DNA from: Mytilus edulis
Lineage: Eukaryota
Length of the DNA stretch: 64,000 nt
Assembly: GCF_963676685.1 (NCBI RefSeq)
Contig: NC_092355.1
Location: 67,518,001 to 67,582,000 of the forward strand
Direction of reading: 5' to 3'
Shown piece by piece: positions 1 to 64,000 of this stretch. The notes beneath the pieces were generated by a model. That model did not search any database. It saw nothing but the letters and a program-made list of their open reading frames with translations, and had not been told where the DNA came from. The translations under genes were made by a program, and so were the position numbers. Each line of letters begins with the position of its first letter. The first letter of the stretch is position 1.

Positions 1-148
1 TAAAAGTATTTTATAAAACGAATTCGACAATTGATAAAAAGCTAGCATTACAGCATATGTATCTATTCATTCAATGATATATTGTCTAAAATATGCTGTA
101 ATGCTAGCTTTTTATCAATTGTCGAATTCGTTTTATAAAATACTTTTA
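1..148. repeat. Perfect 58-bp inverted repeat (1-58 / 91-148, 32-nt loop); hairpin/MITE-like, possibly cut by the window edge
   Basis: taaaagtattttataaaacgaattcgacaattgataaaaagctagcattacagcatat at 1-58 is the exact reverse complement of 91-148. Confidence 0.9.
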
Positions 149-402
149 GTTTACAAGAAATGCTAGAATGCACCTAAAAAGTGTATAAGAAATGAACATT
201 ATTTAAAAAAGGAAACATTATATACACGAATCAAAAATGTGTTTGGAAATACATATATCCTTTATTTATTTGATACAAAATTAATCAAATCGATCTATTT
301 TGATTTTACCATAACAACCATGCATAAATAATTCTAAATTTAACAACAAGATGCTTCAGTCCATCTTACGAAGGATTCTTCCTACACAACTATTAAACTC
401 AC

Positions 403-551
403 CATCTTCCACTCTATGTGCATATTTGGTCTGATAACCACGACAAAAGTTTGCAATCTTTGAACCGGCATAGGCAAGCAAGTTTTCATTCGACATGCTG
501 GTTTTGGTAAGTCGATAAACATGTGTTGGTAGATGAGGGGCAAATATTTCA
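403..551 (-). CDS. BRICHOS precursor gene A, coding exon 4 (SEIFAPHLPTHVYRLTKTSMSNENLLAYAGSKIANFCRGYQTKYAHRVED); the next exon lies left of the window
   Basis: ttttag acceptor, gtgagt donor, 149 nt, phase 2 in / phase 1 out; same length and phases as the paralogous exon 33558-33706; I-x-x-F-C-x-G-Y resembles the BRICHOS C-terminal Cys motif. Confidence 0.88.
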
Positions 552-2451
552 CTAAAACAGAAATGCAATAATTGTTTTGTAAAACATGCATATATAGACC
601 CAATCAAGATTAAAGAGTAATACGGTGCATGTACTCCATTAAAGGACGTCTTAATCTGTAACTGATTTGTTCAGTTTACAACTTGAATTTCGTTTCAATT
701 TTTTCTGTCATTTTAAAACTTGTTCAAACTTTTACTAATTATTGTTAATAAGGTCGCAATTTGAAACATATGTGAAGTTACTTTAAATTTTTAAAAGTAA
801 GCAGTGCTTAGCATTTTCTAGCCTGGATCAGATAAGCATTTTTGGGCAAATTTGTATGGCTTTTGTATCTTTTGCTTCTGTGATGACTTTTTTTATAGAC
901 GATTCGTGGGTGTTTATTAAATGTTTTTTTCCATAATTTTTTTTTCTTATTTATACATGTTATATACAACGATAATTCAATAAAGCTGTTGAACCAATTG
1001 TTCCTTTCCAATGGTGGGGTAAAAGTCGCCCATAAGTACGATCTGATTGTCGTAGTCACTATGTCGACCTCATTCTATTTATTGACACATCACCCAATGT
1101 TTCCTACAATTGAGTTCTTTCTTACCACGTGTAACAAATTGAATAGAAACTGCTCATTCGCGTGTAAATGATGAGGTTTTTTTTTTTAATTTCAATTGCT
1201 TTGTAAAATATTCGTTGTTTTTTTCCCTGTTTTACCATTGTTTCGTCAGTTTCTTTATTGTTTTTCATTAAGGATGTACACCTAGATGAGCCGAAATCTT
1301 TTTGAGTAAACATTTTTTAGTGATCCAGATTCAAGGGTTGATATATATATGACTAAGAAAGTAATTGATTAAGACAAAATCAGACATCTATTGTTTTGCT
1401 ACGGTCATTAAACGTTTTTAATAATTTTCCCATTTTTCATCAATTGTTAACCATTTTTTGGCGACAATCATGAAAACAATCACATTACTTGTTAACAAAC
1501 TTCATACTCAAAGACTGATTATTGTAAGTGCACATTTTTTACACTCCGTTTAGTACGTATAAAAATATTTTGTTCTAAATTCATCGATACTTTCCACTTG
1601 TGTCACATGTTAATGAAATTATTCCCGAACGAGATATTACAAGAACGAACCATCAGAAGAATAGATCCTTTCGGAGTTGCTGCTTCCTCCTTAATTTGTT
1701 TGTTCATCCTCTTTACAAACTGCGTATAATGATATTCATAAACGTATAAGGTGATCTAATAGCTTTTCTCGTTTTCTGAAAGTATTTTTCGAGCTATCTA
1801 TGCTATTGAATTTCAACAATCGATTGAGTAACTTTTTTTTCTAATTACATTCTATTACTTTTACGTATACATTACTATCAAATTGAGCTCAGTGCCTAGC
1901 TAGAGTTACCAATTTTATCTCTCATGTTATCTCGCTTGAACTTTTATTTTGTCATGTTGGAGAATTTAGAAGCTGACGATACGGTTTTGTTTTTGAAGCG
2001 GACGATACGGTTTTGATTTTGAGCACTTAAGGGACGTTGGTTTTAAATTCCACACCAGTTAGACTCTAGTTTAGAGTAGATCTATTTGCACCAATACCAA
2101 ATCTCCTATTTGTGTATGGTGACATGCAGTTTTTACAATAATCGAAAATAGCACAGTATAAAAAAAAACTATAATAAAGAACTTTATAAATAAAAGGCTG
2201 TCATTGTTTTAAGTTTATATGTGCCGTCTACATTACATAGACAACCCTTTTTCTTCCTTGTTTTCTACATGCTATTGCTGCAATCAGTTTAATAAATAGG
2301 TGCATAAATGGGTAATCTCGCTGTCTTTAAGACATTTTGCATATCAAATTCATACGGTTATTCTGATTCTATCCAAAACAAACCTTTTTGTTGTGTCTTA
2401 ATTTTTCGGCGTGTTTGTATTGTACATTAAGTACTAATAAATTTACATTAC

Positions 2452-2552
2452 CTTGTCATGTTATGCAGTCGAGTACTTAGTTCTGCAAGATCTTCGTCCA
2501 TATGAATAACATAACAAATTCCAGCATCTATCCGTTTAAAGGCTAGTTTTTG
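2452..2552 (-). CDS. BRICHOS precursor gene A, coding exon 3 (QKLAFKRIDAGICYVIHMDEDLAELSTRLHNMT)
   Basis: ttcag/gtaatg splice sites, 101 nt, phase 0/2; LAFK...GICYV resembles the first BRICHOS Cys motif; paralog at 34266-34366. Confidence 0.88.
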
Positions 2553-2843
2553 CTGAATTGAAGAAGAACATATATGGAGATATACACCATTCATACTATT
2601 CGTCACAATTTAAAAACAAATCTTACGACGTTGTTAAACGAGTTCGTAAGTTAAGAAACAACCAATACATGATCAGTGTAGTGTTATTGGCCATGCAATT
2701 GAACCTAGACGTAATAGTTCAACATTTATTTAGTACTTTACCCCTCTCTTTTGGTGTTATCAATTAGATAGTGGCATAAGACAAAATAACAAAATACAAT
2801 CCGATAACTGTTTAGTAGTAAAGTAAATTGTAAGTGAACATAC

Positions 2844-2996
2844 CATATTAAAGTCATGAAGATTAACGGTACTTGAGAATGTTGGTCCAAGATGGCTGAC
2901 TCCACCAACAGTGACCACAAATGTGTTTTTCTCAAGATCGAGAACGAAATCTACGTTAACTGGTTTCCCGTCAACTTTCACAACTGCTCTAAAGTT
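2844..2996 (-). CDS. BRICHOS precursor gene A, coding exon 2 (NFRAVVKVDGKPVNVDFVLDLEKNTFVVTVGGVSHLGPTFSSTVNLHDFNM)
   Basis: tttacag/gtatgt splice sites, 153 nt, phase 0/0; ends in HDF, the conserved BRICHOS Asp motif; paralogs at 35933-36085 and 9748-9904. Confidence 0.88.
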
Positions 2997-4254
2997 CTGT
3001 AAAGCGAAATAATAATAAATGTGTTTGGGAAAATGCTTTAAAATCAGATATAATGCAAAGACGTTAACTAATTTTGTAGACCGAAGTTAGCTTACCGTTA
3101 GTCAAATTTGCCATTATCTCATATACCAAGTCAGGAATATGACAATTGTTATCAAATCGTTTGGTGTGTTTGGGTTTTTGATTTTGCCATTTGATTGGGG
3201 ACTTTCCTCTTTTAATTTTCCGCCGTGTTCGGTGTTTTTGTGATTTTTTGTTAGTACATTGTGAATAGATAATTATTCTGTTATGAGATTTTTCTATTTA
3301 ATTCTGCAAGTCACCTTTACAAGCGTGTAATTGTCAAGCACTAATGTAACAATTTACATGATTGAGTCTAAGTGATTAGTTCTTTGTACTGTATGACATA
3401 ACACATTATCAGCCTTGTATCTTTTGTCATAATGGAGATTCCTCACATTTTTTGTTTACAAATATCAGACACGTTACTATACATTTTGCCTAAGATAAAA
3501 CGGCTTCTTAAAAAACATTCACTTTAAAATGTATGTCTCTAACTTTTTTCTTCAGTTCTTCAAACCATGCCTTTAAATGCAAAACTGTTAACTCAAGTTA
3601 TCTTTTTAAACACATGTTTTGTGATGCATTTTTGCATATTATACTCTGCTCATGTCATGCAATTTCAGGTCAATTCTATCGATTTCTTCAAACGACGATT
3701 TGTGATCAATTTATTATTTTCAACTGTCACGTGTATAATCGTATACAAAATGCCTCGTTTTTGCATTCATAGAGTAGCTTTGTGAATTTAAAAAAAAATT
3801 GAATCATAAGGTACAGCTTACAAGTTGCCTTTATATATACCATGTTGAGATAAAACTAGCGCATGAATGAAAATTGATTAGCTCGTAGTTTTGTATATGA
3901 TGACTTCGGAATAATGACATAAAACCATTAAGCATAGAATTTTTCAAAACTTAAAACAACACGTTATAAACTTTATGCATGCAACGCGCTTTTCTTGAGT
4001 TTCCTTCATCATAAACGGTCAAATTCGAATATGTTAAAGCCAAGGATGTATTAAACCTGAAACAGCTTAACAGTTTTATAATCAACACTATTTTAAATTT
4101 TATTTAGACTGATTGATAACCAGATATAAATATAAAAGGTTAACTTAGGATTTTCATTTTTTTTTTTCATATTTGTCATCGAATAGTATTTTTATTTCTT
4201 ACTTTAGTACACTGCTTCTATATGTAATATAAAGTACAAAAATGTTTAACTTAC

Positions 4255-4305
4255 CTCTGGAAAACATGACACACAGGCAATCAACACTAGGAACAAAATC
4301 ATCAT
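4255..4305 (-). CDS. BRICHOS precursor gene A, coding exon 1: signal peptide (MMILFLVLIACVSCFPE)
   Basis: Hydrophobic signal-like peptide, gtaagt donor in phase 0, gacag acceptor just upstream of the ATG; paralog at 39931-39978. Confidence 0.85.
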
Positions 4306-5140
4306 TATCTGTCAAGGAGTTAAAAGATATACACTATCCATTATGCAAATCATTTTGAAATTACAATTTATAATTCGAAATTTTATAATTCCAACAAAAA
4401 ATCGACAATAAATTCAGATCAACCTTTTATTTCAAGATCGTCTTTGAATGTTTTATGAGTTTCAAATTTTGTACCATTGCAATTGAATGAAAATATCCAA
4501 CCTTGAATATGGATATAAAGTATGTTCGTCCATGTGCTTCAGAGTTAAAGGTTTCAAAATTGTATTCAGCTTATGAATCAATCACAATAGATTTGATTCT
4601 TCGTTGTAAACAGCAGATGGCAGTCAAATTCAAAATAAGGACACCACTTGATATAACACAGATGACATCGGGTATATTGTTTGACGTCGTCCTTATACGC
4701 CCATCCATGACGATGCCTTGTTACAAGACATCAGCAGAGAAAACATCACCTTTCCCATAAAATTAGATTGAATTCACTCTATCAAATATTTAACGCAACC
4801 ATTTCTATAAAAATATTCTTTGAGTATTATCCCTTTTACTTTCGGTTTCGCTTGATATTTTATTCACCTTCAAGTTAATGATTATTAAAACCACAAGAAT
4901 CCATAGAACAGACACAACCTTTCCTTTTTAAAGTAAAAACACTTCTAAACAAATCTTCTATTCCCAACTTTTACGCAAAGAACTTGATAAAGATAAATGA
5001 GGAACAAATCCAGGTAACAAAAAACTCAAATCACAGCAACTCAAAATGAACTATAACGTGTAAACGTTGAAAAACCTTCAAATGCTTTAAATCATAAACA
5101 AAAAACGCTGTTCTAAAAACTCCAAGAAGCATTACCTTAC

Positions 5141-5191
5141 CCTTTGAATTATCTGCTAGCTCTTAGATAGACATATATTCATTGTTTTATA
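5141..5191 (-). promoter_or_regulatory. Putative TATA box (TATAAAA, 5185-5191) and short 5' non-coding exon of gene A (donor after 5141)
   Basis: TATAAAA about 45 nt upstream of an agg|gtaag donor; same layout at 43902-43958 upstream of gene B; coding exon 1 has an acceptor, so an upstream exon is expected. Confidence 0.5.
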
Positions 5192-5889
5192 TGAATTTCT
5201 TATCAACTGTAGACCTCTTTAGTTAGGAAAATATTGTTATTTTCAATGCATTGGCCTTGTATTCGGTCGTAAACTTTGTAATCATTTGCGCAGTAGGGAA
5301 TTTTTATTATAAACTGCAGCTGTGCATTTTACGCAGTCAAATTGCATTTATTTATCGTTTATTTCGCTTGTTCTGTAATTAAATAACCTTGAGCAATAAT
5401 GAACTATTTGTAGGAAAGGTATTTTAGTGAGGAGACATACACATTTAACAGATCTCTAATTCATTCGATTTTCACCTTTAATAGATAAATTTGAGAGTGT
5501 TCATACTATTCAAGTCATTTTCCGGTTTGCTGGTGAAACAAATAAAGGACTTCAAAAAGACGCAAATACGCCTCGATAAATCACTAATCAGGTTCTCTGC
5601 ATATTAATATTGTGAAATATCAGCGTCTCGGCACAATACAAAGACTACGCTCACTCGACAAGAACTTCATATTGATACTCGCAGCTGATATTTGACCGTA
5701 TCAATAAGCAGACAACTTGATAATCGGTTCATATTTCATACTATATGAAGTGTATCTCTAATCATTGCTTGTTCAGATGGTGTACATAATCAGGTCAGAT
5801 CTATTTCCGACGGTTCACAACTACTAAGTAAACTATATATGAAAATTGTAATTACTACTTTTTTATATAGCGTTAACACTTTGTGTTGA

Positions 5890-8800
5890 ATAAATCGGAC
5901 TTTTTTCATTTTTGTACATGCATCTCAAAACGTGGTAAATCGGTAGTTGACTTTATATTCACAACTCACGAACATTTAAACTCTTGCATAGACTTCAATG
6001 AGAAAACCATGTCTGATATAACTCATTTCTTCGATCTTCAAGAGTGCAGCCAAATACAAGATTATTCAGTGCTACAGACAGTAATACAAAGGGAAGCATC
6101 TGTACCTCATAATAACGTGTAAAAATTCCCGACAAATTTAAAACGAATTCCAAATAATCCAAAATCTTACCAAATTCCTAACGATTTTTTAAATGATGAC
6201 AATGCTCGAGAAAAAACTGAACAAATTATCAACAAAATAGAAAATGCACTTGCAGATAGACGAGACGTTGACGAAGCATATAGTAATTTATTTCAATTGA
6301 TTAACGTTGAAGTTATCTCAAAAATAGGACACAAGACTGCACATGATGACCAGCATAAAATAACTACAAAATGCAGTAGAAAGTCAAAATATAAACCATA
6401 CTGGAACGAAAATCTTCAAGAATATTGGAAGAACGCATGTGAACAAGAGAAAAATTTGCTTAAGGATAAGATATGTGATCCGAAGCAAAAACGTCTAAGA
6501 GAACATTTCGTAACAGCTAGAAATGATTTTGATAAACTTCTGCGAAAGGAAAAACGTAATTATTAATCATGTTAATTGCGTCAACAAAAAGAACTTTTTG
6601 ACCTATCGAAAGAAAGTAATACGAGGGATTTTTGGCGACAAATAGGAAAACTAGAAATAATAATAGATAGACATGACGAAACACCAATGGAAGTTCGTCT
6701 ACCAAATGGCAACATCATCAAGGATATCAATATTGTTTATAAAACCTTGAAAAATGAATATGAACATTTGTTTAACATTAGCATGATTAGCGACGGGGAA
6801 TACGATGAGGGATTTCGAACATTTATTCAACAAGTAGATCATGACCTAGTGAGCAATATTTAGAATAACTCGGACACATTAAACTCTAGAATTTCATATG
6901 ACATGTATGAGGCCGTAGAAAAATCTGTGTAATGTGCAAAATTGAACAGGTCCACCGGGTTAGACCAGATATGCGCAGAATTTCTCCGCAACAATTCATG
7001 TGCAGATATCATATTCAAGATCGTTAAATTTGCATTCGATAACGGAGTTGTACCAGAAACTTGGAACCAAATTTTGATCAATCCGATTCTAAAACCAGAT
7101 AAAGACAACCGTGATCCTCTGGGATATAGAGGAATAGCTCTTACGTCAATTCCTTGTAAAATATATGCTGACATTCTAAATGTACGATTGTCATCTTGGT
7201 TAGAAGACAACGACATTCTTGCTGACAAGAAAACGGTTTCAGGAAGGATCGTGTCTGTATGGAACATCTGTACGCTTTAACAACTTATAATCACTTATAG
7301 GAAAATTGAACGTAAGTCGACATTTGCGTGCCTCATCGACGCAAAAAAAGCCTTTGACACCGTGAGCAGAGAAATGTTGTGGTATAAATTGATGGCACTT
7401 GGTATAAATGGAAAGTTCCTGAAAGGGTAACAGTCTTTGTACGTAGATGTTCGTTACGCAGTAAAAATCAATGGGTACATGACAGATATGTTTAACGTTA
7501 TTTAGGATATGAATCAAGGATGTAAATTATCCCCGACGTTGTTCTCAGTTTATGTAAACGATCTCGCAGATGAAATCAACTCAAATTTTGGTATACCAAT
7601 AAATGCAGTTAGTGTGATTTCGATATTATTATACGCAGATGACATTGTTATATTGGCGCCCGACGAAGAATCACTTCAGCAAATGTTAAATATTGTTCAT
7701 AAATGGTGTTCGAAATGGAGAGTATGTATAACTTTTGACAAAACTAGTGTAGTGCATTTCAGATGTGGATCTTCACCTTTATCTAACTTTGGTTTTACCT
7801 GTGGAAATACCATTGTAAAATACGACAGCAAATATAGACATATTGGTATGTGGATAGATGAACACCTAGACTGGAGGTTTACCGTTAGAGACGTAAGAAA
7901 ATCGGCCAGTCGAGCTTTGTCGGCACTTTATGCCAAATTTATAGCCTGTGGTGGAATGGACTTTGATATATGCGAAAAATAATATAAAAACCTTGTTCAA
8001 CCTGTATTGTTTTATGAATCAAGTATCTGGGGTATATCAGAACATAAGCAACTAGAAACTGAGCAAAATAGGGCATGTCGATACGTTTTAAGGGCCTTTA
8101 AAAACTCTACCAATCTAGCCGTTCGTGGAGATATGGGATGGACAACAGTTAAAAAGAAAACAGAACATTGAAGTTATGAGATTATTTTTCAAACTTTCTA
8201 ATTTAGAGGATGATAGAATAGCTCGGACTATACATGAAACTAGTAGGACAAAACAACGATCATGGCATTCACGTGTATTAGCTTTATGGAGAAAATCTGA
8301 ATTGAAATTTTTAATCAATCTCAACATTACAACCAAACAAAAGCTACGAACGGCTCAAGACAAATTAACAGTTATATCTCAAGAGAAATGGTTAATTGAT
8401 GTTTTTGACGATAAAAATTATGTAACTGAAACAAGCTTAGAACATTCAGAAGGTTTTAAAATAAACAATTGCAAAACTAGTGTATTTGTTTAAACATTCA
8501 ACTTTCGTGACCATCGACACATTTCATCAATTTTTTTATGTGGATCGCTGCCGCTTGTGGTTGAGAACGGATGTTACACCAAGCCGACCACTCTATTATG
8601 TGATAGACTTTTTCTTTTCTGCAATGACATTTTAATTGAGACAGAACAACATTTGTTGATAGACTGTAATTTTTATGCAGATATAAGAGAAGAACTTTTT
8701 AATTATATTTATGTTCTGAATAACACTTTTAATGCTATGAACTCAGATGAAAAATTGGATTTTATTTTGAACTGTGATCATGCTCAAGTTTTATTAGTCA

Positions 8801-9085
8801 AGTCCTTGCATCTTATGTATAAACGCAGGAAGATTAATTTGTAAATTTTTAAACAATATTGATTGTATAAATGAACTTAAAGGAGATTTTAGAATTTTAG
8901 TATCAGGAAAAGTTTTATTATTTAGATATTTCTTTTACATTATAGTATATATTTTTTTAGTTTGAAAAGGATCAAAGTGTCTCATATGTCTTAAAAGCAA
9001 GGATTTATATGGTTTTAAAGATTTTTATATTGTATATGATGATGTATATCGGATTGTGACACTATAATAAACTATTTACTTACTC
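5890..9085 (+). mobile_element. 5'-truncated, degenerate non-LTR retrotransposon (L2/Crack/CR1-like ORF2: endonuclease C-terminus, RT, C-terminal Cys/His motif)
   Basis: Fragmented ORFs with RGKSVVDF, STGLDQI, YRGIAL, KKAFDTV, QGCKLSPTLF, LLYADD, ETEQHLLIDC; AATAAA plus a (TTAC)-type tail at about 9066-9085; many stops and frameshifts. Confidence 0.9.
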
Positions 9086-9209
9086 TATTAACCATTAATT
9101 GGACACTATATATCAAATATTTGATAGTCATGGATGTGTAAAAGCTAATAATCGTTTTAACCAAAAGAGGCTTAATTGGTTATCAAATGTACCTGGACTA
9201 TAATTTAGT

Positions 9210-9253
9210 ACGCCAGACACGCGTTTCGCCTACATAAGACTCATCAGTGACGC
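9210..9253 (-). ncRNA. Minimal type I hammerhead ribozyme motif within a dispersed repeat (about 9180-9440)
   Basis: Reverse complement GCGUCA-CUGAUGA-GUCU(UAUGU)AGGC-GAAA-CGCGUGUC-UGGCGU: intact core, stems I and II pair, near-palindromic stem III, GUC cleavage triplet. Confidence 0.75.
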
Positions 9254-9514
9254 TCATATCAAAATATTTATAAAGCCAAGCAAGTACAAAGTTGAAGAGC
9301 ATTGAGGATCCAAAATTCCAAACAGTTGTGCCAAATACGGCTAAGGTAATCTATGCCTGGGATAAAAAAATCCTTAGTTTTCGAAAAATCCAAAATTGTA
9401 AACAGGAAATTTATAAAAATGACCACATTATTGATATTTGACAAACTGGGGAAAATAATCAGAAGCCGCAAATGCAACAACCGTAAGGCAAACCGATCCC
9501 GGTTATTGAACATT

Positions 9515-9570
9515 TCGTAACTTCCGTTTAGCTCGTAACTTCCGTTTAGTTCGTAACTTCCGTTTAGTTC
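9515..9570. repeat. 18-bp tandem repeat x3 (tcgtaacttccgtttagy)
   Basis: Seen directly. Confidence 0.9.
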
Positions 9571-9747
9571 AAATTGTATTCTGAAGATTTTTTAGTGTCA
9601 ATTCCCTTAAACATCTTATGTGCTAAGGTTACATAGAGTTTTTTTTATCTAGTAACAAAACAAATTTAGCAAAACAGATGTAATTCTTATGAGACGATGA
9701 TTCAATAACTGTTTAGATTTGTAATAAGATGTTATAAGTTACCATAC

Positions 9748-10463
9748 CATATTGGATTCATGCAGATTCATAGTGCTTTTCCATTTTGGTCCAAGGTGGC
9801 TCACATCACCAACATTGACCAACATTGACCAATAACGTGTTCTTCTCAAGATTGAGAACTATATCTTCGTGCACTGGTTTCTCATCAACTTTCACTATTA
9901 CTCTTTTAAAAAATCCCATTCTGTTAGATCCTTTAATTTTTGAACCAATTATAATTATTACAACATTTATGTTCAGAATAAAACTTTGACTTTGATATAC
10001 AACGTGTACAGAACATATGTAAATCATAAATGAGGAGACCTCTTTACCTTATCGTCAGATGAAAATAATCAGTCTTAATTTCGGTCCTGTATCTTCTAAG
10101 ACAGTCAATGAAAAGATAAAGTTTGATTCATTTGTATATGACGATGTGTATAATGGTAACACGATTATGTAGGCTCTTTCGTGAACCTCCCTTTTTTATG
10201 TAAAGAGGCAAACTGCTGGCACTGAATTTTTTAGCGGGAGGAGTTTTGGAACAGGCAGCATGAACGGTTTTCGTATCTAGGTCAAATATGTCAATTTCGG
10301 AATGTTCCAATATTTCGGAATAGCGTGAGTAGTTTGCCCTCTCCATCTTTTAAAACTAATGTGAACATCAATAGGACTACAGCATTTTCTTTAACTAACT
10401 TTGGCAAACTACCCTAATATTCAATTGGAATATAAAGATATTTAACTTAACTTACCTCTGGAG
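9748..10463 (-). pseudogene. BRICHOS precursor pseudogene: exon-2 copy (9748-9904) and a remnant of the exon-1 3' end (10456-10463)
   Basis: RVIVKVDEKPVHEDIVLNLEKNTLLVNV...GDVSHLGPKWKSTMNLHESNM|gtatg with a 10-bp tandem duplication (ggtcaatgtt) that shifts frame, a lost acceptor and HDF changed to HES; ctccagag|gtaagt matches the exon-1 end of genes A and B. Confidence 0.8.
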
Positions 10464-11533
10464 TTCTAAGACAGTCAATGAAAAGACAAAGTTTGATTCA
10501 TTTGTATTGACAATGACCTATATAAACTAATGACATAACTTGATGTAGATATTATTGATAATACCGAATCAAATTTCCGAATATTAGTCGATTTGTTCCT
10601 TTGTAAAGTAACATGTGATGACGTCACAAAATATGGATGTTTGTTCAAAACCTTTTAAGATATACCTTAATGAAATAAAGGTGTTAACTTCTACGTCTTG
10701 TTTGTCTCCGTTAAAGATTTGTCTCATTAGAAATTTTACCACGTCTTCTTATTCTAATATATTAAGCAACTAAACGATGCATACAACTACACATATTTTT
10801 AAAACGAAATATGAAACTACAAACATGTTTTCATACTTCATATTCCAATATAGATTATGGCCTCGGAAAAAACTGCATGACTGCAAAGATACACTTTATT
10901 TAAACAAAACAGAACAGCATTCATAGATATAAAAAATTTGACAAAAGTTCTCTCCAAAAACTGAAACCCTAAATATTTGCTTTTATATCACAAAAAAAAA
11001 TGACAGCTGATGAACCACATTTCATATTGATAGAACATGGGTTCAAACTGGTTTAATGAGACTTGTTGCCCATATGATTGCAAAATTCAAACTGTAATAA
11101 CAAATTTATATGATTCTAATATGATGTGCTTCTTTTGCTTTATGAATAAATCCATGCTCTCAAACCAATAAAACAAATGTGCACATTCGTATATATACGC
11201 TATAGATGCATAAAAATGATAAAATCGTGCACAAAAGACTAAGTTTATGACAAATATAGGCATTCATTTGTTCAAGGATTGGACAAATACTATTTTTTCA
11301 TCAGTCATTTGTTTCATATGACTTTGATATTTCTACATTGAAAACTTATAAGTATTATACATATGATTCAAGGAAGTTTAAATTTTTCAATTGATTTTTA
11401 TATACTTATGGTCAACCAATAGTCAACTAACTTACATATTGTGGGTGTTCTGTAACTAAGTCATTGTTTGATTCAAAGACGATAAATTTTCCAAGAAAGA
11501 GGACATGCATATCCCCTGAATAAGTCAAGTAAA

Positions 11534-11835
11534 ATGAGGCTACAAACTGTGTTTTTTTCATATTAACTTACTCATTACAATATACAGCGGAACGACAATT
11601 ATATCAGCACATCATAAACCAGAGGCTGATGGCAAATTTGGAAATCAGAACAATGATGAAACAAAGTTTTCTATATCAATAGCTGAATGTAATATGAGAT
11701 GTTCATTAAATCCTCGTTGTGTATCTTTTTTCTATAATTCGTTGACAAAACTGTGTATTTTACATTCAAATCCTTTTACTTATACTGTTATACCCAATTC
11801 AGGAACTGGATGGAAACTTTATGTAACTCGAGATC
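11534..11835 (+). CDS. PAN/apple + C-type lectin gene, exon 1 (signal peptide and PAN/apple domain); +1 frameshift in a T7 run at about 11552-11558
   Basis: With one T removed: MRLQTVFFHINLLITIYSGTTIISAHHKPEADGKFGNQNNDETKFSISIAECNMRCSLNPRCVSFFYNSLTKLCILHSNPFTYTVIPNSGTGWKLYVTRD; C-x3-C-x5-C-x-S-F-x-Y...C-x-L is the PAN/apple pattern; gtaagt donor, phase 1. Confidence 0.8.
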
Positions 11836-12044
11836 GTAAGTTAATATTAAACAAATATTTGAAAATACGTATAAGTATGAAAAGACTCGTCGAATAAAAT
11901 GCAATTAGTTGAAAGAATATAATTCGAATCACTTAACAAAAACAAAGAAGAAATATTATAATATTCGTTATGAGTATAACTGATTCAAATAACATCGGAC
12001 TTTTATTTTCGCTGTTGTAAAATAGTGTGATTATAATTTTTCAG

Positions 12045-12203
12045 GAACTAGTCGTTGTCCAGATAATTTCTTTTTCTATAGACAACTTGACTTTTGTTGC
12101 CAGTTCAGGCCAACAATCAAGGCTGCTTACATTTCTTGTCCGCTTGGTAAATTGCAAAGAATTGATACGGAGGAAAAACAGAACTATACAATGAAAATCA
12201 CAG
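12045..12203 (+). CDS. PAN + C-type lectin gene, exon 2 (TSRCPDNFFFYRQLDFCCQFRPTIKAAYISCPLGKLQRIDTEEKQNYTMKIT)
   Basis: tttcag/gtatga splice sites, 159 nt, phase 1/1; CP-x-x-F...C and C...GKL-x-x-I-D-x-x-E pattern of the CTLD N-terminal half. Confidence 0.85.
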
Positions 12204-12416
12204 GTATGAAAAGTTAAATCACTGGATGGAAAACTTGCACAGTGAGGGTCAGCGATATGATTATCTAGGGTAAGATAGCGTAATATCTGAACCAATTATA
12301 ATGTAAAAATATGTGAACTCAGACTTGGATTTATACATTTTCTGTTGAATGATAATTTTGTCCTTAGTGATTTTTAACTTTGTACCTAATTTATATATTT
12401 AGCTATTTGTATTCGA

Positions 12417-12460
12417 GTGTCACTGGTGAGTCTTTTGTAGACGGAACGCGAATCTGGCTT
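12417..12460 (+). ncRNA. Degenerate hammerhead motif (core mutated)
   Basis: CUGGUGA / GGAA in place of CUGAUGA / GAAA; same flanks as the 9210 copy. Confidence 0.6.
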
Positions 12461-13940
12461 ACAAAATTTCAAAACTGGTTTCAACGAATGTTCTTATCAA
12501 AAGTGGGTAATATTTGATTTCTTATTTTACTATTTCCGAGATTGTTCCTAAGTAAAACGTATAAGTATATTTATAATATTGTCGAAAGTACATGAAGTTG
12601 ATCATTTTAATTACTTAAGTATGATATCACCATGACATTGTGAAAAGGTACTTTTTGAATGAGTTGCATACAAATCAAATCTGATGACTTCAAATTATAT
12701 TATACGAAATTGTTATCTGATTTTAAGGGAAGTTTAAGCGATGCCGTTTTTTTTTTGTCCTTGTATGTGACCATGTTAATGTTTTAAACACGATTAACGA
12801 TAGCGTTTTTTTTATAGAGTTTTTTATTCTATAACTTCAAACAATTTTATAATTATAATTTTAATTTAAAATTTAGTTTCAAAATACTAAAGTGAAAAAC
12901 CAAATGAAGTTTTTTCGAATCAATATTATCTGTTTTAATTTCCCTAATAGCTAAGGAGTTATGAAATACTATTCACAAAAAAAAACTCAAAAATCTTTTT
13001 TGTTAGCTAAATAGCATCGAAGATTTATTCCGGTTTACAAATAGATATTGTCCATTACTTTATTAGATTGTAAGAAAAATGAATTGAAAGTATAACATAA
13101 AAAAAATGTCTTAACATATACATCAATGGTATGCTTTGAAATTAATTGTGCTTGGTGATTATTTCAAAAGAAAGAAACAAAATAAAAGTATGATATCTTC
13201 TTATATCTCTATGCTATACATCTATAGGATAAACTTGGTTTAGGCCCTTCGATAAAAGCTTTTAGCTTAGCTGTAAAAAAAAATTACAATGTTTTGTGTA
13301 CACGTTCTGATGTTAACAATTCTATAACCTCATCCCGTATCTAAACGTTATCTGCAAAAAACGACTTGTGTTTTCAAAATTTTGCTCTTGATGCTCTTGT
13401 GACAATACAAAAGCTTCTTCCTACATTTTTTACAATTTCATTTGCATAAATTTGATTTGACAAAATTATTGCGATTCAACAAACCTAATCCCAGAATCAG
13501 TCTGTATAAAGGATGGCTATGTCTCAATTCCGTGACAACATGTAGCGTATTCGACAAAAAGTAAGAAAGATCACTCATAACAGGTTTCATGGAGTTTCAT
13601 TATAGCATGTGAGATAATGGTCCAATAAGCATTACATCTAAATATAAATCAGATTTTTTTAAAGGCACTACATGAAAAAAATATGGCAAAAATTTCAAAA
13701 CAGGAAGAGCCACCTTCCTTAAATATAAATCAGAATGCCAGAAGACAGAAGGGTCTAAATACGGTTTACAGAAAGCAGAATAAGGTATAAAAATGCTTAC
13801 TAAAAGGCAGACAACTACTTATGAAAGGCAATAAAAAGTTATTGAATATGTGAATCTATTTCGTTTGTTGTCCTTGTAATATGTCAGAAACGTCACGAGT
13901 TCAACATATCACTTTAAAATTTATCAATGTACTTTTTCAG

Positions 13941-14161
13941 CTGATATTGAACTCTTATATAACGCTGCAATTTGCATACAAGGCAATAATACAGGAAGTG
14001 GTTGGAAATTCCTGGATGGAACACTTATGACGTATTCCAACTGGGGCTTGAACCAACCATATAAAAATTCAAATCAACTGCGCATGATCAGATGGAAGAA
14101 CTACGTTTGGGTCACTACTAGTGAAACTGTGATTTGCAGTTACCTATGTGAATATCCCTGA
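13941..14161 (+). CDS. PAN + C-type lectin gene, terminal exon 3a (ADIELLYNAAICIQGNNTGSGWKFLDGTLMTYSNWGLNQPYKNSNQLRMIRWKNYVWVTTSETVICSYLCEYP*)
   Basis: tttttcag acceptor, phase 1; W-x-F-x-DG, Y-x-NW-x3-QP and YLCE are CTLD motifs. Confidence 0.85.
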
Positions 14162-14797
14162 TTTATGGCAACAGTACAGATTTACATACATGTTCACGAC
14201 TATATGCTCTAAGTTGTGCCGTTAACTGTGTAAATATCAATTACTTTAAGTGTTAGTTCTAGAGAGACAATTGTAAATACATAAAGACTAGATTTTCATT
14301 TTATAATGTTGTGTATTTATGTTCTAATATTGTATTGCTATAACAATTCGTTATACGTAAAATTCAACCAAATCATGGTACGTCACATCCAGTTCTTTAC
14401 AAAAAATGGTCGAATAAACATATGATCTTAAATTCAAAAGTTGCAGTATATTCATCATACTTTTAATTGAAGTAAAAAATAAATCTGGGTCAATAACATA
14501 TATTTTGGGTGTTTAATTTAGTGTTTCTATAAAATATTTTGGAAACTTGCAGTCACATTGTCACCAAAGCTTGGCACAGATAGAAAAGAGATCAAAAATT
14601 GATTGGTTAACTTTCAGTAATGGTTATTTTCTTATATGGAATTAAAAAAAGACGGACGGAAGATACCAAAGGGACAGTCAAACTCATAAATCTAAAAAAA
14701 AACTGACAACGCCATGGCTAAAAATGAAAAAGACAAACAGAAAAACAATAGTAAACATGACACAACATAGAAAACTAAAGAATAAACAACACGAACC

Positions 14798-15666
14798 AAT
14801 GTTATGTGAAACTTTGTCTATAAAACTGGAAATGATACAAATTAACTCATGCCAAGTATTTTTTTTTTTTATTTGAAACAAAGATAATTTCTGCGCAATT
14901 TTTTGAGAAGTGCAAATTTAACAACGGCTAGTAGGGGGAAATCAATGGTGGTATTACACCTTAAGGCAATGAGCAGATTTTTGTATTAGACGAATCCTTG
15001 TAAATATATTGAACGGTTTATGTTTTTACTGTGGCTTGTACATGTTGTAATAGAGCTGTGGTGTAGTGGTTAGTGCATCGGACTACTTACGCAAAGGTTC
15101 CTGGTTCGATTCTCGTTTGGGATGAAAATTTCAGGAACTCAATGTTCGGCTCTACCTTGACACCATCTGCTAGTATGGTCTTGGGGAAACGATGATAGTC
15201 CGTCGGAAGGGGGCGATAATTGACTGACCCGTGTTAAGAGAGAGCCATATCTCTTGCACGTTAAAGACACCCTTGTAGATTTCGAAAACGAGTAGGTTAA
15301 TGCCGCTACAAGGCAGCACTCGCACCTGCAAAGTGGAAAGGGATTAATATAAGTTGCAAAACTTGTTTCCCAATCCACTGTTTAAACTAAACATGTTGTA
15401 AGGCCACATGTCACCCAGGTAAAATTGTGAGGCCTTTCTTGGTTAAACAAACCAGAATTCGTATGCACATCTTTTAATTGCAAAGTGGACCAGCGTTCAT
15501 TGCCTTTTAAAAAGGTTTCATACGACCATTGATTTCCCCCTACTAGTTGTTTTTGTACATCTCAAATCATTGCGCAGAAACTATCTTTGTTTCAAATTAA
15601 AAAAATACTTGGCATGAGTTAATTTGTATCATTGTCAGTTTTATGGACAAAGTTTCACATAACATT
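14798..15666. mobile_element. MITE/foldback element with imperfect terminal inverted repeats of about 150 bp, hosting a SINE
   Basis: aatgttatgtgaaactttgtc...tagtagggggaaatcaatggt is mirrored by accattgatttccccctacta...gacaaagtttcacataacatt. Confidence 0.8.
15051..15390 (+). mobile_element. tRNA-derived SINE (Deu/Nin-domain type) with an 11-bp target-site duplication
   Basis: A box TGGTGTAGTGG, B box GGTTCGATTC, central gtccgtcggaagg...gcacgttaaagacaccc domain; ACATGTTGTAA at 15040-15050 and 15391-15401. Confidence 0.85.
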
Positions 15667-15769
15667 TAATTCCATAACCATGTTTGAAGATAAAGTTGTC
15701 TCAACACCAGATGTTCAAAATATTTTAATAAGATAATACTAACGTTACATGTTGTTCAGAATGAAATCA

Positions 15770-16640
15770 GCCCTTCTAAGGAAGAAAGAAACGAAGTTCG
15801 CAATATCGTTCTACTTTACTTTTCGCTATATAGATGATGTTCTCTCACTAAATATTTAAACGAATCTATCCCATCGACCTTGAGATAAAAGATAAAATCA
15901 CAAAAATACTGCTCCGAGGAAAATTCAAAACAGAAACCCCCTAATTAAATTGCAAAATCAAAAGCTCTAACAAATCAAACGATTGGAAAACAACTGTCAT
16001 ATTCCTGACTTGGTACAGACATTTTCTTGTTTAGAAAATGGTGGATTGAACCTAGTTTTATAGCTAGCTAAACCTCCCACTTGCATGGCAGTTTCATCAA
16101 ATTCCATTATATTGACAACGGACATAAGTATAGGGGAACAGCAGTCAACACTGTTATAATCTTAATCACTGTAAGGTAAAGGATACAACATATACAGGTA
16201 AATCTGTCTCATATCTTGACTTACATCTCGAAATTGACATTGAAGTTCGTTTGAAAACATATTTTTACAACAAAAGTGTAATTTGAGCTTCCCAATTGTG
16301 AAATTTTCGTTTCTATGTAGCAACATTCTAGCAGCGCCTGCATAAGGATTACATATCTACTAATTGATACTATATTCCGGGGCTTGTATTTCCTATTATG
16401 ATTCTGCGATAGAGGGTTGCTGCTCACAATGAAGCTATCAAATCAAGAGTTCAAAATGGTGACGTTGATATCATCTTTTTATACATTTTAACGGACACCA
16501 TCGCCTGTTGGTTGACTGTTATGGTATATCCGTTTCACAGATGACTGCAAATATATTCCTAATGTCGTAACTTAATGGGATGTCTCCTTTTCGCGAATGA
16601 ACCTACCGAATTAGACTTTTTACCCAGTTTGTACGAAAAT
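15770..16640 (+). mobile_element. Degenerate Penelope-like RT 3' fragment (interrupted); partly duplicated at about 23155-23620
   Basis: FTFRYIDDVLSL, SYLDLHLEID and FPIV..F..SNI.AAPA-like peptides with frameshifts. Confidence 0.7.
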
Positions 16641-18287
16641 GATCAATATGGTCGTTCGGTAAATCTAAATTAAAATGTATTTACTGTTACTCATTTGAAG
16701 CCTTCTTCTCTATTTAGAAAAGTAATTGTGTTAGATAAGCTTACTGGAGACGTGATGAAACAATTGAAGCTTTTATTTTTCTCTTTGATTACATCAATGT
16801 ACGTTTCGGCAACAAAGTTTTAAGATATGTTGTTGGTAACTATTTCCATAGTTTGTTCCTGTGTTTTGTATTTTTTGTATATTCCTGTACTATTTAAAGT
16901 TAGAATTTATAATTTTTCCTTTATTGTGGTTTGTTGCTGCTTTTCTTATTTTCGTTTTTTTTTGTTACATATTTTCTACATAAGTTTTCTGGCTAGAAAT
17001 ATTTCACATTTGTCATTTCTCATAAATACCCCAAAAAAATAGATGTGGTATATACTCAAAATACTAAAGTGAGAAACCAAATGAAGTTTTTTCGAATCAA
17101 TATAATCTGTTTTAATTTCCCTAATAACTAAGGAGTTATGAAATACTATAAACAAACAAAACTCAAAAATATTTTTTGTTAGCTAAAGAGCATCGAAGAT
17201 TTATTCCGGTTTACAAATAAATATTGTCCATTACTTTATTAGATTGTAAGAAAAATGAATTGAAAGTATAACATAAAAAAATGTCTAACGTATACATCAA
17301 TAGTATGCTTTGAAAGCAAAATAAGTAACACGCAAATTGAAAAAAATAATAATAATGGCGTGTGAGGAAGTTGGTAATTGAATTTCTGTTAAAGTATGAA
17401 ATGAATTGTGCTTGGTGATTATGTCAAAAGAAAGAAAAAAAAGAAAAGTATGATATCTTCTTATATCTATATACTATACATTTAAAGGATAAACTTGGGT
17501 CGTTGAGAAACTTCACACAGCGTTTATTCTTATCACATATAGATATCAATATACACTGGCCACCAAGATTAGGCCCTTCGATAAAAGCTTTTAGCTTAGC
17601 TGTAAAAAAAAATTACAATGTTTTGTGTACACGTTCTGATGTTAACAATTCTATAACCTCATCCCGTATCTAAACGTTATCTGCTAAAAACGACTTGTGT
17701 TTTCAAAATTTTGCTCTTGATGCTCTTGTGACAATACAAAAGCTTCTTCCTACATTTTTAACAATTTCATTTGCATAAATTTCATTTGACAAAATTATTG
17801 CGATTCAACAAACCTAATCCCAGAATCAGTTTGAATAAAGGATGGCTATGTCTCAATTCCGTGAAAACATGTAGTGTATTCGACAAAAAGTAAGAAACAT
17901 CACTCATAACAGGTGTCATGGAGTTTCATTATAGCATGTGATATAATTTGCAGATAATGGTCCAATAAGCATTACATCTAAATATAAATCAGATTTTTTT
18001 TAATGGCACTACATGTAAACAATATGGCAAAAATTTCAAAACAGGAAGAGCCACCTTCCTTAAATATAAATCAGAATGCCAGAAGACAGAAGGGTCTAAA
18101 TACGGTTTACAGCAGCAAAATAAGGTATAAAAAATGCTTACTAAAAGGCAGACAACTACTTATGAAAGGTAATATAAAGTTATTGAATATGTGAATCTAT
18201 TTCGTTTGTTGTCCTCGTAATATGTCAGAAACGTCACGAGTTCAACATATCACTTTAAAATTTATCAAATTGAATGTACTTTTTCAG

Positions 18288-18508
18288 CTGATATTGAACT
18301 CGTATATAACGCTGCAATTTGCATACAAGGCAAGAATACAGGAAGTGGTTGGAAATTCCTGGATGGAACACTTATGACGTATTCCAACTGGGGCTTGAAC
18401 CAACCATATAAAAATTCAAATCAACTGCGCATGATCAGATGGAAGAACTACGTTTGGACCACTACTAGTGATACTGTGAATTGCAGTTACCTATGTGAAT
18501 ATCCCTGA
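18288..18508 (+). CDS. Duplicated terminal exon 3b of the lectin gene (possible alternative last exon)
   Basis: 221-nt copy of 13941-14161 with intact acceptor, frame and stop; 6 nt differences. Confidence 0.6.
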
Positions 18509-20251
18509 TTTATGGCAACAGTACAGATTTACATACAGTGGAGATCACTTCTAACCTCTCATTAGAACTGTCAGGAGAACTGTCATAGAACTGTTCTAAC
18601 CTGTCCTAGAACAGTTCTACCTAGAACAGTTCTACCCTAGAACTGTTCTAAGTAGAACTGTCAGAATCAGTTCTAGGTAGAACTGACTAAATCAGTTCTA
18701 GGTAGAACTGACTAAATCAGTTCTAATTGAACTGTCAGGATCAGTTCTAGGGTAGAACTGTCTAAATCAGTTCTAGGTAGAACTGTCAGGATCAGTTCTA
18801 GGGTAGAACTGTCTAAATCAGTTCTAGGTAGAACTGTCCAAATCAGTTCTAACCGTAGAACTGTCAGCAGAACTGACTAAATCAGTCAGGACTGTAGAAC
18901 AGTTCTAAACCGACGTCACTGCAGTAAGGGCACTTTAGAATTTAGAAGAAATAAATCACTTTCAATTACTTTCAATTGCTATATAAAAGCAGATTTTCTA
19001 TATTTCCTTCTGATCATACGTTACATGTACAAATATCGAAGTGAATAGGAGGTTATCCAACTCATGGGAGAAATATTTTTATAAGATTGCATAGGAAACA
19101 TCATTGTTTACGTTTCTTCGTTCCCCGTTTTTAACAGTCTCTTCATACATGTCATAAATATATCTCTGCATTTAATTCATGGAATTTTAATCGTAATTTA
19201 CCTTGTTTGCCTTGGATTTACATTCATTTAAGATTCTGTTTAACAAATGTTCATACGAAAATTGTACAGTGGATGAATTACGGGATATTAATGATAAAAG
19301 TGTTGTATTATAACGTAAAAAAACAGTATACATTTGCACCATCTCGTCAATTTAGCCAGACTTATACATAACGATTATAAATGATATCTGGGAGTCTGAA
19401 ACTCAGAAAAATATACTCATCTTAACATGAATGAAGCATTTGCCACTGGACGTTCGGCTACAAACAAAATCATGCATTTTTCTTTGCCTTCTTCCATTTG
19501 TCTTCAAATTATATTAACAGTATACTATTCCAAGAAGAGAACTTCCCATACATGTACTTTTTATTTTAAAATAAAGTATATGAATCAGTCATGTGAGTGT
19601 TGGATGATGCCGTAAAATAGTTTTGTTTAAAAAAAAAACATCACAAACTAACTGACTTAAAAAGTCACTTCAGTGACGGTTCATTATTATGGATACAGAG
19701 AGAAAATAAGGGTGCGCTAAATTTTTAGATATGGTATAAATACACCTTACCGCTATTTGTCTGGCATTACTGGATATCGCACAGGTTCCCGTAAAAATTT
19801 GACATCATAAAACAAAATATCTGACGCCACAATGGAAAAGTGATTGTTGTATGCTTCAAAAGAGGCCAGGTCAGCCAGGATTAGCAATATAGGTGTATTG
19901 TGTTCCAAAGTTGGTGTCATTTTTATCATACGATCCGTCCTGACATAGAAATATTAATGGTTTACAATGAGGCCATATATATTTACATGATAAGTGTAAA
20001 TAAATTCAGTTTTGGTTGATATGGTCAAATAATTTTGTTAAAACGACTCAGTCTGATACATGTATATCGAAACTACTAAAATTTGTTTACAATTCAATAT
20101 TTTGAATAAAAAGAGGACTTGCAGAAAATTGCTGGTACTCTAAATTGATGTGAAATTTTTTTTTTAGCCAATGTGTTACAATATTGCTGTCATTTGAATT
20201 ATACAATCCATCGTGATATGTAACTACATGTATAAGTGATTTACTATGCGG

Positions 20252-20252
<1 letters not shown>

Positions 20253-20321
<69 letters not shown>
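20253..20321. repeat. (TA)n microsatellite
   Basis: Seen directly. Confidence 0.95.
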
Positions 20322-20324
<3 letters not shown>

Positions 20325-22099
20325 GATTTACATTATAAAGTGTAAATATAGTCAGTTTTGGTTGATGCTGTCACATATGGTCAGTTTTGGTTGATGCGGT
20401 CAAATATGGTCAGTTTTCATGGTTTTGGTTGATGCAGACAAATAATTTTGTTATATCCATGAGTCAGTCTGAGATATCAAAACTACTGAAATTAGTTTAC
20501 GATTCAAAACTTTGATTAAAAAGAGGAAATGCTGGCACTTTAAACTGATGCGAGCATAATTTTGTTTTCCAATGTTGCTTTCCTTTATCATGTTTATATT
20601 GAACAATCCATCCTGTTATAAAAATATAAGCACGCGCAATATAAAATTCTACTCGGAACAATATTCCCCAATATGCATGCAATAACCCTATAATATAGAT
20701 CATTTGTATTATAATGATTATACACTTCATCCTTACATAAAAATATTACAGATTTACTATGCGACTATAAGAGTTGTATAAAAAAGAGCAAATATGGTCA
20801 GTTTTGGTTGATGTGGTCAAAAATTGTCAGTTTTGGTTGATGCTGTCAAATATGGGCAGTTTTGATTGATACAGACAAATAATTTTGTAACATGAGTCAG
20901 TCTGAGGTATGAAAACTACTGATATTTGTTTCTGATGCGATATTTTGAATAAAAGTAGGAAATGCTGGCACCCTCAATTAACGTGAGAAAAAAAATTGAT
21001 TTCCAATATTGCAGTTATTTATATACTACAGTCCCTCTCGAACTAAAATTATAACTGAATTGCTGTGCAGCTATATAGATTTACATAATAAAAAGCAAAT
21101 ATGGTAAGTTTTGGTTGATGCAGTCAAAAGATTTTATTACACGACTCAGTCTGAAGTATAAAAACTACTGATATTTGTTTATGATTCAATATTTTGAATA
21201 AAACAAGGACATGCTCATTGGAGGATCAAGGGGAGGGGATCCAGGGGATGGAACCCCACTTTTTTTTAACATCAATGCATATGAATGGGAGCATATAGTT
21301 GGACCCCAGCCTGGATCTAGCTGCTCCTGCATGCTGGCACTATAAATTGATGTGAACAATTACATTTTGTCCAAAATTGCTGTGACTTGTATATTACAGT
21401 TCCTCTAGACCTAAAATTAAAACTGAAGTACTGTGCAGCTATATAGATTTGCAGAAAGAAAAAGCAAATAAAGGCAGTTTAGATTGATGCGGTCAAAAGA
21501 TTTTTGTTAAACAGGTCATCCGAGGTATGAAAACTACTCGAAAACAGATATTATATTGGTTATTGAGGTCCGATATTTTGTTATGTGATAATGAGCCATC
21601 CTGCCTCCCGGAATAATAAATGTAAAACAATTCAAATAATAATGCCCCCCCCCCTTAATACTAACGGCCTAATTTATGTACAAAAATTGAGAGAAAAAAA
21701 TTTATGTAACATATCAACAAAAGAAAATCACTGAATTATATGTTCCTGACTTGGAACAGGCACATACATGCAGAATATGGCGGGGTTAACAGGTTAAACA
21801 TGTTCTCTAAGGCAGCAACCATTTGATTTTCTGGAGGGGGGGGGGGGGGGCTATGGGGTTTTTTTCTGTACAAACTTTTTTTTCGACTTCGGCGAAGAAC
21901 AATCTATTTTTTTAGCGACAAACCGAAAACAATTTTTGTCTTTCATTTTTAGCATTACATATAGTGGCAGCTGAGGATGAAACAAACAATTTTTTTTTCT
22001 CAGGGTCCAAAACAAATTATTTTTTTCACCAAAACTCTATATAATTTAAATCGCTTTTTTACCCAACCCTGTATATTAAGGTAAAGTGTTCTTAAAACT

Positions 22100-22362
22100 T
22101 ACAAATCAACTCTAGCCGTAGAATTTATAAATCAATTTTAGCCGTAGAATTTATAAATCAATTCTGGCCGTAAAATTTATAAAAATCAATTTAAGCCGTA
22201 GAATTTATAAATCAATTTTAGCCGTAAAATTTATAAATCAATTTTAGCCGTAGAATTTATAAATCAATTCTGGCCGTAGTATTTATAAATCAATTCTGGC
22301 CGTAGAATTTATAAAAATCAATTCTAGCCGTAGAATTAGAAATCAATTCTAACCGTAGAACT
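22100..22362. repeat. About 26-bp minisatellite (tagccgtagaatttataaatcaattt), roughly 10 copies, inside the foldback element
   Basis: Seen directly. Confidence 0.9.
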
Positions 22363-24034
22363 GTTCTAGAAGTAGAACTGACCAAATATCTGGTCAGTTC
22401 TAGCTAGAACTGTCAGGATCAGTTCTAGGGTAGAACTGTCAGGATCAGTTCTAGGTAGAACTGTCCAAATCAGTTCTAGGTAGAACTGACCAAATCAGTT
22501 CTAGCTAGAACAGTTCTAACCTAGAACTGACTAAAAGGTGTCAGGCTGACAGTTCTACGTACTGTTCTAGAACAGTTCTCCTGACAGATTTAATGAGAGG
22601 TTAGAAGTGATCTCCACTGTACATGTTCACGACTATATGCTCTAAGTTGTGCAGTTACCTGTGTAAATATCAATTACTTTAAGTGTTAGTTTTAGAGGGA
22701 CAATTGTAAATACATAAAGACTAGATTTTCATTTTATAATGTTATGTATTTATGTTCTAATATTGTATTGCTATAACAATTCGTTATACGTAAAATTCAA
22801 CCAAATCATGGTACGTCACATCCAGTTTTTTACAAAAAAGGGTCGAAAAAACATATGATCGTAAATTCAAAAGTTGCAGTATATTCATCATACTTTTAAT
22901 TGAAGTAAAAAATAAATCTGGGTCATTAACATATAACAAAATCAAAAGCTCTAACAAATCAAACGATTGGAAAACAACTGTCATATTCCTGACTTGGTAC
23001 AGACATTTTCTTATTTAGAAAATGGTGGATTGAACCTGGTTTTATAGCTAGCTAAACCTCCCACTTGCATGGCAGTTTCATCAAATTCCATTATATTGAC
23101 AACGGACATAAGTATAGGAGAACAGCAGTCAACACTGTTATAATCTTAATCACTGTAAGGTAAAGGATACAACATATACAGGTAAATCTGTCTCATATCT
23201 TGACTTACATCTCGAAATTGACATTGAAGTTCGTTTGAAAACATATTTTTACAACAAAAGTGTAATTTGAGCTTCCCAATTGTGAAATTTTCATTTCTAT
23301 GTAGCAACATTCTAACAGCGCCTGCATACGGATTACATATCTACTAATTGAAACTATATTCCGGGGCTTGTATTTCCTATTATGATTCTGCGATAGAGGG
23401 TTGCTGCTCACAATGAAGCTATCAAATCAAGAGTTCAAAATGGTGACGTTGATATCATCTTTTTATACATTTTAACGGACACCATCGCCTGTTGGTTGAC
23501 TGTTATGGTATATCCGTTTCACAGATGACTGCAAATATATTCCTAATGTCGTAACCTAAATCCCGTCCCCTTTTCGCGAATGAACTTACCGAATTAGACT
23601 TTTCACCTAGTTTGTACGAAAATGATCAATATGGTCGTTTGGTAAATCTAAATTAAAATATATTTACTGTTACTCATTTGAAGCCTTCTTCTCTATTTAG
23701 AAAAGTAATTGTGTCAAATAAGCTTACTGGCGACGTGTTGAAACAATTGAAGCTTTTATTTTTCTCTTTGATTACATTAATGTACGTTTCGGCAACAAAG
23801 TTTTAAGATATGTTGTAGGTAACTATTTCCATAGTTTGTTCCTGTGTTTTGTATTTTTTGTATATTCCTGTACTATTTAAAGTTAGAATTTATAATTATT
23901 CCTTTATTGTGGTTTGTTGCTGTTTTTCTTATTTTCGGGGTTTTTTTATTACATATTTTCTATATAAGTTTTCTGGCTAGAAATATTTCACATTTGTCAT
24001 TTCTCATAAATACCAGAAAAAAATAGATGTGGTA

Positions 24035-25370
24035 CCCAGGTTTCTTTAACTTAGAAGCACATATCACTTAATATATCAAATGCATATGGGGAATAACTCG
24101 CATATGGAGTTTCCTGAAAGTTTTGGTCAAAATAAAACGTATCATCGTGAGGATATAATGAGCAGTTTAGAAAAAAAAAATTGTCGCTTTCTTTAACGGT
24201 TGAGAAGGAGATCTCATAACAAGTAAAACAGTATTCGGAGAAATAACTCTTACACTGAAAAGTGTTCGGTTTAGCAGGGTTAGTTTCAAAAGTGTATAGA
24301 ATGGTATAATAGTATATACCAAAAAACTAAGGGACAAATTTTGAAAATATAATACAGCGCCAAAAAAATGGGCGGAAGAAAATAAAAAAAAATAAAAAAT
24401 GGTCTTTCCACCCATAAAGTTCAATTTTAATATAGAACTTGGAAAATTCAGTTTCAAATATCATATCCAGCGTCAAATGATAGCTTATTGTACACTGATT
24501 CCCAAAAAAAATATGGTTTCTATACATATTTTCCTAAATAAGGGAGATAAATTGTTACTTCCGGTTTGAAATATGTCCAACAGCTTTTTCATGAATACAT
24601 ATGAGGTAAAAGCAAAAGTCAAAATCTGGAAGGTCAATTCAACCTATGACCTTGAGTTCAATTTCAAGGTCATAAACCAAGAGCTTCAAATCAATAGACC
24701 ATAGGTCTTAATAATATATGGTTATTGAGTTATATCACTATATGCCTAATTTTCAATATAAGAGGGGAGAAAACTCCAATTTAATGTTATCGTACCCTTT
24801 CAACCAAAATTCATGTGTTACCACATTACGCAACTTACAATTTAGTAAAAATATGCTGTCTGTTTTTGAAAAGAATTGAAAGAAGCAAAATCAAAATTCA
24901 GAATATGACCTTGACCTCTGACCTTGACCTTATTTTCTTATATTGGATTTAGAACCTCAAATCAAAAGATCCTAGGTCTCTATCACTTATGGTTTACAAG
25001 ATAGAATTGCATATCCCTTATATTACACGCACAAGTGGAAATAACTCTCATATTGAGAGTTCATATTGCTTCGGTCAAAATAGGACAAATCATGCGAAGG
25101 ATATAACGAGTAATTTTATAAAATAAATTTGTCGCTTTCTTTCACGGTTACGGAGAAGATGTAGTCACAAGGAAAACAGTGTTCGGGGAGAATACACATA
25201 CAAAGAAAATTATTTGGTTACGCAGGGTGAATTTCAAATGCGCAAAAACTGTTCGATATCATATACCAAACATCTAAGCGACATCTTGCGAAACAAAATT
25301 GATACGCAAGAAATAAAAGAGGCGGAAGAATGTTTTGGGTAAGAAATAAAACGCAATATTCTTCTAGGCC
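24035..25370 (+). mobile_element. Non-autonomous interspersed element, Helentron/HINE-like, with an internal diverged duplication
   Basis: tgaccttgacct motifs; two diverged copies of ggaaataactc...ggatataa...ttgtcgctttct...ggcggaagaa (about 24090-24385 and 25035-25330); begins at the end of duplication copy B. Confidence 0.45.
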
Positions 25371-26508
25371 CTTTCCGTGAAATTGACTCGTCCTTTTAAA
25401 TTTCAAAAAAAAGAAAATTCTCTTTTCCACATGCTAGTATATCAAACTGTTTAGAACAAGGTGCCTTCCTCGATGTGTTGATACTGTACTATAACACTCT
25501 CTGATTTTCTCGGTTTTAACGGCATATCATGCATTGCAGGTTGAACACAAATAACATTGAATAAAGGCAACAGTGGTATACCGCTGTTCAAAAGTCATCA
25601 ATCGAGGTAAAAGTCTTCTGAGAAAACAACGGACGAACAGAAAAACTGAACTGCAACAAAAACAAACCCCAACATACATAAAATCTAACTGATTGATAAC
25701 AACTGCCATATTCCTGACTTATTATATGAAAATTAAGAAAAAAAGATGAATTAAACCTGGTTTTATGGTTATCAAACCTTCCCGCTAGCATGGCAATGTA
25801 AAAAAATTACAACATGTCGTGCCAAGAATACAGTACAAACAAACGATAAAACACACAAGTGAAATTCAACTATTTGCAATTCATGCTTTAATTTGGGTTT
25901 AAAACTATGTCACCTTAAATAAGCGTACGTTCAACATTTCGGATCACCTAAGGTTGAAGAAGATAAAACAAAACATTTTTTTAATTTGACAATACTTAGT
26001 CCAATAAGGAGCTTTATTGAAAACATAAACTCCCACAACCTTTGCCAAAATAGTGAAATATTGTTAAGATAAATTGAATATGCGATTAAGATAAATAGCT
26101 GGAATCTTTGCTGAAAAGTTTAGAAACTGTTTATTGGTGAAATGCAAAAGATAGCTGCATTACTTTTTTTTCTTTTGGACAAAACATGAAACCGATATAA
26201 AGAATTGCACAAATTAATTAATACGTATTTAACTTATATGAATACACCCAATTCACTGTGGAATTTAGCATCGATCAATTTCCTTTCTAAGATATCATGA
26301 AAATTAGGGAAAACGAAAACAAAACATAGCTACTAGCTTGTTTGGAAAAAATACAAATATACATCAATACCTTAACTTGATATCGCGTCATCCTTTCAAC
26401 ATGGAAAGGTGAATATATAACATTATCAACAGATAATCATCATCGAAAGAGGTTTATAGGTAAGCTGCATTGACTCGTCATAGATACCAGGACTGAAATT
26501 TGATATAT

Positions 26509-26552
26509 ACGCCAGACGCACGTTTCTTCTACAAAAGATTCATTGGTGACGC
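26509..26552 (-). ncRNA. Degenerate hammerhead motif (core CCAAUGA)
   Basis: Same repeat family as 9210; more decayed copies at about 45768-45810 and 58879-58925. Confidence 0.6.
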
Positions 26553-27580
26553 TCGAATAAAAAAATGTTGAAAAGGCCAAATAGTACGAAGTTGAAGAGC
26601 AGTGAGGACCAAAAATTCCTAAAAGTTTTGCCAAAACAGACGTGTTGACAACTGGGATGGTGATACACGAATTGAGTGAAGCTGAGATACTCATTAACAC
26701 AAACAACTCATACAGGATACAGTCAGGATTATACTTAGTCAAAATTACCTGTCCATTATGCCAGTTAATTTTTACAATTGTGAAAATATGAGTTATTGTA
26801 GGGATGACGCGCTGACAGTTTAGCTCTTAAAACTCAATACATCTATCCACATAGCACCATTACGATCATTTTACGGCATTGATATTTTAAAAGACAAATA
26901 TATAAACTAGCTATTGAACATCATGTACTGTACTTTTCATCTTAAAACTATAGATTGTTCGGTGGTCAAGTGGAATTTTTGGGAGTTCAAAAACATTTAA
27001 AATAATTCTAATTAAATATTTCGTGAAAGGGCAGACAAAAATTTTCAAAGGTTGAAGACTAAAAATTATAGATAACACAATAAGTAAAAACTGTGTAAGT
27101 CGAACACACCCACTCTTTTTTTACTCATAAAAAAAGTATTTCACTTGACCTATATATTTTTTGGACTGTAAAATTCTAATGTTATTAAAAAGTAAAATCA
27201 CAAAAATACTGAACCCAGAGGAAAATCAATTCGGAAAGTCCATAATCACAAGGCAAAATAAAACAACAAAACGCATCAAAAACGAATGGACAAGAACTGT
27301 CATATTCCTGACTTGGTACAGGCATTTTCAAATGTAGAAAATTGTGGATTAAACCTGGTTCTATAGCGCTAACCCTCTCACTTTAATGACAGTCTCATCA
27401 ATTTCCGATATATTTACATTGATGCGTTAAATAAACAGACACAATAAATAAAATAGTCAAAATATTGGTACATCAGTCATCATCATGAAGACTAAATATA
27501 TAAAAATAATAGAATCTGAAGCGTTGAGATGTATAATTTTTTTGTATTTTTTTAGGTTTTCAACACAATAGTTAACTTAA

Positions 27581-27788
27581 GGTGGTAGACCTAGGTTAAG
27601 GGAAATAACTCTTAAAATCATCAGTACGTTTGTGTCAGCCATTTTCATAAATATGTTTTAAGCTTCTCGGATACATAGATTATTTTCAATCTGTTTCAGG
27701 TAAATGCTTAAAATACATTGGTGAACTTGACTTTTACAAACGCTTGACTGATTTAAAGAGTTATCTCTTTTAACCTAGGTTTACCTCC
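27581..27788. mobile_element. Kolobok-like MITE with TTAA target duplication
   Basis: ttaa|ggtggtagacctaggttaa ... ttaacctaggtttacctcc|ttaa. Confidence 0.75.
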
Positions 27789-28049
27789 TTAAATACGCTG
27801 AAACATGATTTTCCTTTCGATGCAATTATTGCCCTTTTTGTAAATTTTTTCCCATGCCAGAGATGCAAAAACAATGTAGAAAGATCAATCTTTGTGTCTA
27901 TGCAAATGTTTTTGTGCAAATTATGCTTATGCACAAAAATTGAATTTCAACTTTTCAGAATCGACTGTTTTATAAAAAGTTGTCTAGAATTCAAACGTTC
28001 ACAATTATTTTCAAGCTCGATACTATAATTAAGTTTAAAACACGTATAT

Positions 28050-28400
28050 AAAAGAGGGACGAAAGATACCAAAGGGACAGTCAAACTCATAAATCGAAAA
28101 TAAACTAACAACGCCATGGCTAAAAATGAAAAAGACAAACAGACAAACAATAGTACACATGACACAACATAGAAAACTAAAGAATAAACAACACAAACCC
28201 CACCAAAAACTAGGGGTGATCTCAGGTGTTCCGGAAGGGTAAGCAGATTCTGCTCCACATGTGGCACCCATCGTGTTGCTTATGTGATAACAAATCCGGT
28301 AAATAGTCTAATTCGGTAGGTCACATTCATGAAAGGGAAGGGAATTGTAGTTACGAGGTAAGGAACCTATCCGATATCATTTGTGAAACGGTTATTCCAT
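28050..28400 (-). mobile_element. Dispersed repeat (3' end of a Penelope-like element); other copies at about 14650-14797, 34550-34800, 59097-59370 and 59835-59990
   Basis: Shared aaagagggacgaaagataccaaagggacagtcaaactcataaa...ggtaagcagatcctgctccacatgtggcacc sequence; joined to a Penelope RT tail at 34550. Confidence 0.65.
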
Positions 28401-29199
28401 CATATATAAGGTGCATAAAATCCTAGATTATGCACTTTTCTTAAACTTTAAAAGCCCATAGAAAAGTATGTAAACAATTAACATATACATATTTTGCTTG
28501 TGTACCTTCTCTAACAAAGAGTTCTATTCCTTTTGTTTAATTTCAAATGGGTTTCCGCCTGGGATAAAACTGTAAGAAACACACTAATTTATGAATATTT
28601 TTATATATATGCCGAAAAGGGAAATTATAGGATTTCTCAAAATTTGGAAGGACTATTCAATTGTTTGGGTAAGTCGAACAGGAATATTTATCAAATTATC
28701 CTAACCCAACACTTAACCAAAATAATTCGTTTCGTTAAGTATATTTCATAATATAACGATACCGGACATGTTCATGACACGTCACATAGAATAATTGTTG
28801 TTATTGATAACATTCATTCATTCCTCGTCTATCCGAAAAGCCATACATGACAGGAAGCGAGACCAGATAATAAATAATATTATGAAAATGGAATGTGTAT
28901 TTTTTTTTATATATATATACTTTGAAATATCTTTGTATGTAGTTCGTTATTTATTTTATAATTTGATTTTACGGATTTAACCTTAATTGTCGAATCAATT
29001 TGCCAAATAAGCAATATCTAATACTAAATTCATGAAAAATAAACTTCAGAAATACTAAACATTGATAGAAATTAAGAATACAAGTAGATAGACATTAAAA
29101 CTTCTGTAATAAATCGGATCCGCTACATTCAAATAAGTTATTGCAAAAAAAAGAAGCTTTATGAAGCCCAAATTATGACGGCATGAAACACTTTAGATC

Positions 29200-29252
29200 T
29201 CACAAGTGCATATTCCGCTGTGCTTTTGAACATCTTTTGAAGCGCTTTGGGG
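29200..29252 (-). CDS. BRICHOS precursor gene B, candidate terminal exon 5 (APKRFKR/CSKAQRNMHL*)
   Basis: tttgtatttctcaag acceptor (an AAG acceptor is also used by exon 2 of this gene); phase 1 matches the exon-4 donor; gives an R-x-K-R furin site followed directly by Cys. Confidence 0.65.
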
Positions 29253-31531
29253 CTTGAGAAATACAAATGTGATTGTCACAGTTTAATGACTCTCTGTCAT
29301 ATATGTAAACTGGAATATACTGTGCTAGTATATGCAGTTGCTGATGGGATGTTGATTTATATTAACAAACTATTCATGTGTCATTACTTCTGTACTACTA
29401 CTGTAACGCTGGAGCGATGAGACCCCTATTATCACTGGTGTTAAACTGATAACCGTAACTGGAATTACGACGATCCAAATATGGCGACGGCAGAAATAGG
29501 TAAAATCTTTTCAGTCATTTTTCTCAACTGTAGCCCGTTGTTGTCACGAGTTACTCAACTGCAAGGTTTTTGGATATCATTACATCATATTTGAATCGTA
29601 TCGGTGCACTATAATTGTCTAAGCGCTTAGAAAATTGCCGTCGAAAAATTCAGGATTATAATCGTAATTCAATGGCATTTTTCTAGTTTGATCATCGTAA
29701 TTTCTTTATGGGGTAATATAGTAACTGAAAAAATAATAAATGTGTCTTCAAACTTTTTGATGGTATTGTGTGTGTAAAAACAGCAATGTCCAGTTACACG
29801 ATGACATTAACACAAAATAAAAAAAATGAATCAACTTACAGGTTCATATCTTGGACAAACCTTATAAATATATCTCACGATTTATAACAATACATGTATA
29901 TGCATAACCTTTAGCAATATCCAATAGTCCAAAAAGCAATACTATCAAAAATTCATTGCTCCAAATGAAAGTCCAGTATACCACATTTTAATATGCCATA
30001 TGTTTTGCGTCAAATATCGCATATATCCAATCGAAATAATCAATAAAAAGGGCAAATTAACCTCCCCTATCCAATATTCCCTATACTACGGGACTGGCTT
30101 TGGGTTACTTTCTTTATAAATATATAAGTTATAAAACGGATGAGATTTTTGTCTTCGGCAATATATGAAAGAGGAAGTTTATTTTAAATTCCAGCAGCAC
30201 GCCAGGAATGACACCACCCCCTCCCCCGTGCTCTTTACAAGCCTTGTTTATCATAAGTTCCCTTTTGTTTATATTCTGGAATGGGTCCACAAATTTTGAA
30301 GCATTTAAAGGACTAAAAATCACAAATATATATTATATATATATGCGTATTGATAAATTACTTCTTAAGGCAGAATATGTAAATTAACACAGTCGAAACT
30401 GGTTTAATTACAAAGAAACTAATAGATTACCAAACAAATATTTGTTTGCTTCAGGAAAATGCATGACAATTAGAAAGGCTCATTTTCCATTTGATAGAAA
30501 TATACTAAATATATTGTAATTATGCAAGTACAAAACTGTTCCTTGTTACCTTCAATAGTTTCTCTCAACAATAACTACCATGCATATGTATGCATCATTC
30601 TTTTCATATACCAAGTTTTTTTATAATTTCTTGAACTTGTTTCTAGTATGGCGGAATATGCGTTATGATTTCTTTAAACTGAAGACCTTCTTTGAATTAA
30701 TATATCTTGCAAGAAAATTTAAGGCCACACCAATTTGATTAAATGATCTTCGGACCACATAGGAACACAAATTCATGTTTGCCAATGAACTCCACGTTAA
30801 CATTTGCTTAACTTCATAACACACAAAGCACACCAACCTTTCTCTACTATAAATATTATCATTTCATTGATGTTTTTAAAATATATATGTATAGTTATTT
30901 TCTAAAATATTGAAAAAAGTGAAATCACAAAAACACTGAACTCCGAGGAAAATTCAATCGGAAAGTCCTTAATCACATGGCAAATTCAAATTACAAATTA
31001 CATGAAAAATGAAATGACAACAACTGTCATATTCCGGACTTGGTACAGGCATGTAGAAAATGATGGATAGAACCTGATTTTATAGCGCTTAAACTCTCAC
31101 TTGTACAACAGTTTCAACAAATTCCGTTATATTTACAACGATGCGTGAACAAAACAGACATAATGAATAAAAGTCAAAATATGGGTGCAGCAGTCATCAC
31201 TGTGTTACAATTCTAAAAGAAACAATTTTACAAAACAGCACAAAAGCATCTATCAAATTTAAAAAACATGCATTGCGTCACGTGTCTAACGTCAGAAAAC
31301 TTATACGTCACATAGAAAGAAATTTTGTCGTTCAATATTTATACAAAACAATTTCATAATTTCACATTTGGAATGTTGGCATACAGGTTTAAAAATCACA
31401 GTTATGTTAGAATTAGTTTCAGAAATAGACCTAGATTTAAAATTGTACAGAAGTTGTTTAGAATTTCTAAGAATCCACTACTCGATTAAAATAATTTTGT
31501 AGTTTGTCGTTCAACGTATTTTCTAATTTAT

Positions 31532-31660
31532 AATAGAACTATAACATAATGACATACTATAGAACAATAACATAATGACATACTATAGAACAATAACATA
31601 ATGACATACTATAGAACAATAACATAATGACATACTATAGAACAATAACATAATGACATC
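31532..31660. repeat. 26-bp tandem repeat, about 5 copies (atagaacaataacataatgacatact)
   Basis: Seen directly. Confidence 0.9.
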
Positions 31661-31909
31661 TTTTAAAGTACAGAGTCACGTTATAAGAAATAAAGAAACA
31701 CAAAAAGTTGCAAATAAAAAACACACCAGCAAAAATGAAAGATAATACAAACACATTGACGTGATGTATTCAGTACCGAGCCACGTCAAATGGATATCAC
31801 AGAAAACAATCCAAACAGTAAAAGTAATATTAATAATAGAACAAAGACAAATGAAAGAACAATATAACACGTTGTTAAGATGATAAACAACGTCAGTACG
31901 CAGAATCTA

Positions 31910-32530
31910 TTAGTATACATCAAGACCATCATGTATTATTTGTGAAGTTGATACGGAATATTTATCAACAAGGTATTGGTACCTTCCGATGAACTTTTTT
32001 AGAAAAAGAACGAGACGTTCTTTGACATACCCCTGGTTCATCAACTTTCTGCTCAGACACTGGTGACGTTTTACAAAGTCTGAGTAGGAGATGCAAGCTC
32101 TTGAATATTGAATAAGTAGGGAAATGTATATCCCATATGCAGGTGAACTTGGTATATTGCTACTAAGGTGACGGAAATTTATAATTTCAAAATTTAAATC
32201 GTCTCGTTTGTCATAGATTCTCGTACTAAGATGACGGTGTATGTCCAATTCGATGTATAAGTCTAAAATGAGGCGGAGGAAGACGTGTCTGTTGTTTCTT
32301 TAATTTCTAGTTCTTAGTGATATATTAATGGTACCCAATCAGAAACGTTCGGATTGTTTACGGAAAGAACATCCTCAATATATCTGAAAGTAAAATTAAA
32401 TAATCTGGCTTCCTTGGTTGTCTTGTTTTTGACAAGTGTCTGAAGGAACTCCGATTCATCTCACAAAAAGAAGAGGTCGGCAAGGAGAGGCGCATATTTC
32501 GTTCCCATATGAATGCAAACAATTTGTTGA
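31910..32530 (-). mobile_element. Penelope-like retroelement, RT C-terminal half, degenerate
   Basis: IPYGNEICASPCR/FTFRYIEDVLS region, then YDKRDDLNFEIINF..LSSNIPSSPAYGIYIS.LIQYSRAC. Confidence 0.8.
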
Positions 32531-33557
32531 AACGTCAGTGACGGTCATGAAGTAGCTAATCATTTTATAGTATGTATGGGCTATACAACTGTTTACACAT
32601 TCAAAAAGGTGTGATATATGTTTCCAAGTCCCTATTTAAATAAAATACCGAACAATATTTCTTTTTAATTCTAAACATTTAGAAAATCATGATAACATTA
32701 TTTTTTAATTTTCAAAGTTACTCTCATTCCCATATTTCGTATCATTCCTAGTTCCTGGAGATTTAAACATAGTTCGTGTTTTTTCATTTCCAAATTTCTT
32801 GAAGATTGTCCCCCTTTCCATTCCAATTTTAAGATATACTCGTATGTAGCTGTTTACATTAGAACTATTAATCCTTTTTCATACATGTATGCACAAAAAG
32901 AAATACCATAAGATGTTAAAACGTTCCCGTGATTAATTCATCACTATATTTTCATAATATGCTATTTGTAGACAGTTTTTAGTGTCAATATCAATCAAAC
33001 ACTATGCAGTAACGATTATCTTCTTATTCTTTATTTATCGAAATTACGATTATCTTTTTTGGAGTTACAATTATCATCCCGAATTTTCGACGGCAATTTT
33101 CTAAGCGCTTAGACAATTATAGTGCACCGTTACGATTCAAATATGATGTAATGATATAGAAAAACCTTGAAGTTGAGTAACTATTGACAATAACATGCTA
33201 CATTTGAGAAAAAAGAAATGAAAAGATTTTACCTATTTCTGCCGTCGCCATATTGGGATCGTCGTAATTCCAGTTACGGTTACCAGTTTAACACCAGTGT
33301 ATTATACAGCAGGTCATGTGCAGTTATTTATGACTGACAAACATTTTCACCTTGACATAAATACTGATGACATATCAGGTTTCAAACAGGCATAAAATTG
33401 CTAAATTGTAAGATATCTGCATAAAGTAACATCGATTCTTCAATGGTTTTTCCCTATTTGTCAATTTCTAATGACAGTTAAATATATTTTATTTTGTTTC
33501 AAGCATGTTGAATTGTAAGCATAACTCCATTTGAACACAAATATCGCTTTTACTCAC

Positions 33558-33706
33558 CATTTTCAAGTCTGTGTGCGTATACGGATTTATAACCACGACA
33601 AAAATTTGCAATCTTTGGACCAGCATAGGCAAGCAAGTTTTCATTGGTCATGTTTGTTTTGCTTAGTCTGTATACATGCTTTGTTAACTTCGTTGCAAAT
33701 ATTTGG
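33558..33706 (-). CDS. BRICHOS precursor gene B, coding exon 4 (SQIFATKLTKHVYRLSKTNMTNENLLAYAGPKIANFCRGYKSVYAHRLEN)
   Basis: ttttag/gtgagt, 149 nt, phase 2/1; paralog of 403-551. Confidence 0.9.
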
Positions 33707-34265
33707 CTAAAATACAAATTTATGTAACATAGCTCATGTTTAGATATTTCTTTCATATTTGTAAATACGTGTATTAACATTGAGAGAGCTCTTGAAAACT
33801 AACATATAAACAGGAAAACTATGCAAATTTTATCACAAAACATGATTAACCCGCCTCATTTTTTCGCCTGTCCCTAGTCAGGAGCCTCTTACCTTTTTTA
33901 GTTGTTTTTCTTAATTTAAGTTTATTAATATATTTTTGGTATAGCGTCCAATTCCAATGACCTACTATACAATTTGTTTAGGGGCTATCTGAAGCCTCAT
34001 TGAATTTATCGCTCTTTTGAAGACCCATTGGTAGATATAGCTTTCGGTTTTTTTCGGTTTTTTTGTCAGGTTGTTGTCTCATTGATACATTCACCATTTC
34101 CATTCTCAATTTCATGTCCATTTGTCTTTATGTAAATATGAGTTTTGTGTCTTTCATTAAACACTTGCAGTTTTGGCAAACGAGTTGCGTTTACTAGGCT
34201 TCTTGAGCAAACTATTATAAACCTCTGCCATATTCCTTTTGTTAAAAGATTATTATTTATATTAC

Positions 34266-34366
34266 CTTGTCATATTATAAAGTCGGGCACTTATTTCAGC
34301 AAGATTCTCTGTCATTAGAGTAACATAGCAAATTCCTTCGTCTACTTTCTTTAAGGCTAGTCTGTT
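34266..34366 (-). CDS. BRICHOS precursor gene B, coding exon 3 (NRLALKKVDEGICYVTLMTENLAEISARLYNMT)
   Basis: ttcag/gtaat, 101 nt, phase 0/2; paralog of 2452-2552. Confidence 0.9.
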
Positions 34367-35932
34367 CTGAATACAGTTAGAAAAAGAAATACCTTGATTT
34401 TAAATATTTTCATCCAATTGTGTAAAATAAAATGAAAAGAAAAATGAAAAATGAAAAGAAACACATTACATCCACTGTTTGATTTTGCACTTTTTAAGCG
34501 TATTGTTTGTATTCAAGAGATCCAATTGGTGAAGTTTTAATCATCACTTCTTAAATATTACGGACGCCATCATGATTTGGTTGACCGTTATGGAATATTC
34601 GTTATACAGATGATATCGGAGTTCCTTATGTCGTAACAACAACCCCCTTCCCTTTTCACGAATGTGACCTATCGAATTAGACTATTACCTGGCTTTGTAA
34701 CAACATAAGCAGCACGACGGGTGCCACATGTGGAGTAGGGTCTGCTTACCCTTCCAGAGCACCTGAAATCACACCTAGTTTTTTGTGGGGTCTGTGTTGT
34801 TTTTGTACCCCTATTTGTGATATTTTGTTCAAGCATCATTGTCAATATAATGGAAATTGATGCGACTATCGTACAAGTGAGAGGTTTAGTGATGTAAAAG
34901 CAGGTTCAATCCATCATTTTCTACATTTTAGAATGCCTGTACTAAGTCAGGAATATGACAGTTGTTGTCCATTCGTTTAATGTGTTTTATGATTTGTTAT
35001 AAAATTTGATTAAGGACTTTCTGTTTTGCATTTCCCTTGGAGTTCAGTATTTTTTTGTTATTTTACTCTTTGCAATTCATTTTGAGATGAAAAGACTGCA
35101 AATTTTAAGGAAATCACTTGCAAAATATGCAATTACAACTAATACGTGTACACTCCAGATGCTCACATTTTACATAAACTTTGCCAAGATGAGGTTCTAT
35201 AAACGTGCGGATGTTATAACTGGAATTTAGAAGAAATAATTACATGTAAAAATTGAGCATCCATATTTATTATGTTGTTATATATTAAAATTAATGATGT
35301 CATGATTAACTAATTATGGACATCGGATAGACTGTACAAGATATTTTGTGAAATGTACATATTGTCTTGTTTAAATAAAAAGTAGCATTGAAGCTATATT
35401 ATTGGTTTAAACTTTCACTTTAAAAATATGTCGATGAAAAGAACATAATTATTGGTAAGAGTAATATTAGACTTGTTTTCTTCTGTAAACTATTCAGTAT
35501 TGTATATTTATCAAATTTGTTTTATGTGTATCAAATATTGCAGTAAATTCATAAAGCTTACTTGTATATTTGTCAAAACTAGATATATATTTCTCAAATT
35601 TAGTCGATACATTTGTATATTTATTCTTGATTTATTTTATATCTATTTTATATTTATCTTATATCTATTTCATATTTATCTCATATCTATTATATATTTA
35701 TTTCCTATTTATTTTATATGTATTTCATATTTATTTAATTTTTATTTAATGTTTATTTTATTTTTATTTAAAATTTATTTCATTTTTATTTCATATTTAC
35801 TCAATCTTTCTGTTGTATTCATAACATTAGTTTTTATTTTTGTAATTCGGTTTTGATATATTTGTTTAGTTTTCAAATATAATTTTTACTAGAATGTAGA
35901 ACGAAATGCTACAGTTTTATGTGTATACATAC

Positions 35933-36085
35933 CATATTGAAATCATGAAGATTTATGGTCCTTGACCAGTTTGGTCCAAGATGGTTCACCTCACCGATAT
36001 TGACAAGAAATGTTTTCCTTTCAATGTCAAGAACTAAATCTTCATTCACTGGTTTACCGTCCACTTTAATAATAACTCTAAAGTT
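35933..36085 (-). CDS. BRICHOS precursor gene B, coding exon 2 (NFRVIIKVDGKPVNEDLVLDIERKTFLVNIGEVNHLGPNWSRTINLHDFNM)
   Basis: tttcaag/gtatgt, 153 nt, phase 0/0; paralog of 2844-2996. Confidence 0.9.
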
Positions 36086-36156
36086 CTTGAAATAAAAATG
36101 AAAGTTTGTTTTAGTGATATTTGACGTTACCTAGCATTTATATATCTCTCTCTATT

Positions 36157-36909
36157 CACTGGTGTTAAACTGGTCATCGTAATTGCAGTTAAGATACAAC
36201 TGGCATATAAGGATCGTAATGGTGCTATCTGGATAAATTTATCGGTTTTTAAGAGACAAATTGGCAGCGCGTCATCCCTACAATGGCTTCCATTTCTACG
36301 GTTGTAAACATGAACTGGTGTAATGCCTAATGGGGACATAGTTTTGTCGAAGTAGAATCCTGACGGTTAAATAATGTGTGAACATGGAAAATGTTTGCCT
36401 TTCTTTGTGTTCATGATGAACATTTACTGTAAATTATGACTTGTAAAATATAAATACTATATCTACAAAGCATACAGTATATTAGTAAATTATTTACTAT
36501 TTCATTTTCTAGGCACACTATCAAACATTCAAACACGAATTATATATAGAGAAAGTTAGGATCATCACTAACAAGTTACTAGGATCATCACTAACAAGTT
36601 AATATGATCATGGCCAAGTTACGACCTTCTTATAATCACGTTACGGCTATCATAACAAACAAAATTCTTGGAGTTACAATGATATTCCGTAAATTTTCAA
36701 TGGCTTTTTTTTCGGTAACAAGGTCACATATGATATTAAGAACACATACATTCAACAATACCGTACACATCAACCTAGCGGCTGAGTAGTTCTGTAAAAA
36801 ACGCTTGTACACGGAGAAATTACAAAAAGACGATGTTTTTCCTATTTTGGGCTCCGCCATGTTGGTATCACCGTAACTGCAATTATGGTCATCAGTTTAA
36901 CACCAGTTG
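36157..36909. mobile_element. 750-bp non-autonomous element with CACTGGTGTTAAACTG TIRs
   Basis: cactggtgttaaactggtcatcgtaattgcagtta ... taactgcaattatggtcatcagtttaacaccagttg; CTATT on both flanks. Confidence 0.8.
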
Positions 36910-39141
36910 CTATTGGGTTTTGTCCTGTGGTGCAATCGGAAAGAAATAGTATTTCCAATTACGCTTGAATTATACTAAAATTTTACCTTAACGACAAAGT
37001 GTATACTAGATAGAGTATGTACTATCAAAACAAATATTTTGTTACCGACTTTATTGCCAAATTAAAAACAATATGGAACTATAAACAAATGTCACACCAG
37101 TGGGCTTTTATCCACTATTATCATCAAAAATTGCTTGTTCCAAGTCAGGAATGTGGCAGTTGTTTTTGGACTATACTCGTTAATTTGTAACGTTTCCATT
37201 TTTACATAGTCTTTGATAAAAACAGGCTTTGTAAACATACATTGGTAACGTTTTTCCTTACATTTCTTTCGTAGAATAGGCTATACATGTATAAGCATAC
37301 TATATATGACAATAACTTTCTTGCTACCTGTGTCTGACAATCACTTTCTTGCTACCTGTGTCTGACAATAACTCAAAGACTAAATATACCAATTTTCATG
37401 ACACTTTGGTGGTTTTTTTTATTTCTATCAATTTTCGATTTTTATACATTTTGTATTTAACGTTTTAGAAGTATTGCATTTTATTCGTAAAAAAGAAGAC
37501 GATTTTTTTCAGTTTTCGGACAATAACTCAAAAACGATTTAGTAGTTTTTATGACACTTTGGTGACTGGTTTATGTACACTAAGTCTTAAATGTAATCAT
37601 TATAACACGGTACTTATACCTTTGGGTATTGTCTATATTGGTACAACCATTGATTTTGTTTGCAATTAAATGCCGCATACCTAATAATATCTAAGACAGG
37701 ATTTACAAAATAGAGAATAATTAGTCACAGAAATAAAGAATATAAACAAATATGATGCTACAATATTACAGAATAATAGACAACAACTTATAGAAATTAA
37801 ACCTTCCTAATCCACATCCGCATGCATTACTATACAGGTATGATCACATACAGTTCTATATCTCCTGTTGATACTTAAAACTTTTGCATTGTAAAGGTCA
37901 ATCCTTTTTCAGATTTTTTTATTAAATCTTAAAAGTAAATGAATTTTGTAAGAAGTTTTTATAAATATATATATCATCATCATGACAAGAGGATATAGTA
38001 TTTCAATTCTAAATATGCATATATTAATGTAATTCCATTTATAACGTGAAGACAGTTGTTGTTGGTGGCTGTTTGTCTTGTTTGTTTCTCATTTATTATT
38101 TCAATTATATGTTAATCGGTCTGATTTACATGGGTTTTTGTCTGAATCGATTGTCGGACCGTTTATTGCTACAATCTATTGATTTTGCTCATTGTAAGAG
38201 ATCACACGATGAACACCAGTTGCTTACATTCACATCAGTTGTTATTTAGTGAACAGTTATACCTATAGGTATTTGGTTTCAGTTATGTTCAAATTACGTA
38301 TGTAATGTATTTCGGATATAACTGTATTGTATTTAAAGCTCGGACGTCATTAATTGGTGATTTGATTGTCACAAATGAATTTTACTGGCGACGCGTTAGC
38401 AGAGCCAGTAAACGGGTATTTGCGACCTTCAAATCACTAATTGATGCCGTTGGAGCTTAAAATGCAATATTGTTATCTCCCTACTAATGAAACTGACAGA
38501 AAACAACCTCAAATCATATATTTAGAATCTGCTATCTGTCGTCTGCGCCTGCGCGTACATTTCCATAGCATCAATTGTCAATTGATGCCATGAAAATTTA
38601 TGACGTTAAATAAAATTGAACGTTACAAGCGATGTTGCATTAGAATTATTTATATACTAGAAAACAGTAATATACTGAACTCCGTAATATGAGTGATTCA
38701 AAGATAGATTACATAAAAATATATGTCTACACATAATGTATCATATTAGACCATCACGTTTCAGTTCATATGCATCATCGATTTTTAAATATTTTTTGAC
38801 TTTTGGACGTTCCTTGTGAAGGTGAATTTATGAACGCTTCGGAGGCTAGATAACGTATTAACTGTTTTCATCTTTTAATTAAGTAACATTTTTCACAGTG
38901 TAGAAAATAAAACGGAAATCAATTAAGGTGCAAAAGACAGAAAATCTTTTAGTTTCGTTATTTATCGCCTTGGTCTAATATCTGATTCATAATACAATTG
39001 ATGTATTCATTTTGGGACCGCTTGCATTTTAAAAGGTCCTGTATTTCATGAACTTTTTTTTTTATTTTTTGATGTTGCATTGTCAAAATAAAGGAACCAA
39101 TACTATGATAAAAAGAAAATCCGTGTAACACACTTGTCTGA

Positions 39142-39862
39142 AGCTGGGGTCACACATTCACGATTTTTACTGCCGTCCTTGACAGGACCATTCCCGATTA
39201 AAATTTATCAAAAGTCTGATCAAGATCCTATGAATCGTGGATGTAAATTCAAACTTTAAAAATTTAATCACGACAACAATCAGATATTGTTCAGGAAGCG
39301 CCGATATTCAACCGTTTCCAAGCGAATTTATCCCGATAATCCCGTTCTAAATCCGCTTCTAATCCGATTTTTATCTTTCGCCAGGTAAAATTCGACCGAG
39401 TCTGTCACGACTGCGTCCCGATTCTACCGAATGTAATCCGACAGAGATCAGATAGTGACAAGACAGTGAACCGACGCTGACGGAAGTTATCCGTTCGAAC
39501 AAATTTCTCCAGATCATTCCCGTTCCACAGGACACCGTCCCGAATACACAGAACATTGTTAGGAATTCGATCCGATACAGCAGAATCTGTCACGACATAG
39601 GCACGATTGTAATACGACTAGACAAAATCGGCTGAGTTTCCCCGAATGTTACGGGACGCACCTAACTGTCGGGGTGCTTTGCCGAACTATTCGGACCCTT
39701 CCCGACCAGTAGGAATCTGTTACGAACTTAAACGACTGCGTTCAGACAATAATAGGACATTCCAGATAATTGAGGATACTAATCCGACTTTTTAACTTTT
39801 CGTGTCGTATCGCTGTCTGATCTCAAACGGGAGTAATAATCGGCAATGTGTGAACCCCGCAT
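39142..39862. mobile_element. Harbinger/PIF-like MITE
   Basis: agctggggtcacacatt ... aatgtgtgaaccccgcat termini; related copies at 41219-42818. Confidence 0.7.
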
Positions 39863-39930
39863 TAGCCGTTTGAATTAGTTTAATAACATTCCGACTGTTT
39901 AAATCCCAATATATCTGTTAGAACATTTAC

Positions 39931-39978
39931 CTCTGGAGAACAGGACACACTTGCAATCATCAAAATGAATAAAATCAT
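39931..39978 (-). CDS. BRICHOS precursor gene B, coding exon 1: signal peptide (MILFILMIASVSCSPE)
   Basis: Paralog of 4255-4305; gtaaat donor in phase 0; tttcacag acceptor 6 nt upstream of the ATG. Confidence 0.87.
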
Positions 39979-41218
39979 TTTAATCTGTGAAATATAATAA
40001 AATAAAATATTTATAATGTGCTTAATTCAAATTCATTTCCAATTTTTAAATTCATGACAAGACAGGGAAAAACATCACCTTCATTCAATTATATTGAACT
40101 TTCCGCTTATGATAATTAAAGAATAGAGCATTGAACGATTAAATCAAAAACAGAATTATTATTTCGTATTGAAGGACAGTCGACTAACAGTAGATTTAAC
40201 ATTGGAAACAAGGGTAATTATAATTTCTGTTTATATTTCTGTTTGTAATTTTTTCTATATAAACTATTCCACTGTATTTTCTAACCCTACACAAATAATG
40301 AGGTGTGGTTTGAGGTCCAGTAAGACCCCTTTCCACCCATGTCCAAATGTTTTGAAAACAAAATATCAACAATTGTAGCCCAATGCCCTGCATTAACTCC
40401 ACCAGTAGTGGGATCGTCCAGTTAAAAAAGGGCCCAAATGACTAGACTAACTAAAGTGTAAAACAACTCAAACAGGGAAATCGGTCTAATCTATACAACA
40501 AATGAAAACAGAAAACACCTATAAACCACGTCAACAGACATCAACAACTAAGCAGCATGCTCCTGACTGAGAACAGGTGCATAAAAGTGTACAGGGCTTA
40601 AACGTTGTAACAGGTACCAACCTTTACACTAACCCGAGACATTAGTGTTAGATGACAACAAAAAAAGACACACTATAAAATGAAATTGACCAAAAAGACA
40701 TTTGAACAAAACAAGTAAACATACACTTAAAGAATAAGTTTGATATTTGACATAATATAAACGCATATTGAAAAATAGATTTCTATATAACATATAAGTT
40801 ATAGGTAGTTATAAAATAAAATGTAAAAAGATTGTCAGACAGACAACTCTAACATGAGACATAAATGGCGTGAAATAAAACAACATTCACAGGTAAATCG
40901 AAGCGTAATAATTTTGTTGTTAGGAGTACGGAATAAACATTTTTTTACAAAATTAATAAATTTGTTGTTAAGAGTACGACTAAAAGTGAGTTGTCGTCAT
41001 ACTAAATCAAAGGTGATACATATTACAAATGTCGAGACGAGATATAACACAAAATATGCATATACATATTGAATTACAGAAATGTATTACAAATTGCGTA
41101 AATAGGTCAATCTAACACGAAAGTACTATTTAGTAGTACTTACAGTTACGGAAAGCTAAAACCAATTAATAATAAGAAATCTTACACCAGAGGCTAACAT
41201 CAATAAAACCGCTTCTAA

Positions 41219-42818
41219 AGCTGAGGTCACATATTCACGATTTTTTCTGCCGTCATTCCCAATAATAATTTGTTAAAAGTCTGATCAAGATCTTGTAAAT
41301 CGGGGCTGAAAATTTAAACTTTTACTAAAATTTGTAATGCAGGGTTCACACATTACCGATCATTGCTCCTGTTTGAGATCAGACGGCGATACGACACGAA
41401 AAGTGAAAAAGTCGGATTACTATCCTCAATTTTTCTGGAATGTCCTATCATTGTCTGAACGCAGTCGTTTAAGTTCGTAACAGATTCCTACGGGTCGGGA
41501 AGGGTCCGAATAGTTCGGCGAAGCATCCCGACAGGTGCGTCCCGTAACATTCGGGGAAACTCAGCCGATTTTGTCTAGTCGGATTACAATCATGCCTATG
41601 GCGTGACAGATTCTGCTGTATCGGATTAAATTCCTAACAATGTTCTGTGTATTCTAGACGTTGTCCTGGGGAACGGGCCTGATCTGGAGACATTTTTCAT
41701 TGCTGTTTTTCTACCGATTGAGTCCGGATTGCATCCAGATCTTGTCGATTGTGAACCGTTTTTGCCGAAACCGTTCCAAAACGGTCCCGTTATTAATTCG
41801 AAATTCGTCAATGATAATCACGTCAGAGTCTCGAAAATTACAGAATACAATACGACTGAGACCAGACAACCGTTTGCAATTCGATAGAGCGGACGGTGAT
41901 AGGATTACGTTCCGACATTACCTGATCATCCCGAGTATGCCGACAGTTTTCGAACGGATAACTTCCGTCAGCGTCGGTTCACTGTCTATTTACTGTCTGA
42001 TCTCTGTCGGATTACATTCGGTAGAATCGGAACGCAGTCGTGACAGACTTGGTCGAATTTTACCAGGCGAAAGATAAAAATCGGATTAGAAGCGGATTGA
42101 GAACGTGATTATCGGGGTAAATTCGCTTGGAAACGGCTGAATATCGACACTTCCTGAACAATATCTGATTGTTGTCGTGATTAAAAAATTTTTTTTACAA
42201 ATTTAAATACAAGTTTGAATTTTCATCCACGATTCACAGGATCTTGAAAAGACTTTTGACAAATTTGAATCGGGAATGGTCCTGTGAAGGACGGCAGTAA
42301 AAATCGTCAATGTGTGACCCCAGCTTTAAAACATTTATTTAATCACGACAACAATCAGCAGAATCTGTTACGACATAGGCACGATTGTAATCCGACTAGA
42401 CTAAATCGGCTGAGTTTCCCCGAATGTTATGGGACGCACCTGTCAGGATGGTTTGCCAAACTATTCGGACCCTTCCCGACTCGTAAGAATCTGTTACGAA
42501 CTTAAACGACTGCGTTCAGACAATGAAAGGACATTCCAGATAATTGAGGATAGTAACCCGACTTTTTCACTTTTCGTGTCGTATCGCTGTCTGATCTCAA
42601 ACGGGAGCAATAATCGGCAATGTGTGAACCTCGAGGTGCTTGGCCGACCTCTCCGATCCGTAGGAATCTGTTATGAACGTATACTACAGCGTTCAGACAA
42701 TAATAGGACATTCCAGAATATTAAGGATAAATGTAGTAATCCGACTTTTTAGATTTTCGTGTCTTAGAGGGTATTATCTCAAACAGGAGCAATAATAGGC
42801 ACTGTGTAAACGCCGCAT
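41219..42818. mobile_element. Nested Harbinger-like MITEs: a longer copy (41337-42325, inverted) inserted into another copy of the same family
   Basis: The outer copy starts agctgaggtcacatatt, is interrupted by atgcagggttcacacatt...aatgtgtgaccccagct, and resumes at tttaatcacgacaacaatcag. Confidence 0.75.
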
Positions 42819-43901
42819 TTGGGATTTAGTGTTTTAACGGCATGGACAATCAAAGACAACATACATTGTGCATATATGTCCGTGGCTATAATTTGCATAA
42901 TTCATTATACGATCTGTAACTCTTTTTTATAATACATGTTTGGTTACAACGCTATTCAATTATTTGTTCGACCTCCACTGATAAGTTTAATGAGTCTGTC
43001 TTACAAAATTATAAAATATGTATTCCATGTTATATTGGTATATTTCATTTGTTTTGACAAACACTTAGTCGTGGCCACTGCTAGTCGGCGTATAGTCTCT
43101 GAGTGTATTATCATCCCCAAATGTATATCATTCAAAACTGAATTAATTGACAATCACTGGATTACAGGCTTCTGACTTTGGACAGGCAAATACATAATGT
43201 GGCGAGGTTGAAATATTTGCTGACGCCTAACCCTCCTCTTTTCCTGGGACAATGATGTAATAAAGGCCCTGTAACTTTGACGGGTTTTTTTTTCTTCCTT
43301 TTAATCAAAGATCAAAACTATGAAACGTTTACGAGTCAACGGGCGTTAATTTCTAAATTGGTCCATAGTCAATTTTAATCGAAGTATTTGCATGCTTTGA
43401 TTTTGTACAATTGCATAAAATTATGAACTGCATGGAAATCTACAATCAAAATGTGTCATTCAAAAAATAAAAATACCAAAGCCTTGGATACTGGTGGATT
43501 GTTCAACAGCAGCACTACCGATCCAGTGGTGATAAAAATAAAATTGTATGATGTATGATCAATGCACAACACACGTTTCTTGCACACTCTTGGACGGGCA
43601 TTCGGAAACCAGGAATGTCATATGGAAGAGCCTGTCAACTTAAAGGTATAAACAGAACAGCCAACACCGTCAATTTCAACTTTGTTTTGTGGTAGTGCAA
43701 AGAGAAAATATAATATAATATATCAGCAAACTGTCTTGAAATTAGATTAACTAAATGTCATACATACAGTTAGCTTTGAATGTTCAAATGTTGAGACAAA
43801 TATATACTTATATGCATAAGTTGATCAATGGAAAACATTGACAAGTAATTATAAACCGAAAATCCAATAATGTAAATTTGAATTTTAAAAACAAATCTTA
43901 C

Positions 43902-43958
43902 CCTATAGAACTGACAGTTTGCTAACAAACAAAAAAAAGGACACACTGCGATTTTATA
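43902..43958 (-). promoter_or_regulatory. Putative TATA box (43952-43958) and short 5' non-coding exon of gene B
   Basis: TATAAAA 50 nt upstream of agg|gtaag; parallels 5141-5191. Confidence 0.45.
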
Positions 43959-45824
43959 TTGAACACTTATCTGATCCTTGAACTTAAGTCATTTAAGAAG
44001 TTCAGAGTTTTGACCTATTTACCTTATCGTGCATTATTTATAAATCAAGTACCACAATAATGCTGGCATGATCACGTTTTCAGTTAGTGAACTTGGTTGA
44101 AAATAATTGTGATTTTTGTTTATGTCTTATGGACGTATTTTGCCATTCACTGACAATGTATTTGACAAGTTAGGAAAATAATTCATTTCCAGTTGAGATC
44201 AAAAGGACATTTATAATCATGAGGCGAAGAGAAACTAACAACAATGAACACCATGGCAAAAGCTCAAAACGGCGAAAAGATGAAATGATGAAAAGATGAA
44301 CAACAGTCCACAAAACACTACATAGAAAACAGTGGCAACATATACTCCCCAACTAATTGGTTTGTAATCGTAGGCACTCTCGGAGGGTATGCATATCCTT
44401 AAAACTTTTGATGGAATGACTTCAGCTATACTATTGATCAAATTTAAGGAAATGAAGCACAAATTTCTAAATACTCTTATTACAGATACCTAGTAATTGC
44501 AACTGCAAAAACAATATCGCGTAGTACAGAGCACATGATGTTTGGTTTTTTTTAATTGTTACATGGATGGAAATATTGTAGCTCATTGGTATCTTTTTTT
44601 TAAGTTCTGATTCCTTTCCTTTAACATTTTAGTTACATGGCTGGTTCTGATTTGAAAATTTTGATTGCTAAAAATATGTTTCAAATTCCATTATTTTTCA
44701 ATTGTAACAATTTTATACAGAAGTTCACTATATAGATTCCTGATTTGTAAATATTTCGGTTATCATTTTTGTATTTTTATTAAATAACCTTGGAGTTCAA
44801 GGAATATCTATTATGAGAGTACATGTAATTCATTGATAAGGCTTACATGCTTGAGATATACGTTATTTGTTTCATTTTTCCTATGATTCCATTAGTATTA
44901 TTGTTATTATTAAATTTGTGATATTAAATTTTAACGTAACATTATTGTTGTCAATAAACAAATCAAGCCTCTAGTTGATTATAAATTAAGAAGATATGAT
45001 AGGATTGTCAACGAGACAACAATCCATCAAACACCAAATGACGTAGATTGAACCATAAACAGTAGAGTAAGCTACTATACAAGGTCTCCAAAGGACAAAA
45101 GGTAGAATAATTCCGATTGGGTGTTTTAGAGAATTTATTCATTGAAATAGAGTCAAGAAGTCGGAATCTACGTAGGCCGTTCTGTATTTGTTTTATGCAA
45201 AGCTGTTATAATTTGGTCAATAAACTTGCTGTAGAATTGCTAGTAAAGGGCTTTATTCGCTTATATAAATATATCAAAGGTAGTTCATAAAAAATCCTTA
45301 TCTACTACAGAAGGACAACGTTTCACATAGGGAGCTATTTTTGCAGGAACAAAACAATAAAAGAGACTGCGATTTATCAAACAGTTATAATAAAAGCAAA
45401 AGCAACAAAACCATCTGCCATATGATTTTAAGAGCATCTGAATTTTATAAGACAATTTTTAATCCTTTTGAAACCAAAAACTAAAATCACAAAAATACTA
45501 GTACTCAACTCCGAGAAAAATAAAAATCAAATGATAATACACTTCAAACGAACGGACAACAACTGTCATATTCCAGACATAGACAATCGTGTCTCTATAT
45601 TGTTTCTGATTTGTTCTTAGGGACACGCTTTGTACAGGAGCTTCTTATGACAATGAAAAGAAGCTAGCATTTATGTTATTCTTTAACCTCACGTTCCGCC
45701 CCATAGAGAATGTTATCTCTATAGATAAACCCATCATAGATACCAGGATTGAAATTTTGAATTTGATCCAAACGCGCGTTTTGTCTGCAAAAGACTCAAC
45801 AATGACGATCAAATAAAAAAAAAA

Positions 45825-45825
<1 letters not shown>

Positions 45826-45871
<46 letters not shown>
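45826..45871. repeat. (CT)n microsatellite
   Basis: Seen directly. Confidence 0.95.
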
Positions 45872-45875
<4 letters not shown>

Positions 45876-48189
45876 AGATAATCAAGACTTCAAAAAATAA
45901 AATTAACATAGAGATCTAATGGGAAACTTTTTTAATTATAGATCCAAAATTATGAAATAAATAGTCAGAGTTCGTATATATCATATATTAACATACATGG
46001 AGGAAAAAAATATTAATTGAATTTTTAAGAATTATTTTCTGCAAATATATAGAAGTCAAATGGACAATATGTATTATACATATAGTTTGAAAAGATTTAG
46101 CTGACCAATAACAAAGCCATTATCTGCGACAATAAAGGATTACTTTTAGGCAGGACAATAACTGTTGTTAACAGATTGAATCATAAGAGGTATAAGACGA
46201 ATATTCCTCCAAATATAACAAGATGTTCTAGGTCAATTGTGTGGCATGTTTAAAAATGCTTCATCAACGTCATTATACTCTATTTTTATCATATTGAAAT
46301 TGTTCACCAACAAATTGCGATGTGTAAGATGAAAGAACAGAGAAGGGAAGGGAAAATAAGTTATAATGTTTTTAATTGTATGGTTCTGATTACTTTAAGA
46401 AATTCCCACAGTAAGCTGCACTCAATAAGGTGTTTTAATAACAAACAAAAAAGTTGATAATATCCATTGATCCATTGGGTCCATTTCCTGTGGCTGAGGT
46501 AACGGTATAATTGTTTAATGAAATACTTTTGTTCACTTTTTAGTGGAATATAATGCAAACTGAATGATCTTCATCCACATTGAGGGTGTGAAACTATTTA
46601 CAATTATAAGGTGAATGTCCAAACTTATTTTTAAAATCATATAGGAAAGAAAACAGCTGTACGAATATTATAGCCATATATCAGAAAGAGAGCAAAAAGT
46701 ATATCATCATGATTTAACAATTAAAGTAATGGAAAATCCGACGTAAAAATTAGATAGAAATGAACCCGAAATAAGGATGAATATTCCGATACAAAGAACC
46801 AAATTCAACCGTTCACATATACAAATGAAAAAGAATAAATTCGGAGCAAGGAAACCTAACCCAATGAACAACCATGCTGTAAATGGTTAGACAAATTGTA
46901 TAACATTTGTCATTGCTCTTTGTTGATCGCGTACGGTGACTTATAGTTGATAACTTTTATGTCATTTCGTCTCTGATGGAAAATCTTATTGGCAATCACA
47001 CCATATCGTCTTATTTTTGTATATACGCATTACAACCGACAATTTTATTAACTTGTCTTCTTTGTGTAATTAGGTAATTTTTTATTGGACTTGAAAATCA
47101 CTGGTGGTAAGCGGATGAGTTACGACCATCCGAAGATGTGAGACAACTCTAGGGATACATTTTTCTTTTCCGATTTTCGTGCAGTAAAAAAATGTTTCAG
47201 TAAAACCGCTTGTCTCATACATACTAATCGTCAGTGCGTTGATATTGAAACAAAATTTGATACATAAAAACATTCCAATTTTCGTAAAATCATCATTCAA
47301 TAATTCGAGCATGATGGTCGTAACTAAAAAAACAAAAATGTTCAGGATGGTTGTAACTTAAAATTGTGATGGTCGTAACTCTTTATTAAATAGGACCTAA
47401 TAAGACAAGTCAATAGTTTTAAACGTGTCTTTTGTTATATGAATATATTATATGATATATTTGTGAAGTTGATTTCACTAAATGATAAAAACTAAAAGAG
47501 GTGAAGAGAGGGATACCTGTAAAGTGCGAAAGGAATGAAAATTGGAACGAATCAAAAAAAAACAATGCAAAATGAAATAACCAGTCACTGTTACTTAAAA
47601 TATAATGTATAAAATCATCCAAGAGGCAACTGATTATAAGCTGTTAAGTTTAATAACAATATAAATTCTCAAAAGTGGAGAATTCATTTTAACACACAGC
47701 TCTGGTTATGATCATTCTTAGTTACGAATTAAGAAAAGGCGATTTTAACAAATTTGACATCACATGAAATAAAGTATCCTGATTTATTTTCTTAATATTT
47801 TGCATGTATTGAAAAGATAAACTTTTTAAAAACTAGTATGTACCTACTAGTAGGAATTAAACAGAAAAATCTACAATTTAAAATTGATACTTTAAGTCGA
47901 AAGAGCATAAGTAAGGAGTCAAAATATCGGATCGTTATCGAGACAAGACAATATCCGCGAATTCGCAGGTCCGTAATCGAATTAAACAACATACATCTTA
48001 TTCTTAGCCTGGATTTTGAGAAGTCGTATTGTCATTTGGTATATAGTCAAGCTGGTTATTAGGTGCAAATTCGAAGTTCTGGTATAATCATTATCCGTGG
48101 TTTTAGAAAATTCTGAATACGCCTATTGGTACCATGCTATCCGTTATAAATCTTTGTCTTTCTTATGGAAAATACCATGAACCCTGGAC

Positions 48190-49530
48190 CACACGTTTTT
48201 TCATTCCCAATTCATAAAGGGAATGATGCATCCGATCTTAATAACTATCGAGGAATTACAATTACTGATTCATTGGGGAAGCCATTTTAAAAAGATACTT
48301 GATACACGTCTTTGTAAATCCTTAGATAAATATCATATCATTGATGAGAGCCAAATTGGATTTACCAAAAAACAAACAAAAAAAAACGACCATCTGACCA
48401 TATGTTCATTCTAAAAACTATTATGAATAAGTATTGTAATACAAAAGAAGGTAGAATGTTTGCCTGCTTTGTTGATTTCCAGAAGGCTTTTGATACTGTC
48501 ATTCTCCCAGGGATAAAACTTAAGCTATTGAATATAGTTAGAGAGTATGATACGAGATCTCTTTAGAACTAAAGTTGGACCAAAACAGGGCGACAATTTG
48601 AGTCCAAATTTGTTTAAAATTTTTATAAATGAACTTCCTGATTGTGTTAAAAGTTCCCCTGATCAAGCTGTTGTTTATTCACGACCAGCCTATTCTTTAC
48701 TATACATATGCTGATGATCTTGCCATTTTTTCAACTTCAGCAAAAGGACTTTAAAGTAAACTTGATGGATTAAGATCGGTGTTTGAAAATTAATCCCAAT
48801 AAAACCAAGCCATAGTATTTAACAAGACAGGCAGACATATCAAACATGATTTTTATTTTAATAACAGTCGTTAAAAGCCTACTATAAGCTACGCAAGGAC
48901 TTTCTGTCACTGAATCCAAGTTTACCCCTCCGGGTGCGGGAATTTCTCGCTACATTGAAGACCTGTTGGTGACTTTCTGCTGTTGTTTTTTTTCTATGGT
49001 CGGGTTGTTGTCTCTTTGGCACATTCCCCATTTCCATTCTCAATTTTATTAAAAAAACAGCCTTCATGTTTTTGAGCATACAATAAAACCTATTCTCTTA
49101 TATAGTACTAAAATTTTGGGATATTTCAACCCTTTCGAAAAAAAAAATATGACTACAACTGTAGATCAGGCTTATCCTACGATTCTTTCAGAAATACTAC
49201 GCATTGAATTTTGTAAACATTTACTTGGTGTTACCAAAAGAGAAACACATTTTGCCAATCTTTCTTAACTCGGTAGATTCACTCTGTATTTTGTCATTGC
49301 AAAGTCTATGATCAGATACTGGCACAGGCTTGACAATTTTGGGATCATCTTTCCCCTACTAGAGGAGGCATATTTAGAGTCAAAATTACTACACGAGTTA
49401 AAACAATTCCTTCACAGTATGGATCCTTAAACTTTATTCTAAAGAATATTAAAGGGGTCAGCAATTTACATTGTTTACTATATGCTGATGATAGTGTATT
49501 TTTTTTTTAATTTCAGCAAAAGGACTTCAG
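48190..49530 (+). mobile_element. Old, degenerate L2/CR1-like RT fragment
   Basis: NYRGIT, IDESQIGF, FACFVDFQKAFD, KQGDNLSPNLF and YADD peptides with many frameshifts. Confidence 0.8.
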
Positions 49531-50168
49531 CAAACAGTATTCATACATGATAGCTTGTAGCCAGGATAATATTTAAAAGATAGATCTGTATGCTTCAACT
49601 CAGCGTGCTGGTCTTTTAAATCTGAGTACATTCATACAATATAAACATATAACATAAATATTATTTTCAACCTGCATAGGTATGTGATAGTTGCCACAGT
49701 ACATTTAGTTCTACCTTGTAATATTATCTTAGCTACAAGGCTGGCTATAAACTACTAATATTTGATCTTACTCTTGAATTCAAAGCGTGTATAATTGTAA
49801 AATATATACCTGCATATATGTATGTAATATTTGCCGCAGTACATTTAGTTCTACCTAGTAATATTATCCTGGCTACAAGCCTGTCTACAAACTACTGATA
49901 TTTGATCTTAAACGCGTGTAGCATTGTAAAATATCTCAACCTTATTCATACTTTCTAGGTTAACACAATGTTCATTGCGACACCATGGATTAAGTGCAGT
50001 TTTTATAAACCATTGGCTTTCAAATATTCGGCTTTTGGTGAATCATGATTAATGAAAATCCACAAATGCCTGGTGTTTTTATCGTGTTGTCTTTATTTTT
50101 TATCGATTGCATGACGATCTTGCGGTATATCATTGATAATTGTTCTAAGTACTGGTTCAGAATAAAAA

Positions 50169-53100
50169 TTGTACTTTTTCTATTAACACCTAAAATATAT
50201 TTGCAGAATTTAATATGAAGTTTTTCACAAAGTATCCTTGAGTAAATTGTATCCACCGATATGTTTTCTTTTTTTAAACGTGCAGTAAAGGGATTGAAAT
50301 ATCCCCAAATTTCACACCCGTATAAAAGTATAGGCTTTATTGTATGGTCAAAAACATGAATTGCATTTTTAACAGTAGGATTATGCACTAAAAAAGTTTA
50401 AAGTATGCTTTTAAGGCTTTTGGTATAAATCATTCTGAGCATATGAAAAAGAACATGATGCATTAAATTGGATACCCAAATATTTATAATTAGATACACA
50501 CTCCAGCTCATCTTTGTTGAAAATAAATTTTTGAGAGATATGTCTGCCTGCCTTGTTGAATATCAACACTTTAGTTTTCTTAGTATTTATATTCAAGCAC
50601 CAATCATTGCAAAAATCATGAAGATTATTTAATTTTTCTTGTAGTCCTTCTGCTGAGTTAGATAAAATTACAATGTCATCAGCATACATAAGGCAATGAA
50701 TGAGTTTGCCATCCAGCATAATTGGATCTCTGGTTTGTGTAAAATAATCTGTAAGGCTATTTATAAATATTTTAAACAAGTTAGGACTCAAGTTATCTCC
50801 TTGTTTAACACCAAGCTTTGTTTGAAAGAATTACGTTATTTTATCATGTATTTTTATACAAGATCTAGTTTCAAGATACATATTCTTTATAACGCTATAA
50901 AACCTTGAACTAACCCCAATCTCTAACAGCTTAAATCTAATTCCTGTATGTATTACTTTATCAAAAGCTTTATGAAAATCAACAAAGCAAGCAAACACTC
51001 TACCATCCTTAATATTACAGTATTTATCAAACATACATTTTAAAACAAACATATGGTCAGATGTTCTTGCCTTTCTTGTGAAACCTATTTGACAATCATT
51101 AATTACATTATTTTCTTCTAAAAAACTATCCAACCTTATATTGAGTATACTGTTAAAAAGCTTACCAATTGCATTAGTGATGGTTAGTCCTCTATAATTA
51201 TTTATGTCAGTGACTTCACCTGACTTATGTAATACTGTGATATAACCTTCGGTCCAATTTCTTGGGTATAAACCATGAGATAGACAAGAATTAAATATTT
51301 TCGAAAGAGACGATAGTAAAACATTTTGACTGTGTTTAATCATATTGTTTGAAATGTTATCCAACCCTGGTGATTTGTTACAACGTAGTTTAGAAATGGC
51401 AAAAGAAATTTCTTTCTCTGTTATAATTTTATCAAGATTATTAAAACAAACATTTTTTTCAAGATTATCTAGCTTTTTTTCCAACTTAGCCACTCTTTCT
51501 TTGAATGAATCATGTAATTGATATAATCCATTGAAATGTGAAACCCACGCAGATGGTGCCACAGCAGAACTATGATCCTTATTATCATTATTTTTTAAAT
51601 CATTAATTAACTTCCAATATGCTTTCGGATTATCATCATGTAGATTCTGTAATTGCTCAACAAGTGATTTTTTTATATTCTTTATACTTAAATTTTCTAA
51701 GTTTAGAATATTGCTTATTCAGCTTATAATAGTGACCTCTCACTATTGGGTCATAAGGAAATTTTGAATATATTTTACCGTAACTTATTAATTTGTTTCG
51801 GAGATGGCACAAATCTCCATCAAACCATTTTTTTGTCTTTATTTTCTTATTTCTTAGTTTATTTCTTTTTAAAGAATTAGTAGCAGCAGACAAGAAAATA
51901 TGAGATAATTCTGCTGCAGCCTCATCGACAGAGGATTGAGACTTTTTGATTATAATTTATTAAATGTATCAATTTGTGTTTGTTTATCTGGTAATAATAA
52001 AGCTGTCTGAAAGTTTGTAGGTGATTCATCTGACCATATAAAGTTTGGAGATTTATCAAACATATTAATATTACAATCATTATCATCAACAGTAAATTTA
52101 CTTGACATTTCCCATTCCAGTATACAATGACAATCTGAAATAGTAGGCATGAAGTTGTGAACATAAAAATATAAAATTTGATCCAGAATACTCTCCGACA
52201 CCATCAAATAGTCAACCACACTACTGCCGTTTGGCGTATAACATGTGTACTTCCCAAAACATCCCCTAGGACTCGACCATTTAGTATCCTTAACTGGTTT
52301 AGAATACAGAGATCTAGTAGACTCTTTCCCCTTGAATCAATTGTTGTATCACTGCTTTGTCTTTATAAGATTTGCTTATCAATTGGGTAGTTATTAAAAA
52401 GAGGTAAATAAGATTGATCGTCATTTAAATTATAATCAGGGGAAGTGGCAATTCTTGCATTTAAATCACCACACAGTAAAACATTACCCATTTTCATATA
52501 TTTTGCAGTTTCCTGTTCTAAACATTCAATAATGTCCCGGTCGAGTCCCTGAGTATATGATGACATTGGGGGTGGGTTATACACTACACACATATACAAG
52601 TCTTTTTGAAAACCGAAAAAATCCTTTTCTAACTTTATCCACATAATGTCAGTATAAGTGTTTTTGAGAATGTTTACATAAGGTTTGGTATTTTTTTTTT
52701 AACTAAGACTGCCAACCCACCAAAAATCTGTGGTTTGCCATAGTTTTAGGTCTACATACATAATAACAATTGAAAGGACCTATTCTATGAATATTGGACT
52801 CATATCCGATGTGTGTTTCAGCAAAACAAGCTAAATCATATTTATCAATTTTGTTTAAAAAAAAAAGGGGATCATCTGTTTTGTTACCTTCCTTGTTCAT
52901 AAGGCCCCCTAAATTAAGAAATAAAATTGAGAATGGAAATGGGGAATGTGTCAAAGAGACAACAACCCGACCAAATAAAAAACAACAGCAGAGGGTCACC
53001 AACAGGTCTTCAATGTAGCGAGAAATTCCCGCACCCGGAGGCGTCCTTCAGCTGGCCCCTAAACAAATATATACTAGTCCAGTGATAATGAACGCCATAC

Positions 53101-54063
53101 TAATTTCCAAATTGTACACAAGAAACTAAAATTAAAATAATAATAAGAAAGCACATTTTCAATCATGTGACTGTTCTTGGTGACATAGTACCTTCCATTC
53201 TTGTATTATTTTAAATATCAAAGAAATTTAAAAAAAAAAAAAAACACAAAAAAAAACACAAAAAAAAACACAAACAAAATGAAAAAGAATTATTTAAAAT
53301 ACTTTCCAAGTATCTAAATATTTTATAAACAATATGATAAAAGATTTAAGAAATATGCAAAATGATAAACCTTTTTATAAGGTGCCAATTAAAGATCAGA
53401 GTTAAATGGCCGTCAAGTAAAATCAGTTGTTTTTGTCCTTGAATTTTGATTTTGATTTCTTTTTTTTTTTGTTTTCTTTCTTTTTATAAACTTAGTTAAA
53501 AGTGTACCAAAGTTCCCTTATGTGCAATTTACACATTCAATTGAAATAAAGGGAATAAAATTAAGGCAATCCTTGCGTTATTTGATATCCACTATGTTAG
53601 TTACAAACTAAGTTGAATTTATATATGACTTTTAACTATTCAAAAAATAATGAACAATATTAAAAGTTTTCAATGTAATATTTGTTCATTTATGACATCC
53701 TGAATTTTATATGGAAAAAAAATAGAACATGCAAGTTCTACTGCATATACATGTATTTATAATAAAAAGAAAATTATGTTATATGAATATGAACATTATA
53801 TATGCGTAGAATAAAATCGACATTATTATTATTGTACAAAGTTACTCTGTATCGCCACGGCCACGGCCACGCCCTCTACCTCTTCCTCTTCTGTTGCGAG
53901 ATTGGCTTCTAGGTCTACGAGTCGGTGGAAGCGGAATGTTGAGGATTTGGTGCACTGCTTGCTTAATATTAGAAGCAAGATATTACACACCCTTATCGTT
54001 TAGGTGATACAAGTCATTTTGCAGTAATTCATCATTTGCCTGACCCTCATAATACATGTTGTT
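50169..54063 (-). mobile_element. L2/CR1-like LINE: ORF1 C-terminus (esterase-like DxxH and RG tail, 53842-54063), inter-ORF region, ORF2 APE endonuclease and RT; 3'-truncated, with a nested repeat at about 52917-53145
   Basis: ORF1 NDLYHLNDKGV...RGRGRGRGRG; EN motifs FAETH, CGDLNARI, VDY, SDHC; RT motifs KSPGLD, YRGLT, FVDFHKAFD, YADD. Confidence 0.9.
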
Positions 54064-54247
54064 ATGTTCAATGAGTTGGACTTTTGGACCCCTTACAAAT
54101 ATAGATTTATTTCGTCTTCAAGCCATTGTTCAACTACTAAATTGTCTATTCTTCTTACCAGCACACTTAGTACAATTAAAAACCTGATAATAAATTGTTC
54201 AAATAAGGCCTTCGAAAATAGTGGAATAAATTACTTTTGGAGTGTCA
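54064..54247 (+). mobile_element. Short Penelope-like RT N-terminal fragment at the inversion junction
   Basis: PYKYRFISSSSHCSTTKLSILLTSTLSTIK...SGINYFWSVK. Confidence 0.6.
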
Positions 54248-57130
54248 AAGAAATCAAAATCAAAAGTCAAGGACAAAAACAACTGATTTTACTTGACCGC
54301 CATTTAACTCTGATCTTTAATTGGCACCTTGTAAAAAGGTTTATCATTTTGCATATTTCTTAAATCTTTTATCATATTGTTTATAAAATATTTAGATACT
54401 TGGAAAGTATTTTAAATAATTCTTTTTCATTTTGTTTGTGGTTTTTTTGTTTTTTTTTTTTTTAATTTCTTTGATATTTAAAATAATACAAGAATAGAAG
54501 GTACTATGTCACCAAGAACAGTCACATCATTGAAAATGTGCTTTCTTATTATTATTTTAATTTTAGTTTCTTGTGTACAATTTGGAAATTAGTATGGCGT
54601 TCATTATCACTGGACTAGTATATATTTGTTTAAAATAATTCAGTATTTAATTCTTGTCTTTCTCATGGTTTATACCCAAGAAATTGGACCGAAGGTTATA
54701 TCACAGTATTACATAAGTCAGGTGAAGTCACTGACCCAAATAATTATAGAGGACTAACCATCACTAATGCAATTGGTAAGCTTTTTAACAGTATACTCAA
54801 TATAAGGTTGGATAGTTTTTTAGAAGAAAATAATGTAATTAATGATTGTCAAATAGGTTTCACAAGAAAGGCAAGAACATCTGACCATATGTTTGTTTTA
54901 AAATGTATGTTTGCTAAATACTGTAATACTAAGGATGGTAGAGTGTTTGCTTGCTTTGTTGATTTTCATAAAGCTTTTGATAAAGTAATACATACAGGAA
55001 TTAGATTTAAGCTGTTAGAGATTGGGGTTAGTTCAAGGTTTTATAGCGTTATAAAGAATATGTATCTTGAAACTAGATCTTGTATAAAAATACATGATAA
55101 AATAACGTAATTCTTTCAAACAAAGCTTGGTGTTAAACAAGGAGAGTCCTAACTTGTTTAAAATATTTATAAATAGCCTTACAGATTATTTTACACAAAC
55201 CAGAGATCCAATTATGCTGGATGGAAAACTCATTCATTGCCTTATGTATGCTGATGACATTGTAATGTTATCTAACTCAGCAGAAGGACTACAAGAAAAA
55301 TTAAATAAACTTCATGATTTTTGCAATGATTGGTGCTTGAATATAAATACTAAGAAAACTAAAGTGTTGATATTCAACAAGGCAGGCAGACATATCTCTC
55401 AAAAATTTATTTTCAACAAAGATGAGCTGGAGTGTGTATCTAATTATAAATATTTGGGTATCCAATTTAATGCATCATGTTCTTTTTCATATGCTCAGAA
55501 TGATTTATACCAAAAGCCTTAAAAGCATACTTTAAACTTTTTTAGTGCATAATCCTACTGTTAAAAATGCAATTCATGTTTTTGACCATACAATAAAGCC
55601 TATACTTTTATACGGGTGTGAAATTTGGGGATATTTCAATCCCTTTACTGCACGTTTAAAAAAAGAAAACATATCGGTGGATACAATTTACTCAAGGATA
55701 CTTTGTGAAAAACTTCATATTAAATTCTGCAAATATATTTTAGGTGTTAATAGAAAAAGTACAAACTTTGCAGTTTTGTCTGAATTAGGCAGTTTTCCAC
55801 TTCACTATGATATAGTCAAACATGTTTTAGGATATTGGCATCATTTAGAAAATATTGGCTCATCATTTCCCTTGTTAAAAGCTGCATATAATTGTTCTAA
55901 AAATCTATTTGAAACAAAAAAAAAACTCTTGGTATGGATCAATTAATATTTTAAGGGAAAAAATGTCAGGCATAGAAAAGCATATTCCTGAAAAATATTC
56001 AACATTTAAACTACACTGTGGTCAGATTGTAAAGGGATACTATACTGCATTGTGGAAAAAACAGCTAGATATTCATAAAGATGGTAAACTACGAACTTAT
56101 GTAACATTCAAGTGCAACTTCGGTTTTGAAAATTATTTGTCAATAATTCAACATTTTGAGCAAAGGAAATGTATTACTAGATTAAGAATATCTGCTCACA
56201 AATTACAAATTGAATCTGGTAGATACCAGGGTACTCTTCGACAAAACCGAATTTGTCTCAGGTGCACCTCAGGTGAGGTTGAAGATGAAGTTCATTTTTT
56301 ATTTAAATGTGACACTCATTTATTAAAAAGAGAGGAAATTGATGCAAATATATTAAAATCATGTCCAAAATTTAAATAATGATAACAAATTAATTTGGAT
56401 AATGAATAATGAGGATCCCAATGTACTATTTGCATTTTATAAATATATAGAAGATACTAAGAATTGAAGGACAACTTAATCTGCAATAACTAATTCATTA
56501 TAACTCTTTAATATGAATTTGGATACCCTGTTTAGCCTGCACAGATCATAAGAAGAATTTCAAATTCTCTGGCACCGTCCCTTGAAGATCCTTGCTGGCT
56601 GGACACAGAATCTTTAATCTTAAAATATGTTTTTAAAATATCTGCATTAAGTACAAGTAGGGACTTCCCTTTAAGCACCGACTCTTGTTGCTTTCTGCAG
56701 ATAAGTCATATTAAATATCCTTTATTAAATATACTTGTTATTTGCAGTATACCTCATAGTCAAATGTGCGAGTGCTTAATTGGTTTTTTTTTGTTGTTAT
56801 ATTTTTTGTGTTTTTTATATTGAGATTTCTCCGCACAAACTACTAATGCCTCATGTTTGTCTTTTCAAAGTGAAAATACACTTACCGGGTGCACTTGAGT
56901 CAATGTCAACATAGTATTCATTGAATAATAATACATTGCTACTATTTTGTTGAGTGTATTTTCTGTGGTTTATTATTTTATTTTATTATTTTTATAACAC
57001 TTGTTACATATCTTTTATTGTTTGTGTATTGCATATGTTATTGTTTATAATAATATTGTCTGTATGCTATATGCCCTCCTGGGGCCCTAATTTGGTGAAT
57101 AAAAATATTCTTTTCTATTCTATTCTATAA
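54248..57130 (+). mobile_element. Inverted, internally deleted duplicate of the same LINE, continuing to its 3' tail
   Basis: 54248-54632 is the reverse complement of about 53065-53451; 54644-55764 is the reverse complement of 50169-51297; then RISAHKLQIESGRY...EDEVHFLFKC, AATAAA and a (TTCTA)n tail. Confidence 0.9.
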
Positions 57131-57399
57131 CAACTGAGTTTATTAACATGATTATGCATGTGCACAGTACTTTTAAAATAGCTTGATAAAAGTTTGTCTA
57201 AAACTTGAGTTACGGTCATCTTTCAAAGTTACGACCATCTTGTGTCGGTTACGACCATCATCCAAAATACTATAGTTGACATTACGACCATCACAAGTTA
57301 AAGTTACGACCATCATGCTCGAATTTTTGAATGACTATTTTACGAAATTGGAATGATTTTATGTGTCAAATTTGGTTTCAATAAGAATGCACTCACGAT

Positions 57400-58660
57400 A
57401 TAAAATTGAGAATGGAAATGGGGAATGTGTCAAAGAGACAACAACCCGCCCAAATAAAAAACAACAGCAGAGGGTCACCAACAGGTCTTCAATGTAGCAA
57501 GAAATTCCCGCACCCGGAGGCGCCCCTCAGCCGGCCCCCAAACAAATATACACCAGTCCAGTGATAATGAACGCCATACTAATTTCCAAATTGTACACAA
57601 CAAACTAAAATTAAAATAATACAAGACTAACAAAGGCCAGAGGCTCCTGACTTGGGACAGGCGCAAAAATGCGGCGGGGTTAAACATGTTTGTGAGATCT
57701 CAACCCTCCCCCTATACCTCTAACCAATGTAGTAAAGTAAACGCATAACAATACGCACATTAAAATTCAGTTCAAGAGAAATCCGAGTCTGATGTCAGAA
57801 GATGTAACCAAAGAAAATAAACAAAATGACAATAATACATAAATAACAACAGACTACTAGCAGTTAACTGACATGCCAGCTCCAGACTTCAACTAAACTG
57901 ACTGAAAGATTATGATTTCATCATATGAACATCAGGCACAATCCTTCCCGTTAGGGGTTTAGTATCATACCATCATAACATATATGAGAAGAACATAACC
58001 CGTGTCATGCCAACAACTGTTTTTAGAATAAATGTGTTTAGTTCCGATGCAAAGACCTTATCAGTGACTCAATATTAACGCCAAAATATGCAATCTTTAA
58101 TGACTTGACAACAGTATCGTAATTATATCCCTTCTTAATAAGTCTATTCAAAGGTTTTGTAAGTTTCTGAGGTGAATACTGACACCTTTGTGCTTTATAA
58201 AGAATATTACCATAAAAAATTGGATGTGAGATACCTGAACGTATTAGAAGTCTGCATGTTGACCTATATTTACGAATGATGTCTTTATACCGATGATAAA
58301 ATTTAGTAAATGTTTTGACTAGTTTGTGATATCGAAAACCCTGGTGTAATAATTTTTCAGTAATACATAAATTTCTCTCGTTAAAATCTAAAACATTGTT
58401 ACATACACGAGCGAATCGTACAAGTTGAGATATATAAACACCGTAAGATGGTGACAAGGGAACGTCACCATCTAAAAACGGATAATTAACGATAGGAAAT
58501 GAAAAATCATCCCTTTTATCATAAATTTTAGTATTCAGCTTTCCATTAGTGATATAGATATCAAGATCGAGAAAAGGGCAGTGGTCATTGTTAGTATTAG
58601 CTTTATTTAAAGTAAGTTCAACAGGATAAATTTCATTAATATACATACTGAAGTCGTCAT
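57400..58660 (-). mobile_element. 5'-truncated Penelope-like element: RT thumb/C-terminus (58038-58660) plus 3' region; no C-terminal GIY-YIG
   Basis: IYPVELTLNK, PFLDLDI, KIYDKRDDFSFPIVNYPFLDGDVPLSPSYGVYISQLVRFARVC, uninterrupted; 3'-end sequence also at 33850-34110, 48925-49050, 52917-53145 and 62035-62100. Confidence 0.85.
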
Positions 58661-58990
58661 GTATATGAGACAAGTGGTTTGACTCAAATGAACCTTTTAC
58701 TGCACGAAAATCGGAAAAGAAAAACTTATCCCTAGAGTTCAACTTGTCTCCCATATTCAGATGGTCGTAACTTTAGTTACGACCATCCGCTTACCACCAG
58801 TGAGAATGTTTAAAACCATATATACATTATTATATGTGAAAAAACGTAGTATATCTTAATGAAACAGTACTTTTAAGTATGCCAGACGCACATTATTTCT
58901 CCAAAAGATTCATCAGAGACGATCGAAGGACGAAAGTTGATAAGCAGTAAACATGGTAAATTGTTACTTCGTATATAGTTCGTATATATA

Positions 58991-59093
58991 CACAGCTACT
59001 TTTAGTATAGGTACTATTTCTGAATATTAAAAGTAGATTTCCAGTACTTCAAATTTTTAGTACAGAAATAGTACCTATGCAAAAGTAGCTGTG
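58991..59093. mobile_element. 103-bp hairpin MITE with TA flanks
   Basis: ta|cacagctacttttagtataggtactatttctg ... cagaaatagtacctatgcaaaagtagctgtg|ta. Confidence 0.75.
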
Positions 59094-59730
59094 TAAAGAC
59101 CTACCGAATTAAACTATTTACCGGAATTGTAATAACATAAGCAACACGATGTGTGCCATACGAGGAGCAGGATCTGCTTACCTTTCAGGAGCACCTGAGA
59201 CCACCCCTAGTTTTTTGGTGGGGTTCGTGTTGCTTAGTCTTTAGTTTTCTTTGTTGTGTCTTCTGTGTTATTATTTGTTTGTTTTTTCCTTTTTCTTTTT
59301 AGCCATGGCGTTGTCAGTTTATTTTCGATGTATGAGTTTGGCTCTCCCTCTGGTATCTTTCGTCCCTTTTCTATGACAAATTTAAAAAATCCTGGTGAAT
59401 ACTTTTTTAAAGACAGCGTAATGTTTTCAAAATATTTTAAATACAAACTTGTACTTCGATATATCAGTTTCACATGGTCAATTCGTTCCTTAATTTCGAC
59501 TTGTTTGAGACCGGGGTGTACTTATAAACCATGAAGTGACATCTTAGTTTCAATTTCGTCAAGGGATCAACAGTCCAGTAGTCAGCACTGCTGTGTTGAC
59601 ATGAATTATTATTGAATCATATATGGTCATAACTATAAATCACTGTTTACAAGACTGCGATTTTTTTTAATCCTCAATGCTCTTCAACCTCGTACTTTTT
59701 TGGGGCCATTTTAAAATGCTTTGTATTCGA

Positions 59731-59774
59731 GCGTCACTGATGAACCTTTTGTTGACGAAACGTACGTCTGGCGC
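59731..59774 (+). ncRNA. Minimal type I hammerhead motif, core intact but stem II disrupted
   Basis: GCGUCA-CUGAUGA-ACCUUUUGUUGAC-GAAA-CGUACGUC-UGGCGC. Confidence 0.65.
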
Positions 59775-60921
59775 AAATACAAAATTTCAATCCTGGTATC
59801 TTTGATAAGTTTATTTATTACATTATAGTGAATTAAAAGAGGGGCGAAAGATACCAGAGGCACAGTCAAACTCATAAACTGACAACGTCATGGCTAAAAG
59901 ATAAAAAGACAAACAAACAAAAATAGTACAGAAGACACAACATAAAAAACTAAAGACTAATCAACACGAACCCCACCAAAATCTGGGGGTGATAGAAAAG
60001 TAGAACAACATGATTACTACAGGACATATTTAGATAGTCGTATTTACACAGTTATAACTTTGTAATTTTAATTGATAATAAGGACAGTCATGAAAGTGAA
60101 AAACAATTTTAAAGGAAATATCACAAACTATGATTTCAAAAGAAATGATTAATCTAACATTTTCTAAAAGTATTTAAATTGGCCTTTTTTTGGATGGAAA
60201 TTTTAAAAAATACACCAGTGTTATTGAATAAAAATGTAAAGTTGAACTATTTCATATAACGTTAGACACTATTACAATGTATGTTTATTTTGTCTTAAAG
60301 AGCACGCAAATGCTACTAAAGCTTGTCTCAGATTTAGTGAACGAAGACCAATCTTTAATATATTTGAAATCAACAAAAATAGATCCAGCCGTTATTTCTT
60401 ATTAGGACATGATATCAGAAATCTGAGAGACCATTTTGGATCTGGTATTATGTGCCTATTATTATGAATAGAGCAAACAGTGCCGTTTGAAAACTGAAAG
60501 TGCTAATTCCGAAAACAAGTAAATTATATTTTTTTTCTCCAAATATGGAATTTTATTTTGTGTTTTCCTGTTTTATGTTAAGCTGTGTGTTAATTATATT
60601 ACACAATGATTATAATTATAGTATATCATATGTCTGTTTGTCTCATTACATGAGATGACGCATTCAACAACAAAAAACAGTATGTTGTTCTACAAGTGAA
60701 AGATATCGTTTCGATAGGTAATTTTTTATTAAATTCCGTCGTTGATGCAATAAAAATATATCAAAACTCTGAAGATGAACTCATCTGATCCTGAGAATCA
60801 GATGTCACACTTTATTTTGCTAATAAAACATCTTGATAAGAGTAATTTTGTTACAAGAGTTCATTTTGCAACAACCTGATATGAACAGTAAAATAGTTCT
60901 TTAATTGCTAAATTTATAAAT

Positions 60922-61292
60922 AACAACAATGTGTCCATAGTATACGGATGATCCAATTACACTTCCATTTTTTCTATGTTCATTGGACCGTGAAATTGGG
61001 GTAAAAACTCTAATTTGGCATTAAAATTATAAAGATTATATCATAGGGAACATGTGTTCTATGCTTCAAATTGATTGGACTTCAACTTCATCAACAACTA
61101 CCTTGACCAAGAACTTTAGCCAAATACTTCAACCTGAAGCGGGACAGGACAAACGAACAAACAAACGGAAGGACGGACGACCGAACGAACGAACAGATGG
61201 ACGGACGGACGAACTGACGAACTGACGAACTGACGCACAGACGAGAAAACATAATGCCCATAAATGGGTCATAATAGATGGGGCATAAAAAA
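60922..61292 (+). mobile_element. HINE/pearl-like (Helentron-associated) non-autonomous element
   Basis: Core unit, then a GACG/GAAC tetranucleotide microsatellite, then a 3' palindrome atgccc...gggcat and an A-run. Confidence 0.6.
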
Positions 61293-62687
61293 AAACACCG
61301 GTTGAACAGGACAAGACAAATAAGCAAATCCTTTCAGATTCAAATTAAACTTCAATCAGTATTTATCTAAAAATTCTTTGCGACTTATCATCATTTACTC
61401 AAGTGTTTGACCCAAATCAAATCATGCTACCATGACGTGGTTTATGATCGGATTTTTGTTTAGTCAAAAATACAGCCTTTAACTGATTTAGCAATAGATG
61501 TTTCTGAAATTATAACAATGCATAAGAAATCAGATGTTTATAGATTAGCAATGCATATCTACTCACAAATCAAACCGTTTATTCTAAAATTCTAAAAATA
61601 CGACAATTTTTATATACATTTCCTATTTACTATATGACAGGCAGAGGGTATGAGAAAGGATAAACAAGTATCAAAAAGATGGCTAGATGTTAATAGAACA
61701 TGTACAGCAGAGAATACCGATATTACATAAATTAAAAGTATATACTTGAAACCTAACTTGTACTATATTAACAAGCTGAGTCCGATTTTAAACGTGCTAT
61801 TTCAGAAGGTTATTCAACAGTATTAAATATTACCCTACCAAGATTTTTTTCTCATAAATGAAAATGTTTCCCTTCTGGAATATTCTAAATCTTGGAAGCT
61901 ATTGATGACATATTGATGCATGAACTACACAATTTATTTATTTATTTATTTGGGAGGATTCGTGTTGCTCAAACAATGGTCTGTTGTGTATAGTTCAGTG
62001 CACTGTTGTTTTTCATTTTTAACTTTTTTTCTTTTATAAAACTGAGAATGGAAATGGGGAATGTGTCAAAGCGACAACAACTCGGTCATAGAGCAGACAA
62101 CTTTTATGCATGTTCTTCATTTCCCCGTCACTTTACATTTTTGCAAGTTGATTTTAATTCATAAGCAATGTTTTATTAGGTAAATTTCATCGTTGCTCTG
62201 TGACTTTATATTCTAATGTTTCCATGAAAGGTTTTTTTGACATGAACGTTAATATTTGTGATCATAAACTATAAACGACAATAAAACCAAACCCTTCTTG
62301 GCAAAGAAAAAGGAAAATTGTTCCCACATTTTACGTTGTCATTTCATTCACAAAAACAAATCTCCATATGAATATACAGTACATTAAAACGTGTTTTGTT
62401 CTATTTATAGATCGAGTTCTAACCTACTGGGGAATCCCAAATGAAGTTTATTTAAATCGCCAACGATATATACTTTAAATCATATACAAAATAGGCTATA
62501 GTCATACGGTGAAGTGGATACTATTAACTATGTACTTTGTGATATCAAACGAGATCACTTCCTTGTTAGAGTTTTAAACAGTAAATGCGCATTTTTGTGA
62601 AAGTTATGTAGGAAGGGGATACACAAATTAACAGAGACAATACACAACTACCTTGAGGAATAAAAGTGACTTTATTAATAAGAAAAT

Positions 62688-62741
62688 ATGTTATTTTTTG
62701 TGATTTATATGGTGTTTACTGTAGTAGCAGTCAGTTCACAG
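62688..62741 (+). CDS. Probable signal-peptide exon (MLFFVIYMVFTVVAVSSQ) of a secreted-protein gene continuing beyond the window
   Basis: ATG, 18 codons with a hydrophobic core and V-S-S cleavage pattern, consensus CAG|GTAAGT donor in phase 0. Confidence 0.6.
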
Positions 62742-63694
62742 GTAAGTGAAGTTTGTGTGTATATCTAAATATGTATATAATTAAATCTTCTATGTGTGAT
62801 CTTAAAACTTATATTTATACACTTATCAGATTGACATTCCTAACGAGGGCAGGCATGTAAAATATGATTAAACTAATACAATACAATAAGTTCAACATGT
62901 TCAATAGAGTGTTAATTGGTGGAATTTTAAACAATTAGACAGGTTCTCAATCCGATTTTTTTTTATCGGGGACGGGTTTTTAATTTTGCGAACTCTTAAT
63001 TCATTTCAAACAAAATGTCAGCCTAAGAATTTGGTCACGGTCATGTCAAATCTTCACTAAAATACACGATCAGAAGCTGTAATTGTATGTGTCTGACCTT
63101 TTCATGGACCCCTCTTAATGGAATTTGTATAAGTCAATATCTGGGATGTTTTTAAAAGACATACTATTAAGATCTTGTAATATGTCAAAATATAATAACA
63201 TTCCGACTGCCAAAACCATTTGTAGTTTAATGATTACAGACATTAAACCTAATTGAATCAGAAATACATCCATCTATGTCCGTCATATCATACAATTATA
63301 TTTATAAAGTAAGTTGCATGTTAATGTGTACATGAAGCTTTATAACGATCTCAGAAAATATTTGGAAAAGGTCACTATCAATGAGACATCAAGGCAAGTT
63401 GCAAAGACATAAATAATGTAAAGGATAATATGTATTCTTAAGATGGTGATGAGTAGCTGATCAACGTCCAGTGACAAATCAATATTCATATTCAGGACAA
63501 TAATATGTTAATGTAACATAATTATAATCTTCCCTTGTATTAGTTTGACACGGTGAGCTGAATTGTTCATAAATAATGTAGAGGATAGTAGTTATTATTC
63601 AGTTGATGATGGGTAACTTTTTAACATTCAGCGGCAAACTGATCTTCATATTCAGGACCAAAAAAACATTTTAATGTAACATGATTATAAAACC

Positions 63695-63920
63695 TCAAAG
63701 AGCGACACGCTGAGTCGGATTGTTAACGTTCTAGTTCACAAGTCCGCATGGAGACATGTCACCTTACCCAGGCACGTCATTCTGGTTTCGTGCCGACCAG
63801 GCCGAGTGCTTAGCGGAGAAGCAGCGCACGCCAATTTTAAAGTCTTTGGTTTTACCAGGTCGGGATTCGACCCACAATTCCCTACATTCGATGCAAACAC
63901 ACTACCACGATACCAGCTAT
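63695..63920 (-). mobile_element. tRNA-derived SINE, Meta-domain type, degenerate
   Basis: Reverse complement: tRNA-like head with gggtcgaatccc B box, then ccaaagactttaaaattggc...gctgcttctccgctaagcac. Confidence 0.7.
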
Positions 63921-64000
63921 GCAGTTGCATTCTTTATCAATAGATAGGTATCTATATACAAGCTTAATCACAAATTGGTAAACAAAATTAATCACTAAAG

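What the first reader, a model, noticed from the sequence alone, without database searches (positions are those of the whole stretch)
403..43958. Tandem birth-and-death cluster of BRICHOS genes (A, pseudogene, B)
Seen: three same-strand paralogs. A and B share exon 2-4 lengths and phases exactly (153/101/149 nt; 0-0-2-1) and conserve both Cys, HDFNM and an N-M-T glycosylation sequon, while their introns show no obvious similarity. Inference: an old duplication under purifying selection plus a dead copy. This is the pattern of an expanding immune or secreted-effector family, and more members may lie outside the window.
Basis: partly seen in the sequence, partly recalled or inferred. Interest (0 to 1): 0.7.

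Follow-up and report, generated by a model that had tools for sequence, protein, structure and literature searches.

The report
Mussel BRICHOS hairpin-peptide precursor pair
Two old, conserved blue-mussel genes, with one broken exon between them, encode predicted secreted proteins whose chaperone (BRICHOS) domain likely carries and then releases a short cysteine-bearing peptide, probably for surface mucus rather than as a classic antibiotic; they belong to a family of at least 12 mussel genes that our paper searches did not find described, and one gene's peptide exon is read in mussel transcripts yet absent from this assembly.

Summary
The observation mostly holds. Minus-strand genes A and B share exons of 153/101/149 nt, phases 0-0-2-1, both Cys, HDFNM and NMT; their introns are unrelated; dN/dS is 0.12-0.25. 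The 'pseudogene' is one frameshifted exon-2 fragment of a third lineage, and an opposite-strand PAN-domain gene separates it from B. The genome is Mytilus edulis. A ends outside the window in an exon encoding RR plus a 21-residue, near-neutral peptide with two Cys, predicted as a beta-hairpin and conserved in three Mytilus species. B is spliced in 3 of 4 runs laid. In one contig it continues into a peptide exon that is not found in this assembly, so the RefSeq model is truncated. No further complete copy lies in 324 kb, so this locus is not expanding now. At least 10 more family loci lie on three other chromosomes, six of them in one cluster. The layout matches polychaete BRICHOS antimicrobial precursors, but only 3 of 19 tails checked are cationic, and none of them belongs to A or B. 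Immune function is untested. Verdict: a real family that we did not find described, with an overstated interpretation.

The parts
403..551 (-). Gene A exon 4 (149 nt; second BRICHOS Cys; ends in phase 1). Its last exon 5 lies outside the window (G000:C12:67516813-67516731; L009:8813-8731): RR site, 21-aa peptide with Cys-Gly-Cys, stop; AATAAA 27 nt later
   Evidence: exon 5; the five joined exons equal P0005 = XP_071143655.1 letter for letter
2452..2552 (-). Gene A exon 3 (101 nt; first BRICHOS Cys; NMT sequon)
2844..2996 (-). Gene A exon 2 (153 nt; HDFNM with the conserved BRICHOS Asp)
4255..4308 (-). Gene A first coding exon (ATG at 4305; signal-peptide-like hydrophobic stretch, judged by eye)
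5141..5200 (-). Gene A GATAAG / TATAAAA and putative 5' UTR exon with an AGG|GTAAG donor (inferred from likeness to B)
6000..8850 (+). Degraded LINE between A and the fragment (approximate ends)
   Evidence: RVT_1, E 3.5e-18
9748..9904 (-). Orphan exon-2 fragment ('pseudogene'): 10-nt duplication frameshift, HESNM; closest to a third lineage (40 of 49 aa to P0003, 32 to A, 31 to B)
10447..10462 (-). 16-nt match to the exon-1 end and donor; possible remnant of the same lost gene
   Evidence: (E 0.004)
11588..18508 (+). Intervening PAN-domain gene with internally duplicated 3' part (not BRICHOS)
33558..33706 (-). Gene B exon 4; RefSeq XP_071143656.1 reads through its donor to a stop at 33550; transcript contigs continue into an exon not found in the assembly
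34266..34366 (-). Gene B exon 3; junction with exon 4 seen in 3 of 4 runs
35933..36085 (-). Gene B exon 2; its 3' end is the loose end joined to exon 3 in X1
39931..39984 (-). Gene B first coding exon (ATG at 39978)
43902..43971 (-). Gene B GATAAG / TATAAAA and putative 5' UTR exon

Best explanation
A and B are two old, conserved mussel genes for predicted secreted precursors in which a BRICHOS chaperone domain likely holds a short C-terminal beta-hairpin peptide that is probably cut off at an Arg-Arg site and likely acts in surface mucus or matrix. Shown: the exon structure, open frames, purifying selection, BRICHOS membership of A, splicing of B, and a peptide exon in a B transcript that is missing from this assembly. 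Predicted: the fold, with residues 163-177 as a hairpin after a low-confidence linker holding R156-R157. Inferred from the BRICHOS family: entry into the secretory path, a Cys81-Cys138 disulfide, a glycan at Asn99, binding of the hairpin in the BRICHOS groove so that it does not aggregate, and cleavage by a PC1/PC2-type convertase. Inferred, weakest: the released peptide is neutral, hydrophobic and thiol-bearing, so it more likely self-associates or disulfide-links into epithelial secretions (barrier or microbe-handling role) than lyses membranes by charge. History: three lineages arose at this locus. A is stable across three species, the third survives here as one exon, and B keeps its chaperone part while its peptide exon diverges and seems to be lost from this haplotype.
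For: Pfam BRICHOS: A 25.4 bits, over the cut-off of 25; 18 of 18 aligned relatives match. ESM Atlas: gastrokine clusters at 0.93; TM 0.71 to a gastrokine-2 model over residues 1-178. The profile aligns HDF and the first Cys with Bri2 BRICHOS (8rnu, E 0.24, weak). AlphaFold: pLDDT 83, pTM 0.79, strands 163-168 and 173-177, linker block pLDDT 62. Dibasic site plus a Cys-bearing tail in 19 of 21 relatives tabulated. dN/dS 0.12-0.25. A orthologues share 126-134 of 135 pro-region and 25-26 of 27 last-exon residues. B junction 33706/34266 (GT-AG) in X1, X3, X13; the contig continues 111 nt in X1 and 143 nt in X13. The X1 continuation has Arg-Arg at A's register. Tail charge -1 to 0 for A-type and trossulus B. 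Unassigned leads only: a 'Gastrokine-2' transcript tops the mantle-versus-gill list in M. chilensis (PMC8174845, passage), and a BRICHOS transcript is listed as up in the digestive gland (PMC4203926, section 9).
Against: No cleavage, peptide, tissue or activity was observed. The A and B sites are RR without the P4 Arg of the furin motif that C5 and C10 members have. B alone scores 21.8 bits, below the Pfam cut-off. PDB fold searches gave no clear match: best Foldseek E 0.016 to ependymin-related proteins; Bri2 BRICHOS Z 4.6, below LolA/LolB at 5-6. A's expression was not tested here. The raw-read run X21 (6% read) had no reads in the bin holding B exon 4. Only 30 nt of B's missing exon were visible. 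The two literature transcripts cannot be tied to A or B.
Confidence: 0.5

Rival explanations
1. A and B are mussel counterparts of polychaete BRICHOS antimicrobial peptides: the released hairpin kills microbes, and the cluster is an immune family.
For: Same layout: signal, BRICHOS, dibasic site, Cys hairpin (PMC4002450 passages; PMC10745061 section 5). The last intron is in phase 1 in both. C10 relatives have cationic tails (+2, +4, +5). B's peptide start differs from the trossulus B model beyond RR-x-F, while their pro-regions share 116 of 135 residues, which would fit diversifying selection.
Against: A's tail is -1 to 0 and conserved; 16 of 19 parsed bivalve tails are neutral or anionic. The mussel genes have a phase-2 intron that alvinellacin lacks (phases 0,0,0,0,1). 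No annelid-named protein was among the hits whose names were looked up.
Confidence: 0.22
2. The proteins are secreted whole, like gastrokines. The tail stays docked as part of the fold or links by disulfide to a partner, and the BRICHOS domain itself acts as an extracellular anti-aggregation chaperone in mucus.
For: The nearest Atlas clusters are gastrokines. The RR site lacks the full furin motif. A spliced-looking relative (P0003) and the RefSeq B model end right after the BRICHOS domain, and an AATAAA lies 57 nt after that stop, so tail-less forms may be made. The odd Cys count in 14 of 21 tails suits intermolecular links.
Against: A dibasic site sits in the predicted exposed linker and is kept in A, B, trossulus B and most bivalve relatives. 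Many relatives have the full R-x-K-R motif. No read-through contig was among the pieces shown (4253 pieces not shown).
Confidence: 0.22
3. Sub-question: B's peptide exon is missing through an assembly error, not a real deletion in the sequenced haplotype.
For: The region downstream of B holds 95-97% identical local duplications (13-24 kb), where assemblies can collapse.
Against: No N in 324 kb. No 13-mer of the exon start in that span, also when allowing a split into micro-exons, and no match genome-wide at 2 mismatches. Hemizygous presence/absence is widespread in Mytilus (PMC7653742, abstract).
Confidence: 0.3

Closest known systems
Polychaete BRICHOS-AMP precursors (arenicin, alvinellacin, capitellacin, nicomicin, HfBRI)
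   Same: Signal peptide, BRICHOS pro-region, dibasic site, short C-terminal Cys hairpin; peptide in the last exon after a phase-1 intron; multigene family with tandem copies (PMC4002450, PMC5431198, PMC10745061)
   Different: Host is a bivalve, whereas a 2022 review says they are found only in polychaetes (PMC9756803). A and B-type tails are not cationic and have Cys-x-Cys at the turn, not cross-strand pairs. Intron phases are 0-0-2-1, not 0-0-0-0-1. No activity is known.
Gastrokines GKN1-3 (secreted BRICHOS proteins)
   Same: About 180 aa, secreted; nearest Atlas clusters by features (0.93) and TM 0.71 over the whole length
   Different: The mussel proteins have a dibasic site before the tail. 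Orthology was not tested. That gastrokines are not cut there is recalled, not checked.
Bri2/ITM2B and OAF
   Same: BRICHOS Cys pair, conserved Asp, convertase site, C-terminal hairpin (five features listed in PMC9714404)
   Different: Bri2 is membrane-anchored. OAF's mature part is 70 aa with four disulfides. Sequence match to Bri2 BRICHOS is weak (E 0.24).

Membership tests
BRICHOS superfamily (PF04089) | Profile match over the curated cut-off | tested here: met
   A 25.4 bits against 25. B 21.8 bits, E 2e-4, is under the cut-off but 67% identical to A.
BRICHOS superfamily (PF04089) | Two conserved Cys (strand 4 and helix 2) and a conserved Asp | tested here: met
   C81, C138 and D65 invariant in 18 of 18 rows; HDF and the first Cys align with Bri2
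BRICHOS superfamily (PF04089) | BRICHOS fold | tested here: inconclusive
   Atlas TM 0.71 to gastrokine-2 and 0.68 to ITM2 models; solved BRICHOS chains only Z 4.1-4.6, not ranked first
BRICHOS superfamily (PF04089) | N-terminal signal peptide or anchor | tested here: inconclusive
   Short hydrophobic N-terminus in its own exon; no signal-peptide predictor was run
BRICHOS superfamily (PF04089) | Chaperone activity on its own peptide | not testable with these tools
   needs a bench assay
BRICHOS-AMP precursors | Dibasic convertase site before the C-terminal peptide | tested here: met
   RR in A, in the B transcript and in trossulus B; no P4 Arg
BRICHOS-AMP precursors | C-terminal beta-hairpin with Cys | tested here: met
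   predicted strands 163-168 and 173-177, two Cys at the turn; prediction only
BRICHOS-AMP precursors | Peptide enriched in positive charge | tested here: not met
   A-type -1, 0, 0; trossulus B -1. Met only by C10-type relatives. Edulis B's full peptide was not seen.
BRICHOS-AMP precursors | Alvinellacin/capitellacin intron pattern (five coding introns, phases 0,0,0,0,1) | tested here: not met
   A has four coding introns, phases 0,0,2,1; C5 genes show 0,0,0,1
BRICHOS-AMP precursors | Antimicrobial activity of the mature peptide | not testable with these tools
   needs synthesis and assay
Gastrokines | Orthology with vertebrate GKN1-3 | not tested
   no vertebrate-named rows in the tree
Actively expanding birth-and-death cluster (this locus) | Several recent complete copies plus whole-gene pseudogenes | tested here: not met
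   two complete genes with dS near 1 and fragments only in 324 kb

The most novel reading that the evidence does not exclude
Bivalves have their own family of BRICHOS-chaperoned peptide precursors that our searches did not find described, with a constant chaperone cassette and an exchangeable peptide exon. The family includes cationic C10 hairpins that would be the first BRICHOS antimicrobial peptides outside annelids. At gene B the peptide exon itself segregates as present or absent, so some mussels would secrete a free chaperone and others a chaperone plus peptide from the same gene.
Probability: 0.25. Interest if true: 0.75.

Novelty: new variant of a known kind. Interest (0 to 1): 0.5.

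Why it matters
Reviews place BRICHOS-linked defence peptides only in annelids. A family of at least 12 loci in mussel, with relatives in clams and an oyster, gives a ready panel of short synthesisable peptides (cationic, neutral and anionic) to test whether BRICHOS cargo is always antimicrobial. It also offers new natural BRICHOS-client pairs for the anti-aggregation chaperone question. If B's peptide exon is truly present in some animals and absent in others, it extends mussel presence/absence variation from whole genes to a single functional exon. In any case the RefSeq model of B is incomplete.

Tried and rejected
Single exons gave no BRICHOS hit in Pfam; whole proteins were needed. The PF04089 search of the genome found 3 sub-threshold matches, none at these loci, so it is no census. 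P0013 (a trossulus paralogue) was not found in the genome with this query. A weak C8 hit was not confirmed by the family profile. B exon 5 was sought by likeness to A exon 5, by the trossulus tail, by the transcript's 30-nt start in the window, the genome and 324 kb and as split micro-exons; none found it. A candidate open exon at 28569 was rejected because no contig shown joins it. A splice after 'QQ' in A exon 5 was rejected: RefSeq in three species reads through, and the relic copy lacks the GT. No RNA holder was listed on record for B; the runs are guessed RNA, and the spliced junction is the evidence. The first 57 or so residues of P0002 match many long-frame repeat loci and were dropped from the tree. 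PDB sequence and fold searches gave only weak rows; LolA/ependymin likeness is treated as a common sheet arrangement. No complex prediction was run. Paper searches found no description of this bivalve family; subscription journals are not covered. Two supplements of PMC7653742 held as text had no BRICHOS mention; other supplements were not seen.
Full report
Source. The window is G000:C12:67518001-67582000 of a 1.37-Gb genome. Proteins encoded by the window are held under NCBI names as Mytilus edulis 'uncharacterized protein', on a contig of the same length as C12.

1. Observation. Genes A and B are as described: minus strand, exons of 153/101/149 nt, phases 0-0-2-1, AG/GT ends, both Cys, HDFNM and NMT. 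Each has a signal-peptide-like first coding exon and, upstream, GATAAG, TATAAAA and a short UTR exon with the same donor. Introns 2 and 3 align no better than 20 shuffles each; intron 1 scores 35 against a shuffled maximum of 33. The middle copy is not a whole pseudogene. It is exon 2 alone (9904-9748) with a 10-nt duplication and HESNM, and exon profiles find no other exon for it. It is closer to a third lineage, the unnamed protein P0003 (40 of 49 residues), than to A (32) or B (31). A LINE lies between A and the fragment, and a PAN-domain gene on the other strand lies between the fragment and B.

2. Selection. Over exons 2-4, A and B are 76% identical in DNA and 67% in protein, with dN 0.17-0.19, dS 0.70-1.41 and dN/dS 0.12-0.25 by NG86, LWL85, YN00 and ML. 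The codon bootstrap (500 samples) gives 0.11-0.33. The duplication is old and both genes have been under purifying selection. In a tree of 29 pro-regions, A orthologues (100/99), B with trossulus P0002 (96/99) and P0003 form one clade (100/99). The C1 gene was left out because its exon 4 start was not modelled.

3. A ends 1.2 kb outside the window in an 83-nt exon. The five exons give exactly XP_071143655.1 (178 aa), and the 90% cluster holds M. galloprovincialis and M. trossulus proteins. After R156-R157 comes ALLQQVSDNVVCGCDVIKMII, net charge -1. Orthologues keep 25-26 of 27 last-exon residues and 126-134 of 135 pro-region residues, so A's peptide shows no faster change. For B, RefSeq reads through the exon-4 donor and stops (152 aa). 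Laying four runs on 24100-34410 showed the GT-AG junction of exons 3 and 4 in 3 of 4: X1 (depth 511), X3 (11) and X13 (50), from three studies. The raw-read run X21 had none. The X1 contig differs from B by one letter and continues 111 nt past exon 4; the X13 contig continues 143 nt, and its letters were not shown. The visible 30 nt of X1 encode Arg-Arg at A's register followed by Asp-Phe-Met-Met. This sequence has no match in the window, none genome-wide at 2 mismatches, none at 9 mismatches in 324 kb without gaps, and shares no 13-mer with that span. So B is a peptide-bearing gene in other animals and lacks that exon in this assembly. A deletion in this haplotype is the likelier cause, given how common hemizygous DNA is in Mytilus (PMC7653742, abstract); an assembly error is not excluded. 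The trossulus B model has 116 of 135 pro-region residues in common with B but a different tail, alike only around RR-x-F in the few residues that can be compared. That tail was not found in this genome either.

4. What the protein is. Pfam BRICHOS: A passes the cut-off (25.4 bits), B does not (21.8), and 18 of 18 aligned relatives match. The Atlas gives gastrokine clusters at 0.93 and, by structure, an unnamed mollusc cluster (TM 0.76) and gastrokine-2 (0.71). AlphaFold with 18 rows gives pLDDT 83 and places a hairpin at 163-177 behind a low-confidence linker containing RR. PDB searches were not decisive. Of the five BRICHOS features listed in PMC9714404 (parts 1-2 of 3 read), the hydrophobic N-terminus, basic site, hairpin, Cys pair and Asp are all present in sequence or model.

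5. Family. In 324 kb around the window only A and B are complete. The rest are fragments: exons 4+5 inverted at C12:67476044-67476829, part of exon 4 at 67498236, exon 5 at 67443105, and two exon-2 traces at 67501268 and 67464457. They lie among five copies of the PAN exon, so they are probably by-products of segmental duplication. Elsewhere there are three loci on C10, one on C1 and six within about 112 kb on C5: at least 12 loci, a lower bound. C10 genes share A and B's exon lengths 153/101 and phases. On C5 one copy has a stop in exon 2, one lacks the first Cys, and one is followed by two similar last exons. The remote search found 23 proteins at E up to 0.001. Named ones are from Mytilus, Mercenaria, Ruditapes, Mya and Ostrea; three long hits (600-1676 aa) were not used, and the one read (P0022) is an unrelated repeat protein. 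Most tails carry C-x3-C-x2-C or a shorter form. Of 21 tabulated, 19 had a parsed dibasic site, and 3 of those 19 have net charge +2 or more, all of the C10 type.

6. Mechanism. Shown: structure, selection, BRICHOS membership, splicing of B. Predicted: hairpin tail and exposed RR linker. Inferred from the family: secretion, chaperoning of the hairpin, convertase release. Weakest: the role of the peptide. A neutral, hydrophobic, conserved peptide with two thiols at the turn fits a mucus or matrix component better than a membrane-lytic cationic peptide (0.5 overall). Rivals are an antimicrobial peptide (0.22) and an uncut gastrokine-like protein (0.22). Two papers mention unassigned mussel BRICHOS or gastrokine-like transcripts, in mantle (PMC8174845, one passage) and digestive gland (PMC4203926, section 9); neither can be tied to A or B.

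7. Known and new. BRICHOS antimicrobial precursors are described as polychaete-only (PMC9756803, passages) and are listed only under annelids in PMC11767717 and PMC13001179 (passages). PMC10745061 (section 5 and passages) describes their tails as enriched in positive charge, with two exceptions. Alvinellacin's gene has five introns in phases 0,0,0,0,1 (PMC4002450, passages) and is multigenic (PMC5431198, passages). A and B work like these precursors in layout but fail the charge and intron tests, so they are not filed there. Eight paper searches found no description of the bivalve family; the library lacks most subscription journals. An earlier unchecked note of this scan describes an oyster BRICHOS-like protein with a proline-rich tail; it was not tested here.

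8. Verdict. A real and well-supported gene pair in a family we did not find described. The 'expanding immune cluster' reading is overstated for this locus. The added value lies in the peptide exons, the B exon missing from the reference, and the cationic C10 and tandem C5 relatives. Interest 0.5; new variant of a known kind.

Noticed in passing
G000:C5:11462400-11579000 (L029-L041): Six BRICHOS genes in about 112 kb with R-x-K-R or similar sites and Trp-Cys-x4-Cys tails. One has a stop in exon 2, one lacks the first Cys, one is followed by two similar last exons, and no last exon was found for the stop-bearing copy. This is the better birth-and-death case.
   Followed up: partly
G000:C10:9368400-9388200 and 27700700-27705000 (L017-L019, L021): Three paralogues whose linker and tail are built from several small exons; tails are cationic with three Cys, the best antimicrobial candidates. 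RefSeq isoforms of one gene end in different exons.
   Followed up: partly
window 11588-18508 (+); copies near C12:67513500, 67490400, 67453800, 67419900: PAN-domain gene with a C-type-lectin-like last exon (lectin label by eye; no Pfam hit), in five copies at 89-92% over the PAN exon; the window copy has its 3' part duplicated at 96%.
   Followed up: partly
P0003 (unnamed contig of 933 nt): An intact third-lineage protein that ends just after the BRICHOS domain, reading as if through the exon-4 donor; nearest relative of the window's orphan exon.
   Followed up: partly
P0002 (M. trossulus model): Its first residues match many long-frame repeat loci instead of a signal peptide, probably a model error from an element in intron 1.
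   Followed up: no
window 50164-55769: Two inverted LINE (RVT_1) copies, 99% identical over about 1.1 kb.
   Followed up: no
window 39137-42819: Nested GC-richer foldback-like repeats in B's introns, 89-93% alike, with another copy about 215 kb downstream of them, near C12:67343000.
   Followed up: no
window 35584-35844, 18577-18886, 22093-22621, 19897-21538: An 11-nt AT-rich tandem array in B intron 2, 25-26-nt satellites, and a degenerate repeat of about 370-450 nt.
   Followed up: no
model of A, residues 12-148: Fold searches rank LolA/LolB and ependymin-related proteins (Z 5-6) above solved BRICHOS chains; within the range of common arrangements.
   Followed up: no

What the first reader, a model, noticed from the sequence alone, without database searches (positions are those of the whole stretch)
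29173..39978. Secreted BRICHOS precursor with a furin-released Cys peptide: candidate uncharacterised bivalve host-defence peptide system
Seen: five phase-compatible exons (48, 153, 101, 149, 53 nt) splice into about 167 aa: signal peptide, beta-rich linker, BRICHOS-like domain (HDFNM, GICYV, IANFCRGY), then APKRFKR and CSKAQRNMHL. The ORF track does not show this gene. Known: BRICHOS chaperone + proprotein-convertase site + short C-terminal Cys peptide is the layout of polychaete antimicrobial peptides (arenicin, alvinellacin, capitellacin, nicomicin) and of ITM2B/Bri2. The classical mussel AMP families (mytilin, myticin, defensin, myticalin, mytimacin) do not use BRICHOS. Inference: this is a molluscan BRICHOS-peptide family. 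I do not know of it being characterised but cannot rule that out. Exon 5 is the least certain part.
Basis: partly seen in the sequence, partly recalled or inferred. Interest (0 to 1): 0.85.

Follow-up and report, generated by a model that had tools for sequence, protein, structure and literature searches.

The report
Secreted mussel BRICHOS gene, wrong last exon

Summary
Exons 1-4 on the minus strand (39978-39931, 36085-35933, 34366-34266, 33706-33558) are real. They have GT/AG sites. Spliced RNA-like contigs from three studies show the exon 3/4 joint and carry the end of exon 2 next to exon 3. The RefSeq protein XP_071143656.1 (Mytilus edulis, 152 aa) equals exons 1-4 letter for letter.

The product is a divergent BRICHOS protein. 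Pfam PF04089 gives E 2e-4 and 21.8 bits, below the 25-bit cut-off; the tandem paralog reaches 25.0-25.4. The conserved Asp and two Cys are present. The nearest language-model clusters are gastrokines. A weak model fits the proSP-C BRICHOS structure (Z 5.5, 2.9 A over 71 of 77 residues).

No joint lands there, it has no homolog in any paralog, and transcripts leave exon 4 for sequence (…GDLDRR|DFMMSP…) found neither in the window nor in the assembly.

Relatives have a conserved terminal exon: a dibasic RR site, then a 21-29 aa tail with a CxC motif and net charge 0 to -2. So "BRICHOS + convertase site + short Cys tail" holds for the family, which is the ordinary BRICHOS layout. A cationic antimicrobial peptide is not supported.

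The scan's first readers had also noted this tandem cluster (s1-834861, same window) and BRICHOS-like genes on other pieces of this genome.

The parts
39931..39978 (-). Exon 1 coding part: ATG plus a 16-residue hydrophobic signal-type leader (MILFILMIASVSCSPE), donor GTAAAT. A TATAAATA lies about 45 nt upstream of the ATG.
   Evidence: Residues 1-16 of P0006. The same leader occurs in paralog and ortholog proteins.
35933..36085 (-). Exon 2 (153 nt, phase 0): N-terminal beta strands and the start of BRICHOS, ending in NLHDFNM with the conserved Asp64.
   Evidence: The loose end beyond 34367 in the X1 contig equals the end of this exon. There are 14 exon-2-like matches in the own genome.
34266..34366 (-). 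Exon 3 (101 nt): GICYV strand with the first conserved Cys (C80), helix 1, and the invariant NMT sequon.
   Evidence: Joint 33706->34266 in X1, X2 and X4..
33558..33706 (-). Exon 4 (149 nt): helix 2 with the second conserved Cys (IANFCRGY, C137) and the last strand. Donor G|GTGAGT.
   Evidence: The donor position and phase are identical in paralog A.
33550..33557 (-). Read-through of the exon 4 donor (…G-E-stop, TAA at 33552-33550), used as the CDS end in the RefSeq model. AATAAA follows at 33493. The RNA contigs examined show no depth for this form.
   Evidence: P0006 ends …HRLENGE. Polyadenylation signal. Depth in bin 33400-33599 is fully accounted for by exon 4 letters 33554-33599 in X2 and X4, and to within about 2 in X1.
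29200..29252 (-). Not part of the transcripts; most likely a chance open frame behind an AG.
   Evidence: No joint, only colinear low-depth contigs. The DNA is unique in the genome and has no paralog counterpart.
403..4305 (-). Tandem paralog A, exons 1-4 (4305-4255, 2996-2844, 2552-2452, 551-403), with the same exon sizes and phases. Its exon 5 (DEIHRR|ALLQQVSDNVVCGCDVIKMII-stop) lies outside the window at G000:C12:67516734-67516814 (L039:8734-8814). It matches the paralog-A protein cluster P0001/P0008 (XP_071143655.1; UniRef name 'BRICHOS domain-containing protein') at 91-97% per exon.
9748..9904 (-). Remnant of a third family copy: exon 2 only, with an internal overlap or duplication, an in-frame TGA, and HDFNM changed to HESNM. 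Pseudogene.

Best explanation
The locus is a real, transcribed gene of a Mytilus-restricted, tandemly duplicated family of small secreted single-BRICHOS proteins. These resemble gastrokines in architecture.

Shown:
They encode a 16-residue leader, three N-terminal strands and a BRICHOS domain with the family's Asp (D64) and Cys pair (C80, C137).
From the exon 4 donor it goes to a terminal exon that reads G-D-L-D-R-R-D-F-M-M-S-P… and is missing from this assembly.
- The homologous terminal exon of the neighbouring paralog (DEIHRR|ALLQQVS(D/N)NVVCGCDVIKMII), of another chromosome-12 copy (DKVHRR|ALLRQISDDFVCRCEFIEFV) and of the M. trossulus ortholog (DMNLRRR|FAPAEAAKAPTVLCSCSEHIMYEGNNQDK) all begin with a conserved dibasic site. 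A short CxC tail follows: hydrophobic in the two chromosome-12 paralogs, mildly hydrophilic in the ortholog.

Inferred mechanism:
- The leader takes the protein into the ER.
- BRICHOS folds, with a C80-C137 disulfide, and acts as the intramolecular chaperone of the aggregation-prone tail, as in Bri2 and other BRICHOS proteins.
- A dibasic-specific proprotein convertase cuts after RR and releases a tail of about 20-30 residues plus a free BRICHOS domain.
- What the tail does is unknown. Its charge and composition argue against a classical cationic membrane-lytic peptide.
For: Gene structure and expression:
- Splice joint 33706->34266 in three runs, at depths 510, 19.5 and 30.
- Exon 2 letters follow directly after exon 3 in the contig.
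- P0006 = XP_071143656.1 equals exons 1-4.

BRICHOS:
- PF04089 is the best and only sizeable Pfam hit for all six family proteins, over nearly the full profile. P0006 scores 21.8 bits (E 2.2e-4); P0001, P0008 and P0010 score 25.0-25.4 bits against a cut-off of 25.
- D64, C80 and C137 are invariant and are kept in the chromosome 10 and 5 paralog exons.
- The top three ESM Atlas clusters are gastrokine-1 and gastrokine-2 (0.92, 0.91, 0.90; 199, 194 and 189 shared features).
- The AF2 model from a 20-row alignment has the order strand x6, helix, helix, strand.
- It aligns to 2YAD proSP-C BRICHOS at Z 5.5, rmsd 2.9 A, 71 of 77 residues, tied for first of 48,161 chains.
- 8RNU Bri2 BRICHOS is rank 2 in Foldseek.

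Terminal exon:
- The loose end at 33554 reads on as TTTAGATAGACGTGACTTTATGATGTCACC in transcript sense.
- That 30-mer is absent from the window and from the genome.
- Family exon 5 sequences are.
- The chromosome 5 paralogs also end the BRICHOS exon with KKLRR, NKQRR or RQKR.

General model: BRICHOS as chaperone of a beta-prone C-terminal peptide released at a convertase site (PMC9714404, PMC10182729, PMC10745061).
Against: - The target's own Pfam score is below the gathering cut-off.
- The structural model is of low confidence (mean pLDDT 49), and Z 5.5 is within the range of chance fold resemblance.
- Only 30 nt of the true terminal exon of this gene were seen, so its tail and any Cys in it are unknown.
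- The runs are only guessed to be RNA. The spliced joint is the argument that they are.
- The transcripts could come from an allele or an unassembled near-identical copy rather than from the assembled haplotype.
- Cleavage at RR, the disulfide and the chaperone role are inferred, not shown.
- A transcript of another family member (P0005, Logan) reads through the exon 4 donor (…GEIKL-stop), so tail-less isoforms may be real.
Confidence: 0.75

Rival explanations
1. Exon 4 splices to 29252, giving a 167-aa precursor from which furin releases the single-Cys peptide CSKAQRNMHL, a new bivalve host-defence peptide.
For: The frame is phase-compatible, the acceptor TTTCTCAAG is acceptable, and APKRFKR is a good basic site.
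Against: - No joint to 29252 appears in any of four runs, and the contigs over the site are colinear with the genome.
- The spliced contigs go elsewhere from exon 4.
- The segment has no counterpart in paralog A or elsewhere, although exons 1-4 are all conserved.
- A 10-residue peptide with one Cys and net charge +2 does not resemble any BRICHOS-derived AMP (PMC6265681).
Confidence: 0.02
2. In the assembled haplotype the gene has lost its terminal exon and makes a tail-less 'solo BRICHOS' protein. This is the RefSeq model: read-through …ENGE-stop, polyadenylated at AATAAA 33493. It would act in trans as a secreted anti-amyloid or mucosal chaperone, like gastrokine-1.
For: - No family-type exon 5 lies anywhere downstream in the window or in the genome.
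- A stop lies 2 codons after the donor and a polyadenylation signal 65 nt further on.
- RefSeq chose this model.
- A Logan transcript of a sister gene, P0005, also reads through (…GEIKL).
- Gastrokines are the nearest clusters by language-model features.
- Gkn1 is reported as a secreted anti-amyloid and anti-biofilm protein (PMC12919244).
Against: The contigs show no depth in 33400-33553 beyond what exon 4 explains, so the read-through form is not seen where the gene is highly expressed. The strong GTGAGT donor is conserved with the paralog. The missing exon may be an assembly or haplotype gap.
Confidence: 0.2
3. The family's real tail peptides, released after RR, are antimicrobial: a molluscan counterpart of the polychaete BRICHOS-AMPs with a different, non-cationic chemistry.
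For: - The precursor logic is the same: leader, BRICHOS, dibasic site, C-terminal Cys peptide (PMC6265681).
- The tails diverge fast between paralogs and species while BRICHOS is conserved.
- The gene family shows tandem birth and death.
- A 'BRICHOS domain-containing protein' is listed among the up-regulated, putatively PSP-responsive transcripts of mussel digestive gland (PMC4203926). Its identity with this gene is not established.
Against: - Tail net charge is 0 and -2, and the pro-region is +1 to +4 rather than acidic.
- A CxC spacing cannot staple a beta-hairpin the way arenicin-type Cys pairs do.
- No activity data exist.
- A review states that BRICHOS-AMPs are known only from polychaetes (PMC9756803).
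Confidence: 0.1

Closest known systems
Gastrokines (GKN1, GKN2, GKN3), vertebrate secreted BRICHOS proteins
   Same: Cleavable leader rather than a membrane anchor. One BRICHOS domain. Total size about 150-185 aa. Nearest clusters by language-model features.
   Different: No significant sequence similarity and no orthology shown. The mussel family has a conserved RR site and a CxC tail encoded by a separate terminal exon. The tissue of expression is unknown.
Polychaete BRICHOS-AMP precursors (arenicins, alvinellacin, capitellacin, nicomicins, HfBRI peptides)
   Same: Signal peptide, then a BRICHOS pro-region, then a dibasic site, then a short C-terminal Cys-containing peptide (PMC6265681, PMC10745061).
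   Different: In polychaetes the pro-region is acidic and the peptide is strongly cationic, with a beta-hairpin or helix plus Rana-box. Here the pro-region is slightly basic and the known tails are neutral or acidic with adjacent CxC cysteines. No antimicrobial data exist.
Bri2/ITM2B (and Bri3), with a furin-released 23-residue C-terminal peptide
   Same: BRICHOS followed by a convertase site and a peptide of about 20-30 residues, beta-prone and Cys-containing, that BRICHOS is thought to chaperone (PMC9714404). 8RNU Bri2 BRICHOS is rank 2 in Foldseek.
   Different: Bri2 is a type II membrane protein with a long linker. The mussel proteins are short and have a cleavable leader. The site is RR rather than a strict R-x-K/R-R furin motif.
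RefSeq and UniProt records of the same family
   Same: XP_071143656.1 (M. edulis, 'uncharacterized protein') is this gene's exons 1-4. XP_071143655.1 / VDI22609.1 / A0A8B6DPW4 ('BRICHOS domain-containing protein') is paralog A. XP_063406241.1 is the M. trossulus ortholog.
   Different: The RefSeq model of this gene ends by read-through (GE-stop) and lacks the terminal exon that the transcripts show. None of these records is functionally characterised.

Membership tests
BRICHOS domain superfamily (Pfam PF04089) | Match to the Pfam BRICHOS profile at or above the gathering score (25 bits) | tested here: inconclusive
   The target product P0006 scores 21.8 bits, E 2.2e-4, residues 56-140 on profile 2-87/91, which is below the cut-off. 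Paralog-A proteins score 25.0-25.4 bits, at or above the cut-off. All six family proteins have BRICHOS as their best hit. Single exons gave no hit.
BRICHOS domain superfamily (Pfam PF04089) | Strictly conserved Asp at the end of strand 2, and two conserved Cys (strand 4 and helix 2) (PMC9714404, PMC6265681) | tested here: met
   D64 (NLHDF), C80 (GICYV) and C137 (NFCRGY) are invariant in 7 proteins. They are kept in the chromosome 10 and 5 paralog exons where those exons were recovered: NLHD[FY], GIC, FC..Y. In the model D64 ends strand 59-64, C80 lies in strand 79-84, and C137 follows helix 131-136.
BRICHOS domain superfamily (Pfam PF04089) | BRICHOS fold: anti-parallel sheet flanked by two helices | tested here: inconclusive
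The AF2 model has mean pLDDT 49 and pTM 0.40, with the element order expected for BRICHOS. VIA-align places 2YAD at Z 5.5, rmsd 2.9 A, 71 of 77 residues, 20% identity, tied for top of 48,161 chains. Foldseek places 8RNU at rank 2 (E 0.048) and 2YAD at rank 25, neither significant.
BRICHOS domain superfamily (Pfam PF04089) | N-terminal signal peptide or signal anchor | tested here: met
   There is a 16-residue leader with a hydrophobic core (mean Kyte-Doolittle 2.7 over residues 1-12) and a small-residue c-region SVSCS. It is conserved in the family. No SignalP was available, so the cleavage position is not predicted.
BRICHOS domain superfamily (Pfam PF04089) | Convertase site followed by a short C-terminal, beta-prone mature peptide | tested here: inconclusive
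   Not present in the window for this gene. It is present in its transcripts as …GDLDRR|DFMMSP… (30 nt seen). It is also present in the paralogs and the ortholog, as RR or RRR plus a 21-29 aa CxC tail.
Polychaete-type BRICHOS antimicrobial peptide precursors | Acidic pro-region and strongly cationic mature peptide | tested here: not met
   Pro-region net charge is +1 to +4. Tail charge is 0 (paralog A) and -2 (M. trossulus ortholog). The target's own tail is unknown beyond DFMMSP.
Polychaete-type BRICHOS antimicrobial peptide precursors | Cys pair(s) spaced so as to staple a beta-hairpin or a Rana-box loop | tested here: not met
The tails carry CGC, CRC or CSC, that is two Cys separated by one residue.
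Polychaete-type BRICHOS antimicrobial peptide precursors | Demonstrated antimicrobial activity of the released peptide | not testable with these tools
   This needs synthesis and MIC assays.
Gastrokines | Orthology or significant sequence similarity to vertebrate GKN1-3 | tested here: not met
   No gastrokine appeared in the exhaustive phmmer search with exon 4 (4 hits, all mussel-like or spurious) or in the word-based searches. The only link is language-model feature similarity.

The most novel reading that the evidence does not exclude
Mussels have a lineage-specific family of BRICHOS precursors that release short CxC peptides of neutral or acidic net charge, some of them hydrophobic and beta-prone, at a conserved RR site. 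This would be an undescribed class of bivalve secreted peptides (self-assembling, amyloid-like, or unconventional host-defence or signalling peptides). The peptide-encoding exon would be subject to presence/absence variation between haplotypes, so that some alleles make only the free BRICHOS chaperone.
Probability: 0.15. Interest if true: 0.6.

Novelty: new member of a known kind. Interest (0 to 1): 0.3.

Why it matters
BRICHOS-derived bioactive peptides are so far documented in invertebrates only for polychaetes (PMC9756803). A mollusc family with the same precursor logic would widen that picture, and it offers natural BRICHOS/client pairs for work on anti-amyloid chaperones. As it stands, the evidence shows an ordinary, already catalogued but uncharacterised BRICHOS gene family. 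The peptide that made the finding exciting does not exist in the transcripts. The practical gains are a corrected gene model and a flag that this assembly and its RefSeq model lack the gene's true last exon.

Tried and rejected
- Pfam on single exons gave no hits. It was uninformative because the domain is split over three exons.
Instead I used the database protein P0006, which a search returned and which equals exons 1-4.
- AF2 with 7 close sequences failed (pLDDT 32.6).
- A PDB sequence-profile search found no BRICHOS entry.
- Foldseek gave no significant match.
- I searched for the transcripts' downstream 30-mer in the window with up to 3 mismatches, as 12-16-mers, as a peptide, and in the whole assembly. 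All were negative.
- One 12-mer hit at 19811 was inspected and is chance.
- A JGI metagenome scan for a 26-letter part of that 30-mer found nothing.
- tblastn and blastn with the paralog and ortholog exon 5 found no counterpart downstream of exon 4. Paralog homology is confined to the exons.
- The supplements of PMC4203926 hold no BRICHOS sequence.
- P0004, a 2881-aa phmmer hit, is a PKD-domain protein from a JGI/IMG record with no BRICHOS match, and is spurious.
- The raw RNA run X21 (organism B) had no reads on exons 3-4, so it says nothing.
- An alternative donor 4 nt downstream (GTGA|GTAAAA) was considered. I rejected it in favour of the homologous G|GTGAGT donor, because the transcript's next letters (GTGATTTAGATAGACG…) align with the start of paralog A's exon 5 (ATGAGATTCACAGACGG).
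Full report
**What is there**

The window is AT-rich eukaryotic DNA, about 31% GC. It comes from a 1.37-Gb assembly, at G000:C12:67518001-67582000. The five segments have the stated sizes, phases and GT/AG borders.

**Exons 1-4 are real**

I laid the contigs of three runs from three different studies of the same organism label on 28400-34399.
- One spliced contig per run shows the joint 33706->34266. It skips 559 nt, with GT..AG on the minus strand, at depths 510, 19.5 and 30.
- The X1 contig continues past 34367 with the reverse complement of the end of exon 2, so the exon 2/3 junction is as drawn.
- These runs are only guessed to be RNA. The spliced joint is what marks them as cDNA.
- A database search returned XP_071143656.1, "uncharacterized protein [Mytilus edulis]" (P0006, 152 aa). 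It contains the four exon translations contiguously, then reads through the exon 4 donor for two codons, …ENGE-stop.

P0006 served as the spliced product.

**It is a BRICHOS protein**

- Single exons gave nothing in Pfam.
- P0006 matches PF04089 over almost the whole profile (2-87 of 91) at E 2.2e-4 and 21.8 bits, below the 25-bit cut-off.
- The products of the neighbouring paralog reach 25.0-25.4 bits, and every family protein has BRICHOS as its best hit.
- The Asp and the two Cys that define the superfamily (PMC6265681, PMC9714404) are invariant: D64, C80, C137. They persist in the more distant paralog exons on chromosomes 10 and 5.
- The nearest ESM Atlas clusters are gastrokine-1 and gastrokine-2, at 0.92, 0.91 and 0.90.
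- AlphaFold failed with 7 rows (pLDDT 32.6). With 20 rows, including paralog exon fragments, it reached pLDDT 49 and pTM 0.40, with the BRICHOS order of elements.
- That weak model aligns to the proSP-C BRICHOS crystal structure 2YAD at Z 5.5, rmsd 2.9 A, over 71 of 77 residues. This ties for the top of 48,161 chains.
- Bri2 BRICHOS (8RNU) is rank 2 in Foldseek, without significance.

Taken together I rate BRICHOS as well supported. The structural part is only suggestive.

- No joint reaches 29252. The only contigs over 29200-29455 are colinear with the genome at depth about 3.
- The spliced contigs stop matching at 33554. They go on for 111 letters (X1), 546 letters (X2) and 25 letters (X4) that lie nowhere in 28400-33553.
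- The first 30 of these letters, in transcript sense, are TTTAGATAGACGTGACTTTATGATGTCACC. With the preceding GTGA they read G-D-L-D-R-R-D-F-M-M-S-P.
- This 30-mer is absent from the window and from the whole assembly with up to 3 mismatches. A 26-letter part of it found nothing in a metagenome scan.
- Depth in bin 33400-33599 equals contig depth x 46/200 in X2 and X4, and does so to within about 2 in X1. So there is also no visible read-through into the intron.

**What the real C-terminus looks like**

The gene has a tandem paralog in the window, with exons at 4305-4255, 2996-2844, 2552-2452 and 551-403. Sizes, phases and donors are identical. Its fifth exon lies 1.6 kb further on, just outside the window. 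That exon encodes DEIHRR-ALLQQVSDNVVCGCDVIKMII-stop and is followed by AATAAA.
- This matches XP_071143655.1 and its orthologs in M. galloprovincialis and M. trossulus.
- Another chromosome-12 copy has DKVHRR-ALLRQISDDFVCRCEFIEFV.
- The M. trossulus ortholog of the target has DMNLRRR-FAPAEAAKAPTVLCSCSEHIMYEGNNQDK.
- The target's transcript letters align with the start of the paralog's exon 5.
- The chromosome 5 relatives end their BRICHOS exon with KKLRR, NKQRR or RQKR directly before a GT.

A basic convertase-type site after BRICHOS, followed by a short variable Cys tail, is thus a family trait. It is also the general BRICHOS layout (PMC9714404).

**Why not an antimicrobial peptide**

- The known tails have net charge 0 and -2, and mean hydropathy +1.1 and -0.4.
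- The two Cys are separated by one residue.
- The pro-regions are +1 to +4.
- Polychaete BRICHOS-AMPs have an acidic pro-region and a strongly cationic hairpin or helix (PMC6265681).
- The paralog tail (ALLQQVSNNVVCGCDVIKMII) instead looks like the beta-prone, aggregation-prone client that BRICHOS domains are thought to chaperone (PMC10182729, PMC10745061).

**Most likely mechanism (inferred)**

1. The leader directs ER entry.
2. BRICHOS folds with the C80-C137 disulfide, and the invariant NMT sequon is glycosylated.
3. BRICHOS shields the tail.
4. A dibasic convertase cuts after RR.
5. The tail and the free BRICHOS domain are secreted.

**Open point**

The terminal exon seen in the transcripts is not in this assembly. 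Three explanations remain: the assembled haplotype lacks it, giving a tail-less allele as the RefSeq model implies; the assembly has a gap there; or the RNA comes from an unassembled near-identical copy. A Logan transcript of a sister gene (P0005) ends …GEIKL by read-through, so tail-less isoforms may exist.

**Distribution and literature**

An exhaustive phmmer search of 1.84 billion representatives with exon 4 found only mussel-like sequences and one spurious hit, a PKD-domain protein from a JGI/IMG record. Word-based searches found four protein clusters, all Mytilus or Logan. I found no paper on molluscan BRICHOS peptides. One review says BRICHOS-AMPs are known only in polychaetes (PMC9756803). 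A mussel digestive-gland study lists an unidentified "BRICHOS domain-containing protein" among its up-regulated, putatively PSP-responsive transcripts (PMC4203926).

**Verdict**

The gene and the BRICHOS call are right. The terminal exon and its peptide are wrong. The antimicrobial reading is unsupported. This is a new, uncharacterised member of a known kind, of modest interest.

Noticed in passing
window 403-4305 (-) plus G000:C12:67516734-67516814 (L039:8734-8814): An intact tandem paralog with the same five-exon plan. Its product is the 178-aa protein that UniRef calls 'BRICHOS domain-containing protein', with the tail DEIHRR|ALLQQVSDNVVCGCDVIKMII. Homology to the target is confined to the exons, so the duplication is old.
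   Followed up: yes
window 9748-9904 (-): A lone exon-2 remnant of a third copy, with an internal overlapping duplication, an in-frame TGA and loss of the conserved Asp (HESNM). No other exons of it are in the window. A Logan transcript (P0005) looks like an intact relative of this copy.
   Followed up: partly
G000:C5:11.46-11.58 Mb (L017-L023) and G000:C10:9.37 Mb, 27.70 Mb (L003, L005, L006, L020): More distant BRICHOS-like paralog clusters. The chromosome 5 copies end the BRICHOS exon with KKLRR, NKQRR or RQKR immediately before a GT donor, so a basic site after BRICHOS is shared beyond the chromosome 12 cluster.
   Followed up: partly
window 30800-31200, 31800-32400, 33800-34200: Intronic repeats with very high depth and many variant letters in all RNA-like runs (up to about 2000). 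These are expressed dispersed repeats, not exons of this gene. An ORF of 112 aa lies at 31910-32248 (-).
   Followed up: no
window about 16067-16878 and 23051-23861: Identical peptide matches at a constant offset of about 6984 nt point to a segmental duplication of about 7 kb between the two BRICHOS genes.
   Followed up: no
window 35452-35856 (+): A 134-aa low-complexity open frame made of a repeated unit of about 26 nt inside intron 2. This is a minisatellite, not a gene.
   Followed up: no
G000:C12:67443024-67443089 (L040) and 67476040-67476792 (L036): Further copies of exon 4 and exon 5 of the family upstream of the window, one with the tail Cys changed (VVSGCD). These are more birth-and-death debris of the cluster.
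   Followed up: partly
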